Shown here in pieces: positions 1-64,000 of a stretch of 64,000 bases of DNA. Each line of letters opens with the position of its first letter. Within the stretch, counting starts at the first letter, position 1. The DNA lies in assembly GCA_045658565.1 (NCBI GenBank), contig JAZOVF010000008.1, forward strand, positions 49,051 to 113,050, written 5' to 3'. Origin of the DNA: Eubacteriales bacterium. Lineage in GTDB: Bacteria; Bacillota; Clostridia; Oscillospirales; CAG-272. The position numbers were made by a program, and so were the translations under genes. The notes beneath the pieces were generated by a model. The model was not told where the DNA came from, did not search any database, and saw nothing but the letters and a program-made list of their open reading frames with translations.

Positions 1-528
1 TTCAATATTATTTAATTTGTAGTACGCTCCGTCGCGCTCTGCATCAGTTGCGAAATATATAACAGGGAACATATTCGATATAATTCCAACCTCAAGGGCG
101 TAGACATTGGGAGTTAATCCCTTCGGAAGATTTATTTCAATCTTTTCTGTGTTCTTTCCCGGGAGCCAGGCGCGAATATCAATTTCTGTTGTGAAAATAT
201 ATTCGTCTCTCTCGGATTTCAATCGGATATTAAAAGGGAGCTTTTTGTATATAGGTGCAATTCCCACATTGTCAACACAAAGCTCGATATTTAACGAGCT
301 TCCCACAGTCGTCTTTTCGGGACAGCTAATATAATCTATCACATAGTGATATCCCATTTTGTTAACCCAGCCGTCTATTTTATCCTTCCACTCATAGGGA
401 ATGGGCATAGATTTTGCGTTAAGGGAGCTTATGTGCCACTCAAGTGTTTTTTCAATTATATAATCAATATCCCAGCCCTGACGCTGCCATTCTCCGAGCC
501 ACCAGTATTGTAGCCAAAGTGCTTTGTG
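1..528 (-). pseudogene. C-terminal remnant of a DUF4832-type glycoside-hydrolase-like protein; 5'-truncated and running off the window edge
   Basis: Stop-free frame from 528 to 1 reads ...YWWLGEWQRQGWDIDYIIEKTLEWHISSLNAKSMPIPYEWKDKIDGWVNKMGYHY...NVGIAPIY...DIRAWLPG..., resembling the DUF4832 C-terminal region. An in-frame TAA lies at 529-531 with no start codon or RBS in front of the conserved part. Confidence 0.6.
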
Positions 529-571
529 TTATATAAAGAGTTCAAGGTAGGTTTTACTTTCTTGAGTAGTT

Positions 572-623
572 AAAAAAAGCAACGGTTGTACACTACCGCA
601 TGGTAAGAACAACCGCTGCTTTT
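572..623 (-). terminator. Intrinsic terminator after rpmF, probably bidirectional
   Basis: Stem aaaagcaacggttgt / acaaccgctgctttt with A and T tracts, just past the rpmF stop. Confidence 0.75.
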
Positions 624-636
624 GTTTGGGCAAAAA

Positions 637-831
637 TTACTTTGCTGCTTCTGTCTTGGAAACGATTTCCTCACCCTTGTAGTAACCGCAAGACTTGCAT
701 ACACGGTATGCAAGAATGTCCTCGCCGCACTGAGGGCACTTTACGATATTGGTGGGAGTCTCCAACTTCCAAACGCTGGAACGTCTCTTCATTTTTCTCG
801 AGTGAGAAACTTTTCTCTTTGGTACTGCCAT
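637..831 (-). CDS. rpmF: 50S ribosomal protein L32 (zinc-ribbon form)
   Basis: MAVPKRKVSHSRK...CPQCG...YRVCKSCGYY; GGAGG RBS. Confidence 0.97.
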   Translation of the reverse strand: MAVPKRKVSHSRKMKRRSSVWKLETPTNIVKCPQCGEDILAYRVCKSCGYYKGEEIVSKTEAAK

Positions 832-876
832 TGTTGTAACCTCCTATTTGAGCATGCAAACAGCATTCTCTGTATG

Positions 877-1428
877 TTATTTTTTATTATTTTCTTCGTT
901 TTTCATTTGCTCGAGCAGTTTGCGTAAAGGTTCAAGACGCGGGTCTATCTCCTTGTGGTCGCATCCGCACTGACCTTCGTTCAGGTTTTTGCCGCATTTC
1001 TGGCAAAGACCCTTGCAGTCCTCCTTGCACAAAAAGCGCATAGGAAACTCCATTTCAAGCTGCTCGTAGAGCTGCTCGTCAAGGTCGAGGAAGCCGTCCT
1101 CGATAATCGCAAATTCGTCAAGCTTGTCTTCGTCAAGGTCGCCAAGCATATCTCTTGGGGAGCAGGTTTTCTCAAGGTCGAGGGTAAATGTTCCGGAAAC
1201 AGGCGCGAGACAACGTGCACAAGAGGCAACATAGTCTACAGACGTGGTAAGGGTCATACGCATATATCCGGCAGTATTGGTGATTTCACCCTTAACCTTC
1301 ATGGGAGAAGGAAAACTTACACCGTAAAGGTAGCTGGACGTATCCTCAGAGTCGATATCGAGCGGTAATTCATAATCGAATGTAAGCAGTCTGTCACCCG
1401 CGAGGAGCGGTCTCAAATCAAGCTTCAC
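877..1428 (-). CDS. yceD: DUF177/YceD family metal-binding protein
   Basis: CARCL and LCKEDCKGLCQKCGKNLNEGQCGC...DPRL motifs; upstream of rpmF; GTG start at 1428 behind GGAGG. Confidence 0.92.
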   Translation of the reverse strand: MKLDLRPLLAGDRLLTFDYELPLDIDSEDTSSYLYGVSFPSPMKVKGEITNTAGYMRMTLTTSVDYVASCARCLAPVSGTFTLDLEKTCSPRDMLGDLDEDKLDEFAIIEDGFLDLDEQLYEQLEMEFPMRFLCKEDCKGLCQKCGKNLNEGQCGCDHKEIDPRLEPLRKLLEQMKNEENNKK

Positions 1429-1499
1429 CCGGTATCCCTCCATTTTGTTTTGTCGATTTTGGGCGCAGTTTAGGCTACAACCGCAAATTCGCACAATAT

Positions 1500-1528
1500 A
1501 TTATAAATCAGGACTTAAGAAAAGTCAA
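1500..1528 (-). promoter_or_regulatory. SigA-type promoter for yceD-rpmF
   Basis: TTGACT-17 bp-TATAAT on the minus strand. Confidence 0.75.
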
Positions 1529-1618
1529 GAGGTTTTTGAAAGTTTTTTTAAAAGTTTTCACACCCCAAAGCGCCCCGAAAATGTTTGTATTTAGAAAAAC
1601 TTTTCGTTGCTATCACGA

Positions 1619-1647
1619 TTGACAAAAAAGACAAGGAGGAGTATAAT
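1619..1647 (+). promoter_or_regulatory. SigA-type promoter for the MATE gene
   Basis: Exact TTGACA-17 bp-TATAAT. Confidence 0.8.
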
Positions 1648-1683
1648 TATTATACGCATTGTATTTAGGGAGGAGAAGGAAGG

Positions 1684-3072
1684 ATGATTTCCCTCGCAAA
1701 GAAGAAAGGCGTCGATGCCACGGAAGGCCCGATATTTTCTAAAATGGTAGCCTTTGTTATACCTCTTATGCTGACTAACCTTATGCAGTAGCTTTACAGT
1801 ATGGCTGACAGTATGGTTGTGGGAAAGTTTTCGGGTGATACAGAGGCTCTTGCCGCCATAGGCTCAACATCAACCTTTATTGCTCTAGTTACGGCTCTGT
1901 TTACAGGCTTTGCAGCAGGGGCGAGTGTTGTTGCTTCTCGTGCATTCGGAGCAAGAAATAGCGAGGAGCTATCCAAGGCCACACATACTGCGGTTTGCTT
2001 TGGCTTTGTTGTAGGTGTTTTTCTTTCTGTGCTTGCACTTCTTGCAAGTGAGCCGATGCTTGAACTTTTGGAAACAAAAGAAATTCTTATGCCAAAGGCG
2101 CTTACATATGTTCGTATAGTCTTTATCGGCACTCCCGCTATTGCAACCTACAATTTCGGCGCGGCAATATTGCGCTCTGTGGGTGACTCGAGAACTCCTT
2201 TTTATACTCTTACCGCAAGCGGAATTCTTAATGTTTTACTGAATTTTGTGTTTGTTGTGGGCTTCGGAATGAGTGTTGAGGGTGTTGCCATAGGCACAGT
2301 TGCTTCTCAGTACCTTTCTGCCATAGTTGTTATTGTTGTTTTATCTAAGAGAAAGGACGAGGCATATTCGCTGAATCCGAAAAAACTGAAAATTGATAAG
2401 AAAACCTTACAAATAATACTCAAAATGGGCGTTCCCGCAGCAATTCAGGGGGCTTTGTTTGGTATAACAAATCTCTTCCTTATCCGAGCGTTAAACGATT
2501 TTTCCGTTCCTGTTCTTTCTGCACGCACTATTGCCACCAGCATTGATGTACTCTTGTCTACGGCAATGAATACATATCTCCATGTGGCAATGACATTTAC
2601 AGGGCAAAACCTTGGCGCAGGCAAGCCTGACAGAATTAAAAAATCCTTGCTTATAGCTCTTTCTCAGGTGGTAACGATAGGAATTGTTGTGGGGCAGATA
2701 ATGATTCTGTTTTACAAGCCCCTTGCGGACCTTTATATCTCTCCCGGTGACCCTGACAGAGAGGCAGTACTTGCTGCAGCAAAAACGATAATGACCATAA
2801 TGCTTTCCTCCTATTTTATGGGAGCGATAAACGAGGTCCTCTCGGGATTTCTCAGAGGGCTTGGATATTCTCTTCAGCCGATGCTTATCTCTCTTGCAGG
2901 TGTATGCGCTTTCAGGCTGGTGTGGATACTGACTGTGTTCCCTACAATAAATGAACTGTGGGCGTTGTATCTCGTTTATCCTATTTCCTGGACAATTACC
3001 AGCCTCGGGCTTCTTGCGGTAATTCTTGCGGTTTGGAAAAAGGTTAAAGAAAGAATAATGAAATCGAAATAA
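1684..3072 (+). pseudogene. MATE family efflux transporter with one in-frame TAG at codon 36
   Basis: Strong RBS, then ATG 1684: MISLAKKKGVDATEGPIFSKMVAFVIPLMLTNLMQ*LYSMADSMVVGKF...; TAG at 1789-1791; the rest is an intact multi-TM MATE (LRSVGDSRTPF, GVAIGTVASQ, GQNLGAG). Confidence 0.8.
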
Positions 3073-3091
3073 ATATATTTGCTACATTTGC

Positions 3092-3128
3092 TCGGCGGTG
3101 CTTTACATAGCATCGCCGAATTATTTTG
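3092..3128 (+). terminator. Hairpin terminator after the MATE gene
   Basis: tcggcggtgct-ttacat-agcatcgccga followed by attatttt. Confidence 0.6.
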
Positions 3129-3137
3129 CGAAAATTG

Positions 3138-3166
3138 TTGACAACGAAACAATTATAATATATAAT
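3138..3166 (+). promoter_or_regulatory. SigA-type promoter for fhs-rdgB-TRIC gene
   Basis: Exact TTGACA-17 bp-TATAAT. Confidence 0.8.
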
Positions 3167-3211
3167 TGTAGTGTTATGACATTACCTTTTTATGGAGGAA
3201 AAATTATTGTG

Positions 3212-4882
3212 ATGACCGATATCGAAATTGCACAGTCTGCAAAACCCAAGCACATTCTTGAAATTGCAAAGGATGCTGGTGTTGACGAAAAGTACATTGA
3301 GCTTTACGGAAGACATAAGGCTAAGCTTGACCTCTCTCTTATCACAGATTCCGAGACGAAGCCTGACGGAAAGCTTATTCTTGTAACCGCAATAACTCCC
3401 ACCCCCGCAGGAGAGGGAAAAACCACCACGACCATAGGCCTTGCCGACGGTATGAAGAGAATTGGCAAAAAGGTTGCCGTTGCTCTTAGAGAGCCTTCTC
3501 TCGGTCCGGTATTCGGCGTTAAGGGCGGTGCCGCAGGCGGCGGATATGCCCAGGTTATTCCTATGGAGGATATCAACCTCCACTTCACAGGTGACTTCCA
3601 TGCAATAGGCGCGGCAAACAACCTGCTTGCGGCTATGTTGGATAACCATATTTATCAGGGAAACAGCCTTAATATCGACCCCAGACGCATCACATGGAAG
3701 AGATGTGTTGATATGAACGACCGTCAGCTCCGCTTTGTAACCGACGGCCTTGGCGGACGTGTTAACGGTGTTCCTCGTGAGGATGGATATGATATTACCG
3801 TTGCCTCCGAGATTATGGCAGTTCTTTGTCTTGCTTCCTCTATCGCTGACCTTAAGGCAAGACTTGCCCGCATAATAGTAGGCTATACCTATGATGAAAA
3901 GCCCGTAACCGCAGGCGATCTTAAGGCTGAGGGTGCGATGACCGCACTTCTTAAGGATGCACTTAAGCCCAACCTTGTTCAGACCCTTGAGGGAACTCCC
4001 GCATTTGTTCACGGCGGTCCCTTTGCTAATATCGCTCACGGCTGCAACTCTGTAATCGCTACAAAAACCGCTATGAAGATGGCAGATTATGCTATTACCG
4101 AGGCAGGCTTCGGCGCAGACCTTGGAGCCGAGAAGTTCCTTGATATAAAGTGCCGTTATGCAGGACTTACCCCCGCTGCGGTTGTTATAGTTGCAACCGT
4201 AAGAGCTCTTAAGATGCACGGTGGTCTTGCAAAAACCGAGCTTGGAACAGAGAATCTTGAGGCTCTCGAAAAGGGTATTCCCAACCTTCTTCGTCACGTT
4301 TCCAACATTAAAAATGTATATAAGCTTCCCTCTGTGGTTGCAGTTAACAGATTCCCCACAGATACCGATGCCGAAATTCAGTTCATTATAAATAAATGTA
4401 AGGAACTTGGCGTAAACGTTATTCTTTCTACCGTCTGGGCAGATGGCGGCAAGGGCGGCGAGGAGCTTGCCAAAGAGGTTGTCAAACTCTGCGAGGAAGA
4501 GCAGGGCGACTTTACCTTCTCCTATGACCTTGATACAACTATTGAAGAAAAGATTGAAGCAGTTACCAAGAAGATTTACGGCGGTGACGGTGTAACATTC
4601 CTTCCTGCTGCAAAGAAGCAGATTGCGGCTCTCACAGCTCTCGGATTTGACAAGCTGCCTATCTGTGTTGCAAAAACTCAGTATTCCTTCTCCGATGATC
4701 CTACAAAGCTTGGCGCTCCCGAGGGCTTCAAGATTACAATAAAGAATGTAAAGGTTTCCGCCGGTGCAGGATTTGTTGTTGTTCTTACAGGCGATATTAT
4801 GACAATGCCCGGACTTCCTAAGATTCCCGCGGCTGAAAAAATCGATGTTGATGAAAACGGAAAAATTACAGGACTCTTCTAA
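3212..4882 (+). CDS. fhs: Formate--tetrahydrofolate ligase
   Basis: [47 protein letters not shown]; start ATG 3212 (or GTG 3209) after GGAGG. Confidence 0.98.
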
Positions 4883-4883
4883 T

Positions 4884-5465
4884 ATGAAGCTTATTATAGC
4901 ATCTAACAATGCTCATAAAATTAAAGAGATAAAGAAAATTCTCTCGGGCAAGTTTGACGAAATACTTTCGCTCAGGGAAGCAGGGGTTAGCCACGAGACT
5001 GTTGAGGATGGCAGCACCTTTATGGAGAACGCCCTCAAGAAGGCTCGTGAAATAACCGAAATTACAGGATGTGCCGCCCTGGCTGACGATAGCGGAATTT
5101 GCGTGGATTCGCTGGGCGGTGCTCCCGGAATTTACAGCGCAAGGTACGCAAGCTCTGTGTGCTGTAATGCTTCGGATGAAGCAAATAACGCACTTCTTTT
5201 GGCAAATCTTCGTGATAAAGAGGACTGGTCTGCTCACTATACCTCTGCTGTGGCTCTGGTTTATCCCGATGGCAGGGAAGTGTGCGCTGAAGGGTATATG
5301 TACGGCAAAATTATTGATACACCAAGGGGTGAGCGCGGCTTTGGCTATGACCCTATTTTCGTTATGGACGGTGAGGAACGCACGGTTGCCGAAATGACCG
5401 ATGAGGAAAAGAATGCCGTAAGCCACAGAGCAAGGGCTCTTGAAGCACTTTTGACAAAACTATGA
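4884..5465 (+). CDS. rdgB: Non-canonical purine NTP pyrophosphatase (RdgB/HAM1)
   Basis: ASNNAHKIKE, ADDSGI, APGIYSARYA, GFGYDPIF, KNAVSHRARAL. Confidence 0.96.
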   Translation: MKLIIASNNAHKIKEIKKILSGKFDEILSLREAGVSHETVEDGSTFMENALKKAREITEITGCAALADDSGICVDSLGGAPGIYSARYASSVCCNASDEANNALLLANLRDKEDWSAHYTSAVALVYPDGREVCAEGYMYGKIIDTPRGERGFGYDPIFVMDGEERTVAEMTDEEKNAVSHRARALEALLTKL

Positions 5466-5480
5466 TTTTTAGAGGCAATA

Positions 5481-6206
5481 ATGGAAACAGTTATTAGCAT
5501 TTTGGAGATAATTGGTATAATTTCTTTCTCTGCGGCAGGTGCTATGGTTGCTATTGACAAGGAAACAGACTTGTTCGGTGTTGTGTTTCTTTCATTGATA
5601 ACCTGCTTTGGCGGAGGAATTATGAGAGACATCCTTGTTGGCGGAGCTATCGACAGACCTGTGCCGTGGGTGCTTTCGGGCTTGCCTGATGCAAATCTTC
5701 ATCTGATAATCGCCTTTGTTACCTCTGTGGCGGTTTTTGCCGTTGCTGCCATATTTAAAAAGCAGTATGTTAATGAAGAACGCTTTGTGGTAGCTATAAA
5801 TAATATCCTCGATGCCATAGGTATCGGTGTTTTTGCGGCTATGGGAACTGCGGCTTGTATTGAGCTTGGCGCCTTTGTTGCCGTTACTATGGGTATGGTG
5901 TCCTCGGTGTTTGGCGGACTTACAAGAGATATAATTCTGCGTGATATTCCTTTTGTTCTCAGAAAATATGTTTATGCCGTGGCTACAATTGCGGGTTCGG
6001 CATTCTATTATCTTAATGTAACGGTGTTTATGTCGGGGCACGAGGCTGCGGAGGCGGTGGCTGCATTCGGTTGCACATTAATCGTTTTTGCTATCCGTGT
6101 TATTGCAACGGCACTTAAGCTCAATTTCCCGAAGGCTATCAAGTTTTCAGAAATAAAGGATGAAATTGGCGTAGAGGAAGAAATAGTAGCAAATTCAACA
6201 AAATAA
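5481..6206 (+). CDS. TRIC cation channel / YadS (UPF0126) membrane protein
   Basis: Duplicated GGGxxRD motif (FGGGIMRDIL, FGGLTRDII) and multiple TM segments. Confidence 0.88.
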   Translation: METVISILEIIGIISFSAAGAMVAIDKETDLFGVVFLSLITCFGGGIMRDILVGGAIDRPVPWVLSGLPDANLHLIIAFVTSVAVFAVAAIFKKQYVNEERFVVAINNILDAIGIGVFAAMGTAACIELGAFVAVTMGMVSSVFGGLTRDIILRDIPFVLRKYVYAVATIAGSAFYYLNVTVFMSGHEAAEAVAAFGCTLIVFAIRVIATALKLNFPKAIKFSEIKDEIGVEEEIVANSTK

Positions 6207-6231
6207 ATTTTGATTTTTTGTGAAAAAACTC

Positions 6232-6390
6232 TTTACAAACGCAAAAGTTTGTGATATAATACCCGTTGGCCTATTGCTGGGTATTGTGTATGGCCTTGCT
6301 CCGTTTGGAAGAATTCCTTGCGTAGCTCGAGCTTTTCACCCGCACAACGCTCGGTTTTGGGAATATAATTTTTAAGAAAGGTGAAGACAA
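6232..6390 (+). promoter_or_regulatory. rpsO promoter and structured 5' leader (probable S15 autoregulatory RNA)
   Basis: TTTACA-17-TATAAT at 6232-6260, then about 125 nt of GC-richer untranslated leader. S15-binding leaders are known in Firmicutes; the fold was not verified. Confidence 0.5.
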
Positions 6391-6657
6391 ATGATTTCTA
6401 AGGAAACAAAGACCGCCCTCATTGCTGAGTACAAGATCAATGAGCAGGACACAGGTTCGCCCGAGGTTCAGGTTGCTATTCTTACAACCAGAATCAATGA
6501 GCTCACCGAGCACATGAAGAAGAACCCCAAGGACTTCCATTCTCAGAGAGGTCTCTCCAAGATGGTTGGTCACAGAAAGCAGCTTCTCGCTTACCTTGCT
6601 AAGAAGGATATCGAAAGATACAGAGCGATCATCAAGAAGCTTGGTCTCAGAAAGTAA
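6391..6657 (+). CDS. rpsO: 30S ribosomal protein S15
   Basis: [13 protein letters not shown]...KDFHSQRGL...LGLRK. Confidence 0.98.
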
Positions 6658-6691
6658 TATTTATACTTCCCGAGATAACTTATGTTGTAAT

Positions 6692-6724
6692 AGACGGGAA
6701 CGGATTTTTCGTTCCCGTTTGTTA
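6692..6724 (+). terminator. Terminator hairpin after rpsO
   Basis: agacgggaacg / cgttcccgttt stem with T-rich tail. Confidence 0.7.
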
Positions 6725-6749
6725 TGACTGCCCAAAAGTCGAAAAAATG

Positions 6750-6818
6750 GAGCGGAAGTAGCAGTTAATTATGTGCTTGAGAGACTCTCGAGCGTATACT
6801 TAAGTGCTATGTTCGCTC
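6750..6818 (+). promoter_or_regulatory. Long irregular hairpin in the pnp leader (candidate RNase III site)
   Basis: About 30-bp interrupted stem: gagcgga/ttcgctc, gtagca/tgctat, ttaa/ttaa, gcttgaga/tctcgagc. Confidence 0.55.
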
Positions 6819-6846
6819 TGAAATAAAAATAAAAGGAGTAAAAAAC

Positions 6847-8955
6847 ATGGTAGAAAATTTCAAAACATTTGACGATTACAAAGAGTTCAAGTATGAGCTG
6901 GCAGGCCGTCCCCTTGTTGTTAAGACAGGTAAGATAGCAGGCCTTGCAAACGGTGCGGCTCTTGTTCAGTACGGCGAAACAACCGTTCTCGCAACCGCAA
7001 CAGCATCCGCATCCCCCAGAGAGGGCATAGATTTCCTTCCTCTCTCTGTTGACTATGACGAAAAGCTTTATGCGGTTGGTAAGATCCCCGGCGGCTTCCT
7101 CAAGCGTGAGGGTAAGCCCTCCGAGAAGGCAGTTCTTGCAGGCCGTGTTATCGACAGACCTGTAAGACCCCTGTTCCCCAAGGATCTTCGTAACGACATT
7201 TCTCTTCTTCTTACAATTATGTCGGTAGACCCCGACTGTTCTCCCGAGATCACCGCTATGATCGGTGCATCTATTGCCCTTTCTATCTCTGACATTCCCT
7301 GGAACGGACCTATCGCAGGCGTGTTTATGGGTCTTGTTGACGGCGAGATAGTTGTTAACCCCACAGCAGCTCAGCGCGAAAAGTCTGACCTTGAGCTTAC
7401 TGTTGCCGCATCTATGGGCAAGGTGGTTATGATTGAGGCAGGAGCTAACGAGGTTTCGGATGAGGTTATGTTCGAGGCTATTATGAAGGCTCACGAGGAG
7501 TGTAAGGGTGTTGTTGGCTTTATCAACGACATCGTTGCCGAGATCGGTAAGCCTAAGTTTGCTTATGCTTCGGGCGAGCTTGACCACGATATGTTTGATG
7601 AGATTTTCGCATATTGCGAAAAGGCCGTTATGGAGGCTCTTGATACCGACGATAAGAATGTAAGAGATGCAAAAATGCAGCCCATTATGGATGATATCGT
7701 TGCAAAGTTTGAAGAGAAGTACGAGGATATTAAGGTAGTTCTCCCCGAGCTTATCTACAAAATACAGAAAAAGATCGTTCGCCGCTGGCTCCTTGTTGAC
7801 AAGAAGCGTGTTGACGGCAGACGCATGGACGAAATCCGTCCCCTTGCATCTGAGGTTGGCGTAATTCCGAGAGTACACGGCTCAGGTCTCTTTACCAGAG
7901 GTCAGACTCAGGTTCTCACTATCGCAACCCTTGGCACACTTTCCGATGCTCAGAAGCTTGAGGGTCTTGATGACGAGACAACCAAGAGATATATGCACCA
8001 TTACAATATGCCCGGTTACTCTACCGGTGAGGCAAAGGCTCTTCGTAGCCCCGGACGCCGTGAGATTGGTCACGGTGCTCTTGCTGAGCGCTCTCTTGTT
8101 CCGGTTCTTCCCTCTGAGGAAGAATTCCCCTATGCTATCCGTCTTGTTTCCGAGGTTGTTTCCTCTAACGGCTCTACCTCTCAGGGTTCTGTTTGCGGCT
8201 CTACTCTTGCGCTTATGGATGCAGGTGTACCGATCAAGGCTCCTGTTGCTGGTATTTCCTGCGGCCTTATCACCGCTGAGGACGGCTCTTGGGATACTAT
8301 GATAGACATTCAGGGTCTTGAGGACTTCTATGGCGATATGGACTTTAAGGTAGCAGGTACCAAAAAGGGTATCACCTCTATTCAGATGGACCTTAAGGTA
8401 GACGGTCTTACCCCTGAGATCATCAAGCAGGCTCTTGAAACTACTCACCAGGGCAGAAACGAGATTATCGACAAGATTATCCTTGCTGCTATTCCCGAGC
8501 CAAGAAGCGAGGTTTCAAAGTATGCTCCCAAGATGATTTCTATGACTATCGACCCCGACAAGATAAGAGAGGTTATCGGTAAAGGCGGCGCGGTTATTCA
8601 GAAGATTGTTGCTGACACCGGCGCAAAGATTGATATTAACGATGACGGCACCGTATTTATCGCTGCAGTTGAGCGCGATAGCGCAGACAGAGCTAAGGCT
8701 ATTATCGATGCTATCGTTTTCGAGCCTGTTGTAGGCGAGACCTATGAGGGAACTGTTACTCGTATTATTCCTATCGGTGCATTCGTTGAGTACGCTCCCG
8801 GCAAGGAGGGAATGGTTCACATTTCCAAGCTCCAGGACAAGAGAACCGAGAAGGTTGAGGACGTCGTTGCTGTTGGTGATACCGTAAGAGTCAAGTATCT
8901 CGGAACCGATGAAAAGGGAAGACAGAACCTCTCTATGCGTGATGCAGACAAGTAA
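6847..8955 (+). CDS. pnp: Polyribonucleotide nucleotidyltransferase (PNPase)
   Basis: GKIPGGFLKREG, RVHGSGLFTRGQTQ, RREIGHGALAER, GDMDFKVAGT; KH and S1 domains. Confidence 0.99.
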   Translation: MVENFKTFDDYKEFKYELAGRPLVVKTGKIAGLANGAALVQYGETTVLATATASASPREGIDFLPLSVDYDEKLYAVGKIPGGFLKREGKPSEKAVLAGRVIDRPVRPLFPKDLRNDISLLLTIMSVDPDCSPEITAMIGASIALSISDIPWNGPIAGVFMGLVDGEIVVNPTAAQREKSDLELTVAASMGKVVMIEAGANEVSDEVMFEAIMKAHEECKGVVGFINDIVAEIGKPKFAYASGELDHDMFDEIFAYCEKAVMEALDTDDKNVRDAKMQPIMDDIVAKFEEKYEDIKVVLPELIYKIQKKIVRRWLLVDKKRVDGRRMDEIRPLASEVGVIPRVHGSGLFTRGQTQVLTIATLGTLSDAQKLEGLDDETTKRYMHHYNMPGYSTGEAKALRSPGRREIGHGALAERSLVPVLPSEEEFPYAIRLVSEVVSSNGSTSQGSVCGSTLALMDAGVPIKAPVAGISCGLITAEDGSWDTMIDIQGLEDFYGDMDFKVAGTKKGITSIQMDLKVDGLTPEIIKQALETTHQGRNEIIDKIILAAIPEPRSEVSKYAPKMISMTIDPDKIREVIGKGGAVIQKIVADTGAKIDINDDGTVFIAAVERDSADRAKAIIDAIVFEPVVGETYEGTVTRIIPIGAFVEYAPGKEGMVHISKLQDKRTEKVEDVVAVGDTVRVKYLGTDEKGRQNLSMRDADK

Positions 8956-9002
8956 TTCTTGTTGTGCAAAATAACAAAAAACAACTGAAAATTGTTAGTA
9001 AA

Positions 9003-9053
9003 AAGTGCCAAAGCCTCATCGAGTATCTCGGGGCTTTGGTGCTTATATTTTTG
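9003..9053 (+). terminator. Terminator after pnp
   Basis: aagtgccaaagcct / gggctttggtgctt stem followed by atattttt. Confidence 0.7.
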
Positions 9054-9145
9054 TCTCTTAAAACGGTGGATTTTTTGCTAGGAAAGCCCTGTTTAATTAT
9101 TTATAAAAAAAATAATAAAAAAAGAGAATATTTTCGGAAAAACTA

Positions 9146-9174
9146 TTGACATTTCGACCTAAAAGTTGTATAAT
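9146..9174 (+). promoter_or_regulatory. SigA-type promoter about 185 nt upstream of the first Cys/His-rich lipoprotein
   Basis: Exact TTGACA-17 bp-TATAAT. Confidence 0.78.
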
Positions 9175-9361
9175 TGCAGAAGAGAAGGTACACAGAGGTG
9201 TATTTTGCCTGTTTTTGTCATGTGCAAAGGTGTGAAAACTGTTTTTTGAAATTTTCGCCACTTTTTGAAAAACGTTTTTGCAGTGTGCAGAATATACTAA
9301 TGTGTGATTTTTCCAAAAACAAAATTTTTAAAAGAAGAAAGACTAAAGGAGAAAAATTACA

Positions 9362-11125
9362 ATGAGAAAAAACACACTCATTAAACTGTTGGCAGTTTTG
9401 GCAATGTGCTTTTTGATTGGCGCGGCTCTTGTTTCCTGTGGCGAAGGCGAAACAGAGGATGTTGCTGCTAAGACTATTGTAGGTGTTGAGTTCGTTGGTA
9501 ACGACCTTGTTATCACCTATGATGATGGTACAAAGACTACTACCGCTATTCCCGAGGCTGCGGTATGCCAGCATGCTAACCCCATTCAGATCGTTACCGA
9601 GGCTCACAAGCTGGAAAACGGTGCGCTCACCAAGGACGAGGTTCTCTATGTTTGTAACGACTGTGCAAGTGCATGGGTTGAGTACAAGGAGGGTGAAACC
9701 CTTATCCACGTAGCAAGCGGTGACAAGGTTGTTAAGGCTCCCACTTGTGTTGATGACGGCTATTCTGCTGACATCTGCCTCCACTGCGGAGTTGAGTACA
9801 ACGTAGTTGTTACCGAGGAGACCACTAAGACAGGTCACACTCTCGGTGCTGCATACTTTGCAGAGGGCGATGCTTGCGTAGGCGGTAAGACCGCTAAGGA
9901 TTGTGCAGATTGCGATTACATCGAGTATACCGATGTTGCTGCTGCTGCAAACGAGGGCTTTGACGGCGTACATAATGTTGCTACTTGGAACACTGTTACC
10001 GCTCCTACTGCTACTACCGGTGGTGTTGTTGAGGGCGTATGTACCGTTGCTAGCTGCGGTAAGACCATAACTAAGGAAATCGGCGCTCTTCCTGATAAGG
10101 CTGATAATAATGAGTACGATTTTGATGAAGCAGATTCCGACATGTTCGTTGAGTGCGGTGATGCTGCAAATTACATCTATGTTCACAAGGCAACCGGTCT
10201 TGAGTACAATGTAACCAAGGCTGGAGACGATGTTGTTAAGCACGAGCTTAACGGCAAACCTATGACCTCTGTTGATCAGGTTGAGGCAGGCAAGGAGTTT
10301 GAGACCGCTTACTACTATGATGAGGTTCCCGGCGTTGTTCTCTTCGCTAACCATCCTCTCGTATGTGACGAGGCAGTTCTTGCTCACTTCAGGTGTACAG
10401 CTGTACATGACGGCGGTAAGTGCGATAAGGATATTTCCGTATACGTAAAGGCTAGACACACTACTGTTGGTGCTACTTGGGTAGGCGTTCCCGGTGAAGC
10501 TCCCACTTGTACCGAAGCTGGTAAGGAAACCACCAACTGCACAGCGTGCGGTACTGCACAGTACAGAGAGGTTTCTGCTCTTGGTCACACCTACACCTAC
10601 GTTGATGAGACTCTTTACACCGACGCTAAGGACGGTACTGTATTCAACACTGCTGACTATGCTAACGTAACCGATTCTAAGAAGCCCTACCACAGAGATT
10701 TCTGTGACAACGGCTGCGGCACTGTTGCATACCGCGTAGTTGCTGATTATGCAGTTGACGTTACCACCGATCCCGCTACCTGCCAGGGCGACGGAGAAGG
10801 CAAGATTTCCTGGACCAAGTGCGATGGCACTAACGGTGCAGCTGTTGTTGTTCTTCCTCAGTTCGCTCACAAGACTCTTGTAAACGGCGAGAAGGTTGCA
10901 ATTGTTGAGGGTAAGGAAAACATCAAGATCAAGATCTACAACGCAGATCATGCTGATTACAAGGATCTCGTTAAGGAGCTTGACAACGTAGCATTCTCTA
11001 CTACCGAGGCTGTTCTCGGTTACATCCACTGCGAGTGCACTTGCAAGGATTGCGATGCTCACGACGTAACTGTTTGGGTTCAGAAGCTTGGCGCTGATGC
11101 TCCCGCAATGGTTGACTTCCAGTAA
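9362..11125 (+). CDS. Cys/His-rich repeat lipoprotein (587 aa), function unknown
   Basis: Signal peptide with lipobox ...AALVS-C; about 28 Cys in recurring (A)PTC..G....CxxC....GH units; acidic; codon usage resembles pnp and rpsO; AAGGAG RBS. Confidence 0.85.
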   Translation: MRKNTLIKLLAVLAMCFLIGAALVSCGEGETEDVAAKTIVGVEFVGNDLVITYDDGTKTTTAIPEAAVCQHANPIQIVTEAHKLENGALTKDEVLYVCNDCASAWVEYKEGETLIHVASGDKVVKAPTCVDDGYSADICLHCGVEYNVVVTEETTKTGHTLGAAYFAEGDACVGGKTAKDCADCDYIEYTDVAAAANEGFDGVHNVATWNTVTAPTATTGGVVEGVCTVASCGKTITKEIGALPDKADNNEYDFDEADSDMFVECGDAANYIYVHKATGLEYNVTKAGDDVVKHELNGKPMTSVDQVEAGKEFETAYYYDEVPGVVLFANHPLVCDEAVLAHFRCTAVHDGGKCDKDISVYVKARHTTVGATWVGVPGEAPTCTEAGKETTNCTACGTAQYREVSALGHTYTYVDETLYTDAKDGTVFNTADYANVTDSKKPYHRDFCDNGCGTVAYRVVADYAVDVTTDPATCQGDGEGKISWTKCDGTNGAAVVVLPQFAHKTLVNGEKVAIVEGKENIKIKIYNADHADYKDLVKELDNVAFSTTEAVLGYIHCECTCKDCDAHDVTVWVQKLGADAPAMVDFQ

Positions 11126-11212
11126 TTTTAAACAAAGAACGTAAGACTAAAGGATTTAATCCTTGAAGTCGAATTTTAAGAAATCGAGTGAAGTAATATT
11201 CTCCATTCCTCC

Positions 11213-11275
11213 ACTTCTTATTTAAAAGGCGGGCGGTCGCCTTGCGGCCGCCCTGCTAATGACTTTATAAGAAGT
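11213..11275 (+). other. GC-rich intergenic stem-loop between the two lipoprotein genes
   Basis: Inner stem gggcggtcgc/gcggccgccc inside outer stem acttcttat/ataagaagt; no U-tract. Confidence 0.6.
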
Positions 11276-11353
11276 TGCGTTATGGTACAAAGGTCCTGCT
11301 ATGCATTTTTTTGGAATGCATAGTTTTGACATATTATTTAATAGGAGGGAAAA

Positions 11354-13984
11354 ATGAAAAAACATTTACTGAAACTCTTGCTGTTATGTTGTACCGGAAT
11401 ACTCGCTCTTAGCTTATTTGCGTGTGTTCCGACAACAGAACAGTATAAGGTGGATTTCATTGTTGACGGCCAGGTGTACAAGTCCTGCACAACAAGCGGA
11501 AATTCCCGAGTAACCCTTCCCTCTGATCCTACTAAGACCGCCTATGTTTTTAAAGGCTGGTATTTTGACGAGGGCAAGTGGACAAAAGAGTTCAACGCCC
11601 ATTCATTTGAAAAAGATCCAATAGAAAAAGACGTTAATATTTACGCAAGATTTGAGCTTGATAAGACCCACACCTGTAACAAGTTGTGGAAAATAGAGCT
11701 CCAGGCTACATGTCAGTCCGAGGGTAAAAGGGTGCAGAGATGCTCTTATCCCGAGTGCGCTAAGGTTTACGCAGTTGAAACGGTGCCGATTAAGGTTAAT
11801 AGCAACGGTGAAGTTGTTCACACAGGTGCTACTGATACGGTAAAAATTATCGGTACTCCGGCTACATGTACAACAGAAGGCTCGTGTACAGAGATGTATT
11901 ACTGCTCTTTGTGTAAGGCAAAGACAGGAGAAGAGACCTTTGAAATTCCAGTTGATAATAACGCACATAAGTTTGTTAATGACGATATAAACCACACAAA
12001 TCTTGTAAGAGCAGATGATGTGTTTAACTTTAGTGCACAGTGTGAATTCTGTCCGTTTAAGGTTAATTTGGCGAATGTTGATGTAACCGAGAAGATTGAC
12101 GAGGTTGCAACCTGTACAACTCCCGGAAGCAAGTATTACACCTGCTCTGTATACGGTATTGAGTTTACATCGGCAAAGGAAGAGATTCCTGCCAAGGGTC
12201 ATTACATAAACGGTGTTGCGATAGAAGATAAAGTTTACAGTGAAAAGACTCACAGTAAGATATTCTCCAAGATAACTCTTATCGACGATCCTAATCGCGA
12301 TGAGACCTGTTGCGAAACAGCAGCTGATGGGGATCGAATTATGCAGGGAGTATATAAATGTGATGTCTGCCACGAAAATGACTATATATCAGTATTTAAA
12401 CCCCATAAGAATGGAACGTGGGTAAAGACTGCTAATGCCGAGTGCTATAAGCCCGGCGAAGAGATTCTTGCTTCCTGCTCTTCTTGCGGAGGTAAAAATT
12501 TAACTAGAGAAATTCCCGCAACTGAGGCGCATGTAGACGGTGAAACAATCCTTGTTAAGGACGGAGCAAAGTTCCATCTTGCCGTAGCCTGCACTAAGAG
12601 ATCCAAGGGATGTACTCACATTGATATAATGGTTGAAAACGTTGAGGTGGAAGAACAAACTATAATCAGCAAGGATTGTACCGTTGATGATGTTATAAGA
12701 TACACCCACGTTACTGCATCGGGCAAGTATTCATATGATGAGCCGATAGACCATGGCAAAGGACATTTCTTGAACGGTGTTCGTGCGGAGACTCTTCAGG
12801 ATCAGGCCGGATGGTTCGATTATCGTTATATTGATAACGGAATAAATGTCTTTGACAATATTTATCTCACCTGTGACCAAGAAACATACGGTATGTATGT
12901 ATGCGAATCCTGCAAGCAAGATATACTTGTAACAGTATACAGACCCCACTCCGGTACATGGGTAACAACAAAGGCTCCTACCTGCACATTTGAAGGTATA
13001 GCAAACTTCTACTGCGATATTGAGGGATGCACCTACGGTGACGATAATACTGTAACTAAGGTTGTTGAACCTCTTGGGCATGATTATGACTATACACTCG
13101 GAATTGAAAATGATAGATTCTTGTTAAACGGTAAGTGCCACTGTAATGAAACAGAGGTTATCAAAAATGTTTCTGTAGATGTTTCGATTACAAAGGAACC
13201 CACCTGCAAGGAAGCAGGAACAATTGTGTACACCTGCTATCATAGTGGTGGCGTTTATGAGATGTCAGAAGCTATTCCTGTTATACCTCATGCTTTAGGT
13301 AACGAGCTTATCGATGAAGGTGCAAGACTTGAATATGTAAAGTATGTAAAGAACGGTTCTGTTAAACTGAGATTTGCTAATATTAGCTGCACAGATTCTG
13401 TCGATGATACATCTAATGATATGTCTGCATCTTATATATGCACAGAGTGCGGTGATACAGTTGCGGTTAAGGTTTATAGACTCCACGACGGTGAAACTAC
13501 AATAATCGATACAGACAGCTCACCTTGTGTAATCTCCGGCAAAAAGCAATTTGCTTGTAGCTATTATGGTTGCACATATGTGTCTGAAACCGACTACAAC
13601 AAGGATGAGCATAACTACGTTGCAACTCGTACCTCGAATCCCGATGGCACACAGACAATTTTTGCTAAATGTAACGTTGAGGGTTGCGGAGATACAAAAA
13701 CCTACTCCGGACTTACATCGGTTGATGTTGATATTAAGACAGAGGCAACCTGTTCGTCAATGGGCTATGTTGAGTATACATTCTTCTACGGTGGAGAAAC
13801 TTATACTCTCGGAGCTGTAATTGACAGAGGAAACCACGTGTTGAATGGTGTTGACTTTGAAACTCTTATGGTCAACGGTAAGCTTCCTGACGACATAACC
13901 GAGTTTGTTATAGTTCGTGATGCATATTACTTCATGTGTGAAGAGTGCGGAATGCATGTCAGAGTAGACGTAGCAACAAACTAA
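11354..13984 (+). CDS. Cys/His-rich repeat lipoprotein (876 aa) with N-terminal InlB B-repeat-like domain
   Basis: Lipobox ...SLFA-C; YKVDFIVDG...LPSDPTKTAYVFKGWY...IYARF resembles the Listeria-Bacteroides repeat; about 47 Cys, mostly within four roughly 180-aa super-repeats; AGGAGG RBS. Confidence 0.87.
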   Translation: MKKHLLKLLLLCCTGILALSLFACVPTTEQYKVDFIVDGQVYKSCTTSGNSRVTLPSDPTKTAYVFKGWYFDEGKWTKEFNAHSFEKDPIEKDVNIYARFELDKTHTCNKLWKIELQATCQSEGKRVQRCSYPECAKVYAVETVPIKVNSNGEVVHTGATDTVKIIGTPATCTTEGSCTEMYYCSLCKAKTGEETFEIPVDNNAHKFVNDDINHTNLVRADDVFNFSAQCEFCPFKVNLANVDVTEKIDEVATCTTPGSKYYTCSVYGIEFTSAKEEIPAKGHYINGVAIEDKVYSEKTHSKIFSKITLIDDPNRDETCCETAADGDRIMQGVYKCDVCHENDYISVFKPHKNGTWVKTANAECYKPGEEILASCSSCGGKNLTREIPATEAHVDGETILVKDGAKFHLAVACTKRSKGCTHIDIMVENVEVEEQTIISKDCTVDDVIRYTHVTASGKYSYDEPIDHGKGHFLNGVRAETLQDQAGWFDYRYIDNGINVFDNIYLTCDQETYGMYVCESCKQDILVTVYRPHSGTWVTTKAPTCTFEGIANFYCDIEGCTYGDDNTVTKVVEPLGHDYDYTLGIENDRFLLNGKCHCNETEVIKNVSVDVSITKEPTCKEAGTIVYTCYHSGGVYEMSEAIPVIPHALGNELIDEGARLEYVKYVKNGSVKLRFANISCTDSVDDTSNDMSASYICTECGDTVAVKVYRLHDGETTIIDTDSSPCVISGKKQFACSYYGCTYVSETDYNKDEHNYVATRTSNPDGTQTIFAKCNVEGCGDTKTYSGLTSVDVDIKTEATCSSMGYVEYTFFYGGETYTLGAVIDRGNHVLNGVDFETLMVNGKLPDDITEFVIVRDAYYFMCEECGMHVRVDVATN

Positions 13985-13996
13985 TCAAAATATCTT

Positions 13997-14026
13997 AAGC
14001 GGTCTGCAAAGAGCAGACCGCTTTTT
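13997..14026 (+). terminator. Intrinsic terminator after the lipoprotein pair
   Basis: aagcggtctgc-aaaga-gcagaccgc-ttttt. Confidence 0.88.
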
Positions 14027-14126
14027 ACATCCTCCACTGCCAAGGAAGGCTATCTGGAGGAGCAAGCCTTTCCCATATTGGTGTGGGTGTGTTCATATAT
14101 CTTGTATGTGATAATGTTGGTAGTCT

Positions 14127-14946
14127 GTGAATGTATTAGAGCATCAAATTGTATTTAAATATCTTAAAGAAAAATTTCCTCATCCTAAAATCGGCGGTCC
14201 AGCAATTGCAACCGTTTGGCATGAGGAATTCTGTGAGCTGTTCTTCTCTTCTATAAGAAATGCGGGTATAACCGCGGACTATATTTCCTACCACCGCTAC
14301 GTCAAGACTGTTGAGGACTTTTTCGAGTCGGTTGACAGATTTAACTTGTGGCTTGAAAAATACGGCTACGGCGATGTTGAAACCCATTACAAAAAGTGGA
14401 ACTACGTCAGGGGCTGGCAGGCAGAGAAGTTTATGCATACAATAGATACAATAAAGGGGCTAAAGGTTTCTTCTTTTGTTGCAGGTGTAATGTCCGCTCT
14501 TCAGTACAAGAAAATCGATATGATGATGTACTACGAGGGCAGACCCTCGGCATTCTGCGGACTCGGGGACACTCATACCTACCGTTCCCACAAGACTTTT
14601 TATACCTTCCTTGCCTTTGCGCATCTTCGTGATATAGGCACAGCGGTTAAAACCGAATGTGACGAATACCTCTACTCCGCAGCCGCTAAAAATGAAAATG
14701 AGGCGGCTGTTCTCCTGACTTACTTTAATGAGGCAGATGATGCCAAAAAATATAAGAAAACAAAGTTATCGCTTAATAATATCCCTATAAAAGAGGGAGA
14801 AAAAATCAAGGCAGAGGTTCTTGTGATTGATGAAAATCATAATCTTGAGCCTGTGATGGAAGAGATCTTTACTTCTTTTTGATTCAGCTATTTACCTTGA
14901 TATGCCTATTTATACCACTTACCTTGTAAAGCTTAGCAAAATATAA
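14127..14946 (+). pseudogene. Degraded C-terminal fragment of a GH39-like (clan GH-A) glycoside hydrolase
   Basis: KYLKEKFPHPKIGGPA...DYISYHRY...ETHYKKWNY, where EWN is expected. The N-terminal half and RBS are missing. A frameshift near 14880 separates ...EEIFTS from ...AIYLDMPIYTTYLVKLSKI* ending at 14946. Confidence 0.65.
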
Positions 14947-14950
14947 TCTT

Positions 14951-14985
14951 AAACGGACTGTCTATCAAAAAAGCAGTCCGTTTTT
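14951..14985 (+). terminator. Terminator after the GH remnant
   Basis: aaacggactg / cagtccgttttt. Confidence 0.75.
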
Positions 14986-15071
14986 CTAATAAAAGAATGA
15001 AAACATCTTGTTTTTTTCTAATTAATATTGTATAATATATAAGTAAAAGAATGCGTTTAAGAGGTCACAAC

Positions 15072-15881
15072 ATGTTAATCGAAAGAATATATTTATCCGA
15101 TGATAAGCGTGCTTATCTTGACGCCTATGTTTCGGAATTCAGAAACGCAAGACGTGATGCTATGCTTGTAATTCCCGGCGGTGGTTACAGAGCTGTTTGT
15201 TCTGACAGAGAGGGGGAGCTTGTTGCTCTTGCCTATGCCTCCAGAGGCTATAATGCATTTGTCTTGAAGTACAGAGTGGCAGAGGAAGGAGATGTTTATC
15301 CCACCCAGCTTCTTGATGCTTCAAGAGCCGTTCTTCATATAAAGGCGAATGCCGATAAGTATTTTATCAATCCTGACAGAGTATTTGCAGTCGGATTTTC
15401 TGCAGGCGGTCATCTTGCAGGAAGCCTCGCTCTTATGGCGAAGGACAAACTCGTTCTTGAAACTCTCGGTGTAACTGCCGATGAGCTTAAAATCAAGGGA
15501 GTAGTGCTTTCTTACCCGGTTGTAACCGCTATGACAGACACTCACCGCGGCTCATTTGAGCATCTTACAGGTATGCCATTTGACAAGATTCCCGAGGAGC
15601 TTAAGAGAAAATATTCTCTTGAAGAAAATGTGGATGAAAATTCGCCCCCCGCATTTATCTGGCATACAGCAGAGGATAAAACCGTTCCCGTTGTCGGCTC
15701 GCTTAGGCTTGCGGCAAGGTATGTGGAGAAAAAGGTTCCTGTTTCTATCCACGTTTATCCTTACGGCTGCCACGGAATCTCACTTGCAACAGCCTATGCT
15801 AACCACGAGGCACGTGTTGCCGAGCCTTTGGCTCAGAGATGGCTCGAAGATTCAATAGATTTTCTTAATACGATTAAATAA
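15072..15881 (+). CDS. Alpha/beta hydrolase (acetyl esterase/lipase-like)
   Basis: IPGGGY, GFSAGGHLA nucleophile elbow, PPAFIWHTAEDKTVP, HG motif. Confidence 0.92.
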   Translation: MLIERIYLSDDKRAYLDAYVSEFRNARRDAMLVIPGGGYRAVCSDREGELVALAYASRGYNAFVLKYRVAEEGDVYPTQLLDASRAVLHIKANADKYFINPDRVFAVGFSAGGHLAGSLALMAKDKLVLETLGVTADELKIKGVVLSYPVVTAMTDTHRGSFEHLTGMPFDKIPEELKRKYSLEENVDENSPPAFIWHTAEDKTVPVVGSLRLAARYVEKKVPVSIHVYPYGCHGISLATAYANHEARVAEPLAQRWLEDSIDFLNTIK

Positions 15882-15900
15882 AGAAAAGGATATATAAAGT

Positions 15901-17193
15901 ATGGAAAGAACTTATATTAAAGACGTTGCTCCCGGCATTTGCCGCGTTTCGGGCTTTGTTGAAAACTTCCGTAACAAGAGAACGATGGCGTTCATTGTTG
16001 TTAAAGACATTACCGGCAAGCTCCAGGTGACTATCGAGAAAGAAAAGCACCCCGAATTCACCGAAATGCTTGACTCACTCACTATTCACTCTGTTGTAAC
16101 CTTTGAGGGTGAGGTTGTTCTCAGCGAGTATGTAAAAATGGGCGGTAAGGAAATGTACCCCACCGCAATGAAGATTGAGTCTATTGCAGACGCTCTTCCC
16201 ATTAAGGATGATTCCGACATTGACGTTAAGATGGATTACCGTTGGATCGACCTTCGCAGAGATAAAAATCACCTTATGCTAAGAATGCAGACAACTCTTA
16301 CTAATGCTATGCGTGAGTTCCTCGTGGATCGCAACTTCGTAGAGATACACACTCCCAAGCTTATCGGTGCTGCATCCGAGTCCGGATCTGATGTATTTGA
16401 GGTTAAGTATTTCGATACTAACGCATACCTTGCACAATCTCCTCAGTTCTATAAGCAGATGGCTATGGCTTCGGGCCTTGAGCGTATATTCGAGACAGGT
16501 CCTGTTTTCAGAGCAGAGAAGTCCTACACCAACAAGCACGCAACCGAGTTTACCGGCTTTGATCTTGAGTTCTCTTACATCAACTCTTTTGAGGATGTTA
16601 TGAAGATGGAGGAGGAGCTTCTTGCCTATGCGATTGAAAAGGTGGCAGAGAAGCACGGTGATGAGATAGTAGCCCTCTTTGGTGAGGAGTTTAAGGTTAC
16701 TGTTCCCTCGCTTCCTTTCCCCAGAATGAAACTCGCTGACGTATATGCGGAGCTTGAAAAGAGATACGGCTACACCGTTCCCGACGAGCTTAAAGGTGAC
16801 CTTACCACCGAGGCTGAACGTATGACGAAGCAGCTTTGCAAGGATATGTTCGACCACGAATTTCTCTTCATTACCGATTACAGCGCCGCAGAGCGTGCCT
16901 TCTATCACATGAGAGACGAAAACGGTATACCCTGTGGCTACGACCTTATCTGGCGCGGTGTTGAGATTACAACAGGCGCACAGCGTGAGCACAGATACGA
17001 CGTTCTTAAAGCTCAGGCAGAGGAAAAAGGCCTTGCCGAAGACGTTAAGTTCTATCTCGAATTCTTCAAGTACGGCTGTCCTCCTCACGGAGGCTTCGGT
17101 ATCGGTATCGACCGTCTTACCATGCTCTTCCTTGGACTTTCGATTAAAGAGGCAGAGTTCCTCTTCAGAGGTCCTAACCGTTTAACGCCGTAA
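15901..17193 (+). CDS. aspS: Aspartate--tRNA ligase, short archaeal-type (probably non-discriminating)
   Basis: YLAQSPQFYKQM, FRAEKS, GAQREHRYD, YGCPPHGGFGIGIDR; 430 aa without a GAD insert. Confidence 0.93.
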   Translation: MERTYIKDVAPGICRVSGFVENFRNKRTMAFIVVKDITGKLQVTIEKEKHPEFTEMLDSLTIHSVVTFEGEVVLSEYVKMGGKEMYPTAMKIESIADALPIKDDSDIDVKMDYRWIDLRRDKNHLMLRMQTTLTNAMREFLVDRNFVEIHTPKLIGAASESGSDVFEVKYFDTNAYLAQSPQFYKQMAMASGLERIFETGPVFRAEKSYTNKHATEFTGFDLEFSYINSFEDVMKMEEELLAYAIEKVAEKHGDEIVALFGEEFKVTVPSLPFPRMKLADVYAELEKRYGYTVPDELKGDLTTEAERMTKQLCKDMFDHEFLFITDYSAAERAFYHMRDENGIPCGYDLIWRGVEITTGAQREHRYDVLKAQAEEKGLAEDVKFYLEFFKYGCPPHGGFGIGIDRLTMLFLGLSIKEAEFLFRGPNRLTP

Positions 17194-17458
17194 TTTTGCG
17201 TGATACTTTGTTACGCCTTTTGTGCTCGGCTCGGAGTAGGTAACTACACCGTCGCCTGTGCTCCTCGGCGTGTCTCGTCTGACGCAAAATTTCGTGCGTT
17301 AAAATTCCCCACGTTAAAACTATAATGCCGTAATTTTGCGTGATACTTTGTTACGCCTTTTGTGCTCGGCTCGGAGTAGGTAACTACACCGTCGCAGGTG
17401 CTCCTCGGCGTGTCTCGTCTGACGCAAAATTCCGTGCGTTGAAATTCCCCACGTTAAA
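17187..17458. repeat. Tandem duplication (140-bp period) of a long imperfect palindrome
   Basis: 17187-17318 and 17327-17458 match at 128 of 132 nt. Each copy has aattttgcgt...acgcaaaatt ends and a gtag-gtaa-ctac apex. Confidence 0.95.
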
Positions 17459-17505
17459 TTTCTCACGTTAAAATTACGATCCCGATTGATCATAAAGGAG
17501 TAAAA

Positions 17506-19500
17506 ATGTATACAGGCCACGTTTATCTGTATGACGGAACACCTCTTGAAAATATCAAGGTTACAGACGGCTTGAACATCTCAATAACCGACGAAAACGG
17601 TGCTTACACTCTTTCGGGGTGGGATAGAGCAAATGTGATTTCTGTCGGAGTTCTAACGCTTTATCATGACGATTGGTTTAGGTATATTGACTCTGGGCAC
17701 AGTGTATATGATTTCTATATTTCTCCGATTCCAAAGAAGGATTTCAGTCGTTTTGCTCACGTATCGGACACCGAAATATTCCTTGACAACGCAAAAATTG
17801 ACAAGTGGATAGATTTTGCAAGAAATACCTCAAAGAACGAGGATTGCGATTTTTTGATCCACACAGGCGATATTTGCCGTATAAGAGGACTTCAAACGCA
17901 TTATCGCGAGCTTAATTATCACACCTTGGGTATCCCTGTGAGATACACTATCGGTAACCACGATTACGTAAACGATAAGTACGGTGAATATAGCTTTGAG
18001 CGTCTTTACGGACCTATATATTATTCCTTTGACCACGGCGGAACTCATTACGTTGTGTTACCTATCAGAAAAGGCGAGACTGCCGGTCTTTACGAGCCCG
18101 ATGACTCGGTAAGATGGCTTAAAAACGACCTTTTATATAATAAATGTAAACAAATCGTTGTATTTTCACACAGTTTTTGCCACGAATCAGAGGAGGACTT
18201 CGTTTACGGCACAAGCGAGTCTGTTGACTTGAAGGAACACGGTATTCTCGCTTGGATATTCGGTCATCTTCACACAAACTTTTGCAACAAAACCGAGTGC
18301 GGTGCATTTAACATCTCAACTGCCCGTCCTGACCAGGGCGGCATAGACCTTTCGCCTGCTTGTATAAGAATTACCGATGTATGCGGTGCTGAACTTAGTA
18401 CAAAGCTTGTATATAACGAAAATAAATATACCGATAAAATTTCCACCTTTATCTATCGCAAAAAGCTTGGCGATGAATTCCTTTTCACCTCACCGATTTA
18501 TGCAGACGGTAGGATATATGCCGTAAGTTCTTCCGACGGTTATCCAAAGGATGCGTTTCTTTGCGCCTTGGACTCCGAGAGTGGAGAAATCATATATAAA
18601 AAACCGCTTAATTACGGAACAAAAACCGAGCCTGTATATAGTGATGGCAGACTGTTTTTGCTTGATACTAACGGAAATTTGCTCTGTTTTGACGTAAAGC
18701 ATGGCGACGTTTTGTGGAGCGTAAAGTTACCCGAAGCTTCTCCGAAATATTATAAGGGCGGTCTTTTAATAGACGAAGGACTTTTATACGTTCACGGCAG
18801 TTTAGGATTGGGGGGTTATTCGGCAGATGACGGAAAGTTGATGTTTTTCGCCGAAACAAACGGTAACGGCGGTACAAAGTCCGCAAAAATTCTGAAAATT
18901 GACGAAAAAATTGTATTTCCGTCTCAATGGGGACGATTTTGTGTCCTTGACGAGCAGGGAAATCTGTTATGGGATATACCGAGAATTAAGGATTCCTTGG
19001 CTTCTCCCGTTGCCGATGGCAGAACGGTTTACGTACCATCCGGCAGAACTTTGATAAAGTTGTCTGTCGATGACGGTGAGATTTTTGCAGAGACCGAAAA
19101 ATATTGCGACAGTGCATTCGATACACCCTCAAAGCCGCTTATTACAGACGAATTTATTTTCGTTTCAATGTCCGATTTCGGTGTTGTGGCGATGGATAAA
19201 GATAGTTTAGAAATAAGAAAGCGTTATGGTGTAGGCGAGTCCTTGATCGCCATTTGCCCTTATCTTGACCATTCGGCATACGTTGCGGTTGGCGATATAA
19301 TAGCCGTAACCGATAAAGTTATTATGTTTGCGTCCTGTGACGGAAATATATATTTCTATGATATTTACAGCGAAGAATGTATTAAAAAAATAAAAGTTGG
19401 AGCGCCATTGACCTCTACACCGATAATTTTTGAAAACAAGGTGGGCGTTGTCGATTTTTATGGCAATTTTACAGCTTATGAATTTCCAAAAATAAAATAA
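17506..19500 (+). CDS. Calcineurin-like metallophosphoesterase fused to a PQQ-like beta-propeller
   Basis: HVSDTE, HTGDI, GNHD, FGHLH motifs; C-terminal propeller repeats (ALDSESGEIIY, CFDVKHGDVLWS). Confidence 0.88.
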   Translation: MYTGHVYLYDGTPLENIKVTDGLNISITDENGAYTLSGWDRANVISVGVLTLYHDDWFRYIDSGHSVYDFYISPIPKKDFSRFAHVSDTEIFLDNAKIDKWIDFARNTSKNEDCDFLIHTGDICRIRGLQTHYRELNYHTLGIPVRYTIGNHDYVNDKYGEYSFERLYGPIYYSFDHGGTHYVVLPIRKGETAGLYEPDDSVRWLKNDLLYNKCKQIVVFSHSFCHESEEDFVYGTSESVDLKEHGILAWIFGHLHTNFCNKTECGAFNISTARPDQGGIDLSPACIRITDVCGAELSTKLVYNENKYTDKISTFIYRKKLGDEFLFTSPIYADGRIYAVSSSDGYPKDAFLCALDSESGEIIYKKPLNYGTKTEPVYSDGRLFLLDTNGNLLCFDVKHGDVLWSVKLPEASPKYYKGGLLIDEGLLYVHGSLGLGGYSADDGKLMFFAETNGNGGTKSAKILKIDEKIVFPSQWGRFCVLDEQGNLLWDIPRIKDSLASPVADGRTVYVPSGRTLIKLSVDDGEIFAETEKYCDSAFDTPSKPLITDEFIFVSMSDFGVVAMDKDSLEIRKRYGVGESLIAICPYLDHSAYVAVGDIIAVTDKVIMFASCDGNIYFYDIYSEECIKKIKVGAPLTSTPIIFENKVGVVDFYGNFTAYEFPKIK

Positions 19501-19523
19501 AAAATACATATAGGAGAAAAATT

Positions 19524-20162
19524 ATGAAAATCGCACTTATTAACGAAAACAGCCAGGCGGCTAAGAACGCTCTTATCGAGTCTACTCTTCGCTCTGTTGT
19601 TGAGCCTCTCGGTCACGAGGTGTTTAACTACGGAATGTACTCCGCAGAGGATAAGGAGCAGCTTACCTACGTTCAGATCGGTATTCTTTCCGCAATTCTT
19701 CTTAACTCCGGCGCTTGCGACCTTGTAATCACAGGTTGCGGCACAGGCGAGGGAGCTATGCTTGCTTGTAACTCTTTCCCCGGTGTTCTTTGCGGTCACG
19801 TTGTTGATCCTACCGACGCTTATCAGTTTACTCAGGTTAATAACGGTAACGCTATCTCTATGCCTTTCGCTAAGGGCTGGGGCTGGGGCTGTGAACTTAA
19901 CCTTCAGTACGTTTTTGAAAAGCTCTTCGTTTCCGAGTGGGGTCTTGGCTATCCTCGTGAGAGAGCAGTTCCCGAGCAGAGAAACAAGAAGATTCTTGAC
20001 GAGGTTAAAAAGGTAACTCACACCGATATGGTTTACATTCTCGAAAACCTTGACAGAGATCTTGTTAAGGGAGCTATTGCAGGTCCTAAGTTCCAGGAGT
20101 ACTTTTTCGCAAATTGCAAGTGCCCTGAAATCAAGGCTGCTGTTGAAAAGCTTCTTAAGTAA
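19524..20162 (+). CDS. RpiB/LacA/LacB family sugar isomerase with C-terminal extension (DhuI-like)
   Basis: MKIALINENSQAAKN, TGCGTGEGAMLACNSFPGV, FAKGWGWGCELNL. Confidence 0.9.
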   Translation: MKIALINENSQAAKNALIESTLRSVVEPLGHEVFNYGMYSAEDKEQLTYVQIGILSAILLNSGACDLVITGCGTGEGAMLACNSFPGVLCGHVVDPTDAYQFTQVNNGNAISMPFAKGWGWGCELNLQYVFEKLFVSEWGLGYPRERAVPEQRNKKILDEVKKVTHTDMVYILENLDRDLVKGAIAGPKFQEYFFANCKCPEIKAAVEKLLK

Positions 20163-20324
20163 TACATAAGTTTACGGTGCACTTTCGGTTTTCGACGGTG
20201 CGCCAACCGCATATTTGACAATAATTGTTTGCAAAAGCAGCTACTTTTACGTGCTTTATCTATTTGAAACCTTGAGTAATTGTCGGTTGCTTTGCTTGAA
20301 AAAAATAAGCATTTAATAGATTCT

Positions 20325-21107
20325 ATGAAAACAAAAAAGCAAATTAAATCAGAATATAAAGCAGCGCTTTTATCGGCAAAGGAGCGCTTTGTAAACGAGT
20401 GCGATAATGCCGAGCAGATTTATAAAAAAGAAATTGATGAGTTGCGTATAAGCGAGGGCAAGCCTGTGCCTAAGGACCCGCCAAAGCGCTCGCTCATTGA
20501 AGAAATAGGAAATTCGGTAACTCATGGATTAGGCAGTATTTTTGCTGTTGTTGCGTTGATTCTTATGGTAATATCAGCCGATAGAGCAGAGGAATACATC
20601 TCGGCGGCCATATACTTTGTAGGACTTTTCTCTATGTTCACAATGAGCTGTCTTTACCACGCGTTCCGTCATGGCTCCGGAGTAAAAAGACTGTTCAGAC
20701 GATTTGATTATTCGGGCATATATCTTCTTATTGGAGCTACGTTTGCCCCTGTTTTGATATGCTATTTCGGTAATCTTTTCGGCTTTATATTCTTTACTGT
20801 TCAGTGGGCTGTAATAGCTGCGGGAATCAGTCTTGTTGGAGTTTTTGGTCCTACCAGACTTCGTTTTCTCCATATTCCCATGTATGTAATATTGGGTTGG
20901 AGTGCCTTGATGCTTTTGCCGTTTATGATTTTTGGCGGGGCATCCGAGCTTGCAACCTGGATACTGCTTGGCGGTGTTATTTACACTATAGGTATAATTC
21001 CATTTGCTATTAAATTGAAGGGTTCTCACTTTATCTGGCATTTCTTTGTTCTGGCCGGTGCAATAGCCCAATGGGTAGGAATATATATGCATCTTTATTT
21101 GGCATAA
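20325..21107 (+). CDS. Hemolysin III / PAQR family membrane protein
   Basis: EEIGNSVTHG, SCLYH, RRFDYSGIYLLIGAT, HFIWHFFV. Confidence 0.92.
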   Translation: MKTKKQIKSEYKAALLSAKERFVNECDNAEQIYKKEIDELRISEGKPVPKDPPKRSLIEEIGNSVTHGLGSIFAVVALILMVISADRAEEYISAAIYFVGLFSMFTMSCLYHAFRHGSGVKRLFRRFDYSGIYLLIGATFAPVLICYFGNLFGFIFFTVQWAVIAAGISLVGVFGPTRLRFLHIPMYVILGWSALMLLPFMIFGGASELATWILLGGVIYTIGIIPFAIKLKGSHFIWHFFVLAGAIAQWVGIYMHLYLA

Positions 21108-21122
21108 AATTTCGGAGGTTTT

Positions 21123-22127
21123 ATGGAATTTTTAACTGATATTGCAGAGTGGTGTATGCCGTTTCTGTATTTTTTGAGAGACATCGGAAATCCTGTTTTT
21201 GACTTCTTCTTTGAAACAGTAACGCATCTTGGTGAGGAAACGGTATTCCTTGCTATTTCAATAGTTTTCTTCTGGTGTATTGATAAGAGAGAGGGGTATT
21301 TTATCCTCCTTTCGGGACTGCTTGGCACGCTGATAAACCAGGCGGCAAAGCTTGCCTGCAGTGTTCCGAGACCCTGGCACATAAACCCTGATTTTCAGCC
21401 TGTCGGAGATTCTAAAATTGAGGCTACCGGCTATTCATTCCCCTCGGGACATACTCAGAATACTGCTACGACATTTGGCTGTATTGCGGCATATAATCGC
21501 AAAAAGCGCTGGGTAACGGTTGTTTCTGTTATCATAATTGCTCTTGTGTCATTCTCGCGTATGTATCTTGGTGTTCATACACCTCTTGATGTTGTAACAT
21601 CCCTCCTTGTGTCCCTCGGTCTTGTGCTTATACTTCGCCCTTGGTTTGAGACAGAAGAGAAATTTGATAAGGCATATCCTGTTATCGTTGTTATCTCAGT
21701 AGTTCTTTCTGTCGCATTTCTCGGTTATGTTCTGCTTGTCAAAGCAGATGCTAGCCTTGATGCAGAAAACTATAACAGCGCATTTAAAAATGCCTGCACT
21801 CTCCTTGGTTGTACGGTTGGTCTTGTTGTAGTATGGTTCGTTGATACGACCTATGTAAACTTTGATACAAAGGCTTCGTGGTATGCTCAGATAATCAAGG
21901 CGGCAATTGGCTTTGTAATTGTTCTGGCTATAAAAGCCGGCCTTTCTGCGCCCTTGACAGCCCTTTTTGGTAACGAGCAGATAGCAAGGATTATAAGATA
22001 TTTTCTTATAGTTGTGTTTGCAGGAGCAGTATGGCCATTGACGTTTAAAAAATTTAGCGAAATTAAAATTAAGGCCTTGGATAATTTTGGCGCAAAGATA
22101 AAAACAAAATTTACTAAAAAAGCATAA
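21123..22127 (+). CDS. PAP2 family membrane phosphatase
   Basis: K..CSVPRP, SFPSGH, SRMYLGVHTPLDV. Confidence 0.92.
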   Translation: MEFLTDIAEWCMPFLYFLRDIGNPVFDFFFETVTHLGEETVFLAISIVFFWCIDKREGYFILLSGLLGTLINQAAKLACSVPRPWHINPDFQPVGDSKIEATGYSFPSGHTQNTATTFGCIAAYNRKKRWVTVVSVIIIALVSFSRMYLGVHTPLDVVTSLLVSLGLVLILRPWFETEEKFDKAYPVIVVISVVLSVAFLGYVLLVKADASLDAENYNSAFKNACTLLGCTVGLVVVWFVDTTYVNFDTKASWYAQIIKAAIGFVIVLAIKAGLSAPLTALFGNEQIARIIRYFLIVVFAGAVWPLTFKKFSEIKIKALDNFGAKIKTKFTKKA

Positions 22128-22134
22128 AGTCTCC

Positions 22135-22173
22135 ACACAGCTGCAGAAAAAGTAACTGCGGCTGTGTTTTTTT
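22135..22173 (+). terminator. Intrinsic terminator
   Basis: acacagctgcag / ctgcggctgtgt followed by a T tract. Confidence 0.85.
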
Positions 22174-22245
22174 ATAAATACCCCTTTACATTTTAAAAGA
22201 TTTATGATAAAATAATATGAATAATAATCTTTGGAGATTCATTTT

Positions 22246-22698
22246 ATGAAATGCCCTGTTTGTAATTCGCCGGATTCAAGAGTTCTTGATTCCCGTCCCA
22301 TAGATGAAGGCGCGAGCATAAAGCGCCGCCGCGAATGCCCCTCCTGTGGTAAGAGATTTACCACTTATGAGGTTGTTGATACCGTTCCGATAGCTGTAGT
22401 AAAGCGTGACGGCAGACGTGAGTTCTTTGATAAGCATAAGCTTATTCTCGGAATTGAGCGTGCCTGCCAGAAGCGCCCTGTGAACGCCGAGGAGATAGCA
22501 GCATCTATAGAGGCGGAGCTTCAGAATTCCATAATTACCGAAATTTCCTCGAAAAACATTGGCGAAATGGTTCTCACAAGACTTAAGGAGCTTGATATAG
22601 TTTCCTATATCCGTTTTGCTTCTGTTTACCGTGAGTTTAAGGACGTTGATTCCTTTATGAACGAGATAACCAATCTTTCAGCCCGTAAGAAAAAATAA
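22246..22698 (+). CDS. nrdR: Transcriptional repressor NrdR
   Basis: MKCPVC...SRVLDSR...RRRECPSCGKRFTTYE; ATP cone; YIRFASVYREF; promoter TTTACA-17-TAAAAT at 22185-22213. Confidence 0.97.
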   Translation: MKCPVCNSPDSRVLDSRPIDEGASIKRRRECPSCGKRFTTYEVVDTVPIAVVKRDGRREFFDKHKLILGIERACQKRPVNAEEIAASIEAELQNSIITEISSKNIGEMVLTRLKELDIVSYIRFASVYREFKDVDSFMNEITNLSARKKK

Positions 22699-22716
22699 AT
22701 TTTTCGGAGAAAACTG

Positions 22717-23601
22717 ATGATTAAAAGTATGACAGCCTTCGGCAGAGCAAAACGCGAGGGTACTGAAAAGGATATTACAATCGAGATAAAAAGCGTAAAT
22801 TCTCGCTTCTTTGACTGTAATGTAAAGCTTCCCAGAGCATACATTTTTCTTGAGGAGAGAATAAAGGAATATGTTAAGGGCGCTGTCTCACGTGCAAAGG
22901 TTGATGTTTTTGTAACCGTAGACAACCACACCTCAGGTGTAGGTAATGTTAGTATAGATAAGGCCTTTGCCGAAAGCTATATCGCAGCTCTGCGCAGCCT
23001 TGGCGCAGAGTTCGGCTTAAAGGACGATATCAGCATAATGACGGTTGCGAGAAACCAGGATATATTGACCTTTGACAGACCTGAGGAGGATCTTGAAGCC
23101 GAGTGGCAGGTATTTAAAGAAGTCCTTGATGAAGCAATTGCGGGTTACACCGCTATGCGTACAGTAGAGGGTGAAAAGGCAGAGCGTGATATCAAGGCAA
23201 AAATCGAGCTTGTAAGAGAATATGCTGCCGAGGTTGAATCAATTTCAAAAGAGGATACCGTAGGTTACCGCGATAAGCTTGAAGCAAGAATACGTGCAAT
23301 TCTCGGAGAGGTTGACGTACAGGTTGACGAAAACCGCCTGCTTACCGAGTGTGCAATATGGGCTGATAAAATAGCTATAGACGAGGAGCTTGTAAGGCTT
23401 CGCTCTCACTTTGGCGCATTCTATGATATAGCCGCGTCAAAAGAGCCTTCGGGCAGAAAGCTTGACTTCCTTATGCAGGAATTAAACCGTGAAACAAATA
23501 CCATAGGCTCTAAGTGCAATAATGCGAAGATTGCCCGTATTGTTGTAAACATGAAAGGCGAATTAGAGAAGATTAGAGAGCAAGTTCAAAATATAGAGTA
23601 A
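22717..23601 (+). CDS. yloC: YicC/YloC family endoribonuclease
   Basis: MIKSMTAFGR, EIKSVNSRF, GRKLDFLMQELNRETNTIGSK, EKIREQVQNIE. Confidence 0.96.
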   Translation: MIKSMTAFGRAKREGTEKDITIEIKSVNSRFFDCNVKLPRAYIFLEERIKEYVKGAVSRAKVDVFVTVDNHTSGVGNVSIDKAFAESYIAALRSLGAEFGLKDDISIMTVARNQDILTFDRPEEDLEAEWQVFKEVLDEAIAGYTAMRTVEGEKAERDIKAKIELVREYAAEVESISKEDTVGYRDKLEARIRAILGEVDVQVDENRLLTECAIWADKIAIDEELVRLRSHFGAFYDIAASKEPSGRKLDFLMQELNRETNTIGSKCNNAKIARIVVNMKGELEKIREQVQNIE

Positions 23602-23687
23602 AATTTTGAGAATTGCGGCAGATTTTTTGTCTTGCAGTAGTTTTCTACAGCCGGCGGCGAAAAAATCTTTGCACTTCATCAAAATTT
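23601..23687. repeat. Long imperfect palindrome related to the post-aspS element
   Basis: aaattttga...agattttt...gtag-tttt-ctac...aaaaatct...tcaaaattt, starting at the yloC stop codon. Confidence 0.7.
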
Positions 23688-23751
23688 GTAATTTTGCGAA
23701 ATTCTCCGTATTTTAAGCGCCTCACTTTCAGTTGTTGAAAAGGGAAGAGAT

Positions 23752-24018
23752 ATGAAATTCATAAATATTGGTTTTGGAAACATGGTTTCCGCAGGCAGAA
23801 TAGTTGCAATAGCTTCTCCCGATTCCGAGCCCATAAAGAGGCTTGTAAGAGATGCTAAAGAAGAAGGCAGGGTTATTGACGTATCCTGCGGCAGAAGAAC
23901 CAGGGCGGTAATAGTTACCGACTCTGAACACGTCATTCTCTCGGCAATACAGACCGAGACTATAACAAACCGTCTGTCTATTGATGACGATATAGACGAC
24001 GAAGCAGAAGAAGAGTAA
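23752..24018 (+). CDS. remA: RemA / DUF370 family regulator
   Basis: [27 protein letters not shown]...[24 protein letters not shown]. Confidence 0.95.
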
Positions 24019-24051
24019 AATAATTTGCCGAATGGCAGAATGGAGATAAAT

Positions 24052-24321
24052 ATGATATATCCTACAATTGACCAGCTTACAAAGGGTGAGTTCAACCGCT
24101 ATGAGCTTGTTGTCGGTGTTGCAAAATGCGCCCGCATCGTTACCGATGAGTACATCGAAATGAGAAGCCGTGCTCAGAAGATGATTGACAACCACGAGAC
24201 CGAGAAGCCTCTTGCGGCTCTTATCGACCCTGAGTACAAGGATAAAAAGGCTGTTAAAATAGCTATCGGAAAGCTTGAGGAGGGCAGATTTAAGCTTGCC
24301 CGTCCCGAAAATCTAAAGTAA
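24052..24321 (+). CDS. rpoZ: RNA polymerase omega subunit
   Basis: MIYPTIDQL...NRYELVVGVAKCAR...KAVKIAI; located between remA and priA. Confidence 0.85.
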   Translation: MIYPTIDQLTKGEFNRYELVVGVAKCARIVTDEYIEMRSRAQKMIDNHETEKPLAALIDPEYKDKKAVKIAIGKLEEGRFKLARPENLK

Positions 24322-24346
24322 AAAAACAAAATGGAAGGTGAGCGGA

Positions 24347-26587
24347 ATGTATTGTGAGGTATATCTTTTTGATGCGCCATATCATATAGACCGCCCCTTT
24401 GACTATTCCTGTGACGATAGTGTTTATCCCGGCTGTATCGTCGATGTGCCCTTTGGAAAGGCAAACAAGCTCCGTCGGGGTGTTGTTTTTTCTGTAAAAA
24501 GCAACGCTGACGGGGACAAAATAAAGCCCGTGCATTCGGTTTTAACCAACCGATATTCCTTTAGCCAGGAGATGCTCGGGCTATGCTTGTTTTTGAAGGA
24601 ATACACTCTTTGCACCTTTGGCGAGGCTGCAAAAACAATATTACCCCCCGGGGCAACAAATTCTCTTCCTAACATAAGCTATAAAAAGACGGTAACACTT
24701 GCCGTCTCGAGAGAGACTGCCGTAACCTTGCTTAATGCAAAGGGCAGGGCGGGTATAAGCAGCGAGGGGCAGCGTGAGATAATAAAATATCTTTTGGATA
24801 TTGGAAGCGCTGATATGGAGCTTGTACGAGGGCTTCACGGTGTAACACCGACACACGTTAAGGCTCTTGAAAATAAGGGAATCGTAAATCTTATCGCAAC
24901 CGAGACCTTCCGTAACCCTTACTCGGCATATGCCAGAGAAAAAGACACCTCGGAAATAATATTAAGTGACGAGCAGCAAAGGGCTTTTGATACAATCCAG
25001 TCGCTTTATTCTGCGCCTACTGCCAAGGCGGCACTTCTTTACGGAGTTACGGGTAGCGGAAAAACAAAGGTTATAATGCGGGCAATAGACCGCACCTTGA
25101 AAGACGGTAAAACTGTTATAATGCTTGTGCCGGAGATTTCTCTGACACCCCAGACGGTAAACATTTTCTGTAAGAGGTATGGTGAGCGAGTTGCGGTTAT
25201 TCATTCCTCGCTTTCAAAGGGGGAGAGGCTTGATGCCTGGCGCAGAATAAAGGCAGGAGATGCCCGACTTGTTATAGGTACGCGCTCGGCAATATTCGCC
25301 CCTCTTGAAAATATAGGGCTAATTGTAATTGACGAGGAGCACGAGCACACCTACAAATCCGAGTCTGACCCCAAGTACCACGCAAGAGACGTTGCGGCAT
25401 ACAGGTGCGGCAAGGCTAATGCACTAATGCTTCTTGCCTCTGCAACCCCCTCTCTTGAAAGCTTCTATAAGGCACAGCAGGGAAATTACACTCTGGTAAC
25501 TCTTCGTCAGCGCTATGGTGGAGTAAAGCTGCCTGAGGCTATTATAGTTGATATGCGTGAGGAGCTGAGGCTTGGTAATACCTCTCCCATAAGCCAAAGG
25601 CTTCACGACGAGTTAAAAGAGGTTTATGACAGGGAAAACCAGGCAATAATCTTCCTTAACCGAAGAGGCTATTCAACACAAATAAGCTGCAAGGAATGCG
25701 GAGATGTAATAAGCTGTCCGAGATGCTCGGTGTCCTTGACATTCCATAACGGAGAGGGCGGAGGAAAGCTCCTTTGCCATCTTTGCGGATATACCGAAAA
25801 AACACCTAAGTGCTGCCCCTCATGCGGAGCGGAAAAGCTTTCGTTTTTGGGATACGGTACTCAAAAGCTTGAGGGAGAATTAAACCGTTTTCTTCCCGAC
25901 ATGAGCGTTATGCGTATGGATGCCGATACCACAAGCGGTAAGCTTGCATACGATAAAATGCTTGAGGATTTCAGAAAATCAAAGGCAGATATACTTCTCG
26001 GCACACAAATGGTGGCCAAGGGACACGATTTTCCAAAGGTAACTCTTGTTGGTGTAGCTCTTGCCGACACGTCGCTCTATGTCAGCGATTTTCGCGCCTC
26101 GGAGCGTACTTTCTCCCTGCTTACTCAGGTTATCGGCAGAGCAGGACGAGCACTTGACGGCGGTGTTGCGGTTATACAGACCTTTGCGCCGAAAAACGAG
26201 GTTATAAGACTTGCGTGCCTTCAGGATTATGATAAATTCTACGAGGGCGAGATTGCCGTAAGACGTGAGCTTTCATACCCTCCGTTTTGCGATATGGTTC
26301 AGCTTACCCTAACGGCAGATGACGAGGGAGAGTTGCAAAAAAGCTCGGCAGAGCTTCATGAAAAAATAATTGAAAAAATAAAAACAAGCTATACAAAGCT
26401 TCCATTTATTGTATTCGGCCCCTTTGAGGCACAGGTATATAAATTAAACGAAAAATACAGAATGCGTATGGTAGTCAAATGTCGCCTAACAAAAGAATCT
26501 CGAAGGCTCTTCCACGAGTTGCTCTCGGAGTTTTCTCTTAACCGCGATGTAACTCTGGCGGTAGACTTAAACCCGCTTACTGTATAA
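24347..26587 (+). CDS. priA: Primosomal protein N'
   Basis: GVTGSGKT, DEEH, LNRRGY, CxxC zinc motifs, GTQMVAKGHDFP. Confidence 0.98.
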   Translation: MYCEVYLFDAPYHIDRPFDYSCDDSVYPGCIVDVPFGKANKLRRGVVFSVKSNADGDKIKPVHSVLTNRYSFSQEMLGLCLFLKEYTLCTFGEAAKTILPPGATNSLPNISYKKTVTLAVSRETAVTLLNAKGRAGISSEGQREIIKYLLDIGSADMELVRGLHGVTPTHVKALENKGIVNLIATETFRNPYSAYAREKDTSEIILSDEQQRAFDTIQSLYSAPTAKAALLYGVTGSGKTKVIMRAIDRTLKDGKTVIMLVPEISLTPQTVNIFCKRYGERVAVIHSSLSKGERLDAWRRIKAGDARLVIGTRSAIFAPLENIGLIVIDEEHEHTYKSESDPKYHARDVAAYRCGKANALMLLASATPSLESFYKAQQGNYTLVTLRQRYGGVKLPEAIIVDMREELRLGNTSPISQRLHDELKEVYDRENQAIIFLNRRGYSTQISCKECGDVISCPRCSVSLTFHNGEGGGKLLCHLCGYTEKTPKCCPSCGAEKLSFLGYGTQKLEGELNRFLPDMSVMRMDADTTSGKLAYDKMLEDFRKSKADILLGTQMVAKGHDFPKVTLVGVALADTSLYVSDFRASERTFSLLTQVIGRAGRALDGGVAVIQTFAPKNEVIRLACLQDYDKFYEGEIAVRRELSYPPFCDMVQLTLTADDEGELQKSSAELHEKIIEKIKTSYTKLPFIVFGPFEAQVYKLNEKYRMRMVVKCRLTKESRRLFHELLSEFSLNRDVTLAVDLNPLTV

Positions 26588-26603
26588 AAAAGAGGATAAA
26601 AAA

Positions 26604-27071
26604 ATGGCAAAATTAAAGATTGTAAAATTCGGTGACCCAATGCTCAGAAAGGTCTCGCGCCCCGTAACCGAGATTACCCCCAGAATATGCACGCTGATAG
26701 ACGATATGATAGAAACTATGCGTGAGGCAGGCGGCTGCGGACTTGCGGCGGTACAGGTAGGCGTTCTTCGCCGTATTGCTGTTATTGAGGTTGAAGAGGG
26801 CAAGGTTTATGAGTTGATAAACCCCAAGATTATCTCCTTTGCAGGTGAGCAAGAGGATAATGAGGGTTGCCTTTCAAACCCCGGAAACTACGGTATAACA
26901 AAGCGTCCAAGGGCAGTAACTGTAAGAGCAACAGACCGCAAGGGTAATGAATATGAGCTTACAGGCACAGACCTTCTTGCAAGAGCTATCTGCCACGAGT
27001 GCGACCACCTTGACGGAAAGCTTTATACAGATGTGCAGATACGTCCTCTGCGCCCCGAAGAGCTTAAGTAA
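26604..27071 (+). CDS. def: Peptide deformylase
   Basis: GCGLAAVQVG, EGCLS, HECDHLDG. Confidence 0.98.
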   Translation: MAKLKIVKFGDPMLRKVSRPVTEITPRICTLIDDMIETMREAGGCGLAAVQVGVLRRIAVIEVEEGKVYELINPKIISFAGEQEDNEGCLSNPGNYGITKRPRAVTVRATDRKGNEYELTGTDLLARAICHECDHLDGKLYTDVQIRPLRPEELK

Positions 27072-27084
27072 AAGGAATTAAAGT

Positions 27085-28017
27085 ATGAAAATAATGTTTA
27101 TGGGTACGCCTGAGATTTCTGCCACCTGCTTAAAGAGACTTATCGACGACGGCCATAATGTAACAAGCGTTATTTCCCGTGAGGATAAGCCGAGGGGTCG
27201 TAAAATGATTATGACTCCCACCGCAGTAAAGCTTTTGGCGCTTGAAAATAATATCCCCGTATATACACCGAAAACTCTTCGTGACGAGGAATTTTTCTCT
27301 CTTTTAGAGGAGCTTTCCCCTGACTTAATAGTGGTTGTAGCCTATGGCAAAATTCTGCCGTCGGAGGTGATAAATTACCCGAAATACGGCTGTATAAACC
27401 TTCATGTGTCCTTGCTTCCGAAGTATAGGGGTGCCGCTCCTATGCAGAGAGCGATTATGGAGGGTGAAGAAAAAACAGGCGTTACTGTAATGTATATGGA
27501 CGAGGGGCTTGATACAGGCGACATTATTGCCGTGTCCGAGTTTGAAATAGGTCCTACCGATGACTTCGAGGCGATACACGACCGCTCTGCCGAAATAGGC
27601 TCAGCCCTGCTTTCAAAAACCATCCACGATATTGCGGCAGGAAGCATTCAAAGAATAAAGCAGGACGACTCCATTGCAACCTATGCTAAGAAGGTTGAAA
27701 AGGAAGATTGTAAACTAGACCTTACATTATCGGCTAAAAATCTTGATTTTATCATCAGAGGAGTAACACCAATCCCCGGTGCGTTTGTTTATCATAACGG
27801 CAAAATGCTGAAGATAAATAAGGCAACCCCCATAGAAAAGAATGCCGAGGCAGGTAAGGTTGTGGCTCTTGATGAAAAGGGCGATGGCTCTATCACCGTA
27901 GGCTGCGGCGATGGCTCATTGCTTGTTACATCGGTTATCCCCGAGGGCAAGGGCAAAATGTCTGCGGGTGACTATATTCGCGGAAGAAAAATAGTCATCG
28001 GAGATAATTTTGAATAA
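27085..28017 (+). CDS. fmt: Methionyl-tRNA formyltransferase
   Basis: FMGTPE, VVAYGKILP, NLHVSLLPKYRGAAP, GLDTGD. Confidence 0.98.
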   Translation: MKIMFMGTPEISATCLKRLIDDGHNVTSVISREDKPRGRKMIMTPTAVKLLALENNIPVYTPKTLRDEEFFSLLEELSPDLIVVVAYGKILPSEVINYPKYGCINLHVSLLPKYRGAAPMQRAIMEGEEKTGVTVMYMDEGLDTGDIIAVSEFEIGPTDDFEAIHDRSAEIGSALLSKTIHDIAAGSIQRIKQDDSIATYAKKVEKEDCKLDLTLSAKNLDFIIRGVTPIPGAFVYHNGKMLKINKATPIEKNAEAGKVVALDEKGDGSITVGCGDGSLLVTSVIPEGKGKMSAGDYIRGRKIVIGDNFE

Positions 28018-28038
28018 ATTTAAAGAAAGGAGAGAGAA

Positions 28039-29337
28039 ATGAATATAAGAAAAATAGCACTTGATATGATGCTTGACTATGAGATAAGCGGAAAATATGT
28101 TAATCTTTCTCTCTCCTCTCACACAGCAGACAGGCTTACAGACTCCGAGAGAGGACAGCTCACATCTCTTCTTTATACTGCTGTTGAGCATAAGATTACA
28201 TACGATTATCTTATAGCGTCTCTTTCAGGCAGAAGTATTGATGATATAGACGACTATACGCGGGCTTTGCTGCGCCTTGGCCTTTGCCAGATAATTCATA
28301 TAAACTCTATTCCCGATTTTGCCGCAACAAACGAGACGGTAAAGCTTGCAAGAAACCCTGGCGAGCGCTCATTTGTCAACGGAGTTTTGCGCTCTGCGGT
28401 GAGGAATAAGGAGAATCTCCCTATTCCGAAAAAAGAGAAGAACTACCGCCGTTATCTTTCGGTAAAATATTCATTTCCCCTTTGGATAGTAAAGCATTTT
28501 TCTTCTCTATTCGGAGAGGACGTGTGCGAAGAAATTCTTAACTTTTATAATACAGAAAAATACACAGATATATCACTTAATCTAACAAGGTGTAACGGCT
28601 CTGAACTTCGGGCGGAGTACAGTGCCGCTCCTGTAATTGACAACAAGCTCAGCCTGCGTATAGACAGCTCGGTTAACCCCGAGAGGCTTGCAGGATTTTT
28701 TGAGGGTTATTTCTTTGTACAGGATACGGCATCCGCTGCTGCGGTTGCGGCGCTTGCGCCGAGAGCAGGGGACAGGCTTATTGATGTTTGCTCAGCCCCG
28801 GGAGGCAAGAGCTTTCCCGCCGCTGTTCTTATGGAGAACAAGGGTGAAATTTATTCCTTTGACCTTCATGAGAGTAAGCTTTCGCTTATAAGAAGCGGTG
28901 CAAAAAGGCTGGGGCTTGATATAATAAATGTGGCTATGCGTGATGCGACTTTTCCGCATGAAGAGTTCTTTGGTACCGCTGACAAGGTTATATGCGATGT
29001 GCCCTGCTCGGGTCTTGGTGTTCTTGGTAAAAAGCCCGACTTAAGGTATAAGGATGAGGCAACCTTAAGAGAGCTTCCCGCCTTGCAGCTTAAAATACTT
29101 AACGAGTCGGCAAAATACCTGAAAGACGGCGGAGAGCTTCTTTATTCCACCTGCACATTAAACCCTGAGGAAAACGAAAATGTGATAAAGGCATTCCTTG
29201 AGGAAAATGTAGGCTTTGAGTTAGTTGATTTTAAGGTCGGTGAGCTTTGCTCCGAGGGAGGAATGCTGACCCTTTTGCCTCATATTCACAAAACTGACGG
29301 CTTCTTTATGGCAAAGCTGAAAAGGAAAGTAAAATGA
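28039..29337 (+). CDS. rsmB: 16S rRNA m5C967 methyltransferase
   Basis: NusB-like N-terminus; DVCSAPGGKS, DVPCSGLG, YSTCT. Confidence 0.96.
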   Translation: MNIRKIALDMMLDYEISGKYVNLSLSSHTADRLTDSERGQLTSLLYTAVEHKITYDYLIASLSGRSIDDIDDYTRALLRLGLCQIIHINSIPDFAATNETVKLARNPGERSFVNGVLRSAVRNKENLPIPKKEKNYRRYLSVKYSFPLWIVKHFSSLFGEDVCEEILNFYNTEKYTDISLNLTRCNGSELRAEYSAAPVIDNKLSLRIDSSVNPERLAGFFEGYFFVQDTASAAAVAALAPRAGDRLIDVCSAPGGKSFPAAVLMENKGEIYSFDLHESKLSLIRSGAKRLGLDIINVAMRDATFPHEEFFGTADKVICDVPCSGLGVLGKKPDLRYKDEATLRELPALQLKILNESAKYLKDGGELLYSTCTLNPEENENVIKAFLEENVGFELVDFKVGELCSEGGMLTLLPHIHKTDGFFMAKLKRKVK

Positions 29338-30398
29338 CAGAAAAAATAGATTTATATTCAATGCTCCCCGAGGAGCTTGAAGAGTATTTTGTATCTCTCG
29401 GAGAGCCTAAATTCCGAGCAAAGCAGACCTTTCCACGTCTTGCAAAGGGGGAGAGCCTAGACGGTCTTACAAATCTTTCAAAGGCTCTCAGAGCGCGACT
29501 TGCTGAAGAAACTGTTGACACTCTTCCGCGAGTGGAAGAAAGACTCGTGTCAAAGATAGACGGAACGGTAAAGTACCTTTTCAGGCTTCACGACGGCTCT
29601 TGCATTGAGAGTGTTTTAATGAAATACAAGCATGGAAACACACTTTGCATATCCAGCCAGGTTGGCTGCTATATGGGTTGTAAGTTTTGTGCTTCGACAA
29701 TAGGCGGCAAGGTTCGCGACCTTTACCCCTCAGAGCTTCTCGGGCAGATTATCGCTGCTCAGCTTGACTCGGGGGAGAGGGTTTCAAATGTTGTAATGAT
29801 GGGTATAGGCGAGCCTCTTGATAACTTTGACAATGTAATAAAGTTTTTGCGGCTTGTAAATCACCCCGACGGTCTTAATATAGGCTATCGCCACATTTCC
29901 CTTTCAACCTGCGGTGTTGTTCCCGGAATATACAAGCTGGCTGAGGTTGATATTCCTATTACACTTTCAATTTCTCTGCACGCATCAAATGACGAAAAGC
30001 GTACAGAGATTATGCCTGTAAACAAAAAGTGGAAAATATCGGAGCTTCTCTCTGCCTGCGTAGATTATTACAAGGTTACAGGCAGACGAATATCCTTTGA
30101 ATATACCCTGATATCGGGTAAAAATGATACAGAGGCCGATGCCAAGGAGCTTGCTTCCCTTCTAAAAAACGCATTCCGAGGCACAGGCGCGCCAATACAT
30201 GTAAACCTTATCCGCGTTAATGAGGTAAAGGAAACAGGCTTTAAAAAGGGCAGTGCCGAGTCGGCAAACAATTTTGCCAAGACACTTGAGGGACTTGGCG
30301 TGGTGGCAACAGTGCGCCGCAGACTCGGTGCAGATGTAAATGCCGCTTGCGGACAGCTTCGCCGCTCCGCAATGAAAGCACAATCAGAGCAAAGCTGA
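29334..30398 (+). CDS. rlmN: 23S rRNA m2A2503 methyltransferase (radical SAM)
   Basis: CISSQVGCYMGCKFCAS, MGIGEPLDN, AACGQL. Confidence 0.98.
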   Translation: MTEKIDLYSMLPEELEEYFVSLGEPKFRAKQTFPRLAKGESLDGLTNLSKALRARLAEETVDTLPRVEERLVSKIDGTVKYLFRLHDGSCIESVLMKYKHGNTLCISSQVGCYMGCKFCASTIGGKVRDLYPSELLGQIIAAQLDSGERVSNVVMMGIGEPLDNFDNVIKFLRLVNHPDGLNIGYRHISLSTCGVVPGIYKLAEVDIPITLSISLHASNDEKRTEIMPVNKKWKISELLSACVDYYKVTGRRISFEYTLISGKNDTEADAKELASLLKNAFRGTGAPIHVNLIRVNEVKETGFKKGSAESANNFAKTLEGLGVVATVRRRLGADVNAACGQLRRSAMKAQSEQS

Positions 30399-30407
30399 GG
30401 TAATATT

Positions 30408-31349
30408 TTGATTAGTACAAAATACGGTAAGGTTGTAAAGGGCCTTGGTGGTCTATACGAAACAAGAGTAGTAACAAACGGTAAAACCGAGCGCCTCGAA
30501 TGTCGGGCTAAGGGAATACTTAAGCGCGATGAGGCAAAGGTGCTGGTTGGTGATAATGTAATAATAACAGTAGACGACTCCACCCCGGACGGTATTGTGA
30601 TTTCTGAAATTGAGGAGAGAAAAAATTCGCTGATTCGCCCCCCTCTTGCAAATCTTGATTATCTTTTTATTGTTTTTGCGGCGGTAAAGCCTTCACCTGT
30701 TATTGAAACTGTAGATAAGCTTATATCAATAGCGGAGCACAATTCAATAACCCCTGTTATAGTAATAACAAAATCCGACCTTGCAGGAGATGCTTCAGAG
30801 GAATATGCGGCAATATACCGCCTTGTGGGACTTCCTACCTTTATCACCTCATCTGAAGCAGGCGAGGGGCTTAGCGAACTTTCCTCTTATATAAAAAGAG
30901 AGTTAAAAAACGGTAAAACTGCCGCCTTTGCGGGAGCCTCGGGTGTTGGAAAATCAACTCTTATGAATGCCCTTTTTCCCGGGCTTACCCTTGCAACAGC
31001 AGAAATATCGAGAAAAATAGAGCGTGGCAGACACACCACCCGCCATGTTGAAATATTTGACATAGAGGATAACGGTGATACAGGATTTCTCGCGGATACT
31101 CCGGGCTTTTCGCTTATAGATTTTGCCCGCTTTGATTTCTTCGCGCTTGATGAGCTATTACCCACATTCAGAGATTTTACCCCCTATCTCGGTGAGTGCC
31201 GCTATGCCGACTGTGCCCACTTTGGCGAGGGTGAGGACGAGTGTGCCGTAGCACGTGCTGCATTAGAAGGCAAAATATCTCCCTCCCGCCTTGAGTCCTA
31301 CCGCTCAATATATAGAGTTTTAAAGGATAAAAAGGGTTATGATAAATAA
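30408..31349 (+). CDS. rsgA: Ribosome small subunit-dependent GTPase A
   Basis: TKSDL, GASGVGKSTL, RGRHTTR, DTPGF, CRYADCAH...C; TTG start. Confidence 0.97.
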   Translation: MISTKYGKVVKGLGGLYETRVVTNGKTERLECRAKGILKRDEAKVLVGDNVIITVDDSTPDGIVISEIEERKNSLIRPPLANLDYLFIVFAAVKPSPVIETVDKLISIAEHNSITPVIVITKSDLAGDASEEYAAIYRLVGLPTFITSSEAGEGLSELSSYIKRELKNGKTAAFAGASGVGKSTLMNALFPGLTLATAEISRKIERGRHTTRHVEIFDIEDNGDTGFLADTPGFSLIDFARFDFFALDELLPTFRDFTPYLGECRYADCAHFGEGEDECAVARAALEGKISPSRLESYRSIYRVLKDKKGYDK

Positions 31350-31865
31350 GCCTTCCCCTTGGGGAAGGGGGACCACGGAGTGGTGGATGAGGTAATAGCA
31401 ACAACTTTTATTTGTGGAGTTTTAACTTTTTGAATGATATAAAAAATGCCTTACGAATATAACAGAACTTTAACTCTTAATGCGCAAGATTTGCGAAAGA
31501 ATATGACTCCTGATGAAAAACATCTATGGTATGATTTTTTGAAGCGATTACCTTTAACTGTCAATCGTCAAAAAATGATAGGACCATACATAACTGACTT
31601 TTATATTCATTCAGCAAAAATTGTGATTAAATTAGACGGTATTCAACACGAAATGCGTGAGAGCAAAACAAAAGATGAAAAGCGCGATGAATATTTAAAA
31701 TCACAGGGGATTGCGGTGTTGAGATATAGTAATGCCGTTCTTCGGGATAATTTTAACTTTGTATGTGAAGATATTTTAAATCATCTGGGACTTGATTATG
31801 AGGTTTTGAAAAAATAAGTGTACCTCATCCACCGCAAGCGGTCCCCCTTCCCCAAGGGGAAGGCT
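31349..31865. mobile_element. Candidate mini-element: DUF559 gene bracketed by inverted REP-like repeats
   Basis: Inverted repeats at 31349-31394 and 31821-31865; flanked by a 66-bp direct repeat of the rsgA 3' end at 31286-31351 and 31873-31938. Confidence 0.7.
31446..31817 (+). CDS. DUF559 / Vsr-like endonuclease domain protein, possibly inactivated
   Basis: LRKNMTPDEKHLWYDFL...RQKMIGPYITDFY...VIKLDGIQH...DEKRDEYL...VLRYSN. Confidence 0.9.
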   Translation: MPYEYNRTLTLNAQDLRKNMTPDEKHLWYDFLKRLPLTVNRQKMIGPYITDFYIHSAKIVIKLDGIQHEMRESKTKDEKRDEYLKSQGIAVLRYSNAVLRDNFNFVCEDILNHLGLDYEVLKK

Positions 31866-31872
31866 ATCTTTG

Positions 31873-31938
31873 CCGCCTTGATTCCTATCGCTCAATATAT
31901 AGAGTTTTAAAGGATAAAAAGGGTTATGATAAATAAGC
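31873..31938 (+). repeat. Second copy of the last 66 bp of rsgA, including the stop codon
   Basis: 64 of 66 identical to 31286-31351. Confidence 0.95.
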
Positions 31939-32074
31939 ACTTTCGTGGCCCTCGATATGTTGGGATTAAAGCTGAAAAAACTTTAAGAGACTGTCTCAAG
32001 TATTTAGCTTACGGGACAGTCTCTTTTTTGTTTCAGTTGTATTTATTTTCTATAAGAATTGGAAATTTACTTTT

Positions 32075-32290
32075 CTATATTTTGTTGAAATCCGGTTTGT
32101 CTGTCCTCCCTAGAAGATAATCGAGAGAAACGTTAAAGTAGTCTGCAAATTTTATTAGTGTAGCGTAATCCGCCTCTCGTTCCTCATTCTCGTATCTACT
32201 TATGCTGTTTTGATTCATATTCAAGTCAAGAGCGAGCTTTAGCTGTGATATTTTTCGCGTTTTACGTAATTCTTTTAGCCTAAATTTCAT
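32075..32290 (-). CDS. XRE-family helix-turn-helix regulator
   Basis: RLKELRK...SQLKLA...ISRYEN...ADYFNVSLDYLLGRTD. Confidence 0.92.
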   Translation of the reverse strand: MKFRLKELRKTRKISQLKLALDLNMNQNSISRYENEEREADYATLIKFADYFNVSLDYLLGRTDKPDFNKI

Positions 32291-32327
32291 AATTTTCCTC
32301 TTTTCTCTACTTTTTTAAAAAAAGCTC

Positions 32328-32378
32328 TTGACATTATTATACCGAAATGGTATAATCTAAATATCCCGAATTGGGATA
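32328..32378 (+). promoter_or_regulatory. SigA promoter overlapped by two palindromic operators
   Basis: TTGACA-17-TATAAT at 32328-32356; tatacc-gaaat-ggtata at 32338-32354 and tatccc-gaatt-gggata at 32362-32378. Confidence 0.75.
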
Positions 32379-32393
32379 AAGGAGGATTTTTAT

Positions 32394-32966
32394 ATGAAAT
32401 GTGGAAAACATGTGAACAGCGATGCTGTTGCTCAGTGTGAGGAGTGCGGAATAGGTGTTTGTTCCCTGTGTGCTGAAGAAACAAAGCTTGCTCGCGATTC
32501 TGTAGGAATTTTGTGTATAGATTGCTATAAAGAATCATTAGAGTGGATTATTTCCAATAATAGGGAAAAGGCACGAAAAATCGGGAATCGCATAAAAGGG
32601 AAACTGATTTTTTACTTTATAGGACTTGTATGTATTCTTGCTGAGTTTCTGTTCAATCTTGGAGGTCCCGGCTTAGGACTGGGTATATTCTTTTGCGGAA
32701 TTTATATGGGTGTTGCGGGTTGGAAAGCAGGAGCGGAAGCTCATGAGGACTGGGAAAGAAAGCATGGGGTTACATATGAAGTTACTAGCGAGGGAATTAC
32801 TCGTGATGAGGGGATAGGCGGAAAAGTATTTTTGTTTGTTTTATATCTTGCATTTGGTATTATAGCGACTCCTTGTTCGTGCTTGCTTGATAAGGGTAAA
32901 AAGAGCGAAGCTGAGAAGAGCATAGCATACTTTGAAAACGAACTGTTAAGAGTAAATAATTTATAA
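32394..32966 (+). CDS. Hypothetical membrane protein with N-terminal B-box-like zinc finger
   Basis: CxxH...CxxC...CxxC...CxxC N-terminus followed by about three TM segments; AAGGAGG RBS. Confidence 0.75.
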   Translation: MKCGKHVNSDAVAQCEECGIGVCSLCAEETKLARDSVGILCIDCYKESLEWIISNNREKARKIGNRIKGKLIFYFIGLVCILAEFLFNLGGPGLGLGIFFCGIYMGVAGWKAGAEAHEDWERKHGVTYEVTSEGITRDEGIGGKVFLFVLYLAFGIIATPCSCLLDKGKKSEAEKSIAYFENELLRVNNL

Positions 32967-33004
32967 AACAAGGTTCAAGTGCTTAATCTATATAGTGGAT
33001 AAAT

Positions 33005-33040
33005 AAAAAGACGCAGGAAATCTGGAGCCTGCGTCTTTTT
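33005..33040. terminator. Bidirectional terminator
   Basis: aaaaagacgcagg / cctgcgtcttttt between convergent genes. Confidence 0.85.
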
Positions 33041-33058
33041 CACCGACAAAGGTTGTTA

Positions 33059-33961
33059 TTAACTTAATGGGATTTCATATTCAAGAGCCTCTATCCATTT
33101 TCCGTCTATAAAATTGCAGGCTCTGAGTATAATTTCTTCTTCATAAACTTCAACAATCAAGCCATCTCCCGCAGGGTAGCCGTCACCTGTCGAGCGGGGG
33201 AGATAAACACTTTTTACACCGTAGTCGGTGCAAAAGCTATCTTCGTCAAAGCTCCAGTGGGTGTGACCTGAAATGTATATCAGATTGTCGCACTCACGCA
33301 AAAGCTCTGTGACTTCGCTTTTGTCTACTCCCTCAATCATATATAACGGGTGGTGATTGAATAATAAGATAGGCGCGCCTGCCTCTTTTGCCTCGTTAAG
33401 AGTGGATTTCAGCCAGCCAAGCTGCTCTTCGCTTATCTTGCAGGAATGAACCGTTGATTCCTCTGTTGCGAGAAAAATCACATAGCAGCCGTTAATTACC
33501 TTATAGTAGTAAGGCTTCTCGATATTGTTGTCAAAATGTCGGGAATTCCTTTTTATAAATTCCTTGCATAGCTCATCATAATTTCCGTCACCGTTGCCAA
33601 CGTCATGATTTCCCACTGCGACAAGTATATTTTCGGCAGGGGAGCCCCTTTCTACCGCGCTATAGAAAAAGTGGTTTTCCATAAAGCCACCGTTCATAGT
33701 ATTGTCACCAAGAAAGACGGCTGTGTCTGTATTTGCAGATTTCATTCCTTGTATAAGCTCTACAAATGAGTTGAAATTTTCTGCGTTGTTTGTTTCTATA
33801 TGAGTGTCTGAAACTATCGAGAAGCTTGTAATCAGCTCATCGGGATTTTTTTGCTGAAGCTCGGAATCCGAAGTCTGCCCAAATGAGAATAAAAGCCCAA
33901 AACAGGTAAAGAGTGTTGCAAAAAACTCTATTACCGAGGTGAAAACAATTGAAATATCCAT
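33059..33961 (-). CDS. Metallophosphoesterase (Icc/CpdA-like) with N-terminal hydrophobic segment
   Basis: SDTH, LGDNT, GNHD, NHHP, SGHTH. Confidence 0.88.
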   Translation of the reverse strand: MDISIVFTSVIEFFATLFTCFGLLFSFGQTSDSELQQKNPDELITSFSIVSDTHIETNNAENFNSFVELIQGMKSANTDTAVFLGDNTMNGGFMENHFFYSAVERGSPAENILVAVGNHDVGNGDGNYDELCKEFIKRNSRHFDNNIEKPYYYKVINGCYVIFLATEESTVHSCKISEEQLGWLKSTLNEAKEAGAPILLFNHHPLYMIEGVDKSEVTELLRECDNLIYISGHTHWSFDEDSFCTDYGVKSVYLPRSTGDGYPAGDGLIVEVYEEEIILRACNFIDGKWIEALEYEIPLS

Positions 33962-34001
33962 ATAATTTGGGATTTAACACTAAACCTTGCGGCTTTAAAT
34001 A

Positions 34002-35228
34002 TTAAAATGCCCACTCTCCGTTTTCAAAAATTTTTACCTCTTGTTCGTCGCGGCAAATGGCAGTAATACACATGTCGGGAGTTCCTATCATAAAGTCCTC
34101 GTGGATTATAGAGTCGTTTATTCCGAGGCTGTGAAGCTCCTCCTCGGTGTATTTGTCATAGTCTTTATAAAGATTGGTAAAGCCTCTGCCAAACGCAAGG
34201 TGGCAGGCTGCGTTTTCGTCAAAGAGGGTGTTGTAATAGAGCAGTCCCGATTCTCTTATAGGTGAGGAATATGGAACAAGAGCGCATTCGCCAAGATATG
34301 CTGCCCCCTCATCCATGCCGATAAGCTGTCTTAAGAATGACTCATTTTTTTCAGCTCCAACATCAACGGCACGTCCGCCCTCAAACTTTATCCAGAAGTT
34401 GTCAATAAGCTGCCCCTCAAAGGCTAAGGGCTTGGTTGAATAAACTATTCCGTCAGCATCCCCGCGTCTCGGAGAGGTAAATACCTCCTCCGAGGGAATG
34501 TTAGGGTTAAAATAAACACCCTTACCGAGGGTCTCTTCACCCCCTGCCATAAAGAGGCCGTCATCGAGAAGACCTACTCTTAGGTCGGTGCCGTTAGATG
34601 CCTTATATTTTAATTCCTTAATTCCGAGGGAATTTAAATATTCGTACTTCTTTTTTAGGTCAGCATTGTGCTTTTCCCAGGCGGCAATAGGGTCATCGTC
34701 AACTCTCGATGAGGTTAAAATAGCCTCCCAGAGCTTTTCTACCGCAACACTTGCTCTCTCGCCGGGGAATATCTTTTTTGCCCATTCCTTGCCGGGAACT
34801 GCGGCGATACACCACTGATATTTGTTTTCCATACGGTTGCGTATAGGCTTTATCGTCTTTGAGCGGGCAGCCATAGCAGCCGAGTATTTTTCTTGGTTAA
34901 TTCCCGCAAGTCCGTCGGGGTCCTCGGAGATAAGATATATCTTGCATGGCAAATTTTCTGCCTGCCACTCCCATTTTTCTATCTGCCACTTGTCAAGGGT
35001 AGAAAGTCTTTTCTTGGAGCAGTAGCGAACATCAAGCTTTGTCAGAGGCTGATAGGACCAATCTACCGTAACCTTTGCAGCTCCCGCCTTGTAGCACTCC
35101 TCGACTACCATTTTAACAAATTCGGGCTGGTCAAGCTCTGCGGAAACAAGAACCTCCTGTCCCTTTTGTACGTTGACACCCAAACGGGCAATAAGATTTG
35201 CATATTTTCTGAGTCGTGTTTTGTTCAT
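34002..35228 (-). CDS. Aminopeptidase, M29 family (AmpS/PepS-like)
   Basis: GVNVQKGQ, NIPSEEVFTSP, LGECALV, NTLFDENAACHLAFG, HEDFMIG. Confidence 0.95.
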   Translation of the reverse strand: MNKTRLRKYANLIARLGVNVQKGQEVLVSAELDQPEFVKMVVEECYKAGAAKVTVDWSYQPLTKLDVRYCSKKRLSTLDKWQIEKWEWQAENLPCKIYLISEDPDGLAGINQEKYSAAMAARSKTIKPIRNRMENKYQWCIAAVPGKEWAKKIFPGERASVAVEKLWEAILTSSRVDDDPIAAWEKHNADLKKKYEYLNSLGIKELKYKASNGTDLRVGLLDDGLFMAGGEETLGKGVYFNPNIPSEEVFTSPRRGDADGIVYSTKPLAFEGQLIDNFWIKFEGGRAVDVGAEKNESFLRQLIGMDEGAAYLGECALVPYSSPIRESGLLYYNTLFDENAACHLAFGRGFTNLYKDYDKYTEEELHSLGINDSIIHEDFMIGTPDMCITAICRDEQEVKIFENGEWAF

Positions 35229-35241
35229 TTTTTTGTCCTCT

Positions 35242-36660
35242 TTAAATATTTATCAAAACCTCTTTAAGGTATTCCCACACCCTTTCGGTGGACGAAATAG
35301 AAAGCCTTTCGGCAGGGGTGTGTATATCGTGAGCACGGGGACCCATAGAAATGCAGTCAAGCCCCTCTATTTTCTTTGAGAACAGACCGCATTCAAGCCC
35401 TGCGTGTATGGTAATTACCTTTGCATCATTATTGTACATATTACGGTAAATTTCACACATAATGTCTCTGAGGCGTGAGTCCTTTTTATATTCCCAGCCC
35501 GGATAGTCACCATGCTCGTTTATAGTTGCTCCGTGGAGTGAACAGACTTCCTTAACCTTTGATGCCAGCGCCTCTTTTTCTTCATCTTTCGACGAGCGAA
35601 GAGCTGTGGTAATATTTGCGTAATTTTTATCTGTCGATATTATACCCAAATTTATCGAGGTTTCAACCATGCCCGAAACCTCCTCGCTCATTTTTATAAC
35701 GCCATAGGGAATAGAGTTGATGAGGGAAATAAGATTTTTTGTGGTCTCAGATGTCATTACACAGTCGACCTCTCCCGAAAGTGCAAGAGTAATGTTTTCT
35801 TTTTCTGAATTCTTGGGAAGCTCTTCCCTTAACTTATCGGCGATTTCCGATAGCCTACTAAGGCTCATGGAAGAAACAAACTCAGCTGTTGCATATGGGG
35901 GAATAGCATTGTCGGCAACTCCGCCCGAAATACTGATAAGGCTGATGTCGCCAAAGGCAGAAAGATATTCGCCCAGTCTCTTTACCGCATTTGTGCGCCC
36001 CTTGTCTATCATAATACCGCTATGACCGCCAAGAAGTCCGTCGATTATCAAGGTGTATTTTTTACCCTTTGTCTGCTGGTAGAAAATAGGCAGAGAAATA
36101 TCAATTCTTCTGCCTCCCGCACAGCCTGCGATAAATACACCCTCTTCGTCGGAATCAAGATTTATCATCATTTTTCCGCTGAGGCGCGAGCAGTCGAGAG
36201 CCTCAGCACCGACAAGCCCAATTTCCTCGTCGGAGGTAAATACCGCCTCGATAGGAGGGTGGGGGATATCCGAGGAATCCAGAAGAGCAAGAGCATAAGC
36301 AACTGCAATTCCGTTATCAGCACCAAGGGTTGTGCCCTCAGCTTTGATAAAATCACCGTCAAGGATGGGATTTACACCGTTCTTTTCCATATCCCACATT
36401 ACACCGTCAGCTTTTTGCAAAACCATATCGGTGTGTCCTTGAATTATAACAGCACCTTTGTTTTCATAGCCCTCTGTTCCGGGCTTTTTGATTATAACAT
36501 TATCGAAAGCGTCTCGATAAAAATCAAGCTTCTTAGCCCTTGCAAACCCGACAAGATAATCTGCGATAGCCTCTGTATTGCCCGAGCCGCGGGGAATTTT
36601 TGAAATTTCGGCAAAAAAGCGAAAAACCGAAGCCGCTTTAGAGTCTTTTAAATTTATCAT
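35242..36660 (-). CDS. pepD: Aminoacyl-histidine dipeptidase (M20C)
   Basis: IPRGSGN, QGHTDMV, TTLGADNG, DEEIGL, GGHSG, HAGLECG. Confidence 0.95.
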   Translation of the reverse strand: MINLKDSKAASVFRFFAEISKIPRGSGNTEAIADYLVGFARAKKLDFYRDAFDNVIIKKPGTEGYENKGAVIIQGHTDMVLQKADGVMWDMEKNGVNPILDGDFIKAEGTTLGADNGIAVAYALALLDSSDIPHPPIEAVFTSDEEIGLVGAEALDCSRLSGKMMINLDSDEEGVFIAGCAGGRRIDISLPIFYQQTKGKKYTLIIDGLLGGHSGIMIDKGRTNAVKRLGEYLSAFGDISLISISGGVADNAIPPYATAEFVSSMSLSRLSEIADKLREELPKNSEKENITLALSGEVDCVMTSETTKNLISLINSIPYGVIKMSEEVSGMVETSINLGIISTDKNYANITTALRSSKDEEKEALASKVKEVCSLHGATINEHGDYPGWEYKKDSRLRDIMCEIYRNMYNNDAKVITIHAGLECGLFSKKIEGLDCISMGPRAHDIHTPAERLSISSTERVWEYLKEVLINI

Positions 36661-36794
36661 AGGTATTTCCTCACTGAAAAATTCACTTACCTAATATTTT
36701 ACAATAAAATGCCATAATTTTCAAGCATTAAGTTGACATTTAGGTCCAAAAGATGTAAAATAAATTCAAGATGTATAAAAAGGAGCTTTTCCTA

Positions 36795-38051
36795 ATGAAA
36801 AACGGACTTTTTGAATTTGTAAAAAAATCTCCAACACCCTATCACGCGGTAGCTGAAATAAAGAACAGACTGCTTGAGTGCGGATTTTCCGAAATATCCG
36901 AAAAGGATTCTTCATCCTTTGATATAGATTCGGGCTTTGTTATTCGAGATTCGTCAATAATCGCCTTTAAGGGCAATCCCCAAAACGGCGGATTTATGAT
37001 ATGTGCTACCCACAATGATACACCAACCTTTAAGGTGAAAAATACAAGAAGCGGTTCGTATGCCTCTCTTGCAACAGAGCCATACGGAGGTTCGATTTAC
37101 TACTCCTGGCTTGACCGCCCTCTTTCGGTTGCGGGACGTGTGGCGATTGAGACCTCAGACGGTATAGAGCTGCGCCTTGTTAATATAGACCGCGACCTTG
37201 TAACAATACCCAGCGTTGCTATTCATATGAACGGTACGGTAAACGACGGTGTAAAGCTCGACCCTGCAAAGGATATGCTTCCTCTTCTTTCGCTTGACAA
37301 GAGCGCGAATATCTTAGAGCTTGTTTCCGATGAGCTTGGTGCTTCCCTTGATGAAATTATATCAAGCGACCTTATGCTTTATTCAAGACAGCAGCCTCTC
37401 TCCTTTGGCGCATCGGGTGAGCTTATACTTTCTCCCCGCCTTGACGATTTGTCGTCGGTCTATGCTTCTCTTGAGGCATTTCTTGATGCCGAGCCGGGGG
37501 CAGTAAGTGTTCTTGCCGTTTTTGATAACGAGGAGGTAGGCTCGGGAACAAAGCAGGGCGCAGCATCAAGCTTTTTAAGAGACACCCTTTTGCGTATAGC
37601 AGGGGATGAGGAAAAATATCTGACAATGCTTCCCGACAGCTTTTTGGTAAGTGCGGACAACGCTCACGCAAAGCACCCGAACCACCCTGAGCTTTCCGAC
37701 CCGGACAATGCGCCCATTCTCGGAGAGGGCGTAGTAATAAAATACAATGCTAATCAGAGATATACCACCGATGCACGCTCTGACGGAATGTTTAGAATTA
37801 TATGCAAAAGGGCAGGGGTAAAGACACAGAGCTACTACAACCGCGCTGATAAAAGAGGCGGCAGCACCCTCGGTAACATAGCAATTTCTTCTGTCAGCAT
37901 TCCTGCGATAGATATAGGACTGCCCCAGCTTTCAATGCATTCATCAGCCGAGACAATAGCCCTCTCTGACCTTGAAAATATGAAAGATGCTCTTACCGAA
38001 TTTTATTCAGCAAAGCTTGTGACTGACGGTGCTAATATTAAAATAATCTGA
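36795..38051 (+). CDS. M18 family (aspartyl) aminopeptidase
   Basis: SPTPYHAV, WLDRPLSVAGR, RLDDL, DNEEVGS, ADNAHAKHPN, QLSMHS; promoter TTGACA-17-TAAAAT at 36733-36761. Confidence 0.94.
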   Translation: MKNGLFEFVKKSPTPYHAVAEIKNRLLECGFSEISEKDSSSFDIDSGFVIRDSSIIAFKGNPQNGGFMICATHNDTPTFKVKNTRSGSYASLATEPYGGSIYYSWLDRPLSVAGRVAIETSDGIELRLVNIDRDLVTIPSVAIHMNGTVNDGVKLDPAKDMLPLLSLDKSANILELVSDELGASLDEIISSDLMLYSRQQPLSFGASGELILSPRLDDLSSVYASLEAFLDAEPGAVSVLAVFDNEEVGSGTKQGAASSFLRDTLLRIAGDEEKYLTMLPDSFLVSADNAHAKHPNHPELSDPDNAPILGEGVVIKYNANQRYTTDARSDGMFRIICKRAGVKTQSYYNRADKRGGSTLGNIAISSVSIPAIDIGLPQLSMHSSAETIALSDLENMKDALTEFYSAKLVTDGANIKII

Positions 38052-38110
38052 CAACAAAAATAGGGTTTTGCAAACATTTATTTGCAAAACCCATTAAATT
38101 TAAGGAAAAA

Positions 38111-38737
38111 TCAATCTTCAAGATAGCGTTTAACAGATGCAACAATAACGTGAGCAGTGCCCTCAATTCCAAGAGTAGAGGAATTGACCGCCATATCGTA
38201 GTTGTCATACTTGCCCCACTTGTTACCTGTATAGAAGTTGTAATAAGATGAACGGCGCTTGTCTGTCTTGTTAATAACGTCAATTATCTGCGAGGACTTA
38301 AGCTCGGGGTGTCTTTTAGCAACACGCTCGCACCTGTGCTCAAGGTCACCGTAAACAAAAATTCTGAATATGTTTTCTTCATTTCTTAAAACATAGTCGG
38401 AGCAACGACCTATAATAACGCAACTCTCCTTAGCATACTCCTTGATAATATCCGATTGGAGAATAAAGAGCTTATCGTTGAGGGGCATCTTGTAACCAAA
38501 ATGCATAGTAGTTCCCAGGACGTTTGAGCCCATAGCGAGAGTATAAAGCAGACTGTTTGTTGCCGATTCTTCAACATTCTTTATAACCTCAACATTAAGG
38601 TTGCCGTTTGCTGCCGCGTTGGTTATAATTTCTTTGTCGTAAATCGGAATACCAAGCTCCTTTGCCACCAGCTCACCAATTTCACGTCCGCCGCTTCCGT
38701 ACTGACGGGCAATTGTTATTACAATTTTTTTAGTCAT
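38111..38737 (-). CDS. Cytidylate kinase-like family protein
   Basis: ITIARQYGSGGREIG, CVIIGRCSDYVL, DKRRSSYYNFYTG.KWG. Confidence 0.92.
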   Translation of the reverse strand: MTKKIVITIARQYGSGGREIGELVAKELGIPIYDKEIITNAAANGNLNVEVIKNVEESATNSLLYTLAMGSNVLGTTMHFGYKMPLNDKLFILQSDIIKEYAKESCVIIGRCSDYVLRNEENIFRIFVYGDLEHRCERVAKRHPELKSSQIIDVINKTDKRRSSYYNFYTGNKWGKYDNYDMAVNSSTLGIEGTAHVIVASVKRYLED

Positions 38738-38923
38738 AGATAAAACTCCTTTGCCAAGATGTTTGCTTAGGCAAGAGAGCTGGAATTACTCTTTCATGCC
38801 TAATTCATTATAGCAAGAAAAATGGAATTTGTAAATAGCTTTAGCGCAATTTGCCCAAAAAAACTTGAAAAAACCGCTGTATTGTGGTAAAATTTAAGCA
38901 TAAAACATTCCGAGGATAAAAAA

Positions 38924-40438
38924 ATGAATCTTGCAACACCAGATATGATTCCGAAAATTGATAAATTTGCAACCGATGCCTTGGGCATAATGCCGAGAGA
39001 GCTTATGCTCCGCAGCGCAGAGGCGGTAAATAAAGCCATAACCGAAAATTACCCCGAGGCAAAGTGTGTACTTATCCTAACAGGCAAAGGGAATAACGGC
39101 GGTGACGGCTATGCTCTTTCTTGCATTCTCAAGACTTCGGAGGTGGTGGTTTGCGACCTGTTTTCATCGGGTCAGCGCACCGACGAGGGTAAATACTGGC
39201 TTAATGAGGCCTTTGAGCGGGGGATAAAAATTATAAAAGGGCAAGGCGGTGAGCTTTATAGGCTGATTGAGAGCGCAGATATAATTGTAGATGCAATATT
39301 CGGCACAGGCTTTGTTGGAGAGCCGCCCTCTGTGCTTTCGGAGCTTGCCTCTGCCGTAAATAAAGCGGCAGCCGCAAAAATAGCTATTGATGTACCTTTG
39401 GGAATAAACGCATCAGACGGAAGTGTATGCAATATCTGTATTCCTTCCGATATTACAGTAACTCTCTCTTACTCAAAGCCGGGACTTCACTCATATCCTG
39501 CAAAAAGCCTTGTAGGCAGGCTTATACACTCGGATTTGCGACTTCCGTGTGATGTAATTGAAAAGGAATTTAAATTTTCTCACCGCTATGTTGATTTTGA
39601 AGAGGCAAAAGCTCTTATACCATGCAGAAAAGCAAATTCCAACAAGGGCAGCTTCGGTAAGACTCTTGTAATTACCGGGAGTGACAAATACAGAGGTGCC
39701 GCCCATCTTTCTCTTGAGGCTGCTTTAAGAGGCGGTGCGGGTATAGTTCATTTTGCAGGTGTGGAGGAGCTTTGCACCGAGCTTAGAATGAAGTTCCCCG
39801 AGGCGATATATCACCCATTTTCTTTAGCCAACAAGGACTTAAGCTTAGCTATTTCGGAGCAGTGCACCTCTGTGCTTATAGGCTCAGGCTCATCTGTTTC
39901 AAAAGAGCTTTTTCAGCTTGTAGAAAATCTCATTGAAAATACAAACACTCAGCTTTTGCTGGATGCCGATGCCCTCAACTCAATAGCAAAATATTCCTCT
40001 CCCGACATTCTCGCAAAAGCGAGAAAAAAGCCTGTAATCACCCCTCATCCCTTAGAGCTTTCAAGGCTTTCGGGCGTTCCTGTTTCTGAAATTGAGAAAA
40101 ACCGACTCTCGTTTGCCAAGGAGTTTGCGAAAAAGTATAACTGCATTTTACTGCTTAAAGGCGATGCCACAGTTATAACCGACGGAGAAGCCGTATATAT
40201 CAACGGCTCGGGTAGCTCAGCACTTGCAAAGGGAGGCAGCGGTGATGCTCTCGCAGGGCTTATTGCCTCACTTTTGGCATTTTCGCAGTCAGCTGTTAAG
40301 GCGGCAGCCCTTGGTGCATACGTACATGGCAGAGCAGGGGATATTCTGTCGGAAAAGCTGTCCTCATTCGGAGTAACTCCCTCAGATTTGCCGTGTCAGA
40401 TGGCAATGGCTATATCCGAAATAGAAAAATTAGGTTAA
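38924..40438 (+). CDS. nnr: Bifunctional NAD(P)HX epimerase/dehydratase
   Basis: GKGNNGGDG, DAIFGTG, DADAL, ITPHPLELSRL, LAKGGSGDALAG. Confidence 0.94.
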   Translation: MNLATPDMIPKIDKFATDALGIMPRELMLRSAEAVNKAITENYPEAKCVLILTGKGNNGGDGYALSCILKTSEVVVCDLFSSGQRTDEGKYWLNEAFERGIKIIKGQGGELYRLIESADIIVDAIFGTGFVGEPPSVLSELASAVNKAAAAKIAIDVPLGINASDGSVCNICIPSDITVTLSYSKPGLHSYPAKSLVGRLIHSDLRLPCDVIEKEFKFSHRYVDFEEAKALIPCRKANSNKGSFGKTLVITGSDKYRGAAHLSLEAALRGGAGIVHFAGVEELCTELRMKFPEAIYHPFSLANKDLSLAISEQCTSVLIGSGSSVSKELFQLVENLIENTNTQLLLDADALNSIAKYSSPDILAKARKKPVITPHPLELSRLSGVPVSEIEKNRLSFAKEFAKKYNCILLLKGDATVITDGEAVYINGSGSSALAKGGSGDALAGLIASLLAFSQSAVKAAALGAYVHGRAGDILSEKLSSFGVTPSDLPCQMAMAISEIEKLG

Positions 40439-40440
40439 TA

Positions 40441-40485
40441 AAAAGCGGGCCGCCGTTCGGTGAGTGACGACAGCCCGCTGTTTTT
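40441..40485. terminator. Bidirectional terminator between convergent genes
   Basis: aaaagcgggc / gcccgctgttttt. Confidence 0.7.
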
Positions 40486-41728
40486 ATTTGGAATTTTCTA
40501 TTCTGTAAAAATATTCTGCCGCAGATGCTCTTGTTACCGCACCCGATGAGCACTCTGCATCCTCTGCATCAAATACCCCAAGCATACACATAGCCGAAAC
40601 GGCAGGCCTTGCCCAGATAGGAATTTCTTCATCTGTTGCAAAAACGCTTTCCTCGCCCTCTCCGTCAACACCGATAAGAGAAGCCAAAATCTTTGCCGCC
40701 TCGTATTTTGTTATAGACTTGTTCGGCTCAAATGTTAGCTTTCCCTCTGAAAAATCTCCGCTTATAAGTCCTATTCTCTGAGCCGTTGCAACATAGGGCT
40801 TAAGGGAGAGGGGAATGTCGGCATCATCATCAAAATAGCTGGAGGAAATGCTTGAATCCGCACGAACACCCGCGGTTTTCATAGCGAGAGCTACAAATTC
40901 TGCACGGCTTACCTCCTCGTCGGGATTAAAGTATACGTCGTCACCAAGAATTCTTCCGCCCATAATTCCCATAGCCGTCATGGCAACTGCGGCATTGTAT
41001 TCGCTTCTTTCTTCCATATCGATATATACGGTGCTGCACATTCTGTTAACAACCTCAATTTTTACCGCCATAGGCTCGGAATAGTTGCCGAAGTCATCAC
41101 GTACAACATAGGTGAACTTATCCTCACCTGTGTAGTCGTCCCCGGGAGTGTAGCAGAACTTTCCGCCCTCAAGGAAGCAGACTCTGCCCTCGGTGGGGTA
41201 AGAGACAACAATATATTCAAGGAGGTCGCCCTCGGGGTCAAAGGCAGAAACAGATGAATAAACACTTATATTCTGCTGGGTTTTAACCGTTGGAATGCTC
41301 TCTGCCGAGGGGGCATAATTTACCTTGTCAATAAATTTGAGACTGCATTCAATTTCGCTTCCTCTGTCAACCTTGAATTTAAAGGAGCATTCCGAGACGG
41401 ATTTTGATGCAGGAACAAAAACAAGTCCCCCAAGGTTCTTTCTCTGTATTTCACGTCCCTCGCTGACACGTCTGCCACCGAGCAAAAGTGTACCCTCAAG
41501 TGATGTCGGAATGGACGTAACAGTAATAGAGTTAAAGTCTGTAAGGCATAATGCAGATTTAAAGTCACTGTCGGTAAAGGTCATTTTATGTCCCTTAAGA
41601 CCGGTTTTTACCATTTTTACATCTGATGCAATAACCTGAGCACCGGGTCCTAAAAAGGCGCTTGCCGACACAGCGCAAATTCCAAAGATAGCTACAACCG
41701 TCAAAATCAAAGCAATTGTTTTTTTCAA
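40484..41728 (-). CDS. Secreted S-layer-homology (SLH) protein with cadherin/Ig-like domain
   Basis: Signal peptide ...VSASA; DPEGD...YTP..DYTGEDKFTY; SLH motifs FNPDEEVSRAEF, FEPNKSITKYEAA, VTRASAA; TTG start. Confidence 0.88.
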   Translation of the reverse strand: MKKTIALILTVVAIFGICAVSASAFLGPGAQVIASDVKMVKTGLKGHKMTFTDSDFKSALCLTDFNSITVTSIPTSLEGTLLLGGRRVSEGREIQRKNLGGLVFVPASKSVSECSFKFKVDRGSEIECSLKFIDKVNYAPSAESIPTVKTQQNISVYSSVSAFDPEGDLLEYIVVSYPTEGRVCFLEGGKFCYTPGDDYTGEDKFTYVVRDDFGNYSEPMAVKIEVVNRMCSTVYIDMEERSEYNAAVAMTAMGIMGGRILGDDVYFNPDEEVSRAEFVALAMKTAGVRADSSISSSYFDDDADIPLSLKPYVATAQRIGLISGDFSEGKLTFEPNKSITKYEAAKILASLIGVDGEGEESVFATDEEIPIWARPAVSAMCMLGVFDAEDAECSSGAVTRASAAEYFYRIENSK

Positions 41729-41956
41729 AATTCCAAAAAACCTTCCTTTTCCTGAGATTGTAGTTATTTTTTACAACGGCAGTCGTCTTTATTCGCAAAG
41801 CCGCAAAAAACTTGACAAAAATCAAAGGGAGTAAAAAACGGTGTGCCGTGGCTGTGATTTTTGCTTTGTAAACATTAACAGATTATGTGTTTTAGTCTTA
41901 AAATCAATTTCCCACGGCTCAGAATGACACGTATTGCGCACAATGTTTGCACACTT

Positions 41957-42157
41957 GTAGGGGAGGGGCTTGCTCCTCCCGGAAATTATTTCTCTGAGAG
42001 GTTTTTTAGACAGCCCTATATTTGATAATACTGAGCAGGAAATAAAATAAAAACCCAGCGAACCTCTGTATCGGTAACGCTTGGTTTTTGCTTTTTAAAC
42101 TATATTAAGATTTTAGAGGTGTAAAAGTTTGTCGGGAGGAGCAAGCCCCTCCCCTAC
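41957..42157. repeat. Inverted pair of GTAG-type REP sequences (REPIN-like)
   Basis: gtaggggaggggcttgctcctcccg at 41957-41981 and its exact reverse complement at 42133-42157. Confidence 0.9.
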
Positions 42158-42240
42158 GATTGTATATTCACGCGTAATCTAAACACGCCAAGGGGAAGGC
42201 TTTTTAGGTTCTGCGTACCCCTCATTATAACTACTTTATC

Positions 42241-42663
42241 TTAAATATGTCCCTGGTCAAGGACCTCGATGCCCTCTGACTTAAGGATTTCCTCGGTGTG
42301 ATCGGTGTCGTCGGTACGCAGAACGGTGTACGCCTTTCCCGCCTCGCCTGTGATAAGCGCATAGAGATATTCGATATCGATGCCTCTGCCTTCAAGGAGG
42401 TTAAGCACCTTTGCAAGTCCGCCGGGAGTATCGGGAACAGCAAATGCAGTTATCTCTCTGACGTTTGCTGCGTGGCCTGCGTCATCAAGAATCTTTTTTG
42501 CTCGCTCTGGCTCACGTGTAATGATACGAACAATACCAAAGTCGGTAGTGTCGGCAAGGCACATAGAGCGAAGGTCAATACCCTCTTTTGCGAGAACGTC
42601 GGTTATCTCGTGGAGAGAGCCTTTTTTATTTTCTACAAATACCGAAAGCTGCTTGATTGCCAT
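42241..42663 (-). CDS. Tandem ACT-domain protein
   Basis: MAIKQLSVFVENKKG...ADTTDFGIVR...PDTPGGLA...IEYLYA; typical neighbour of paaK. Confidence 0.93.
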   Translation of the reverse strand: MAIKQLSVFVENKKGSLHEITDVLAKEGIDLRSMCLADTTDFGIVRIITREPERAKKILDDAGHAANVREITAFAVPDTPGGLAKVLNLLEGRGIDIEYLYALITGEAGKAYTVLRTDDTDHTEEILKSEGIEVLDQGHI

Positions 42664-42680
42664 GCTAAATATCCTCCCTA

Positions 42681-43994
42681 TCAATCATGTAAATTTCTTT
42701 CATCAATAACTCTCTTTGCCTTGCCCTCGCTTCTCTGAATGGTCTTTGGGGGAACAAGGTGAACAGACGGGCCTATGCCAAGCATTCCGCGAAGAGCAAG
42801 TGAAAGAGCCTTTTCTTTTTCGGAAATAGCCTTAACCGAGTCGTCGAACTGCTCGGGCGGAAGCTCAACATAAACGTCAAATGTGTCGTTATTGTTAACT
42901 CTGCCAAGCTTGATGTAATAGTTCTCAGAGAAGCCTTCCTTAAGGAGAACAGACTCAATCTGAGAGGGGAATACGTTAACTCCGCGGATAATCATCATAT
43001 CGTCGCTTCTGCCCATGGGCTTAGCCATACGGATATGAGTTCTGCCGCAGGAGCATTTCTTTCTGGAAAGAACGCAGATGTCTCTTGTTCTGTAACGAAG
43101 CATGGGGAATGCCTCTTTGTCAAGGCAGGTGAATACAAGCTCACCTTTTTCGCCTTCGGGAAGAGGCTCACCGGTTTCGGGATTGATTATCTCTGCATAG
43201 AAGTGGTCCTCATTAACGTGCATACCGCTCTGCTCCGAGCATTCAAATGAAACACCCGGGCCGGAAATTTCGGTAAGACCATAAATATCGTAAGCCTTGA
43301 TTCCAAGAGTAGCTTCAATGCTTTTACGCATCTCCTGTGTCCAAGGCTCCGCACCGAAAATACCTGCCTTAAGGGGAATTGTGTCAGCAGTATAGCCCTG
43401 CTCCTTAAGGCTTTCGCCAAGGTAAGCAGCGTAAGAGGGGGTGCAGCAAAGAACGGTGGCGTTCATATCTATCATAAACTGTATCTGTCTTTCGGTACTG
43501 CCCGAGGACATAGGAAGTGTAAGCGAGCCAACCTTATGTGAGCCGCCGTGAAGTCCTGCGCCACCTGTAAACAGACCGTAGCCGTAGCTTACTTGAACAA
43601 CATCCTCCTTGTCTGCGCCTGCCGCAACAAGGGCTCTGGCACAACAATCCTCCCAAAGGTCAACGTCGTGCTGAGTGTAATATGCTATAACTCTTTTACC
43701 AGTTGTTCCCGATGTGGAATGTATTCTTACGCATTCATCAAGAGGAACGGCAAGCATACCGTAGGGGTAGCACTCGCGAAGGTCGCTTTTTTCAATAAAG
43801 GGAAGCTTGTATATATCCTCGATTCCGTGAATATCCGCAGGGCTCACACCCTTTTTATCCATAAGATTACGGTAGTAGGGAACGTTTTTGTAAACGTGAG
43901 CCACCTGCTTTACTATCTTCTTTGATTGAAGCTTTTTTATTTCTTCAACCGGCATGGTCTCGATTTCCTCTTGATAGTACTTTCTCTTTTCCAT
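42681..43994 (-). CDS. paaK: Phenylacetate--CoA ligase
   Basis: RIHSTSGTTGK, YGYGLFTGG, GAEPW, YGLTE, GRSDDMMIIRGVNVFPSQIE. Confidence 0.95.
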   Translation of the reverse strand: MEKRKYYQEEIETMPVEEIKKLQSKKIVKQVAHVYKNVPYYRNLMDKKGVSPADIHGIEDIYKLPFIEKSDLRECYPYGMLAVPLDECVRIHSTSGTTGKRVIAYYTQHDVDLWEDCCARALVAAGADKEDVVQVSYGYGLFTGGAGLHGGSHKVGSLTLPMSSGSTERQIQFMIDMNATVLCCTPSYAAYLGESLKEQGYTADTIPLKAGIFGAEPWTQEMRKSIEATLGIKAYDIYGLTEISGPGVSFECSEQSGMHVNEDHFYAEIINPETGEPLPEGEKGELVFTCLDKEAFPMLRYRTRDICVLSRKKCSCGRTHIRMAKPMGRSDDMMIIRGVNVFPSQIESVLLKEGFSENYYIKLGRVNNNDTFDVYVELPPEQFDDSVKAISEKEKALSLALRGMLGIGPSVHLVPPKTIQRSEGKAKRVIDERNLHD

Positions 43995-44029
43995 TGGTTT
44001 TGCCTTTCTTATGCCAAAAAATCAGTATC

Positions 44030-44605
44030 TTATTTTCTTCCTAAAGAGAATGCCTTAAGGTTCATCTCCACAAACTTAGGAGCAACGCTTTGTCTTATCG
44101 CCGCCTCCCACTTTTCGGGAGCGATATCCATATACTTTGACAGTCTGCCCATAAGGACAATGTTGGTAGCTTTTGCCGAGCCTGCCTCAAGTGCGGGAGT
44201 AAGAGCATCAATGCAGTCAATGGTTACACCCTTTGCCTGTAAGTGCTCCAGCGCCTCGTGGGGGTATTCCATAGCGCCTGTAATAACCGGCATGGGGTCA
44301 ATTTCCTGTGAGTTAACTATAATCTTGCCGTCAGGCTTAAGGAAGGGGGCATATCTTGCCGCCTCCAGCTTCTCAAAGGAGATAATAAAGTCCGCTTCCC
44401 CCTTGTCAACAATAGGGGAATAAACTTTGTCGCCGTATCTTACATAGGTAACAACGCTTCCGCCTCTCTGGCTCATTCCGTGAACCTCGGATACCTTAAC
44501 ATCATATCCTTCGTTAACAAGAAGCTTTCCGAGGAGCTTGCTGGCAAGAAGAGAGCCCTGACCGCCAACACCGACAATCATAATATTTTTTGTATTATTC
44601 ATCAT
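44030..44605 (-). CDS. iorB: Indolepyruvate ferredoxin oxidoreductase beta subunit
   Basis: GVGGQG, SEVHGMSQRGGSV, FEKLEAAR. Confidence 0.96.
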   Translation of the reverse strand: MMNNTKNIMIVGVGGQGSLLASKLLGKLLVNEGYDVKVSEVHGMSQRGGSVVTYVRYGDKVYSPIVDKGEADFIISFEKLEAARYAPFLKPDGKIIVNSQEIDPMPVITGAMEYPHEALEHLQAKGVTIDCIDALTPALEAGSAKATNIVLMGRLSKYMDIAPEKWEAAIRQSVAPKFVEMNLKAFSLGRK

Positions 44606-46341
44606 TCTTCACCTCCGCAAATAGCATCAAATGCACACAGTTGCTTACAAACTCCGCATCCAACGCAGAGGGTAGTATCAATATGAGCCTTGCCGTTTTT
44701 CATAGAAATTGCAGGGCAGCCAATCTTCATACAAGCCTTGCAGGAGCGGCACTTGTCCACATCAACATTAAGCGAAGGCTTAGCCTTAACATACTTAAGA
44801 AGCGCGCAGGGGCGGCGTGAGATGATAACCGAGGGCTCCTCGGCAGAGGTCTCTTCCATAATAACCCTTTCGGTTTCCTTAAGGTCATAGGGGTCAACAA
44901 CACGAACACGGTTAAAGCCGAGAGCACGGCAGAGAGCCTCAAGGTCAATCTTTGTCGCAGGGTCGCCCTTGATGTTGTAGCCTGTGGTGGGGTTCTGCTG
45001 GTGGCCTGTCATACCTGTAATAGAGTTGTCAACAATAATAACGGTAGAATTTGTGCCGTTGTATGCAATGTTTGCAAGACCTGTCATACCCGAGTGCATA
45101 AAGGTGGAGTCACCGATTACGGCAACAGTCTTTTTCTCGGACTCAGCACCCCTTGCCTTGTTAAAGCCGTGAGTGCCCGAAACAGATGCGCCCATACAGA
45201 GAACAGAGTCAATAGCCGAGAGAGGCGGTGCCATACCGAGAGTGTAACAGCCAATATCGCCGAGAACGGTAATCTTCTTTTTAGAGAGAACATAGAAGAG
45301 GCCTCTGTGAGGACAGCCCGCGCACATAACAGGGGGACGAACGGGAATTACATCATCAGATGCGGTAAAGCTCTTCACTTCCTTGCCCATAACCTTAGCG
45401 ATAAGGCTCTGTGAGAACTCACCGCAAATGGGGAAGAGGTTTTTGCCGTCAACGTTAATGCCAAGAGCCTTGCAGTGGTTCTCGATAACGGGGTCAAGCT
45501 CCTCAATTACAACAATTCTTGAATGGGATGCCGCAAAGTCCAAAATAAGCTTTTGGGGCAGGGGATAAACAAGACCTAGCTTAAGTACAGATACCGAGTC
45601 ACCGTAAATTTCTTTAACATACTGGTATGATGTGCCCGAGGTGATAATACCGAGAGATTTATCCTCGGCAAGCTCTACACGGTTGAAGGGGCAGTTCTCC
45701 GCATATTCGGTAAGAGCCTTTGTTCTTTCCTCAACAACAGGGTGCTTTGCAATAGCGTTTGCAGGCGCCATTATGTACTTTTTAGGATTCTTTTCGTATG
45801 CAAGAAGCTCATGGGTCTCAGGCTCTTCCATTTCAACCGCACACTGTGAGTGAGCAATTCTTGTGCAGGTTCTGAAAATTACGGGAGTGTCAAATTTTTC
45901 AGAAAGCTCAAAGGCAGCCTTTGCAAATTCCTTTGCCTCAGCCGAGTCTGCAGGCTCAAGCATAGGAAGCTTTGCAGCAGCGGCATAATGGCGGGGGTCC
46001 TGCTCGTTCTGAGAGGAGTGCATTCCGGGGTCATCTGCAACACAAACAACAAGTCCGCCGTTTACACCTGTGTAAGAGAGGGTAAAGAGGGGGTCTGCCG
46101 CCACGTTGAGACCAACGTGCTTCATACAAGCGGCAGCTCTCGCTCCTGCAAGTGATGCGCCAAAGGCAACCTCAAGACCAACCTTTTCGTTAGGCGCCCA
46201 TTCGCAGTAAATTTCGTCATATTTTGCCGCATATTCGGTAATTTCGGTAGAGGGGGTACCGGGATAGCTGGATACTACCTTACAGCCCGCCTCGTAAAAG
46301 CCGCGGGCTACCGCCTCGTTTCCTAGCATCAATTTTTTCAT
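44602..46341 (-). CDS. iorA: Indolepyruvate ferredoxin oxidoreductase alpha subunit
   Basis: GNEAVARG, YPGTPSTE, MKHVGLNVAAD, CAGCPHR, GDSTFMHSG; C-terminal 2x[4Fe-4S] motifs. Confidence 0.97.
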   Translation of the reverse strand: MKKLMLGNEAVARGFYEAGCKVVSSYPGTPSTEITEYAAKYDEIYCEWAPNEKVGLEVAFGASLAGARAAACMKHVGLNVAADPLFTLSYTGVNGGLVVCVADDPGMHSSQNEQDPRHYAAAAKLPMLEPADSAEAKEFAKAAFELSEKFDTPVIFRTCTRIAHSQCAVEMEEPETHELLAYEKNPKKYIMAPANAIAKHPVVEERTKALTEYAENCPFNRVELAEDKSLGIITSGTSYQYVKEIYGDSVSVLKLGLVYPLPQKLILDFAASHSRIVVIEELDPVIENHCKALGINVDGKNLFPICGEFSQSLIAKVMGKEVKSFTASDDVIPVRPPVMCAGCPHRGLFYVLSKKKITVLGDIGCYTLGMAPPLSAIDSVLCMGASVSGTHGFNKARGAESEKKTVAVIGDSTFMHSGMTGLANIAYNGTNSTVIIVDNSITGMTGHQQNPTTGYNIKGDPATKIDLEALCRALGFNRVRVVDPYDLKETERVIMEETSAEEPSVIISRRPCALLKYVKAKPSLNVDVDKCRSCKACMKIGCPAISMKNGKAHIDTTLCVGCGVCKQLCAFDAICGGEE

Positions 46342-46367
46342 ATCAGTTTTCTCCTAGAGTATTTAAT

Positions 46368-48011
46368 TTAGCCGCTTATCTGTGCCTCAACAAGACTGCC
46401 TCCGCAGTAAATTTCGCGGAGCTTTGGCTTTTCTATCTTGCCTGTGGGGTTGCGAGGTACTTTTGCAAATATTATCTTACGAGGACGCTTGTACTTAGGT
46501 AGAGAGAGACAAAACTCGTTTATCTCCTCCTCGGTGCACTTTTCGCCCTCTTTTATCTCAATTACAGCGGTTGCAATCTCGCCAAGACGCTTATCGGGAA
46601 GACCGATAACCGCAACGTCTTTAATTTTACCAAAAGCTCTTAGGTGGTCCTCAATCTGAACAGGGTAGAGGTTCTCACCGCCCGAAATAATAACGTCCTT
46701 TTTACGGTCAACAAGGTAGATAAATCCGTCCTCGTCCTCCTTTGCCATATCTCCTGTAAGAAGCCAACCGTCTTTAAGAATTTCGGCAGTAGCCTCGGGG
46801 TTCTTGTAATAGCATTTCATAACTCCGTCGCCGAATACCGCAAGCTCGCCAACCTCTCCGGGATTTACAGGCTTCTGGTTTTCGTCAAGAATTGCGGTTT
46901 TCCAGGAATAGCCCGCCTTGCCTATTGCGCCAACCTTGTGTATATTTTCAACACCGAGGTGAACACAGCCCGGGCCGATAGACTCGGAAAGACCGTAGTT
47001 TGTATCATATTCATGGTGAGGGAACACGCTCTTCCATCTCTTGATGAGAGAGGGGGGAACAGGCTGAGCGCCCGCGTGAGTAAGACGCCATTGCTCAAGA
47101 TTTAATTTAGAAAGGTCAATGTCGCCTCTGTCAATGGCATCGAGAATATCCTGAATCCACGGAACAAGAAGCCAAACGATTGATGCCTTTTCGTCGGAGA
47201 CCGCCTCAAGCACCCATTGGGGCTTAACACCCCTCAGCAACACTGCCTTGCCGCCCACAACAAGAGAGCCAAACCAGTGCATCTTTGCTCCTGTATGGTA
47301 GAGGGGAGGAATGCAGAGGAACACATCATCCTTTGCCTGAGAGTGGTGGTTCTGCTCAACGTAGCAGGCTGCGACAAGCGCCTTGTGCTTATGTAAAATT
47401 GCCTTGGGAAATCCTGTTGTTCCCGAGGAGAAGTAAATTGCTCCGTCATCCTCGTCACAAAGCTCAACAGGGGGAACGGTTGAGGAGCAGTAATATGTCA
47501 TATCGGCATAGTTGTCGGCATACTCGGGGGTGTCAGCTTTTTTACCCACAAAGAAGAGGTTGTCTACCGCGGGAATATCATTCTGTATATTGTTTATACG
47601 CTCGATAAACTCGGGGCCAAAGACAAGCATTCTGACATCAGCAAGGTCAAGACAGTATTTTATCTCGTCTGAGGAATAGCGGTAGTTCATAGGCACAACT
47701 ATTGCGCCTGTTTTAAGAATACCGAAGTATATGGGAAGCCATTCAAGGCAGTTCATAAGCAGTATTGCAATCTTGTCGCCTCGCTTTACACCTCTGGTGA
47801 AGAGCAGGTTTGCAAAGCGGTTTGCCTTTATGTCAAAGTCGCGCCAGGTAATCTCACGTCTGTACTTGTCAGACTCAGCCGCAGTCTCAATAAGGCTGTA
47901 CTCGCGCCAGGTAACATTTTTGTCAGGCTGTTTTTCGGGATTTATCTCAACGAGAGCTACGTCATTAGGATAAATTTTGGCGTTTCGTTCAAGAAAATCT
48001 GTAATTGGCAT
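46368..48011 (-). CDS. AMP-dependent acyl-CoA synthetase
   Basis: YFSSGTTGFPKA, YGLSE, TGD, DRKKDVIISGGEN, PRNPTGKI. Confidence 0.94.
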   Translation of the reverse strand: MPITDFLERNAKIYPNDVALVEINPEKQPDKNVTWREYSLIETAAESDKYRREITWRDFDIKANRFANLLFTRGVKRGDKIAILLMNCLEWLPIYFGILKTGAIVVPMNYRYSSDEIKYCLDLADVRMLVFGPEFIERINNIQNDIPAVDNLFFVGKKADTPEYADNYADMTYYCSSTVPPVELCDEDDGAIYFSSGTTGFPKAILHKHKALVAACYVEQNHHSQAKDDVFLCIPPLYHTGAKMHWFGSLVVGGKAVLLRGVKPQWVLEAVSDEKASIVWLLVPWIQDILDAIDRGDIDLSKLNLEQWRLTHAGAQPVPPSLIKRWKSVFPHHEYDTNYGLSESIGPGCVHLGVENIHKVGAIGKAGYSWKTAILDENQKPVNPGEVGELAVFGDGVMKCYYKNPEATAEILKDGWLLTGDMAKEDEDGFIYLVDRKKDVIISGGENLYPVQIEDHLRAFGKIKDVAVIGLPDKRLGEIATAVIEIKEGEKCTEEEINEFCLSLPKYKRPRKIIFAKVPRNPTGKIEKPKLREIYCGGSLVEAQISG

Positions 48012-48241
48012 GGTTTTTCCTCCGTCGTGGGATGAACATTATAATAAATAATATAATATTATAGCACAGCTTTTTCTGTTTGTCGAGGGGTTAATTAGAG
48101 ATTTTTCAAATTTCAAACTGTTTTTTCCCGATTTTTGCTTGAAAAAGAAAAATTATGCCGACTATGCTGAATAAGTATGCAAAAATTAAAAAGCTCCCGA
48201 CAAAAAAAGTCGGGAACTCTCGTAAAATCGAATTGTTTCGT

Positions 48242-48988
48242 TTATTCTCCATAGGCTAAAAGAGCGCGAAGCATCTTTTCGGAAATGTTATATTTACTGC
48301 CCCCGTCTGTGCTGTCAAAAACACCGGGAAGTCTTATACACACAACTGTGTCAGGAGGGAGAAGAGAAAGGTCGGTTGTCTTGTATATTTCAAGAGAGGA
48401 AAGGTAAATGCCCCTGTCTGATGCGTAGGAGTAATCGCCACCCTCCTTTATGTAATTCTTAATGTCGGCAAAAATCTTGTCCTCACCATCACCGTCAAAC
48501 TCGCGGAAAACATCCTCAGAGAAAAGGTAGAGAAAATATCCGCTGTACATAAGGTCGCGTAAGGTCTGGTTGTTGGTTTGAATTTCGCTTTGAAGCTTGT
48601 TTTTTTGTAGCGGGTCTGTAATATCTTTTACCGCCTCATCATATTCATCATAGCTCATAATAAAGAGATTATGTAAATTAAACCTTACAATTCCGTCATT
48701 GTTATAATCTTCGCCGGCTGTTTCAATAGCCTTTGTTATTGTTGAAAGCTCGGTAACACCGTCGCCCGAAAGTGAGGTTGTAGCTATAGCCTTCTCTCCT
48801 GCGTAAATGATGTTTATGTCATATTCGGTCTTGGTAAAAAGCTGAGTTAAGAGTATCGCAGCGACAATGACCACAAAAACACCTACTATAGTGTGCCACT
48901 TGTAATGATACCAGAAGTTTTCAAGCTTTGCCGAAACAGGGATATTAAATTTTGGATTTACAGGTATATCTTGATTTTTTTCGTCCAT
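48242..48988 (-). CDS. Conserved hypothetical single-TM membrane protein
   Basis: KLENFWYHYKWHTI followed by one TM helix and an acidic domain; ATG at 48988. Confidence 0.75.
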   Translation of the reverse strand: MDEKNQDIPVNPKFNIPVSAKLENFWYHYKWHTIVGVFVVIVAAILLTQLFTKTEYDINIIYAGEKAIATTSLSGDGVTELSTITKAIETAGEDYNNDGIVRFNLHNLFIMSYDEYDEAVKDITDPLQKNKLQSEIQTNNQTLRDLMYSGYFLYLFSEDVFREFDGDGEDKIFADIKNYIKEGGDYSYASDRGIYLSSLEIYKTTDLSLLPPDTVVCIRLPGVFDSTDGGSKYNISEKMLRALLAYGE

Positions 48989-49161
48989 TATTTGCCTCGC
49001 GGGATTGTTTTTAATCATTATATCAAATTTAACTTCAATAGTCAATCCAAAACATTTAACATTTTGTAAAACTTCATAAAGGGAAATAATTTCATTGACA
49101 GGTGGGCATTTTTATTATATAATGTAATTATTAAAGTTAAAAGTGTTTGGAGGATATATAT

Positions 49162-50178
49162 ATGGCAGGACCGGGCGGCGGCGGAAACGGCGGCGGATTC
49201 AGAGGTGGCGGTGGAGGCTCCTTTGGCGGATTTGGCGGCGGCAACAGAGGTTATGGCGGAGGCTATCACAGAGGGCCGAGATTTTACGGTCCAGGATTTG
49301 GAATGTTTGGCTTTGGGCCGAGGTGGTACAGACCTTACTATGGCGGATATTACGGAGGCGGCTGTCTTGGCGGTCTTGTGGGACTTATATTCCTGCCTCT
49401 GTTTTTAATACTCTTTGCGGCTATAATGCTGTTTTCTTCGGTAGGAACGGCATTTTCGGCGGTGGCAAACGGCGGTATTGTTCAGTATGATGAAATGAAA
49501 TTCCAGTCCTATGCAGATGCTCGGTATAAAGAGGCATTCGGCACAGGGGAGACCTCCGAGGACAATATTCTTCTTGTGTTCGGGCTTGATGAGGAGAGGC
49601 AGCAGCCTTATATCATCGCCTGGGTTGGCGACAATATTCACCGCAATATTACAAATGCATTTGGAAACGAGAGAACAAAGTTCGGTCAGGTAGTAAATGC
49701 CGAGCTTCCTACAAATTACGATAATGCAATGAGCAAGAGTCTCTCAAACATCGTTCTGGATATGAGAGATTATATTACCGGTCTTGAATTAAAGTCCTCG
49801 TTTGATTATGAGACAGAGGGCGAGCGCGCAGATTCCTATCTTGTAAACAAATCAACTCTCAGCATCAGCGAGCAGACAGTAAACAGTGCATTAGAGGAGT
49901 TTACTTTGCAAACCGAGATTCCTATGGTAATTGTTGTAGCCGAGGCAGAGGAGATTTTCGGTAAAACCATTCCTATGGATAGCTGGTTTACAATTATTAT
50001 AGCCCTTGGACTTATCGCGCTTGCAATTTGGCTCTTTGTTAGAAATATCCTTGACAAAAAGCAGGCGAAAAAGAACGGATATGAAAACGGCAGAAACCAA
50101 AATAATTCGTCGGGATATAACAACAACGGCTATAACAACAATAACGGCAACGGTAATTGGTATAACAACGGATTTTAA
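49162..50178 (+). CDS. Hypothetical membrane protein with Gly-rich N-terminus and Asn-rich C-terminus
   Basis: GGAGG RBS; promoter TTGACA-17-TATAAT at 49095-49123; two TM segments. Confidence 0.8.
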   Translation: MAGPGGGGNGGGFRGGGGGSFGGFGGGNRGYGGGYHRGPRFYGPGFGMFGFGPRWYRPYYGGYYGGGCLGGLVGLIFLPLFLILFAAIMLFSSVGTAFSAVANGGIVQYDEMKFQSYADARYKEAFGTGETSEDNILLVFGLDEERQQPYIIAWVGDNIHRNITNAFGNERTKFGQVVNAELPTNYDNAMSKSLSNIVLDMRDYITGLELKSSFDYETEGERADSYLVNKSTLSISEQTVNSALEEFTLQTEIPMVIVVAEAEEIFGKTIPMDSWFTIIIALGLIALAIWLFVRNILDKKQAKKNGYENGRNQNNSSGYNNNGYNNNNGNGNWYNNGF

Positions 50179-50196
50179 CTAAATGTAACCTAATAT

Positions 50197-50240
50197 AAAA
50201 AACAAGGAATCTTGCAAAACGCAGAATTCCTTGTTTTTTT
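50197..50240. terminator. Bidirectional terminator
   Basis: aaaaaacaaggaat / attccttgttttttt. Confidence 0.8.
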
Positions 50241-50318
50241 AAACCTAAGGTGTTTTCTAGGAAAAAATGATGCTAGGACAAAAATGTTTTTTGTTAACTT
50301 TGAACGAAGAGACAAAAT

Positions 50319-50858
50319 TTAATACTCTTCGTCGTCAAATCGGGTCTCTCGTGCTTCCAGAGAATAGGATTTTACCATTTTTGCAAAATCCTCTGATGCC
50401 TCAATAGTAATTTCAGCCTGTTCCATGGGTGAATTTACTGTTATCAGTATTACAGACTCGGGGGATAGGGTAGGGAGATAGAAATACTTTTTGTAGCCGG
50501 GTGCTGCCTTGTGAGCCTTTCTCTCCTTTGAGTTAAGGATTTTAACATCCGAAATTGCATAAAGATCAAGACGGCAAAGGGTTGTGTGTCTCTTTCCCGA
50601 CATCTGTCTTACAACAAATACGCCTGAGCCATGAGAATCAAAGGTTATGTCGTAGAAATATTCAACACCAATGTACTTTGTGTAGATAAATACTGCTACT
50701 ACAATTGCCCCGAGGGCAAAAAGACCGATAATTCCTTTGTAGCGGTCGGCTATCATGTAAACAATTGTTATCAATGCGCCTATGGCAAGAAGTGTAAAAA
50801 ATGCACGTTTTGCCTTGTTGTTTGAGGGCTTTGCGTGAGAGAAAAATTCGTTAATCAC
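50319..50858 (-). CDS. Hypothetical protein with two N-terminal TM helices
   Basis: 179-aa ORF whose GTG start abuts the upstream stop. Confidence 0.7.
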   Translation of the reverse strand: MINEFFSHAKPSNNKAKRAFFTLLAIGALITIVYMIADRYKGIIGLFALGAIVVAVFIYTKYIGVEYFYDITFDSHGSGVFVVRQMSGKRHTTLCRLDLYAISDVKILNSKERKAHKAAPGYKKYFYLPTLSPESVILITVNSPMEQAEITIEASEDFAKMVKSYSLEARETRFDDEEY

Positions 50859-51617
50859 TTATGGGGTCTCCTTTGCTGACAGCTCGTAGGGTATGAGAGG
50901 GAAGTCCTCGGTATTCCAGTATATCAGTATCATATACGGCTCTTTCATTTCCACACCGTTTATTCTTACCTCAAGTCTTATCCAGTTTACCTCGTTTTCG
51001 GTACCGTTATCTAACTTAACACCGTCAAACACAAGCTTTACATACCTGTACATCATGGCAGAGTCGTATTCTTCGGCTACAAGATTTTCACCCATAGGGC
51101 TTCCAAGCTCACCATCCGGGTCTCCGTCGCTTGTTTGGTCGGAGGAGCGAGCCGCTACAAGAGAAAAATCAAAATTGTCCTTCCAGTCGGGGTCAAGCTC
51201 AATACCGTATTCTTCCTTAATAGTATCCATAAGGCTTACATTGTATCTAAGAGTTATCTGAAGCTCCTCGGTTTCGGGTATGTATATGAAGTGATTGCAG
51301 TAAAAGTTGCCCTCGGAAGAGTCGTCAAAGCCGAAGCTGCTGCTTTCAAGCAGCTTTTGCGTAAGCGCGCCTATATTGCCGCCCTTTGTATTATAAAGCT
51401 CTGTAAGCTCCTCTGTAAAATAAATCGCCTTTGTCTTTTCGGGATAGTAATTAAATGTAAACACTCTGAAAATAAGAAAGGCAACAACGCCGAAGCATAA
51501 AACCACAATAAATATCTTAAGCATAATGCCAACCTTGCTTTTTTTCGGGGATTCGTCCACCTCGTTATAGTCGCCGTAGCGTTCAAAATCACTCATGTTT
51601 TTTAAGTCCTTTGGCAT
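50859..51617 (-). CDS. Hypothetical single-TM acidic protein (start may be 51596)
   Basis: 252-aa ORF with one TM segment. Confidence 0.72.
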   Translation of the reverse strand: MPKDLKNMSDFERYGDYNEVDESPKKSKVGIMLKIFIVVLCFGVVAFLIFRVFTFNYYPEKTKAIYFTEELTELYNTKGGNIGALTQKLLESSSFGFDDSSEGNFYCNHFIYIPETEELQITLRYNVSLMDTIKEEYGIELDPDWKDNFDFSLVAARSSDQTSDGDPDGELGSPMGENLVAEEYDSAMMYRYVKLVFDGVKLDNGTENEVNWIRLEVRINGVEMKEPYMILIYWNTEDFPLIPYELSAKETP

Positions 51618-51722
51618 CGGCCCCGAATATATCGAGGCCGAATTTGTAATACTTAAATTTTATCATAAGGGATAAATAAAGTCAACTACAAAAGCCAAAA
51701 GTTAAAATTTAATTCACATGGC

Positions 51723-51965
51723 TTAAAAAATTTCGTCTCTGCCGAGATACAGGCTGCGCTTTTCCTCCTCGGATAGCTCATCAATGTCAAGACCTGCACT
51801 CATTGCAGTCCAAGCTCTGTTTGGAACAGGGGGATTAAATGCAGGAAGTTCAATTCCGGGACTATTTATGCCCGAAACAGCCCCGGGGGCATCCTTTCTG
51901 TAATTTCTTACGTTGTATTTTTCGGTTTTATTGGTAGTAAGCGTTTCGTTATTTTCGTTTTTCAT
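51723..51965 (-). CDS. Small hypothetical protein (80 aa)
   Basis: AAGGAG RBS before ATG at 51965. Confidence 0.6.
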   Translation of the reverse strand: MKNENNETLTTNKTEKYNVRNYRKDAPGAVSGINSPGIELPAFNPPVPNRAWTAMSAGLDIDELSEEEKRSLYLGRDEIF

Positions 51966-52117
51966 TTTTTTACTCCTTTTTGGCGATGTGTGCGCCGCCT
52001 CAGGGCTAGTATTTGTAACATAAGCCGAATTTATCACAGAGTACGTAAATTTTGCACCTTGGCTTGAAATTTATGCTTTGCTGTGTTAAAATATAATTTA
52101 AGGAAAGGAGGCCTCAA

Positions 52118-53026
52118 ATGCTTTATTACAATCTCAGCGAATATTTCAGAAAAAAATACGGCAAAAGACTAAAAAAAATATGCATAGATGGCGGATTTTC
52201 CTGCCCAAACCGCGACGGAACCTGCGGTCAGGGTGGCTGCATATACTGTGGCGACAGGGGAGCGGGCGAGCATATCGACCCATTAAAATCTATTGCCGAG
52301 CAGGTAAGTTGTGCTGTTTCGGCATCAGGGTTCGATGACCTTTTTGTTGCCTATTTTCAGAATTTTACAAACACCTATGCGCCTGTTAAGGTTTTAAGGG
52401 AGAGATATGACTCCGCCCTTATCGACGAGCGTATAAAGGTGCTGGCTATCGGTACTCGTCCCGACTGTATTGACGAGGATGTATGCCGACTTATCTCAGA
52501 CTATAAGGAAACTCATGACGTGTGGGTTGAGCTTGGACTCCAGACCGCAAATGATAAAACCGCAGATATGATCAACCGCGGCTATCACAGAGATGTGTTT
52601 GAGAGAGCGATGAGCCACCTTAATAAATACGAAATTCCTGTTGTTGTTCATCTTATTGTAGGACTTCCCGGCGAGGGACCGCAAGAAATTAAAAAAACGG
52701 CAGAATACATCAGCCGTTTTGATATATGGGGAATAAAAATACATTCAATCTATGTGTCAAGCGGTACAAAACTTGCCGAAATGTACGAGGCAGGGCAGTA
52801 CACACCCCCCACTCTTTCCGAATTTGTGAATTCTGCGGTGCATATTTTAACTCACATAAGCCCAGATACGGTTGTGCACAGGCTCACAGGCGATTGTCCG
52901 AGGGATATGCTTATAGCTCCCGAGTGGAACTCTGATAAGCACAAAATTATAAATGAAATAAACGGATATCTTGAAAAGAACGGACTTTATCAAGGATGCC
53001 AATACAAAAAGCCTTCCAAGAATTAA
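52118..53026 (+). CDS. TIGR01212 family radical SAM protein (YhcC/YtqA-like)
   Basis: DGGFSCPNRDG...GGCIYC, YFQNFTNTYA, IGTRPDC, VELGLQT, HRLTGD. Confidence 0.95.
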   Translation: MLYYNLSEYFRKKYGKRLKKICIDGGFSCPNRDGTCGQGGCIYCGDRGAGEHIDPLKSIAEQVSCAVSASGFDDLFVAYFQNFTNTYAPVKVLRERYDSALIDERIKVLAIGTRPDCIDEDVCRLISDYKETHDVWVELGLQTANDKTADMINRGYHRDVFERAMSHLNKYEIPVVVHLIVGLPGEGPQEIKKTAEYISRFDIWGIKIHSIYVSSGTKLAEMYEAGQYTPPTLSEFVNSAVHILTHISPDTVVHRLTGDCPRDMLIAPEWNSDKHKIINEINGYLEKNGLYQGCQYKKPSKN

Positions 53027-53053
53027 TTTCGGGAAGGCTTTTCATCTAAAAAA

Positions 53054-53362
53054 CTATTTGAGTATTACCGCTAAGGCTGCAATAGCTGTTTCCAAAATTA
53101 ACACACAAGGATAATAAATAAGAAGTATTTTTTCCAGCATGGCAACAGTAAAACCGTACTTGTTTGCAAAATATCTGATTATCGCCTCTTCAGAGTAGTC
53201 CTTCAGAACAAAAATATACATTAACACGGCTCCGGCAACCAGAATAAAATAGGATAGCATTTCGTCTTTCATAAAAGCGACAATTCCAAAAAATGCAAGG
53301 AAAAAATCAAAAAAGATGGTTATTCCTTTCATAACTATTCTATACATTTCAATAAATACCAA
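53054..53362 (-). CDS. Small hypothetical membrane protein
   Basis: About three TM segments; GGGGAG RBS before TTG. Confidence 0.6.
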   Translation of the reverse strand: MVFIEMYRIVMKGITIFFDFFLAFFGIVAFMKDEMLSYFILVAGAVLMYIFVLKDYSEEAIIRYFANKYGFTVAMLEKILLIYYPCVLILETAIAALAVILK

Positions 53363-53457
53363 TTTAACTCCCCCTAGTTCTATTGTTTGTTTAAGTGTTT
53401 GTTTTCGGTTTACTGTTGCTAATGTAAGTAAATATTGAAAAGCATGATACTCCCTCC

Positions 53458-53706
53458 TTAAACGTCATAGCTTTTCACTCTTTCGATGCAAGAGGGGCAA
53501 AGTCCTAAGTCCGAATTAAGCTCGCCCTGCTTTTTGCACATAGCACACAGGCGCTCCGAAGCCTTTATCAGAACTGTGTCCTCGTTCATAGTGATTAAAA
53601 CCTTTGAGCTTCTTTCAATGCCTAGCTTTTTTCTGAAATCCATAGGAAGAACAACTCTGCCGAGCTTATCAACCTCTCGTTCTATTCCGTTATTTCCTCT
53701 TTTCAT
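53458..53706 (-). CDS. AbrB/MazE/SpoVT family DNA-binding protein with C-terminal CxxC...CxxC
   Basis: GIEREVDKLGRVVLPMDFRKKLGI...CAMC...CPSC. Confidence 0.92.
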   Translation of the reverse strand: MKRGNNGIEREVDKLGRVVLPMDFRKKLGIERSSKVLITMNEDTVLIKASERLCAMCKKQGELNSDLGLCPSCIERVKSYDV

Positions 53707-53726
53707 AAATAAAACCCCTTAAAAGC

Positions 53727-53937
53727 AAAAAGTGCGGCAACCGAAGTCACCGCACCGAAAAACGCAAACCCCGATTGTCGGGAAACAAAATTCAATATAG
53801 GTACTTCTTTCGTCATACCACCACTGATGGAATTTGCGTTTTTACCAAATTCTACCGTGATGATAGACAAAAAAAGGGTATAATTATCCCTATGAACGAA
53901 AATACCTTGTTTTAAATATTGAATTTTATTTCCCGAC
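53727..53937 (-). ncRNA. Candidate structured RNA or attenuator leader upstream of the abrB-like gene
   Basis: Promoter TTGAAA-17-TATAAT at 53941-53969; 22-bp closing stem 53777-53798/53916-53937; cUUCGg terminator hairpin at 53732-53755 with U tract. Confidence 0.6.
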
Positions 53938-54111
53938 TATATTATACCACATAAATACTTTCGTTTCAAGTAATTTTTTAAAAAAAGCTCTATTATTGTC
54001 TTCCTGAGGCACAATTAGCTATTCTGCCACTCAGAATGACAAAAAAGCCTTCCACAAATTAATTTCGGGAAGGCTTTTAAACTAAATTGAAAATCTATTC
54101 TGAATAGCGCA

Positions 54112-55437
54112 TTATTTTAAATGCTTAATTTGCTTATGCTTGGGCATGGTTTTTATATGCTCATCTCTTGCACTTGTCTTACCCTCGGGCTTAATATCAC
54201 CCGACTTGATAAGGGATATTTTAGTAAGCATAGGACCAACAAGCTCGTATATGAGAACTGCGAAGAGAGTAATGCTTCTTATAATCTCTCCGTCAGCTCC
54301 AAGACCGTCTTTAGCAATCATTGACATACCGAGAGCAACACCCGCTTGTGGAAGCAAGGTTATACCCAGATATTTTACTATATTATCGTCGCATTTTGAT
54401 ATCCTTGCACTAAGGTATGCACCGCTATATTTTCCGATTGAACGGCTTAATATGTAAACAATACCTATCAAAACTATCATAAAATCGGCAAAAACAGTAA
54501 GATTAAGCTCTGCGCCCGAAATCACAAAGAAGATGACAAACAATGGAGCTGTCCACCTGTCTACACGTTCCATAAGCTCTTCGGAAAAGTCGCACACGTT
54601 GCAGAAAACCGTGCCTAGCATCATGCATACGAGAAGCGACGAGAAACCGATATGAACGCCCATAACGGTAAAGTCCATCAATGAAAGAGCTATGGTGAGA
54701 AGCACGAATGTAATAGACATTGAAAGACGCTTTGAGCGAGAGTGGAAGAAGCGCTCGCAGAAGTTGAAAATAAAGCCCATAGCCGCACCGAGAACCAACG
54801 AGAGAATAACTTCAAGTACAGGTTCAACCAGCATTGAAATTATGCTTACCGAGCCGCTCTGTATAGCCTTTGCTACACCGAATGAGGCCGCAAAAAGCAT
54901 AAGTCCGACTGCGTCGTCAAGAGCAACAACGGGAAGAAGTATGTCAGTAAGAGGACCCTTTGCCTTATACTGCTTAACAACCATAAGGGTTGCGGCGGGA
55001 GCTGTTGCTGCCGCAATTGCACCGAGAGTCAGCGCCGCAGGCAGACTGAGAACGTCGGGGAAAGCAAAGTGAAAGGCTATTAATGCAGCATCAACAAGAA
55101 GAGTTGTTATAACTGCCTGGAGAATACCGATTATTGTAGCCTGGCGCCCAATTTTTTTCAGCTGAGACAGGCGGAACTCGTTGCCTATCGAGAAGGCAAT
55201 AAAGCCGAGAGCTATCTCGCTTAAAATCTTGAAGCTCTCTACATTCTCCAATGATGTAAACCCGATTCCCGGAACATCGAGCTTTCCAAGAACAAACGGA
55301 CCGACAAGAATACCTGCAACAAGATAAGCGGTAACTGCAGGCAGCTTTAAGAGCTTAGCAAGTCTTGAGAGCATCAGACCTGCAAAAATAGCTATTGAAA
55401 TTGATAAAAGTGTTTGAGTTATGTATTCTTCGGGCAT
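54112..55437 (-). CDS. Cation:proton antiporter (CPA2 family)
   Basis: LPAVTAYLVAGILVGP, IAFSIGNEF, ATAPAAT, VVALDDA, LLPQAGVALG. Confidence 0.93.
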   Translation of the reverse strand: MPEEYITQTLLSISIAIFAGLMLSRLAKLLKLPAVTAYLVAGILVGPFVLGKLDVPGIGFTSLENVESFKILSEIALGFIAFSIGNEFRLSQLKKIGRQATIIGILQAVITTLLVDAALIAFHFAFPDVLSLPAALTLGAIAAATAPAATLMVVKQYKAKGPLTDILLPVVALDDAVGLMLFAASFGVAKAIQSGSVSIISMLVEPVLEVILSLVLGAAMGFIFNFCERFFHSRSKRLSMSITFVLLTIALSLMDFTVMGVHIGFSSLLVCMMLGTVFCNVCDFSEELMERVDRWTAPLFVIFFVISGAELNLTVFADFMIVLIGIVYILSRSIGKYSGAYLSARISKCDDNIVKYLGITLLPQAGVALGMSMIAKDGLGADGEIIRSITLFAVLIYELVGPMLTKISLIKSGDIKPEGKTSARDEHIKTMPKHKQIKHLK

Positions 55438-55719
55438 GGCTTTTACCTCTTTTAGAAATATGTTATATTTTAGGAATCATATATCCGCAATTAAATATTT
55501 TAACACTCTCGGGTGGTAAAGTCAATATCGGATTTTAACAAAAAATATTGCGTGAAGAAAATAAAAATGTGCACTTTTACTCTCCCTAGTATATGTATTT
55601 TGTGCAATGCGGAAAAATTTTAATAATTGAGGTAAGAAATGTTAAAAAAATTATTGACTTTTTCGCTTTAGTGTAGTATCATATTTTATATAAAATAAAA
55701 TATTCGGAGGTGTACATCT

Positions 55720-56046
55720 ATGACAGCAAAAAATGCTTTACTCTTTTTCCTTGCGGTATTTGGAATTCTCTTTGTTGGACTTGACGCTTATCTTCCCGCT
55801 TTGGGTATAACAGGTCTTACAGGTGCTATGTCTGCTATCGGTGGCGGAATGCTCGTTATATTCATGCTTCTGGTTCTCGGTGTAGGATTTGTTCTTAAAA
55901 TGGCGTATATCGTTGTTACTATCAGTCTTGTTGGTTTTGCAGCTTCTGCTCTGCTTGCAGGCGATCTCGTAATGGGTGCTGTTTACGCAGCTGTTGCTTT
56001 TGTTCTTCTTGCTCTCATTCCTAAGGTATTCCTTAGCAAGAAGTAA
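55720..56046 (+). CDS. Small very hydrophobic protein 1 (108 aa)
   Basis: GGAGGTG RBS; promoter TTGACT-17-TATCAT at 55654-55682; 3-4 TM segments. Confidence 0.75.
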   Translation: MTAKNALLFFLAVFGILFVGLDAYLPALGITGLTGAMSAIGGGMLVIFMLLVLGVGFVLKMAYIVVTISLVGFAASALLAGDLVMGAVYAAVAFVLLALIPKVFLSKK

Positions 56047-56110
56047 TATCAAACTTTATTATTTTTGACTTTTCTGCGCCGTGGTGTGGCGCATATCTTT
56101 GGAGGTTTTT

Positions 56111-56449
56111 ATGAAAACGGTTTTACTTGCATTCGTTTATGCATTGTTAGGATTTATATTCGGAGTTTGGGCGCTTGGGGTTCTGGTATTCGGCTTTAAC
56201 GCTCTTCAGGCTGTGTCGGTTTCCTTAACACTCTTTGTACTTCTTCTTGTTGTCTTTATTATTGCTTCGCTTGTTGTCGGTGCTATAGTCATCGTTACAT
56301 TCCTGAACAGAAGAAATATGCTTATTCCCTTGCTTGTTATAATGAGTGCTTGGATTTTGTTCGTTCTTGCCGGATTTGTTAACGCTATGCTCGGTGGCAG
56401 CGCTCTCTTTGATATTCCCGCTTTGTTTGGCTCGCTCTTCCTTGTGTAA
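56111..56449 (+). CDS. Small very hydrophobic protein 2 (112 aa)
   Basis: GGAGG RBS before ATG 56111; 3-4 TM segments. Confidence 0.72.
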   Translation: MKTVLLAFVYALLGFIFGVWALGVLVFGFNALQAVSVSLTLFVLLLVVFIIASLVVGAIVIVTFLNRRNMLIPLLVIMSAWILFVLAGFVNAMLGGSALFDIPALFGSLFLV

Positions 56450-56515
56450 GCTCTGAGCTACATCGGCATAATCAGGTTTGCGGTTTTGAGGTCAATGGTT
56501 TAAGGAGACAATTGA

Positions 56516-56860
56516 ATGTCTGTAAAAGTTAAGTTTCTACTCGCTTTTCTTGTTTTGGGATTGGTTCTCGTTGGCGCAGGCTGGGTTGGCATGATTCGCT
56601 TCGGTTTGGATGCGACAGTATCGGCTGTTATGATGCAGATCGGTGCGCTTTTTCTCAACCTTGCGTGGCTTGTCGGAATAATATCTATCATCGGCTTTAA
56701 ACGGCTAATTAAGTGGATGTATTTTATTTTTGTTATAACATTCGTTATCTGCGTGTTGGTTTTGGTCCCGTTCGTAGACTTCTTAACAATGACGGTTCTT
56801 GGTATTCTTTGCCTTGTTTTTACGCTTACACTGATACCTATTTTCAAAAATCATAAATAA
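56516..56860 (+). CDS. Small very hydrophobic protein 3 (114 aa)
   Basis: AAGGAG RBS; about four TM segments; followed by a terminator. Confidence 0.72.
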   Translation: MSVKVKFLLAFLVLGLVLVGAGWVGMIRFGLDATVSAVMMQIGALFLNLAWLVGIISIIGFKRLIKWMYFIFVITFVICVLVLVPFVDFLTMTVLGILCLVFTLTLIPIFKNHK

Positions 56861-56870
56861 TCCAAAGAAT

Positions 56871-56910
56871 AAAACGCTTGTGCCCGGCTCGGATGCATAA
56901 GCGTTTTTTT
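56871..56910 (+). terminator. Terminator after the hydrophobic triplet
   Basis: aaaacgcttgtgc / gcataagcgttttttt. Confidence 0.82.
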
Positions 56911-56984
56911 CTATTGACAATAAAATATAAATATGCTAGAATATAGCGGCATATATGAAAGACTAATATTTATCTGGAGATAAA

Positions 56985-58328
56985 ATGAAAGAAAAGAGAC
57001 CTATTCAGCTTTCCGACAGCTTCGGCTACGGCAGGCTTATTCGATTTGTTATTCCCTCGGTGGTGATGATGATATTCACCTCAATATACAGTATTGTAGA
57101 CGGATTTTTTGTTTCAAATTTTGTAAACAAGACGGCCTTTGCTGCAGTAAACCTTATAATGCCTTTGATTATGGTTCTGGGCGCTGTTGGATTTATGATA
57201 GGAACGGGAGGCACCGCCATAGTGGCAAAAACTCTCGGCCTTGGCGAAAAAGAGAACGCAAATCGTTATTTTTCCTTCCTTATTTATTTTACTGTAATAT
57301 CAGGTGTTGTTTTATCCGCGCTTGGTATAGTTTTTGCAAAACCTGTGGCGGTGCTTCTCGGAGCAACCGAGGGGGCAATGCTTGAAAACTGTGTTACATA
57401 TTGTCAGCTTGTGCTTCTTGGTCTGCCGTTCTTTATGCTCCAGAATGTTTTTCAGTCCTTCTTTATAACTGCTGAAAGACCAAAGCTCGGGCTTCTTGTT
57501 ACGGTTATGGCAGGAGTTACAAACATTGTCCTTGATGCCCTCTTTATTGCCGTTTTCGAGTGGGGGATTGCAGGAGCTGCGGTTGCAACAGCAACAAGTC
57601 AGCTTGTAGGCGGTGTGTTTCCTCTTATCTACTTCGGACGTGATAATTCAAGCGCTCTACGCCTTGGAAAAACGTCATTTTACGGAAATGTGCTTTTGCA
57701 CACGGTAACAAACGGCTCATCTGAGCTTATGAGCAATATTTCATCCTCGGTTGTAACAATATTTTATAATGTGCAGCTTATGCGTTTTGCGGGAGAGAAC
57801 GGTGTTGCCGCCTATGGCGCAATAATGTATGTCAGCTTTATTTTTGCTGCTATTTTTATCGGCTTTTCTATCGGCTCATCACCGATAGTCAGCTTCCACT
57901 TCGGTGCGGACAACAGAGACGAGCTTCGGAGTCTCAGAAAAAAGAGCACTGTAATAATTGGTATAACCTCACTTGCTATGACAGCTCTTTCACTTCTTCT
58001 CTCAGCCCCTCTATCCCAGCTTTTTGTAGGCTATGACAGAGAGCTTTATGAGCTTACACACCACGGATTTGTTATATTCTCGTTTGTATTCCTTACAATG
58101 GGAATAAATATCTTTGGCTCGGGCTTCTTTACCGCCCTTAATAACGGACTTGTTTCTGCGGTTATAGCCTTTCTCAGAACTCTTGTTTTCCAGATTTCAT
58201 CTGTGCTTATATTGCCCATATTCTTCGAGCTTGACGGAGTCTGGTTCTCGGTAATCACGGCAGATGTCTTGGCCTTTATCGTAACGGTAGCCTTCCTCGT
58301 GGGAAAGAGAAAACGGTATGGGTATTAA
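56985..58328 (+). CDS. MATE family efflux transporter
   Basis: PSVVMMIFTSIYSIVDGFFVSNFV, GIAGAAVATA, GVAAYG; promoter TTGACA-17-TAGAAT at 56914-56942. Confidence 0.95.
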   Translation: MKEKRPIQLSDSFGYGRLIRFVIPSVVMMIFTSIYSIVDGFFVSNFVNKTAFAAVNLIMPLIMVLGAVGFMIGTGGTAIVAKTLGLGEKENANRYFSFLIYFTVISGVVLSALGIVFAKPVAVLLGATEGAMLENCVTYCQLVLLGLPFFMLQNVFQSFFITAERPKLGLLVTVMAGVTNIVLDALFIAVFEWGIAGAAVATATSQLVGGVFPLIYFGRDNSSALRLGKTSFYGNVLLHTVTNGSSELMSNISSSVVTIFYNVQLMRFAGENGVAAYGAIMYVSFIFAAIFIGFSIGSSPIVSFHFGADNRDELRSLRKKSTVIIGITSLAMTALSLLLSAPLSQLFVGYDRELYELTHHGFVIFSFVFLTMGINIFGSGFFTALNNGLVSAVIAFLRTLVFQISSVLILPIFFELDGVWFSVITADVLAFIVTVAFLVGKRKRYGY

Positions 58329-59206
58329 ATAAGCTTTTCAAGCTCTCCCGAAAGGGTTGCCTTTGTAGATGCCCTTACCTCATAAAGGGGAAGTCTTAAT
58401 TCCGGGGAGCATAGCCCAAGTTTTGACATTGCGTATTTTATTGGCGCAGGGTTTGTCTCTAAGAATAATGAATTTATAAACGGTAAGAGCCTTAGCTGTG
58501 TTGCGAGGCTCTTTTTTGTATCCCCCTCTAAATAATAATTAACAATATCGCAGGCATCTTTTGGCAAAATATTAGACACAACCGAAATTGCTCCCGCGCC
58601 GCCGAGGGCAAGAGCTGTATAAATTTGCGAGTCATTTCCTGCATAAAGGGGAAGTGATATGCCAAAGGCAGAAAGAGAAACCAGCCTGTCAGCAGAGTCG
58701 GATGCCTCTTTTATTCCAACGGTGTTCTCATGCTCAGAAAGCCTTGATAGAAGATTCAATCCCAGGTTTACCCCTGTTCTTGAGGGGACATTATAAAGTA
58801 TCGCGGGCAGGTCGGCTGATTCCAAAATTGACATATAGTGCCTGAAAACGCCCTCCTCCGTACCCTTGTTGTAATATGGAGTAACTAAAAGCACGCCGTC
58901 ACAGCCTATCTCCGCAGCCCTTTTTGTATGCCTTATGGCGGCTGCCGTATCGTTTGTTCCAGTGCCAAAGACGAGCTTTATTCTGCCAAGGCATCTCTCA
59001 GCAGTAAATTCAAAAAGCGAATATCTCTCCGAGTCTGTAAGGGTGGCGGCCTCGCCTGTTGTACCGCCTATAATAAGTGCGTGTACTCCTGAGGAAATTT
59101 GCATCTCTATAAGGTTTTCAAGTGCATCAAAATCAATTTCTCCGTTTTTAAAAGGAGTTACAAGGGCAGTTCCAATGCCGTTGAATATAGTTTTTTTAGT
59201 TTTCAT
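58325..59206 (-). CDS. dapA: 4-hydroxy-tetrahydrodipicolinate synthase
   Basis: ALVTPF, GTTGE, VTPYYNK, LYNVPSRTG, GIKEAS, ETNPAPIK; probable start ATG 59206. Confidence 0.96.
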   Translation of the reverse strand: MKTKKTIFNGIGTALVTPFKNGEIDFDALENLIEMQISSGVHALIIGGTTGEAATLTDSERYSLFEFTAERCLGRIKLVFGTGTNDTAAAIRHTKRAAEIGCDGVLLVTPYYNKGTEEGVFRHYMSILESADLPAILYNVPSRTGVNLGLNLLSRLSEHENTVGIKEASDSADRLVSLSAFGISLPLYAGNDSQIYTALALGGAGAISVVSNILPKDACDIVNYYLEGDTKKSLATQLRLLPFINSLFLETNPAPIKYAMSKLGLCSPELRLPLYEVRASTKATLSGELEKLI

Positions 59207-59296
59207 AACTTTATTGCTCTCATCTCTTGAAAAAACAAATGGTTTTGTGTATAATTGATTCGTATATTTATATTTTATGAAATAGGAGAAGCTCTC

Positions 59297-60391
59297 GTGC
59301 CGACAGATACGAAAAATAAAGAAGAAATAATAATAAATAAGAGGTGCGAAACCGACCTTACAACTCACGATTTTTATTACGACCTGCCCGAGGAGCTTAT
59401 TGCTCAGTTCCCGACGGCTGAGCGTGACGGCTGCCGACTTATGGTGCTTGACAGAGAATCTGGCAGGGTAGAGCATAAGCACTTTTACGATATAATAGAC
59501 TATCTTAACCCCGAGGATATGCTGGTGGTTAATTCCTCCAAGGTAATACCGGCAAGACTCCTTGGCAAAACCGACAAGACAGGCTCGGATATGGAGCTTT
59601 TGCTTCTCCGTATGCTTGACTCGGGGGAGTGGGAAACCCTTGTTCGTCCGGGAAAGCGCGCAAAGGTAGGCGCAGGCTTTGACTTTGGAGGAATTCTCCA
59701 CGCCACAGTTACCTCGGTGCTTGATGACGGAAACAGAATAGTTAAATTTGATTACGATATCGAAAAATACGGCTCAATATACGAGGTTCTCGACGAGGTG
59801 GGAAATATGCCCCTGCCTCCCTATATTACAAAAAAGCTGGAAAACAAGTCCGACTACCAGACAGTTTATGCTAAAGAGGAGGGCTCAGCCGCAGCTCCCA
59901 CAGCAGGTCTGCATTTTACAAAGGAGCTGCTTGAAAAAATCAAAGCCAAGGGTGTAGGCTATGGCGAGGTAACTCTTCACGTTGGTCTCGGCACATTCCG
60001 TCCCGTAAAGGTTGAGAGGCTTGAAGAGCACCTTATGCACTCGGAATATTTCTACATAACAGAGGATGTAGCCGAGGAAATAAACCGCCGCAGAGCCGCA
60101 GGAGGCAGAATTATTGCCGTAGGAACAACCGCCTGCCGTGTGCTTGAAAGCGTTGCCGAGTCTGACGGAAAAATGAGAGCCTTTAAGGGCGAAACAGGAA
60201 TTTTCATCTACCCCGGCTACAAATTCAAGGCAATAGACGCCCTGATAACAAACTTCCACCTTCCAGAGTCCACCCTTATAATGCTGGTCAGCGCCCTTGC
60301 GGGAAAAGAAAATACCATGAATGCGTACAAAACGGCAGTAGATGAGAAATACCGATTTTTCTCCTTTGGTGATAGTATGTTTATTCAATAA
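59297..60391 (+). CDS. queA: S-adenosylmethionine:tRNA ribosyltransferase-isomerase
   Basis: [52 protein letters not shown]; GTG start after AGGAG. Confidence 0.97.
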
Positions 60392-60525
60392 GTCCCGAGT
60401 ACTGCAAAACCCTCAAAAGCCGGAAAAATATGCCCAAAGTAACTATTTGGCTACATAATTTGGAGCAGAAATGGAAAAAATAACTAAAAAATACCGTTTT
60501 TTGTTCCTAAAAGGTTGTTATTATA

Positions 60526-60554
60526 TTGACAAATATCTACCAAAGTAGTATAAT
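60526..60554 (+). promoter_or_regulatory. SigA-type promoter of serC-serA
   Basis: Exact TTGACA-17 bp-TATAAT. Confidence 0.8.
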
Positions 60555-60616
60555 AAGTGTAATTTTATTTTTAATGAAAGGATTTACCCTATAAAGGGTA
60601 AAAATGGGCAAACAAA

Positions 60617-61717
60617 ATGAACAGAGTGTATAATTTCTCAGCCGGCCCTTCTATGCTTCCCCTTGAGGTTCTCGAGCGTGCGCAGAAGGAGATGCTGTGC
60701 TACAGAGAGTCAGGAATGTCGGTTATGGAGATGAGCCACCGTACCCCTGAGTTTGAGGCTATTCTTCACGGGGCAGAGGACGCACTCAGAAAGCTGATGA
60801 ACATTCCTGCAAACTACAAAATTCTCTTTATGCAGGGTGGAGCATCAACTCAGTTTGCTTCAGTTCCGCTTAACCTTCTTTCCGCACATCAGTGTGCAGA
60901 CTATATCGTTTCGGGCCAGTTCTCCAAGAAGGCTGCTACCGAGGCTAAGAAGTATGGTGATATAGCTATTGCGGCATCCTCCGCAGGCGCAATTCCTACC
61001 TTCTCCACAATTCCCGAAACAACAAAAAGCTCCTTCCGTCCAGATGCAGACTATGTTCATATCTGCTTTAACAATACTATTTACGGAACAAAGTTCCACT
61101 ATATTCCCGATACAGGAAACATTCCTCTTGTTGCTGATATGTCATCCTGCATCTGCTCCGAGCCTGTTGATGTTTCAAAGTTTGGCCTTATCTACGCAGG
61201 AGCTCAGAAGAACATCGCTCCCGCAGGTGTAACTATTGTTATTGTTCGTCAGGACCTTATCGGAAACGCACGTCCGGACACTCCCGCAATGCTTGACTAT
61301 CAGAACATGGCAGAGAACGACTCTATGTACAACACTCCTCCCTGCTGGTGCATCTATATGGCAAAGCTTGTGTTTGAGTGGATTCTTTCTATCGGAGGTC
61401 TTGAGGAAATGAAGCGCCGTAATGAGAGAAAGGCTTCTCTTCTTTACGATTATCTTGACGCTCAGTCCTACTATACCGCAAGTGTTGACAAAAAGTGCCG
61501 TTCTATGATGAACGTGGTGTTTATTACAGGCGATGCCGAGCTTGATAAAAAGTTCTGCAAGGAGGCATCCGAGAGAGGTCTTAAGAACCTTAAGGGTCAC
61601 CGTTCTGTTGGCGGTATGCGTGCATCTATCTACAATGCTATGCCCACCGAGGGTGTTGAAAAGCTTGTCGAGTTCATGAAGGAATTTGCAGCTAACAACC
61701 CCAAGGTTCAGTATTAA
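60617..61717 (+). CDS. serC: Phosphoserine aminotransferase
   Basis: RVYNFSAGPSMLP, EMSHR, YAGAQKN, GHRSVGGMRASIYNA. Confidence 0.98.
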   Translation: MNRVYNFSAGPSMLPLEVLERAQKEMLCYRESGMSVMEMSHRTPEFEAILHGAEDALRKLMNIPANYKILFMQGGASTQFASVPLNLLSAHQCADYIVSGQFSKKAATEAKKYGDIAIAASSAGAIPTFSTIPETTKSSFRPDADYVHICFNNTIYGTKFHYIPDTGNIPLVADMSSCICSEPVDVSKFGLIYAGAQKNIAPAGVTIVIVRQDLIGNARPDTPAMLDYQNMAENDSMYNTPPCWCIYMAKLVFEWILSIGGLEEMKRRNERKASLLYDYLDAQSYYTASVDKKCRSMMNVVFITGDAELDKKFCKEASERGLKNLKGHRSVGGMRASIYNAMPTEGVEKLVEFMKEFAANNPKVQY

Positions 61718-61763
61718 GTATCAATAAAAATCCTAGTAAAACAGGAAAAATGTAAACAAAACT

Positions 61764-62927
61764 ATGAAAAAAATCAAATTAATGAATAAAATTGCCGCTA
61801 TCGGCACTGATGTTTTTGATAAAAACGTGTATGAGGTTTCCGAGAACGTAGAAGCACCTGATGCTATGATGGTGCGTTCTGCCAACCTTCACGAAATGGA
61901 ATATAACCCAGAGCTTCTTGCAATTGCAAGAGCGGGCGCAGGTGTAAACAACATTCCTACCGACGAGTGCGCTAAGCGCGGTATTGTTGTTTTCAACACC
62001 CCCGGTGCTAATGCAAACGGAGTTAAGGAGCTTGCAGTTGCGGCTCTTATGCTTGCTTCCCGTGACGTTGCCGGCGGTATTGAGTGGGTTAAAGCTAACG
62101 CAGACGATGCTAATATTGCAAAGACTGTTGAAAAGGAGAAATCAAAGTTTGCAGGCTGCGAAATCCTTGGCAAGACCCTTGGTGTTATCGGCCTTGGCGC
62201 TATCGGCGGTATGGTTGCAAATGCGGCAAAGAACCTCGGTATGAAGGTTGTTGGCTGTGACCCCTATCTTACAGTTAATGCGGCATGGAGCCTTTCCAGC
62301 TCGGTTCACCATGCACAGAGCTATGACGAAATTTACGCAGTTTCAGATTACATCACTCTTCACGTTCCCGCCACAGCTTCAACAAAGGGAATGATAAACA
62401 AGGAAACTATAGCAAAGATGAAGGACGGTGTGCGTATTATTAACCTTGCCCGCGCCGAGCTTGTCAATACAGAGGATATTAAGGAAGCCCTCGAGTCAGG
62501 AAAGGTTGCAGCGTATGTAACCGACTTCCCAACCCCCGAGACAGTTGGTCTTAAGAATACCGTAAACATTCCCCACCTTGGCGCATCCACCGCAGAGAGC
62601 GAGGATAACTGTGCGGTTATGGCAGCGCAGGAGCTTTCTGAGTTCCTTGCAACAGGAAATATCAGAAATTCCGTTAACTATCCCGCGGTTTCTATCCCCC
62701 ACACAGGCGCAGCCCGCATCTGTATAGCTCACAAGAATATACCCAATATGCTTTCCCAGATTACAGTTATCGTATCCGGAGCAGGCATCAATATTGAGAA
62801 CTTCTCAAACGGCTCTAAGGGCGACTTCGCTTACACTATCGTTGAGATAGGCGTTGATGTTCCCACAGCTATCGTTGCGGCTCTTGAGGCTATTGACGGA
62901 ATAATTAAGGTTAGAGTAATAGATTAA
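61764..62927 (+). CDS. serA: D-3-phosphoglycerate dehydrogenase with C-terminal ACT domain
   Basis: RAGAGVNNIP, NTPGANAN, GLGAIG, PHLGAST; follows serC. Confidence 0.95.
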   Translation: MKKIKLMNKIAAIGTDVFDKNVYEVSENVEAPDAMMVRSANLHEMEYNPELLAIARAGAGVNNIPTDECAKRGIVVFNTPGANANGVKELAVAALMLASRDVAGGIEWVKANADDANIAKTVEKEKSKFAGCEILGKTLGVIGLGAIGGMVANAAKNLGMKVVGCDPYLTVNAAWSLSSSVHHAQSYDEIYAVSDYITLHVPATASTKGMINKETIAKMKDGVRIINLARAELVNTEDIKEALESGKVAAYVTDFPTPETVGLKNTVNIPHLGASTAESEDNCAVMAAQELSEFLATGNIRNSVNYPAVSIPHTGAARICIAHKNIPNMLSQITVIVSGAGINIENFSNGSKGDFAYTIVEIGVDVPTAIVAALEAIDGIIKVRVID

Positions 62928-62961
62928 ATAATGTTCACGGCACCCCTCGGGGTGCCGATTT

Positions 62962-63199
62962 TGTCATCCTGAGGCGCACAGGGCTTATTCGAGGACGAAG
63001 AGTCAGCCCCGAAGGATCTCCTTTCTCGAACCTATTGCAAGTTCGGTCTTTTGCAGGGATGCACCTCGATAAAACTGACGACCGATGGTCGCCCCTACAA
63101 TTCACCTTTGCAAATCCAAAAGGGAATAAGGCTCCGAGAGGGAGATTCTTCGTGGTGAGATTTTAGTCTCCGAATATAATTTCTGCCGCTCAGAATGAC
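62962..63199. repeat. Empty GTCATCCTGAG-type palindromic element with a nested GTAG-type REP
   Basis: Left arm tgtcatcctgag...cgaaggatctcc; right arm ggagattcttcg...ctcagaatgac; internal acgaccgatggtcgcccctaca at 63078-63099. Confidence 0.8.
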
Positions 63200-63488
63200 G
63201 GATTATTTGCGACTTTGTAACCATATATAAAAATTACGGCACCCTTTACGGGTGCCGCTTTTGTTTGTGTAGCGACAACTTGGAATTTGCGTATTTCCCA
63301 ACAATCGGAGTTTGTTTTTTGCTTGTGGGAGGGGATCGCATTTTGTTTTGCATACATTTCTCCTAAAAGATATGATTTTAACCACATATGATTGGTTACA
63401 AATATATTATAAATCAGATGTGATTAAAAGTCAACACTTTTTTAATCATATATGATATAATTTTACAAAATAATATTTGGAGGAAAGT

Positions 63489-63707
63489 ATGATTTACGCC
63501 AACAGACTCAAATATTTGCGTGAAGCTCGTGATTTAACACAATCTGATATTGCGAAAGTGTTAGGGACGACTTATCAATATTATAGCACTTACGAATCGG
63601 GAAAACGTGAAATGCCTTTTTCGCGGGCAATCGAGCTTGCAAGGTTTTATAATGTATCCCTTGATTATCTTGCGGGCTTTACTGATACACCGAGAAAATT
63701 GAACTAA
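63489..63707 (+). CDS. XRE-family helix-turn-helix regulator
   Basis: RLKYLRE...TQSDIA...YESGKRE...FYNVSLDYLAG; GGAGG RBS. Confidence 0.92.
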   Translation: MIYANRLKYLREARDLTQSDIAKVLGTTYQYYSTYESGKREMPFSRAIELARFYNVSLDYLAGFTDTPRKLN

Positions 63708-63740
63708 TAATTGGATTAAACTGTGGACGGAACACTTTTT

Positions 63741-63810
63741 TGTCATCCTGAGGCGCATAGAGCTTATTCGAGGACGAAGAGCCTACCCCGAAGGATCTCC
63801 TTTTCCGAAC
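63741..63810 (+). repeat. Second copy of the GTCATCCTGAG left arm, directly upstream of the GIY-YIG gene
   Basis: 63 of 70 identical to 62962-63031. Confidence 0.9.
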
Positions 63811-63872
63811 AGCTAAAAGCTTATGGCTGGCAGGTAGGAGCTTGTATAATCTGAGCAAAAAGGGCTACTAAT

Positions 63873-64000
63873 ATGTACTACGTTTATATACTCACGAGCA
63901 AAAACAACAGAGTTTTGTATATTGGTGTTACGAATGATTTGAAACGCCGAATATATGAACACAAAAACGAGATTGTAGATGGATTTACAAAAAGGTATCA
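63873..64000 (+). CDS. GIY-YIG nuclease family protein (partial; not in the supplied ORF track)
   Basis: MYYVYILTSKNNRVLYIGVTNDLKRRIYEHKNEIVDGFTKRY... Confidence 0.9.
   Translation, partial: MYYVYILTSKNNRVLYIGVTNDLKRRIYEHKNEIVDGFTKRY

Follow-up and report, generated by a model that had tools for sequence, protein, structure and literature searches.

Two adjacent genes in a 64,000-nucleotide stretch of DNA from a Eubacteriales bacterium (the window, to whose forward strand all positions below refer unless stated) encode lipoproteins rich in cysteine and histidine. What do such proteins build at the cell surface, and what holds them together? A first-pass annotation had proposed repeated metal-binding sites in a surface filament made of a major and a minor subunit.

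Two lipoproteins encoded side by side

Gene A (9362..11125) encodes a 587-aa lipoprotein with the lipobox LVSC26, 28 Cys (26 of them in the mature protein) and 18 His. Gene B (11354..13984) encodes an 876-aa lipoprotein with the lipobox LFAC24, 47 Cys (44 mature) and 25 His. The coordinates agree exactly with those annotated earlier, and the approximate Cys totals given there and the lipoprotein-type N termini are likewise borne out. The F at position −2 of the B lipobox is unusual, and orthologues carry ITAC or MSAC there. Genes lgt and lspA were found in the genome, and PBPs are present. The signal peptide of A (9362..9439, aa 1-26) is the best-conserved segment of the protein, with a mean pairwise column identity of 0.94 over aa 1-25 versus 0.41 over the whole. 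Neither sortase nor SLH anchors were found in the genome, which is 97.8% complete, and an LPxTG-like motif is present in neither A nor B.

Domain searches of both proteins returned no recognizable catalytic domain, as had been noted, and neither a head nor a ligand-binding domain could be recognized in A or B. The sole Pfam match is Flg_new (PF09479), a Flg_new/InlB B-repeat domain at aa 31-98 of B (11444..11647; 32.2 bits, cut-off 27) that adjoins the membrane anchor. This region also matches PDB Internalin B chains (E 3e-7, and E 1.5e-9 with a profile). AF2 predicts all-beta structures of low pTM (for A, pLDDT 78.3 and pTM 0.38), which fits a chain of small units.

A super-repeat shared by A and B

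Homology links the A and B families (hhalign probability 99.7%, E 2e-26, A97-517 versus B229-658). All motifs listed at first pass were located: HELNG at A294, HYING at B283, HFLNG at B471 and HVLNG at B828, together with the APTC/EPTC...G...CxxC...GH stretches at A127, A381, B542 and B616. Every third or fourth Cys/His module of the two proteins is remodelled around an HxLNG insert of ~45 residues, and the addition of this insert creates a super-repeat of 175-210 residues.

In A, a canonical Cys3His module (9707..9838, aa 116-159; i-E 1.9e-9) carries H116, C129, C139, C142 and H159, each conserved in 17/17 orthologues. A degenerate module (9971..10087, aa 204-242; module HMM i-E 1.5e-6) has its first Cys replaced (APTATTGG), as in two modules of the IgA protease described below. 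There is one full super-repeat unit (10241..10867, aa 294-502, defined by unit alignment), which contains the HELNG insert, two Cys3His modules, a C-x3-C element and a degenerate module, and a C-terminal truncated unit (10868..11122, aa 503-587) with a CxCxCxxC..H cluster at its end. The AF2 model of A196-412 has a pLDDT of 89.6. In B, an N-terminal array of three modules (11669..12199, aa 106-282; module HMM 112-144, 167-191 and 251-283) precedes super-repeat units 1 (12200..12763, aa 283-470), 2 (12764..13288, aa 471-645) and 3 (13289..13834, aa 646-827), which begin with HYING, HFLNG and HALGN, respectively. A truncated fourth unit (13835..13981, aa 828-876) begins with HVLNG and ends with CEECG...VDV.

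The module is widespread and related to IgA protease domains

The underlying module of ~40 residues follows the pattern H-x2-3-W-x6-PTC-x3-G-x5-C-x2-C-x12-GH. Its profile was built from 34 seeds, two of them from gene B. A repeat HMM survey, which the first-pass annotation had suggested, found 68,618 matching proteins at E<=1e-3 in a set of 1.84 billion representatives, and a single protein can carry as many as 93 copies. Among the proteins of gut bacteria the module is very frequent, but it has no model in either of the two libraries searched, Pfam and NCBIfam. Among 2,341 unique near-complete modules, conservation is 99% for H1, 91% for C14, 99% for G18, 100% for C24, 95% for C27 and 97% for H40, figures that lean to the seed pattern because seeds were chosen by a regular expression demanding H, C, G, C, C and H. 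Exactly three Cys occur in 2,041/2,374 modules sampled from related proteins; both this count and the conservation figures are drawn from the 149 best-scoring proteins only. The modules of A lie outside the seed, yet the module HMM finds them at aa 116-159 (with the i-E given above) and aa 379-409 (i-E 4.3e-11), and hhalign of the module profile against the A alignment (A1) gives 96.3% and E 1.7e-9.

The module profile also matches three stretches of PDB 9qa6_A, 'IgA protease' (E 2.2e-11), and this alignment includes a PATATT form like the degenerate module of A. With the construct offset allowed for, the three stretches would correspond to ZBD1 and ZBD2. The full-length A profile gave no 9qa6 match against PDB (best match, the RPA12 zinc ribbon, E 0.12), so the link to the IgA protease rests on the module profile. 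ZBD1 and ZBD2, also named CTD2 and CTD4, belong to the M64 IgA protease of Thomasclavelia ramosa and were described in 2025 (PMC12237041, PMC12415215). Their description as zinc-linked rods draws on models and SAXS only (PMC12237041, PMC12415215). In one account three-stranded sheets line up in an elongated chain, none of the 24 Cys forms a disulfide, and putative tetrahedral zinc sites of 2His2Cys or 3Cys1His type lie at subdomain interfaces; the same text calls these predictions 'pending experimental validation' (PMC12237041). CTD2 is given as a fully extended rod by SAXS, and the name metal-associated periscope domains is used (PMC12415215). The earlier statement that no characterized protein with this super-repeat is known therefore calls for qualification: a related domain has been described, though from models and SAXS only, while the HxLNG super-repeat itself is absent from the libraries and literature searched.

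Cysteine sets persist in fast-diverging proteins

By hand count, 21/26 mature Cys are invariant in 17/17 A orthologues versus 28/535 non-Cys mature positions, so the Cys pattern of A is not due to chance. In the seven Cys3His sets proposed for A, 24/28 positions are conserved in 17/17 orthologues, and most of the positions proposed for B are conserved in 9/9. Some sets are incomplete, with H294 of A kept in 11/17 orthologues and H156 of B in 3/9. In the fourth set of B the first Cys is ambiguous, the candidate being kept in 1/9. Together with the three-Cys modules and the match to the IgA protease domains, these near-invariant sets support, at the level of sequence, the earlier picture of repeated Cys3His sets arranged as beads on a string, in what would be an all-beta, non-enzymatic surface protein. 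The sets probably bind zinc.

Both genes are single-copy, and the gene order pnp-A-B-x-esterase-aaRS is kept in 4/4 related loci. Identity across these loci is 37-59% for A and 37-71% for B versus 97-98.6% for pnp. The corresponding dN/dS values, which are rough because dS approaches saturation (pS up to 0.76), are 0.30-0.42 for A, 0.15-0.19 for B and 0.02-0.23 for flanking genes. Judged by identity, A and B evolve fast while the proposed Cys3His sets stay almost invariant.

Expression signals and a leader RNA

Gene A is preceded by a sigma-70-type promoter (9146..9174, TTGACA-17-TATAAT) with 12/12 consensus matches, and its −35, −10 and start regions are conserved in 5/5 syntenic loci. The predicted 5′ UTR of ~180 nt (9181..9361, its start placed from the promoter) ends with an invariant AAGGAG ribosome-binding site; its fold has a z of −1.9, and the binding-site region is unpaired in the MFE structure. 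The codon adaptation index, with 14 ribosomal-protein-cluster ORFs as reference and percentiles taken among 1,218 long ORFs, is 0.797 for A (98th percentile), 0.806 for pnp and 0.633 for B (73rd percentile). The perfect promoter and pnp-like codon usage pointed out at first pass are thus confirmed, and promoter, ribosome-binding site and codon usage lend indirect support to high expression of A.

An unexpected additional element precedes B: a structured, almost invariant leader RNA (11173..11353), in which a UUCCUCC stretch is predicted to pair with the GGAGGGA ribosome-binding site of B. Its MFE has a z of −4.5 (0/200 shuffles are as stable), compensatory changes occur at 3 pairs, and it has no match in Rfam. 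Beyond B lies a GC-rich terminator-like hairpin (13997..14023) that the scan lists on the − strand; on the + strand, TTTTT follows it.

Proposed zinc-stapled rods and the alternatives

We consider it probable, with considerable reserve, that A and B are zinc-stapled, wall-spanning, membrane-anchored surface rods, of which A is abundant. Each protein would consist of small beta modules, three strands apiece, strung into a long rod, and each module would contribute three Cys, of which one follows 'PT' and two belong to a CxxC knuckle. With a His at the module boundary as the fourth ligand, these would clamp one Zn2+ at the joint of successive modules. Zinc would stand in for a hydrophobic core or disulfides, an arrangement suited to a reducing, anoxic habitat. 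A would hold ~7 Cys3His sites plus its terminal Cys cluster, and B ~12. Because the lipid anchor is N-terminal and the genome lacks sortase or SLH anchors, the rods would project from the membrane and cross the peptidoglycan. They might reach up to ~48 nm for A and ~72 nm for B, as scaled from the published 110 Å per 129 residues taken as an upper bound, and would then expose a variable surface. A would be produced abundantly and B at a lower level, the translation of B probably being held back by pairing of the leader RNA with the ribosome-binding site. Fast divergence of exposed residues with fixed ligands and signal peptides would be expected of a coat or adhesin on which phages or the host exert pressure, although both terms are guesses, given that the searches revealed no head or ligand-binding domain.

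The HxLNG inserts could instead be the working parts of ligand-binding adhesins, with the Cys/His modules as mere spacers. The insert sets A and B apart from ordinary module arrays, the insert-containing A196-412 segment has the highest model confidence, conservation within mature B peaks in the final HVLNG segment (0.61 at aa 826-850), and the arrays of other proteins sit stalk-like before CotH, BspA-LRR, cohesin/SLH or CAP domains. However, the insert of A is conserved no better than the remainder (0.32-0.49 at aa 301-350), the HxLNG insert has no fold match, and the gene neighbourhood suggests no ligand; we judge this reading unlikely. Disulfide knots of the EGF or thrombospondin type-1 style, in oxidatively cross-linked extracellular repeats that bind no metal, seem distinctly improbable. 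The mature Cys count is odd in 12/17 A orthologues, evidence against a design based wholly on disulfides, and in 4/9 B-family members; A and B themselves have even counts.

The filament of major and minor subunits, covalent or non-covalent, that was proposed at first pass would fit the adjacency, homology and conserved synteny of A and B and their unequal expression signals, high for A and lower for B. Each protein nevertheless has its own lipobox and hence its own membrane anchor, and both the sortase and the LPxTG-like motif are missing. Moreover, in the related domain the Cys/His sites are argued to be fully coordinated, with none free for metal-bridged oligomerization (PMC12415215). A filament is therefore very improbable. 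Exceedingly doubtful is the idea that the Cys3His sites bind iron or serve as a surface metal store or electron conduit. Each chain has many sites, rubredoxins are among the weak PDB matches of the module profile (E 0.12-1), and NCBIfam RubredRD matches one array protein at E 0.016. Zinc, however, is typical at structural Cys/His tetrahedral sites, there is no conserved haem motif (the single CxxCH of B is kept in 3/9 orthologues), and the conserved neighbourhood contains no redox partner gene. If the published geometry of 3 sites per ~110 Å (PMC12237041) holds, sites would be ~35 Å apart, a spacing that is probably too far for electron hopping. Metal storage and electron transfer, both raised at first pass, gain no support.

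Comparison with known systems

As putative zinc-stapled rods, A and B share with ZBD1 and ZBD2 of the IgA protease a module of ~35-55 residues, Cys/His quartets that include 3Cys+1His, and an all-beta, elongated form. Like that protease, they are extracellular proteins of a Gram-positive gut bacterium, and there is no known fold match for either. In the protease, however, five modules keep an enzyme at a distance from a C terminus anchored by sortase, whereas A and B lack an enzyme or head domain, are lipid-anchored at the N terminus and consist almost wholly of ~8 to 13 modules with interleaved HxLNG inserts. The H..W..PTC..G..C..C..GH module is also that of canonical tandem arrays in large Clostridia surface proteins, which often lie behind a lipoprotein or signal peptide. 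Those arrays are regular, with 39-41-residue repeats in up to 93 copies, and lead into CotH, BspA-type LRR, cohesin+SLH, CAP or Big_2 domains, whereas A and B are diverged and irregular and have no terminal functional domain.

The SasG/Aap G5-E periscope or stalk proteins offer a structural parallel, being surface-projecting single-layer beta rods that lack a hydrophobic core (PMC12415215). These proteins of Gram-positive cocci are sortase-anchored and have no sequence relation to A and B, and the zinc of Aap is described there as bridging protomers via His/Asp/Glu rather than forming an intramolecular Cys/His staple (PMC12415215).

Classical zinc ribbons, such as the NrdR N terminus and the TFIIS/RPA12 C terminus, have two CxxC knuckles per domain and are intracellular and nucleic-acid-binding, whereas the module of A and B has one knuckle, a lone Cys and a boundary His and is tandem and extracellular. 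The Vsp/Vlp lipoproteins of Mycoplasma combine a highly conserved signal peptide with a fast-diverging mature part, and belong to phase-variable multigene families of bacteria that lack a wall. A and B resemble them in having a highly conserved signal peptide on a fast-diverging mature surface protein, but their bacterium has a wall and each is a single-copy gene with syntenic orthologues.

Two adjacent Cys/His-rich lipoproteins

Gene A (9362-11125, + strand) encodes a protein of 587 aa with 28 Cys and 18 His, and its neighbor, gene B (11354-13984, +), encodes one of 876 aa with 47 Cys and 25 His. The motifs that the first-pass annotation had described for this pair (HELNG, HYING, HFLNG, HVLNG and (A/E)PTC..G..CxxC..GH) are all present with the expected spacing. 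Judged by motif, the signal peptide of A carries the lipobox LVSC26, with LVSC or LVAC in 17 of 17 orthologues, while that of B carries LFAC24, in which F at position -2 is atypical. The lipobox of the B orthologues reads ITAC, MSAC or MYAC, except in one of nine, which shows none. The genome also has matches for lgt (PF01790, E 3e-67) and lspA (PF01252, E 6.5e-34).

The sole library domain detected in the two proteins with Pfam and NCBIfam is Flg_new (PF09479, the Listeria-Bacteroides repeat) at B31-98, which scores 32.2 bits against a Pfam gathering cut-off of 27 and is also similar to the InlB B-repeat in PDB chains. The Pfam search finds no Flg_new in A, and neither library identifies a catalytic domain in A or B. 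An antisense open reading frame (9218-11062, - strand; 614 aa) is longer than A, but has a CAI of 0.559 versus 0.797 for A and lacks homologue-based support. It most likely arises as an artefact of the codon bias of A, and can displace A in naive longest-ORF gene calls.

Sixteen full-length relatives of A (30-60% identity, taken from 50 matches) and eight of B (26-71%) were collected, all from uncultured Clostridia/Eubacteriales and called ‘hypothetical’ where a name is given. The two families are homologous to each other (hhalign 99.7%, E 2e-26, 364 columns). By hand count, 21 of 26 mature Cys are invariant in all 17 A-family sequences, versus 28 of 535 non-Cys mature positions. When grouped by spacing along the sequence, these residues form seven putative Cys3His sets in A (69/98/101/H116, 129/139/142/H159, 172/181/184/H204, 227/232/265/H294, 335/345/354/H366, 383/393/396/H409 and 448/452/474/H503), together with a terminal C557-C564/H567 cluster, and about twelve Cys/His sets in B. 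Against a mean pairwise column identity of only 0.41, the set positions are nearly all invariant (17/17 in A, 9/9 in B), the exceptions being H294 of A (11/17), H156 of B (3/9) and the first Cys of the fourth set of B, whose assignment is unclear.

Much of this pattern is organized in a super-repeat of 175-210 residues. Units anchored on HxLNG can be aligned over their length at 19-28% identity; B has three full units and a truncated one, and A has one of each kind. The order within the unit runs from the HxLNG insert through a C-x9-CxxC-strand-H module, a canonical W..PTC..G..C..C..GH module and a C-x1-6-C strand element to a degenerate TC..G module, which extends up to the next HxLNG. Here the strand element, the degenerate module and the following His again supply three Cys and one His. 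HxLNG-type lipoproteins are present in other lineages as well (for example, the protein sets P0020-26 and P0059-67), some of them with collagen repeats.

AF2 models are all-beta with short strands, both for whole A (pLDDT 78.3, pTM 0.38) and for A196-412 (pLDDT 89.6, pTM 0.64). The fold search that the earlier annotation had called for produced no credible match for these models. For whole A, Foldseek gave 67 rows at E<=1e-3, none of them with a TM above 0.11 or an rmsd below 34 Å, and for A196-412 it gave none at this threshold. PDB sequence searches with single proteins matched the InlB repeat and, by chance, an aldolase, but nothing else. In the ESM Atlas only ‘hypothetical’ clusters were found, in which a minority of members (12-40%) carry assorted zinc-finger Pfam names that we treat as leads only.

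A common but patchily distributed Cys3His module

Regular tandem arrays of 39-41 residues with the pattern H-x2-3-W-x6-PTC-x3-G-x5-C-x2-C-x12-GH occur in large secreted proteins and lipoproteins encoded by the genomes of relatives. A module profile of 40 positions was built from 34 seed instances chosen by regular expression, two of which come from gene B and none from A. Among 1,835,955,588 representative proteins, this profile has 68,618 matches at E<=1e-3, 39,467 at 1e-10 and 12,105 at 1e-30, with up to 93 copies per protein. The 149 best proteins gave 5,176 aligned instances, of which 2,802 with more than two gaps were dropped to leave 2,374 (2,341 unique). In this sample from the best proteins, the conserved positions are H1 (99%), C14 (91%), G18 (99%), C24 (100%), C27 (95%) and H40 (97%). 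Three Cys are present in 2,041 of the 2,374 modules (86%), while 257 have two, 65 have four, eight have one and three have five.

Full-sequence matches to the profile were obtained for A (E 1.8e-16) and for B (E 4.4e-28), the latter with two of its own modules in the seed. The modules of A, which are absent from the seed, reach i-E values of 1.9e-9, 4.3e-11 and 1.5e-6, and hhalign of the A family with the module alignment gives 96.3%. Despite this abundance, which reaches dozens of copies in some proteins, the Pfam and NCBIfam copies searched contain no model for the module, even for canonical arrays. DUF5558 was considered for the Cys-rich parts but falls below threshold in these libraries (E 0.016). 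Proteins with module arrays also contain CotH, BspA-type LRR, cohesin and SLH, CAP or Big_2 domains, which are the kinds of partner one expects a stalk to display.

The distribution of the module is patchy. Of 41 genomes sampled among near relatives, this one included, 30 have a match, and none of the other 40 contains a full-length A; among 301 genomes drawn evenly from the phylum, only six have a match. The genome of this organism has nine module-bearing ORFs, mostly lipoproteins, and one more diverged module-bearing lipoprotein on contig C36. Because several such proteins are encoded, A and B form part of a larger group of surface lipoproteins with Cys/His modules. Among the ORFs of the genome, phmmer finds no close paralogue of A and only a Flg_new-level match to B.

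The module-bearing proteins outside the window, again mostly lipoproteins, are located at G000:C8:140608-146391, C8:147853-148785, C38:1614-3962, C36:15957-18248 and C14:8057-8728, where G000 denotes this genome and C8 to C38 its contigs; the window itself covers G000:C8:49051-113050. One is 1,927 aa long, and two have C-termini recognized by eye as BspA-type LRR. In some proteins, at G000:C8:147853-148785 and at 811-3231 of another locus (L002), the Cys3His module is interleaved with a shorter mini-module, H-x3-C-x2-CG-x7-9-H, with two Cys and two His.

Fast-evolving genes in a conserved neighborhood

The gene order pnp-A-B-x-esterase-aaRS is kept in four related MAG loci. Amino-acid identity among the related loci is 97.2-98.6% for pnp and 89.5-96.7% for the aaRS gene, versus 37-59% for A (dN 0.32-0.66) and 37-71% for B (dN 0.20-0.67). 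Values of dN/dS, with dS close to saturation, are 0.30-0.42 for A, 0.15-0.19 for B and 0.02-0.23 for all flanking genes, pnp and aaRS included. By these comparisons, A and B are among the fastest-evolving genes of an otherwise conserved neighborhood. A 251-aa ORF that follows B (14127-14882, GTG start) is kept in all four syntenic loci at 77-86% identity.

The signal peptides are the best-conserved segments, with pairwise identities of 0.94 for A (9362-9439) and 0.75 for B (11354-11425) against the mean of 0.41. Moreover, distant HxLNG-type proteins from other lineages carry signal peptides much like those of A (P0020-26) or B (P0059-67). Such conservation may point to selection for the export signal or for the 5′ coding region. 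With conserved flanks, fast-diverging putative coat genes and invariant signal peptides, the locus offers a natural experiment in which structural and exposed positions can be told apart.

A near-invariant leader RNA precedes gene B

The promoter of A (9146-9174) agrees with the consensus at 12 of 12 positions; in five of five loci it is conserved along with the AAGGAG site and the region of the transcript start. The CAI of A lies at the 98th percentile, like that of pnp, and that of B at the 73rd. Thus the perfect promoter and pnp-like codon usage previously attributed to A are borne out.

A leader of ∼180 nt upstream of B (11173-11353, +) is almost invariant across five loci, even though the flanking genes are saturated at synonymous sites. 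Its fold has a z value of -4.5, and in the consensus structure UUCCUCC pairs with the GGAGGGA ribosome-binding site of B. In a second helix, ACUUCUUAU pairs with AUAAGAAGU and encloses a GC-rich hairpin. The sequence of the distal hairpin differs in two loci, where pairing is kept via three compensatory pairs. We regard the leader as a regulatory candidate in its own right, probably a riboswitch-like element or translational operator that limits B.

No match to the leader was found in Rfam at the gathering threshold or at E<=10; the only Rfam row is an irrelevant lncRNA (E 1.3) in the UTR of A. A 19-nt core pattern recovered 17 stretches of metagenome sequence, all unrelated to the leader. No second copy was found in this genome or in 40 relatives, and a BLAST-type search of the relatives gave two short matches at chance level.

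Proposed zinc-stapled rods and other explanations

From these patterns we infer metal, shape, abundance and function together: A and B would be zinc-stapled periscope-type rods that expose a rapidly diversifying surface, and A would be abundant. At the published value of ∼0.85 Å per residue, a rod of 560-850 residues would extend 48-72 nm as an upper bound, which would be long enough to cross the wall. The genome, which is 97.8% complete, contains PBPs but has no match to sortase (PF04203) or SLH (PF00395), and lipid anchoring may for this reason be the main route of surface display in this organism.

Several other explanations were weighed. The proposal that the pair builds a beads-on-a-string filament with a major and a minor subunit gained no support: for a sortase-assembled pilus or filament, neither protein has an LPxTG-like motif and the genome lacks a sortase match. 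A filament is thus less likely than zinc-stapled rods. The same is true of a redox role. Electron transfer had been suggested in the first-pass annotation, but a multihaem c-type cytochrome should show conserved, repeated CxxCH motifs, of which A has none and B a single one, CDVCH336 (12359-12373; B aa 336-340). Its His is kept in only three of nine orthologues, and this haem-c-type motif is therefore probably a chance occurrence. An SLH-anchored S-layer protein was also considered, and Pfam finds no SLH domain in A or B. Disulfide bonding among the Cys residues is likewise judged less likely than zinc-stapled rods. A and B consist almost entirely of module and so are suited to a direct test of whether rigid extracellular rods in anaerobic Gram-positive bacteria are held by zinc staples, as opposed to disulfides or hydrophobic cores.

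If zinc staples are indeed used, very many ‘hypothetical’ surface proteins of the gut microbiome would become annotatable, and surface display in these organisms would be tied to the zinc supply of the gut. A far broader proposal, which we consider unlikely to be correct as a whole, is that A and B represent a new ‘all-stalk’ class of lipid-anchored, zinc-stapled HxLNG super-repeat rods, and that these make up the dominant and fast-evolving outer coat of gut Clostridia that have small genomes and lack both sortase and SLH anchoring. The near-invariant leader, by masking the ribosome-binding site of B, would set the A:B ratio and might answer to a ligand, possibly the metal of the proteins. With its occurrence in tens of thousands of protein clusters, the module would on this view count as a major zinc-binding fold outside the cells of anaerobes and as the counterpart of the disulfide-rich EGF/TSR repeats of oxic biology.

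Comparison with known Cys/His-rich domains

The literature searched on zinc-ribbon, Cys3His and cysteine-rich repeats in Clostridia/Firmicutes yielded no description of the module, and the portions of a fibrillar-adhesin survey (PMC9210967) reached by a term search do not mention it. Neither these sources nor the libraries searched contain lipid-anchored proteins that consist wholly of the module and have an HxLNG super-repeat, and they likewise record neither the size of the module family nor the conserved leader RNA. The earlier statement that no characterized protein has this super-repeat needs a qualification: the HxLNG super-repeat itself is absent from what was searched, but the module is of a kind that was first noticed in 2025, in a single enzyme, an IgA protease, and appears in the literature searched only as an unverified ‘novel metal-binding fold’.

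This enzyme emerged when PDB sequences were searched with the module profile, which placed 9qa6_A ‘IgA protease’ far ahead of the rest (E 2.2e-11); a profile of full-length A alone does not reach it in the PDB sequence search. The matched stretches are chain residues 859-906, 939-978 and 1103-1135. Because the construct begins at A31 (PMC12237041), they would map to about 889-936, 969-1008 and 1133-1165 in protein numbering, and thus to subdomains I and III of ZBD1 and subdomain III of ZBD2. These two C-terminal domains of the Thomasclavelia ramosa protease are named CTD2 and CTD4 in another report (PMC12415215), and the passages of PMC12402451 retrieved by a term search add nothing further on them.

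According to the relevant passages of PMC12237041, ZBD1 and ZBD2 were described from AI models as three-stranded sheets joined in a chain, with putative tetrahedral zinc sites where subdomains meet, and ZBD1 is about 110 Å long for 129 residues. The putative sites are of the 2His+2Cys kind, with one 3Cys+His, zinc itself being unproven there, and no disulfides are reported among 24 Cys.

A classical zinc ribbon has two CxxC (or CxxH) knuckles per domain of ∼30-40 residues, whereas the module has one CxxC, a lone upstream Cys and a boundary His, and no zinc-ribbon Pfam model reaches threshold. The mini-module is similar to the 2His2Cys sites described for the ZBDs of the IgA protease. The modules of A and B are similar in sequence to ZBD subdomains via the module profile and, like those domains, the two proteins carry Cys/His quartets (seven in A, about twelve in B), nearly all of them invariant in orthologues.

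Follow-up and report, generated by a model that had tools for sequence, protein, structure and literature searches.

Selfish hairpin-repeat cassettes at housekeeping gene ends in a gut bacterium, with extra gene-end copies that look like imported or displaced alleles

Small selfish cassettes made of hairpin repeats, some of them with a tiny nuclease gene, are lodged at housekeeping gene ends in a gut bacterium, and the extra gene-end copy that accompanies them has the look of a working allele that was imported or displaced, and not that of the scar of a cut. The analysis covered a 64,000-nucleotide stretch of DNA (the window; Table 1) and related genomes, all of them metagenome bins. The initial annotation had inferred for the window a single integration route, primed by nicks or breaks and driven by small hairpin-associated nucleases, that duplicates its target. 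This is partly supported: the recurrence, the intact host genes and the link to nucleases stand, whereas the single route and, for the family A sites, nick-primed target duplication do not. The best reading, to which we give a probability of about one half, is that cassettes accrete by recombination and bring with them a conserved gene end of their own. This account may leave out three of the four window sites since their duplications, 11 nt at aspS and about 21-45 nt at the terminators, are either non-coding or not long enough for the test on synonymous changes and for efficient homologous recombination.

Gene-end duplications in the window

The duplications described at aspS, rsgA, a radical SAM gene and a serA-like gene are all present in the window and the host gene is left intact at every site. 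Three unrelated element families (H, A and D) are behind them, so that one common route for all sites is not borne out. A related species has three of the four sites as well, at 84-91% identity, and this speaks against an assembly artefact. The filled orthologous sites have the same junctions, in G171 for the rsgA, radical SAM and serA sites and in G043 for aspS. Misjoining of gene-end variants from mixed strains around a repeated hairpin might be suspected since every genome examined is metagenome-assembled and since the copies diverge about as much as strains or sister species do. However, it is highly improbable, given that these junctions recur in independently assembled species, that the same architecture is found in more than 10 bins and that, where a hairpin meets a gene's interior, the two have no sequence in common that an assembler could use.

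Duplications are enriched beside repeats, as anticipated. In this genome, direct repeats with a score of at least 25 flank five of 84 repeat composites (one of the five being a pair of tRNA paralogues) versus nine of 1500 random positions (Fisher p 5e-4), no flank duplication being found at the other 79 repeat sites. For family A, taking one locus per related genome, the figures are 6/30 versus 8/600 control positions. The enrichment beside repeats is 10- to 18-fold.

At aspS, the tandem starts 11 nt before the end of the stop codon. Each 140-bp unit consists of the last 11 nt of aspS, followed by a palindromic H element of about 108 nt (DNA fold -21.2 kcal/mol, z -3.3) and then by a tail. Hence, the stop-containing tandem is as first described but the palindrome is present in both units, instead of abutting one copy. 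G043 has the same tandem, with unit-to-unit orthology. Since G043 is another species, the tandem is old, and it probably arose when an H element was duplicated locally.

Table 1. Features of the four duplication sites (window coordinates).
Feature	Position	Strand	Evidence
aspS, aspartate-tRNA(Asn) ligase, host of site 1	15901-17193	+	Pfam tRNA-synt_2 E 1.1e-76; NCBIfam NF003483 414.6 bits (cut-off 353)
Two tandem 140-bp units	17183-17462	+	TRF period 140, 2.0 copies, 96% matches, span 17183-17458
H cores	about 17190-17297 and 17330-17437		
rsgA	30408-31349	+	Pfam RsgA_GTPase E 1.4e-46; codon comparison
Working copy of the duplicated rsgA end	31287-31349	+	
Family A double hairpin, left arm of DUF559 cassette	31350-31394	+	Two hairpins, -9.7 kcal/mol
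DUF559 gene, Vsr-like nuclease fold, 123 aa	31446-31817	+	Pfam PF04480 E 1.7e-26
Family A double hairpin, right arm, inverted	31821-31864	-	Sequence
Relic rsgA end, 20 codons and stop, out of context	31874-31936	+	61/63 identical to 31287-31349
Radical SAM tRNA-modification gene, MnmL/YtqA	52118-53026	+	NCBIfam TIGR01212 335 bits (cut-off 180)
Terminator hairpin copy 1	53006-53050		Repeat family D9; fold -12.1 kcal/mol, z -6.1
Inserted cassette at radical SAM site	53054-53995	-	ORFs, multicopy leader
102-aa membrane-like ORF of the cassette	53054-53362	-	ORF call
82-aa MazE/AbrB-type ORF	53458-53706	-	Pfam MazE_antitoxin E 2.4e-7
Multicopy family C leader of the cassette	about 53713-53790	-	
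Minimal D-family palindrome, 44 nt	53998-54041		Sequence, fold
Terminator hairpin copy 2	54042-54086		91% identical to copy 1
Na+/H+ exchanger gene	54112-55437	-	Pfam Na_H_Exchanger
serA-like 2-hydroxyacid (phosphoglycerate) dehydrogenase	61764-62927	+	Pfam 2-Hacid_dh_C E 1.3e-39
serA terminator hairpin T1	62938-62957		Fold -10.3 kcal/mol
Gene-less D-family element	62962-63199		Both ends of the GIY-YIG element, gene missing
Second hairpin T2, with the stem of T1	63237-63257		Fold -10.8 kcal/mol
HTH (XRE-type) gene, 72 aa	63489-63707	+	Pfam HTH_3 E 9e-16
Full D element, left end and start	63738-64000	+	104-aa GIY-YIG gene, Pfam GIY-YIG E 1.9e-11

The rsgA site and its DUF559 cassette

The duplication at rsgA, which concerns the last 63 nt of the gene, is confirmed. 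The relic differs from the working copy by one synonymous and one conservative change. Between the two copies, inverted 45-nt double hairpins of family A bracket a gene encoding a DUF559 protein, whose sole PDB match by sequence is 3HRL (E 1e-7). G171 carries a 91%-identical orthologue at the same site and the relic junction is identical in placement. Since the two copies match within each of the two species (61/63 and 63/63 identical positions) despite six positions that differ between species, the relic is renewed instead of decaying. The duplication is absent at 10 of 10 more distant rsgA loci. A local nuclease role of the window protein is doubtful because a lysine stands in its conserved acidic motif, where the orthologue and other homologues have a glutamate.

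The proposed tie between hairpin families and small nuclease genes holds: DUF559 genes lie between inverted double hairpins in six of eight loci from several phyla, and D-type end motifs are found within 350 nt of 9/15 GIY-YIG homologues of the genus. Flank duplication beyond the repeats of the element itself was found at none of eight DUF559 loci from other genomes.

Family A elements and the origin of the duplicated ends

Family A is present in 52 of 201 genus genomes (a reversed control pattern gave 0 matches). Its second hairpin has a perfect stem in 32/32 distinct variants and solo copies occur dispersed in this genome and across the genus. The recurrence is real and is not limited to gene 3' ends, since the duplications also affect gene 5' ends, tRNA genes and tmRNA-like ends, in many related genomes, and this one hairpin family uses at least 10 different host genes. 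In G171, the closest relative, 6/11 A loci have a flank duplication. Comparison of filled and empty sites showed that G000 is empty at three A sites that are filled in G171, and the duplication found at asnS is absent in all 19 asnS relatives.

At these sites, every duplicated piece includes the gene terminus and, therefore, one intact gene remains. In 14 of 14 independent A-linked cases, 2-9 nt separate the internal breakpoint of the relic from the A element's first-hairpin end, and this orientation rule holds for 3'-end and 5'-end cases alike. Different species use the same gene end with different lengths duplicated (114 versus 51 nt; 81 versus 36 nt). The cargo found between copies consists of nucleases or small regulators (DUF559, T5orf172, MazE/AbrB, HTH).

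The working and relic copies differ mostly by synonymous changes. In 11 pairs from eight genomes, 58 codon differences are synonymous and 11 non-synonymous, while about 21% of the differences would be expected to be synonymous by chance for random substitutions on these gene-end sequences (binomial p 7e-29, and 6e-14 against an expectation of 40%). For instance, all 14 codon differences at asnS in this genome are synonymous, including TGA versus TAA. In G213, one gene end is present four times in an array; all four copies specify the same 11 residues, with eight synonymous codon changes, among them serine TCG to AGC. The three copies of locus L109 differ in their last three codons only, all synonymously. 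Since this divergence resembles that of alleles under purifying selection, the copies of family A, the family sampled best, are not fresh duplicates of a target cut by staggered nicks, contrary to what had been suggested.

A long and variable target-site duplication, in which a hairpin-associated nuclease would make staggered nicks 40-140 bp apart before insertion and gap filling, so that the resident target would be the source of both copies, is thus unlikely. It would account for the different lengths at different sites, for the hairpin families linked to nuclease genes and for the identical or near-identical pairs seen at some sites (73/73 beside a tRNA gene, 63/63, 68/69 and 36/36), which fit a fresh target duplication equally well. 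Moreover, among 213 genomes no sequence is closer to either asnS copy than the other copy (90% identity, the best of the 212 other genus genomes reaching 88%), and no donor allele for the asnS end was found among these 212 genomes. However, a drifting relic should show mostly changes of the non-synonymous type and not the 58 to 11 ratio observed, nor would several different synonymous alleles be expected within arrays. Symmetric fill-in does not predict either that the relic lies at the same element end in 14/14 cases or that the duplicated piece always reaches the gene terminus. As for which copy is native, the relic of the G171 Na+/H+ exchanger gene has four states in common with G000 and the working copy one; results for asnS and locus L113 were mixed.

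Local events offer another explanation, in which replication slippage or unequal crossing-over near hairpins would generate the tandem duplications, elements would merely accumulate in permissive spots after genes and no mechanism would be shared by the sites. The aspS site, an old plain tandem of gene end and element that is common to G043, fits this explanation, and the arrays of unit plus hairpin at loci L083, L088 and L109, as well as the three unrelated element families behind the four window cases, are in line with it. As a general explanation it is nevertheless quite unlikely: slippage yields identical copies, which leaves the synonymous-only divergence unexplained along with the four-allele array and the 14/14 orientation rule, and the 10- to 18-fold enrichment beside repeats also speaks against it.

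Integrative elements are known to replace gene 3' ends, like e14 in icd of E. coli, or to accrete in tandem, like ICEs and CIMEs at fda, tRNA and tmRNA genes in streptococci; such elements rely on a site-specific recombinase and a single, fixed att site. The copies could accordingly be attL and attR footprints of elements that carried a replacement end and whose interiors were since deleted. The final layout is the same (intact gene, element and displaced end with synonymous differences), units likewise accrete in tandem at one site, and tRNA and tmRNA-like ends are duplicated too. This reading is hardly probable, though, as none of the inspected pairs of copies encloses an integrase and as this genome has just two PF00589 genes and no match to Y1 transposase (PF01797). 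Furthermore, at least 10 targets for one hairpin family, with varying lengths for one gene, would be difficult for site-specific enzymes, and the hairpin element is invariably found at the junction, in a single orientation.

Accretion of cassettes with their own gene end would proceed as follows. The arriving unit would join a family A element to a copied terminus of a conserved gene, which would include either the stop codon or the ribosome-binding site and start codon. It would pair with the resident gene through homology and enter either as a small circle that integrates by a single crossover or by double-strand-break repair of the homing type. The imported end would then become or stay the working end and the other copy would persist on the opposite side as a relic, attached in every case to the element's first-hairpin end. 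Further units could be stacked when such events recur, and loss by recombination between copies, followed by regain, might explain why relics keep the look of working alleles. We infer this recombination route from the layout and divergence of the copies, as well as any role that DUF559 or GIY-YIG nucleases may have in it.

Family D elements at the radical SAM and serA-like genes

The D-linked terminator duplications at these two genes are real and conserved. The radical SAM stop codon is located in the loop of the terminator, and the duplication of this 45-nt terminator is as initially reported, copy 2 serving the convergent Na+/H+ exchanger gene. Copy 2 adjoins the minimal D palindrome, which consists of two inverted ends only and whose G171 counterpart holds a nested insertion. 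The cassette inserted at this site is present in G171 and absent in G170 and G043.

The serA-like gene matches the NCBIfam PGDH model under its cut-off. The duplication of its terminator is also confirmed: T1 and T2 have both stem arms in common, with a 238-bp inverted-repeat element between them, and they are identical in G171, loop included. This element is a gene-less derivative of the nearby GIY-YIG element, its left 73 nt matching 63738-63810 at 90% and its right 104 nt matching window-equivalent positions 64199-64302 at 90.5%. Hence, the 73-nt repeat (62959-63031 and 63738-63810) was rejected as a terminator, being the left end of both elements. The full element, separated from T2 by the HTH gene, extends beyond the window to window-equivalent position 64302, as read from the contig, and its GIY-YIG gene is flanked on both sides by D-type inverted ends.

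Comparison with known systems

The lack of a recombinase in the inserts and the use of many genes by one hairpin family set the present elements apart from e14, ICEs and CIMEs. Their layout recalls REPINs. In REP/REPIN-RAYT systems, a single-copy gene encoding a Y1 HUH transposase (RAYT) is bracketed by inverted short hairpin repeats that are otherwise dispersed between genes. Inverted dispersed hairpins bracket an enzyme gene here as well, but the enzyme is a DUF559 protein of PD-(D/E)XK fold and the genome has no PF01797 match. To our knowledge, REPINs have not been reported with gene-end duplications.

Accretion of family A resembles, by analogy, the mobile endonuclease ORFs (mORFs) of fungal mitochondria, which bring along a foreign C-terminal part of the gene and displace the native part; according to the accessible part of that study, C-terminal duplications affect atp6 in Allomyces and atp6, atp9, cox2 and nad3 in Glomus, and a horizontal origin was inferred (PMC3630166). 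As far as this part goes, both systems place a small free-standing nuclease gene at a conserved gene's 3' end. The order is a working, in-frame C-terminus, the element and then a second, displaced C-terminus, and the copies diverge as alleles do. Unlike mORFs as presented there, the elements described here lie in a bacterial chromosome, their nucleases are DUF559/Vsr-like or GIY-YIG/T5orf172 proteins, their constant part is a directional double hairpin that usually has no nuclease gene, and they include 5' gene ends and multi-allele tandem stacks.

I-Bth0305I and the free-standing enzymes of fractured genes are Vsr-like homing endonucleases that sit in introns or between split inteins and, in the accessible parts of the reports, leave no duplication (PMC3239194, PMC2677866). 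They share with the present elements a Vsr-type fold in selfish elements at conserved genes and differ, on the same partial descriptions, by the duplication found here; the DUF559 protein is set beside I-Bth0305I by description, its own match being 3HRL only.

Finally, the directional double hairpin of family A appears, from its sequence, to be like the BoxC/PIT/TM_ECO triplex motif. These intrastrand-triplex repeats of E. coli and other bacteria comprise three blocks, of which one is C-rich, one is complementary to it and the third is G-rich, with a 3-nt second loop in the published consensus; the accessible part of their description reports no transposase or integrase remnants nearby and does not use the word duplication (PMC4666352). 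By that partial account, both are short, highly conserved, intergenic, multicopy and widespread across phyla, with a locally variable gene context and no known mobility enzyme. Unlike the repeats as published there, family A, whose blocks are CCTTCCCC, GGGGAAGG and GGATGAGG, has a second hairpin of 11-18 nt in place of the 3-nt loop, brackets DUF559 genes and marks gene-end duplications.

Duplicated gene ends in the window

The initial annotation had described gene ends duplicated beside palindromic elements at four sites of the window and explained them by a nick- or break-primed insertion driven by small nucleases. The duplications are confirmed at all four sites and extend to further sites in the genome under study (G000) and in its genus, and the gene names given (aspS, RsgA, radical SAM, serA-like, DUF559 and GIY-YIG) hold. 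The nearest relatives of G000 are uncultured gut Clostridia bins. Hereafter, the gene end used by the intact gene is called the working copy, and the second, displaced copy beside the hairpin element is called the relic.

At aspS, Tandem Repeats Finder delineates a 140-bp unit present in 2.0 copies (96% matches), which starts 11 nt ahead of the end of the stop codon and contains a palindromic element of ~108 nt (family H). At rsgA, the final 63 nt of the gene are repeated 587 nt downstream (61/63 identical), and the DUF559 gene lies between the two copies, inside inverted 45-nt double hairpins (family A). The radical SAM gene has its stop codon within the loop of a 45-nt terminator, a second copy of which is located 1036 nt downstream (91% identity); in between lie two ORFs, one membrane-like and one of MazE/AbrB type, and a 44-nt palindrome adjoining the second copy. 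At serA, a 238-bp inverted-end element is flanked by two hairpins with the same stem. A 73-nt repeat near this gene is not a terminator. The contig read past the window reveals an inverted-end element carrying the GIY-YIG gene. This full element (family D) is 562 bp long, with the gene inside its inverted ends. The 238-bp element at serA is a gene-less derivative of it, and the radical SAM site has a minimal form of the D element in its 44-nt palindrome. No match to Rfam was obtained anywhere in the window at gathering thresholds.

Coordinates of the features discussed (window positions unless a contig of G000 or G171 is named)
Feature	Location	Remarks
Window	G000:C8:49051-113050	genome of 1.67 Mb, 38 contigs, 97.8% complete, ~44% G+C
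Aspartate-tRNA(Asn) ligase (aspS)	15901-17193	ORF
aspS tandem repeat	17183-17458
RsgA	30408-31349	ORF
DUF559 protein	31446-31817	ORF
Region downstream of rsgA relic	31940-33961	G000/G171 synteny restored at 34002
MnmL/YtqA radical SAM enzyme	52118-53026	ORF
serA-like dehydrogenase	61764-62927	ORF
Second hairpin at serA through HTH gene into GIY-YIG element	63181-64000	continues to 64302
Full D element	63741-64302	window-equivalent positions
GIY-YIG gene	63873	start
tRNA/tmRNA-like end duplications	C3:112424/112733, C3:113123/113302, C31:79125/79299, C33:1947/2138	G000; one pair 73/73 identical
Family C, ~75-nt multicopy GC-hairpin sequence	53713-53790; C4:56456, C5:28041, C11:20464, C23:21521, C31:1855, C31:24261	leader upstream of MazE/AbrB-type small genes; no Rfam match
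Modules at the radical SAM site of G171 (locus L095)	G171:C35, 1250-1540 and 2476-2765
Tandem XRE-type genes	G000 C11:14627-15527

Enrichment of duplications beside repeats

Self-comparison of G000, followed by merging of the dispersed repeats, yielded 99 composites, 84 of which were far enough from contig ends for testing. Duplications are enriched beside these repeats, a point on which the initial annotation had made its reading depend: a direct repeat scoring at least 25 between the 400-nt flanks was found for 5 of the 84 composites against 9 of 1500 random positions (Fisher p = 5e-4), one of the five being a tRNA paralogue pair. The test is conservative, all four window sites being missed because their copies are further apart or inside the unit.

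Among nearby direct repeats inspected over the whole genome, two copies of the last 43 codons of asnS (contig C23) enclose a solo A element. At a low-molecular-weight phosphatase gene (C11), the duplicated piece that surrounds A comprises the ribosome-binding site with the first 13 codons. On contig C6, an HTH and MazE/AbrB cassette lies between the copies of a duplicated terminator. Furthermore, several tRNA or tmRNA-like ends, terminators included, flank other hairpin modules as duplicates (C3, C31 and C33).

Family A in the genus and its likeness to BoxC repeats

The exact pattern of family A has matches in 52 of the 201 genomes of the genus and the reversed control pattern has none; G000 carries several copies. 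The second hairpin keeps a perfect stem of at least 4 pairs in 32 of 32 distinct versions through paired changes, two of the pairs being fixed by the search pattern itself. Flank repeats scoring at least 25 were detected at 6 of 30 A loci (one per genome), against 8 of 600 controls with equal 900-nt flanks, and a seventh locus has a repeat at 21.5 that was judged real on inspection. In the closest relative (G171), they were found at 6 of 11 further A loci, and one more at a Na+/H+ exchanger gene.

The passages of PMC4666352 that describe the BoxC/PIT/TM_ECO motif give its consensus as CCCTCNCCC N3-6 GGGNGAGGG N3 GGGNGAGGG, i.e. a C-rich block, its complement and the repeated G-rich block, and its authors report there that no mobility genes are found near the E. 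coli motif. Family A, a BoxC-like repeat, has the three blocks but departs from this consensus in that a hairpin of 11-18 nt takes the place of the 3-nt second loop (N3). Like this motif, it is multicopy, intergenic and conserved between genomes. At a Doudnabacteria locus, the repeat flanking a DUF559 gene is nearer to the BoxC consensus, as published in the same passages, than family A is.

Polarity and length of the duplicated pieces

The duplications linked to family A are polar. In all 14 independent cases read (in G000, asnS, rsgA and the phosphatase gene; loci L074, L075, L080, L083 and L088; in G171, the exchanger gene, L108, L109, L112, L113 and L115), a distance of 2-9 nt separates the internal breakpoint of the relic from the first-hairpin end of A. 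Solo A elements have their opposite end turned toward the working stop or start codon, and a gene terminus is included in the duplicated piece in every A-linked case. The length of these pieces ranges from 36 to 129 nt and is unequal even at the same gene: in different species, it is 114 versus 51 nt at the ...ICILL gene end and 81 versus 36 nt at the ...GRIQR gene end. Such lengths, together with the allele-like divergence described below, distinguish family A from the MITEs of DDE transposons, whose duplication is short, of fixed length and identical at birth. In two species (loci L067 of G195 and L072 of G133), the same host gene end is associated with hairpin A and a relic copy including ~35 nt downstream, and the cargo genes between the hairpin and the relic are unlike (203 aa versus 80 aa).

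Allele-like differences between working and relic copies

The two copies of the asnS end differ at 14 of 129 positions and all differences are synonymous, including TGA versus TAA. Over 11 working/relic pairs from 8 genomes (a twelfth pair, L080, was left out), 58 differing codons are synonymous versus 11 non-synonymous. Random single substitutions on the paired sequences are synonymous in 21% of cases (p = 7e-29; still 6e-14 if 40% is taken instead). Arrays display the same trend: the four copies found in G213 encode the same 11 residues with 8 synonymous codon changes, including TCG to AGC, and differences in a three-copy array of G171 are confined to the last three codons and are all synonymous. 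The relic of L112 has a different short tail at its end, as in orthologues.

A relic that drifted away from a newly made target duplication is expected to show mostly non-synonymous-type changes; at least one copy in each pair has therefore served as a working gene end throughout its history. The recurrence beside hairpin repeats noted in the initial annotation stands and is extended. Its interpretation receives partial support, nick-primed target duplication being contradicted for family A, which is the best sampled. The synonymous test applies neither to the tandem at aspS nor to the terminator duplications at the radical SAM and serA genes, and these may have other origins.

A donor search with the working asnS end against 212 other genomes gave 88% as the highest identity, less than the 90% between the two asnS copies. 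The relic at the exchanger gene of G171 agrees with G000, as a native displaced copy would, at 4 of 5 informative sites; outgroup polarising of working versus relic copies at asnS, L113 and rsgA gave results that were mixed or opposite to this one. A single-crossover test on asnS, done by eye and not significant, followed the predicted direction at 3/3 of the informative 5' sites (working copy native) and 5/8 of the informative 3' sites (relic native).

Filled and empty orthologous sites

A comparison of filled and empty sites had also been proposed, and both states were found among G000 and its relatives for rsgA, asnS, the A sites and the radical SAM gene. The rsgA insertion is orthologous in G171, where a T5orf172 gene is added, and ten more distant rsgA loci are all empty. 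The two copies are alike within each species (61/63 and 63/63), yet 6 positions differ between G000 and G171, so that the relic is being renewed. Transport of the relic by the cassette into a new context in G171 was considered and rejected, BLAST having identified the site as the rsgA orthologue with additional insertions. Among metagenome contigs, RsgA had no match above 46% identity. Downstream of the relic, the sequences are wholly unlike until synteny resumes, with a 190-aa ORF without Pfam match, among others, in G000 and a flavin-reductase-like gene in G171.

None of nineteen asnS relatives has the duplication. Four of them (L044, L052, L055 and L057) carry another repeat family (F) a few bases past the stop codon, without duplication; the asnS gene end is a landing place common to repeat families. 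Moreover, three A sites filled in G171 are empty in G000. The radical SAM site is filled in G171, where the terminator is present three times and the D element twice, and is empty in G170 and G043, which have other terminators there. A module of ~290 bp, made of a spacer, a D element with a nested variant A hairpin pair and a terminator copy, lies on either side of the radical SAM cassette in G171; its G000 counterpart is a minimal palindrome on one side only.

The serA layout is the same in G171 and G000, with identical hairpins in G171; in four other relatives, both the terminators and the downstream gene are different. Identity between G000 and G171 is 97% over the segment running from the second hairpin into the GIY-YIG element (HTH gene included), beside 90% for serA and 84-86% for the other flanks, which suggests a recent exchange between the two species. 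The aspS tandem is common to G000 and G043, with unit-to-unit orthology; the last codons of aspS are present in a second copy in G170, and G113 is devoid of an H element.

Linked nucleases and recombinases

The DUF559 protein of the window matches PF04480 with 92.7 bits (cut-off 20.6, E 1.7e-26) and PDB entry 3HRL (E 1e-7). It has K-L-D-G versus E-x-D-G in its 91%-identical orthologue of G171, in the second G000 copy and in 3HRL. We take the Glu of this motif to be a catalytic residue; because of the Lys at this conserved position, the window copy may be catalytically dead. DUF559 genes are located between inverted double hairpins at 6 of 8 loci from Clostridia, Gastranaerophilales and Doudnabacteria bins, and likewise, with hairpins of a variant type, for the second DUF559 gene of G000. 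Among genome contigs searched with the DUF559 protein, flank duplication beyond the element's own repeats was found at 0 of 8 loci. The GIY-YIG protein matches PF01541 with 44.5 bits (cut-off 22.6) over the 42 residues encoded within the window, the full ORF being of 104 aa. With strict motifs, inverted D-type ends occur on at least one side of GIY-YIG homologues at 9 of 15 loci, and on both sides at two or three.

REP-RAYT/REPIN systems comprise a Y1 HUH transposase gene flanked by repeats, whereas G000, which is 97.8% complete, has no match to PF01797. Duplication of att sites by an integrase involves a site-specific recombinase carried by the element; in contrast, no recombinase was found between the gene-end copies at the loci inspected, and neither of the two tyrosine recombinases (PF00589) of G000 is located at a duplication site. 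The occurrence of a single hairpin family at 10 or more different genes also argues against a site-specific recombinase. Gene context led us to drop integron-type cassettes, no array adjoining an integrase, and diversity-generating retroelements, the targets being housekeeping gene ends with no reverse transcriptase nearby.

A possible class of mobile cassettes

In fungal mitochondria, mobile endonuclease ORFs import a C-terminal gene part of foreign origin, which displaces the native part, as described in PMC3630166. The rsgA site is similar to the arrangement described there, with a nuclease ORF at the 3' end of the gene, where the working end is in frame and the second end is displaced. Family A duplications are probably a bacterial form of a selfish-element footprint of known kind, tied to an unexplained repeat class.

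We propose that the arriving unit would consist of a gene-terminus copy and the hairpin, and would integrate via homology with the resident gene, either as a small circle through one crossover or through break repair. The gene would be rescued with the end brought by the cassette, and the old end would be left as a relic at the first-hairpin end. Only fragments carrying a gene terminus would be tolerated because they alone leave the gene intact. Repeated arrivals would build stacks, alleles being added one after another. At roughly one chance in three, BoxC/triplex-type double hairpins, with DUF559 (possibly GIY-YIG and T5orf172) nucleases as occasional drivers, would constitute a widespread undescribed class of bacterial mobile cassettes that needs no transposase or integrase and uses a recoded gene terminus as homing arm. 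In the literature searched, no description was found of DUF559 cassettes or BoxC-type repeats with bacterial gene-end duplications.

If this reading is true, such a cassette can be viewed as a natural counterpart of a gene drive with recoded rescue. BoxC/PIT repeats, long unexplained, would gain an origin, and BoxC/PIT/triplex motifs, known for decades without partner enzyme or spreading route, would be given a function-linked context. Bacterial chromosomes would also undergo gene-end replacement of the mitochondrial mORF style, which would affect the 5' as well as the 3' ends of genes and many housekeeping genes. Relic ends with synonymous-only differences would mark imported alleles and could serve to detect and date cross-species recombination. 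Annotators would then have to take short duplicated gene ends near hairpin repeats neither for assembly errors nor for ordinary target-site duplications.

Another gene-end repeat in G000

On contig C11 of G000, two tandem XRE-type genes have their last ~200 bp, including the terminator, 90.6% identical. Their 5' parts have no nucleotide match, and the pair is followed by a gene-less D element.

What the first reader, a model, noticed from the sequence alone, without database searches (positions are those of the whole stretch)
31286..31938. DUF559 endonuclease cassette bracketed by structured inverted repeats and a 66-bp duplication of the rsgA 3' end
Seen: [rsgA last 66 bp]-IR-DUF559 gene-IR-7 bp-[second copy of the 66 bp]. 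The IRs (46 and 45 nt) each hold two hairpins: ccttcccc-tt-ggggaagg and a small one that differs between copies by compensatory change (ccac-gga-gtgg versus ccgc-tt-gcgg). The two mismatches between the direct repeats are both at third codon positions of rsgA (GAG/GAT, TAC/TAT), as if the second copy were another allele. No transposase or integrase is present. Established: REP-flanked mobilisers described so far are HUH tyrosine transposases (RAYT). Inference: a REP-associated element built on a Vsr-like nuclease, integrating at gene ends by nicking plus recombination so that the host gene stays intact.
Basis: partly seen in the sequence, partly recalled or inferred. Interest (0 to 1): 0.85.

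Follow-up and report, generated by a model that had tools for sequence, protein, structure and literature searches.

The report
Nuclease gene cassette bounded by hairpin repeats
A tiny Vsr-like (DUF559) nuclease gene sits between two inverted copies of a hairpin repeat that is scattered through this gut bacterium's genome, and it looks like an undescribed kind of small mobile element that duplicates the ends of neighbouring genes.

Summary
In detail: rsgA's last 66 bp, IR, DUF559 gene, IR, 7 bp, then a second 66-bp copy. Contigs from other sequencing runs bridge both junctions, and a related genome (G041) has the same layout, so it is not a misassembly.

The IR is a dispersed, two-hairpin, REP-like family with 34 model matches in this 1.67-Mb genome.
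- Both DUF559 genes of the genome are bracketed by such IRs.
- So are 20 of 32 evaluable DUF559 loci, against 5 of 297 control ORFs.
- A second cassette type is a discrete 455-bp unit, 82-91% identical, at five or more loci in nine genomes, with many gene-less IR doublets.
- No Y1/RAYT gene is present.

Gene-end duplications of 26-131 bp recur at IR sites: 7 of 27 against 5 of 400 controls. At two sites the copies differ almost only by synonymous changes, so one copy came from another lineage.

Best reading: a nuclease-plus-IR mobile cassette that spreads by recombination in the flanking gene and an illegitimate join at the hairpin end. The enzyme's action on the IRs is inferred, not shown. 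This copy carries K at a near-invariant glutamate.

The parts
30408..31349 (+). rsgA (ribosome small-subunit GTPase), intact; its stop codon TAA directly abuts IR-L
   Evidence: ORF; Pfam RsgA_GTPase E 1.4e-46 and RsgA_N E 7.1e-10
31286..31351 (+). Left copy of the 66-bp direct repeat: the last 21 codons and stop of the functional rsgA, plus GC
31347..31394 (+). IR-L, a forward copy of the dispersed repeat. Hairpin 1 is 31351-31368, hairpin 2 (CCAC-GGA-GTGG, 'A type') is 31373-31383, followed by the conserved GGTGGATGAGG tail
   Evidence: covariance model R1 match at G000:C8:80394-80447
31446..31817 (+). DUF559 / Vsr-EDxHD-fold nuclease gene, 123 aa, GC 32% against 44% for the window. No own promoter was predicted, so it is probably read through from rsgA
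   Evidence: Pfam PF04480 E 1.7e-26; model pLDDT 90.4; best fold matches 3r3p, 3hrl, 1cw0; GC; promoter scan
31629..31631 (+). Codon 62, AAA (K), where 120 of 121 homologues have E (IExDG motif). All four metagenome runs laid read G at 31629, which gives GAA (E)
31820..31865 (-). IR-R, a reverse copy of the repeat. Hairpin 1 is 31846-31863 and hairpin 2 (CCGC-TT-GCGG, 'B type') is 31832-31841. On the + strand it scores as terminator-like
31866..31872 (.). 7-bp filler (ATCTTTG) between the hairpin-1 end of IR-R and the right repeat. It is conserved as ATCTTTT in G041
31873..31938 (+). Right copy of the 66-bp repeat: a displaced, non-functional rsgA 3' end with 2 mismatches to the left copy
31987..32030 (+). 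Hairpin followed by a T-run, read by eye as the likely native rsgA terminator behind the right copy. It was not called by the scan tool because the loop is too long
   Evidence: sequence; my reading

Best explanation
The locus is one copy of a small selfish cassette. It is a 123-aa DUF559 nuclease gene of the Vsr / EDxHD fold, bounded by two inverted copies of a roughly 46-nt repeat with two hairpins.

The same repeat is scattered through the genome as solo copies and as gene-less inverted doublets. That is the relation of an autonomous element to its miniature derivatives, or of a RAYT gene to its REPs.

Inferred mechanism:
1. A DNA end forms at the outer (hairpin-1) terminus of an IR. The encoded nuclease most likely makes it.
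2. The IR unit, with or without the gene, enters a new chromosome together with the adjacent gene end.
3. Homologous recombination takes place inside that conserved neighbouring gene on one side.
4. On the other side, the hairpin-1 end joins illegitimately to a point a few tens of bases inside the recipient's gene end.

The gene stays whole because the incoming piece brings a complete end. The recipient's own end is pushed behind the element as a direct repeat; here that is the 66 bp of rsgA.

Shown: the anatomy, the dispersed family, the enrichment around DUF559, discrete unit boundaries, presence/absence between relatives, purifying selection on the gene, recurrent gene-end duplications, and the allele-like differences at two sites.

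Inferred: that DUF559 acts on the IRs, where it cuts, and the order of recombination steps.

This particular copy has K in place of a near-invariant glutamate, so it may be catalytically impaired.
For: 1. Family. Model R1 finds 34 matches in G000. They are almost all intergenic, and congeners have up to 55 copies. The IR bins reach summed depths in the thousands in four gut metagenome runs.

2. Link to DUF559.
- Both DUF559 genes of G000 are IR-bracketed.
- 20 of 32 evaluable distinct DUF559 loci have a flanking IR, against 5 of 297 random ORFs of G000 under the same test.
- 3 of 46 viral-contig relatives have one, and those 3 are among the closer relatives.
- Window-type proteins go with the CCTTCCCC...GGATGAGG repeat and C4-type proteins with the CTCCC-TTGTGTAAA-GGGAG repeat.
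- In C4-type cassettes the end of IR-L supplies the ribosome-binding site and the ORF ends inside IR-R.

3. Discrete unit. A 455-bp C4-type cassette recurs at 82-91% identity in nine other genomes at five or more different loci. In the six full-length matches homology stops at the IR outer ends. Many doublets of IR-L, about 20 nt, then IR-R occur, including G000:C31:36072-36197.

4. Co-occurrence in the genus. Three or more IR copies are found in 17 of 24 genomes with DUF559 (E<=1e-15), against 7 of 37 without. Y1_Tnp is absent from G000. Among the 15 genomes with ten or more IR copies, Y1_Tnp is present in 2 and DUF559 in 12.

5. Selection and age.
- dN/dS is 0.05-0.11 for DUF559.
- Between G000 and G041, dS of the two cassette genes is 0.35 and 0.28, against 0.67-1.30 for four neighbouring genes.
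- GC is 32-36% against 45-49% in neighbours.

6. Presence and absence.
- 17 of 18 congener rsgA loci have no DUF559.
- The valS site is empty in G061 and G043.
- Three IR sites of G000 are absent in G041.

7. Gene-end duplications.
- 7 of 27 IR sites in G000 against 5 of 400 random positions.
- Further cassettes have repeats of 67, 60 and 131 bp.
- In the six convincing G000 cases a repeat copy lies 0-7 nt from the hairpin-1 end.

8. Allele signature.
- At G000 C23:20124 the two 130-nt copies differ at 14 positions: 13 synonymous and one stop-for-stop (read).
- In L036 four of five differences preserve the protein, and the two copies have different stop codons and different terminators.
Against: - No biochemical or read-level evidence shows that DUF559 binds or cuts the IR. 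No excision circle or empty-site contig for rsgA was seen.
- 12 of 32 DUF559 loci showed no IR by my test.
- Only 3 of 13 loci from other families of the phylum showed one, plus two with direct-oriented hairpin repeats.
- Several IR-flanked loci are the same locus in five species, so the counts are not independent.
- IR pairs also bracket other genes. In G041 it is a T5orf172 / PDC-S57 gene. In G023 it is an HTH-HATPase-DUF4325 gene and two unknown ORFs. DUF559 could therefore be cargo.
- Long duplications are not obligatory. There are none at the valS cassette and no gene-end repeat at 17 IR sites in G020.
- At the rsgA locus the allele argument is weak. In G041 the two copies are identical to each other yet differ from G000's at 6 positions. 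That fits gene conversion or a true target duplication as well.
- Between G021 and G019 the dS of DUF559 equals that of rsgA, 0.58 against 0.57.
- The window's copy has K62.
Confidence: 0.55

Rival explanations
1. DUF559 is only cargo or a bystander. The IRs are a REP-like family moved or maintained by something else, such as host recombination or an unrecognised enzyme. Small accessory genes, including a Vsr-like repair or defence nuclease, accumulate between IR copies because ectopic recombination between dispersed IRs shuffles whatever lies between them.
For: - IR pairs bracket other genes: T5orf172 / PDC-S57 in G041, itself flanked by a 52-bp direct repeat of the IR, and an HTH-HATPase-DUF4325 gene and unknown ORFs in G023.
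- Most IR copies are solo.
- G074 has 33 IR copies and no strong DUF559 match, though it is only 64% complete.
- A DUF559 protein of Caulobacter is reported as a solitary Vsr-like endonuclease tied to a cytosine methylase (PMC12907096, passages read).
Against: - The enrichment is large and tight: 20 of 32 against 5 of 297.
- The ORF and the IRs overlap functionally in C4-type cassettes.
- The cassette recurs as one unit with exact IR boundaries at different loci.
- Protein subfamily tracks IR family.
- No methyltransferase gene is adjacent here.
Confidence: 0.25
2. The 66-bp repeat is a true long target-site duplication. It would be made by two staggered nicks tens of bases apart, followed by fill-in, with no imported allele.
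For: - The repeats directly flank the insert at rsgA (0 and 7 bp), C31:34686 (0 and 5) and C1:12871 (1 and 5).
- In L052 the insert sits inside the gene and changes its last residues from PKA to KKEN.
- In G041 the two copies are identical to each other but differ from G000's.
Against: - At C23:20124 there are 13 synonymous differences, one stop-for-stop and no non-synonymous one.
- In L036 the two copies have different stop codons and different terminators.
- On one side the repeat is separated from the IR by 58-113 nt at three sites.
- Repeat length is not fixed, ranging from 26 to 131 bp.
Confidence: 0.15
3. The direct repeats are attL and attR of a decayed integrative element, a phage or island that integrated into the 3' end of rsgA by a site-specific recombinase. 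DUF559 would be its last remnant.
For: Direct repeats formed by a gene's 3' end are typical of such elements (recalled knowledge). DUF559 relatives occur on viral contigs.
Against: - No recombinase gene lies between the repeats here (521 bp) or in G041 (about 1.5 kb).
- The repeats abut the IR ends.
- The same kind of repeat flanks solo IRs of about 60 nt and the 5' ends of genes.
Confidence: 0.03
4. The duplication is an assembly artefact.
For: The genome is in 38 contigs and the IR is a high-copy repeat in metagenomes.
Against: Contigs from other runs bridge both junctions, and G041 has the same junctions.
Confidence: 0.02

Closest known systems
REP / REPIN sequences with their RAYT (TnpA-REP, HUH Y1) genes
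   Same: Short structured palindromic repeats lie in intergenic DNA at tens of copies, as solo and inverted-doublet forms. The associated single-copy gene is itself flanked by inverted copies. Protein lineage co-varies with repeat family.
   Different: The associated protein is a PD-(D/E)XK Vsr/EDxHD-fold nuclease, not an HUH tyrosine transposase. No Y1_Tnp is present in this genome, and Y1_Tnp does not track IR abundance in the genus. Long gene-end duplications are not a feature I know of for REPs (recalled).
EDxHD homing endonuclease I-Bth0305I (PDB 3r3p) and free-standing homing endonuclease genes
   Same: It is the best fold match: E 9.3e-5, TM 0.61/0.76. It is a small selfish nuclease gene next to conserved housekeeping genes, and spread would use recombination with the flanking gene.
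   Different: There is no intron or intein and no NUMOD DNA-binding domain; the protein is 123 aa with a single domain. The same cassette occurs at different loci, so it is not tied to one homing site. It has inverted-repeat termini and gene-less derivatives.
Vsr and solitary Vsr-like endonucleases (E. coli Vsr; Caulobacter VsrA, a DUF559 protein)
   Same: Same fold family (PMC3424549 and PMC12907096, passages read). The Asp/His positions are conserved.
   Different: There is no Pfam Vsr match at E<=0.01, no adjacent cytosine methylase, and the gene is bounded by repeats and patchy among congeners (30 of 61).
MITEs and their parent transposons
   Same: Terminal inverted repeats, an internal gene in the full form, and abundant short forms made of the two ends.
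   Different: No DDE or other known transposase and no short fixed-length target duplication. The flanking repeats are absent or 26-131 bp and can be allele-like.
Homology-facilitated illegitimate recombination
   Same: Foreign DNA is integrated by homology at one end and an illegitimate join at the other (abstract of PMC3240628, seen in the listing). This topology reproduces the repeat structure seen here.
   Different: It is described as a rare, general outcome of DNA uptake. Here the illegitimate end is repeatedly the same hairpin terminus, which suggests a directed cut.

Membership tests
Pfam DUF559 (PF04480) | Match above the curated cut-off | tested here: met
   92.7 bits against a cut-off of 20.6, E 1.7e-26, profile positions 3-108 of 109. 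NCBIfam PRK09767 'DUF559 domain-containing protein' scored 64.7 bits, below its equivalog cut-off of 218.
Vsr / EDxHD nuclease fold | Fold similarity to solved members | tested here: met
   Model pLDDT 90.4. Foldseek: 3r3p E 9.3e-5, 3hrl E 1.9e-4, 1cw0 E 0.019. By sequence: 3hrl E 1e-7.
Vsr / EDxHD nuclease fold | Complete set of conserved acidic/His active-site residues | tested here: not met
   D51, D64, H68 and D77 are invariant in 32 sequences, but position 62 is K here where 120 of 121 homologues have E. Mapping of these positions onto Vsr D51/H64/H69/D97 and onto the extra acidic residue noted in PMC3239194 is my inference from motif order, not a superposition.
Vsr mismatch-repair endonuclease proper | Pfam Vsr model match and linkage to a C5-cytosine methyltransferase | tested here: not met
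   No Vsr family among the Pfam hits at E<=0.01. The neighbouring ORFs are rsgA, an XRE-type HTH gene and an unassigned membrane protein. The rest of the genome was not searched for a methylase.
Homing endonuclease (EDxHD type) | Residence in an intron or intein, or a fixed homing site, plus an added DNA-binding (NUMOD) module | tested here: not met
   Single-domain 123-aa protein. The same cassette type lies at five or more different loci. Cleavage of an empty allele is not testable with these tools.
REP / RAYT system | Dispersed extragenic palindromic repeat family | tested here: met
   34 matches to model R1, nearly all intergenic, with covariation in hairpin 2.
REP / RAYT system | A Y1 HUH transposase (RAYT) gene flanked by the repeats | tested here: not met
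   No PF01797 match in G000, which is 97.8% complete. Y1_Tnp is present in 2 of the 15 IR-rich congeners.
MITE / TIR transposon | Terminal inverted repeats with a short target duplication of fixed length and a recognisable transposase in the full-length form | tested here: not met
   The inverted repeats are present. The flanking repeats are absent (valS site) or 26-131 bp. The only gene is DUF559.
Site-specific integrative element | att direct repeats together with an integrase | tested here: not met
   Repeats are present, but no other ORF of 40 aa or more with a recombinase-like size lies between them. G041 holds only T5orf172 and DUF559 there.

The most novel reading that the evidence does not exclude
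DUF559 nucleases of this small clade are the mobilising enzymes of a previously unrecognised class of REP/MITE-like elements. Each cassette is a complete autonomous element of about 0.5 kb. Its nuclease cuts at the hairpin-1 terminus of its cognate repeat. The freed end, with the adjoining host gene end, invades related chromosomes by one-sided homologous recombination plus end joining. This would explain the thousands of orphan 'endonuclease domain-containing' DUF559 genes next to GC-rich hairpins in several phyla, and the repeat-supplied stop codons, ribosome-binding sites and gene-end duplications.
Probability: 0.4. Interest if true: 0.88.

Novelty: new variant of a known kind. Interest (0 to 1): 0.8.

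Why it matters
REP-type repeats are known to be spread by HUH tyrosine transposases. A second, unrelated enzyme class doing the same job with a 120-aa protein would be among the smallest autonomous DNA elements. It would also give DUF559, a very large family with no assigned role (4135 relatives at E<=0.001), a testable function.

The repeat family is extremely abundant in ruminant gut metagenomes. It reshapes gene ends by supplying stop codons and ribosome-binding sites, and it leaves fossil alleles that record recombination between lineages.

A compact nuclease that recognises a structured 46-nt site may also be useful as a tool.

I found no paper describing such an association. Searches: 'DUF559' gave 25 papers, none on mobility by title or abstract. 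'repetitive extragenic palindromic' with 'very short patch' gave 0. 'Vsr-like' with 'inverted repeats' and 'mobile' gave 0. REPIN/RAYT/endonuclease gave 8, all HUH-based by title or abstract. A four-term search gave 0. Subscription journals and supplementary files were not searchable.

Tried and rejected
- Rfam: no family matches 30000-33000 at E<=1.
- Reads: the laid runs were contigs only. No contig joined rsgA directly to the downstream DNA and no circle junction was seen. The listed joints between the two IRs have sides of 19-26 letters and probably come from IR doublets of other organisms. Parts of the stretch had no cover.
- Replicate of the flanking-repeat test in G020: 2 of 17 IR sites had a repeat, and both were a 23-bp hairpin of another repeat family. 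None was a gene end.
- dS comparison between G021 and G019 gave no difference, 0.58 against 0.57.
- The valS dN/dS row is wrong because I started the frame one base off. I discard it.
- The valS empty-site alignment shows the cassette is absent in G061 and G043, but it is too diverged to read a footprint.
- One of the 7 repeats (C35:1382, 22 nt, A-rich, 108 and 23 nt away) is probably chance.
- PADLOC gives only weak partial hits for DUF559: DpdF nuclease region E 5e-8 and mREase_II. PHROGs gives weak hits. I do not file it as a defence gene.
- No complex prediction was sent, because the tool takes no DNA.
- A rival in which rsgA-DUF559 synteny is ancestral remains open. G019 has a 53%-identical DUF559 after rsgA, with rsgA itself 56% identical.
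Full report
**What is in the window.** rsgA (30408-31349, +) ends in TAA, and the repeat IR-L (31347-31394) begins at once. A 123-aa ORF (31446-31817) follows, then IR-R (31820-31865, reverse orientation), seven bases, and a second copy (31873-31938) of the last 66 bp of rsgA (31286-31351) with two mismatches. The ORF is DUF559 (PF04480, E 1.7e-26). Each IR has a strong hairpin (CCTTCCCC-TT-GGGGAAGG), a conserved GGGGGACC, a small hairpin and a conserved GGTGGATGAGG tail. The small hairpin is CCAC-GGA-GTGG on the left and CCGC-TT-GCGG on the right. Both repeat mismatches are third-position, but GAG/GAT changes E to D. No Rfam family matches.

**It is not an artefact.** Contigs from other public runs bridge left repeat to IR-L and IR-R to right repeat. 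G041, a separately assembled relative with 90% identical RsgA, has rsgA end, IR, and further on IR-L, DUF559 (91% identical), IR-R, ATCTTTT and a second copy of its own rsgA end. In G041 a T5orf172 gene lies between rsgA and the cassette. It matches candidate defence family PDC-S57 at E 3e-98 and is itself flanked by a 52-bp direct repeat of the IR.

**The IR is a dispersed family.** BLAST and a covariance model built from 20 copies find 34 matches in the 1.67-Mb genome, 29 of them at E<=0.01. They are almost all intergenic. In 17 of the 29 a TAA or TAG directly precedes the hairpin, and three of these are the real stop codons of upstream genes. The small hairpin varies by compensatory change: 17 cells against 4.3 in shuffles, with 0 of 500 shuffles as high. 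The genome has no Y1/RAYT gene.

**DUF559 and the IRs belong together.**
- The genome's second DUF559 gene (contig C4, locus L001) lies between a T-box leader and valS. It is bracketed by a related but distinct two-hairpin repeat.
- Across the loci I collected, 35 were distinct, 3 had flanks too short, and 20 of the remaining 32 had a flanking IR. The same test found one at 5 of 297 random ORFs of G000.
- Five of the 20 are one locus in five species, so the count overstates independence.
- Outside the genus, a 68-nt IR brackets a DUF559 gene in a Gastranaerophilales MAG (L029).
- 3 of 13 loci from other families of the phylum, and 3 of 46 viral-contig loci, pass the same test. The viral positives are among the closer relatives.
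- Protein subfamily tracks repeat family.

**The cassette is a discrete unit.** The C4-type cassette of G021 (456 bp by my coordinates) recurs at 82-91% identity in nine other genomes of the genus, at five or more different loci. In the six full-length matches similarity ends at the outer ends of the IRs; the other three are cut or interrupted. The same search finds many pairs of IR-L, about 20 nt, then IR-R, without a gene, in at least ten genomes including G000. This is the pattern of an autonomous element with miniature derivatives.

**Distribution.**
- DUF559 (E<=1e-15) is found in 23 of 60 congeners but in only 5 of 150 genomes sampled from the rest of the phylum.
- Three or more IR copies occur in 17 of 24 DUF559-positive genomes and 7 of 37 others. 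The genomes are related, so this is not a formal test.
- The five positives without R1-type IRs that I could check carry the C4-type cassette.
- Among the 15 genomes with ten or more IR copies, Y1_Tnp occurs in 2 and DUF559 in 12.

**State of the gene.**
- dN/dS is 0.11 and 0.05 for the two cassettes between G000 and G041, and 0.07 for G021 against G019.
- dS of the cassette genes (0.35, 0.28) is lower than that of four neighbouring genes (0.67-1.30) between G000 and G041. It is equal to rsgA between G021 and G019 (0.58 against 0.57).
- GC is 32-36% against 45-49% in neighbours.
- The predicted fold (pLDDT 90.4) is closest to the I-Bth0305I catalytic domain, to the DUF559 structure 3hrl and to Vsr.
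- D51, D64, H68 and D77 are invariant in 32 sequences.
- Residue 62 is K here, where 120 of 121 homologues have E. All four metagenome runs read the E codon. This copy may be inactive.

**Gene-end duplications recur.**
- In G000, 7 of 27 IR sites have a direct repeat within 250 nt on both sides, against 5 of 400 random positions. One of the seven looks like chance.
- The others are 26-130 nt pieces of the 5' or 3' end of the adjacent gene. In each, one copy lies 0-7 nt from the hairpin-1 end of the IR.
- Other DUF559 cassettes have repeats of 67 bp (L036), 60 bp (L052) and 131 bp (L055, the uvrB end).
- At G000 C23:20124 the two 130-nt copies of a tRNA-synthetase-like 3' end differ at 14 positions: 13 synonymous and one TGA/TAA (read by eye).
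- In L036 both copies end in the same residues with different codons, different stop codons and different terminators.

Neutral decay of a dead copy would not give this pattern. Both copies evolved as coding sequence, so one came from another lineage.

In L052 the insert lies 12 nt before the stop and replaces the tail PKA with KKEN. At C31:34686 the IR is absent in G041, and in G000 it supplies the ribosome-binding site of the restored gene.

The pattern is not universal. The valS cassette has no such repeat, and none of 17 IR sites in G020 has a gene-end repeat.

**Mechanism I think most likely.** A DNA end arises at the hairpin-1 terminus of an IR. A fragment carrying the IR unit and the adjoining gene end recombines homologously within that gene. 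Its hairpin end is joined, with 0-19 bp of filler, to a point inside the recipient's gene end. This is the topology of homology-facilitated illegitimate recombination (abstract of PMC3240628 in the listing), or of one-ended homing.

It explains four things: the variable repeat length, the tight junction at the hairpin end, the looser spacing on the other side, and the allele-like differences. The nuclease is the obvious candidate for making the end, but nothing here shows it.

For the rsgA locus itself, a true long target duplication or later gene conversion fits equally well. In G041 the two copies are identical to each other yet differ from G000's at six positions.

**Rivals.** DUF559 may be cargo between repeats that move by other means, since other genes are also bracketed. 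A decayed integrative element and a misassembly are poorly supported.

**What I could not use.** Papers were seen as follows: PMC12907096, PMC3424549 and PMC3239194 as passages; all others as search listings and abstract starts only.

Noticed in passing
L001 1146-1940 (G000 contig C4): The second DUF559 cassette sits between a T-box leader (Rfam RF00230, 98.3 bits, 1146-1396) and the valS start codon. The nuclease gene and valS would therefore both lie behind the T-box terminator. G061 and G043 have the T-box joined directly to valS.
   Followed up: partly
L023 1987-2970 (G041): A 224-aa T5orf172 gene (PADLOC candidate PDC-S57, E 3e-98) is inserted between rsgA and the DUF559 cassette. It is flanked by a 52-bp direct repeat of the IR and preceded by an inverted variant IR.
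   Followed up: partly
L023 3393-3440; G000 C31:49061-49161, C31:168211-168256, C4:123572-123664; window 31833-31839 in runs X2 and X3: A second small hairpin element of about 44-52 nt is nested inside the loop of hairpin 2 of some IR copies, a repeat within a repeat. The same insertion appears in metagenome contigs at IR-R.
   Followed up: no
L055 1265-1393 and 1895-2025 (G044): Each copy of the 131-bp repeat at the uvrB end already contains two successive versions of the uvrB C-terminus (RDEIKKLR-stop) with synonymous differences. This looks like the scar of an earlier event at the same site.
   Followed up: no
G000 IR copies and 17 IR copies of G020 (L160-L177): TAA or TAG directly precedes hairpin 1 in 17 of 29 copies in G000, and by my reading in all 17 copies printed for G020. 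The GGATGAGG tail lies 5-9 nt before the ATG of the downstream gene at C31:34686 and C1:12871. The repeat can therefore donate a stop codon or a ribosome-binding site.
   Followed up: partly
L021 250-700 (G019): A DUF559 gene only 53% identical to the window's also follows rsgA directly in G019. It has its own terminator and only one IR, in forward orientation, about 60 nt further on. This is either an old shared position or repeated use of the same site.
   Followed up: partly
L178 and L180 (G023): Convergent IR pairs 1.7-2.1 kb apart enclose other genes: an HTH-HATPase-DUF4325 protein (337 aa) and two ORFs (156 and 191 aa) without any Pfam or PADLOC match.
   Followed up: partly
window 32075-32966: An XRE-type HTH gene (32075-32290, minus strand) faces a perfect 12-of-12 sigma-70-like promoter (32328-32356). 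That promoter is upstream of a 190-aa zinc-ribbon-like membrane protein gene with no Pfam match.
   Followed up: no
cassettes in the window, L023, L024, L055: Cassettes pair one 'A-type' small hairpin (CCAC...GTGG) with one 'B-type' (CCGC...GCGG). A is on the start-codon side in G000, G041 and L024, and on the other side in G044. Both types also exist among solo copies in G000 and G020. The two ends may be functionally distinct.
   Followed up: partly
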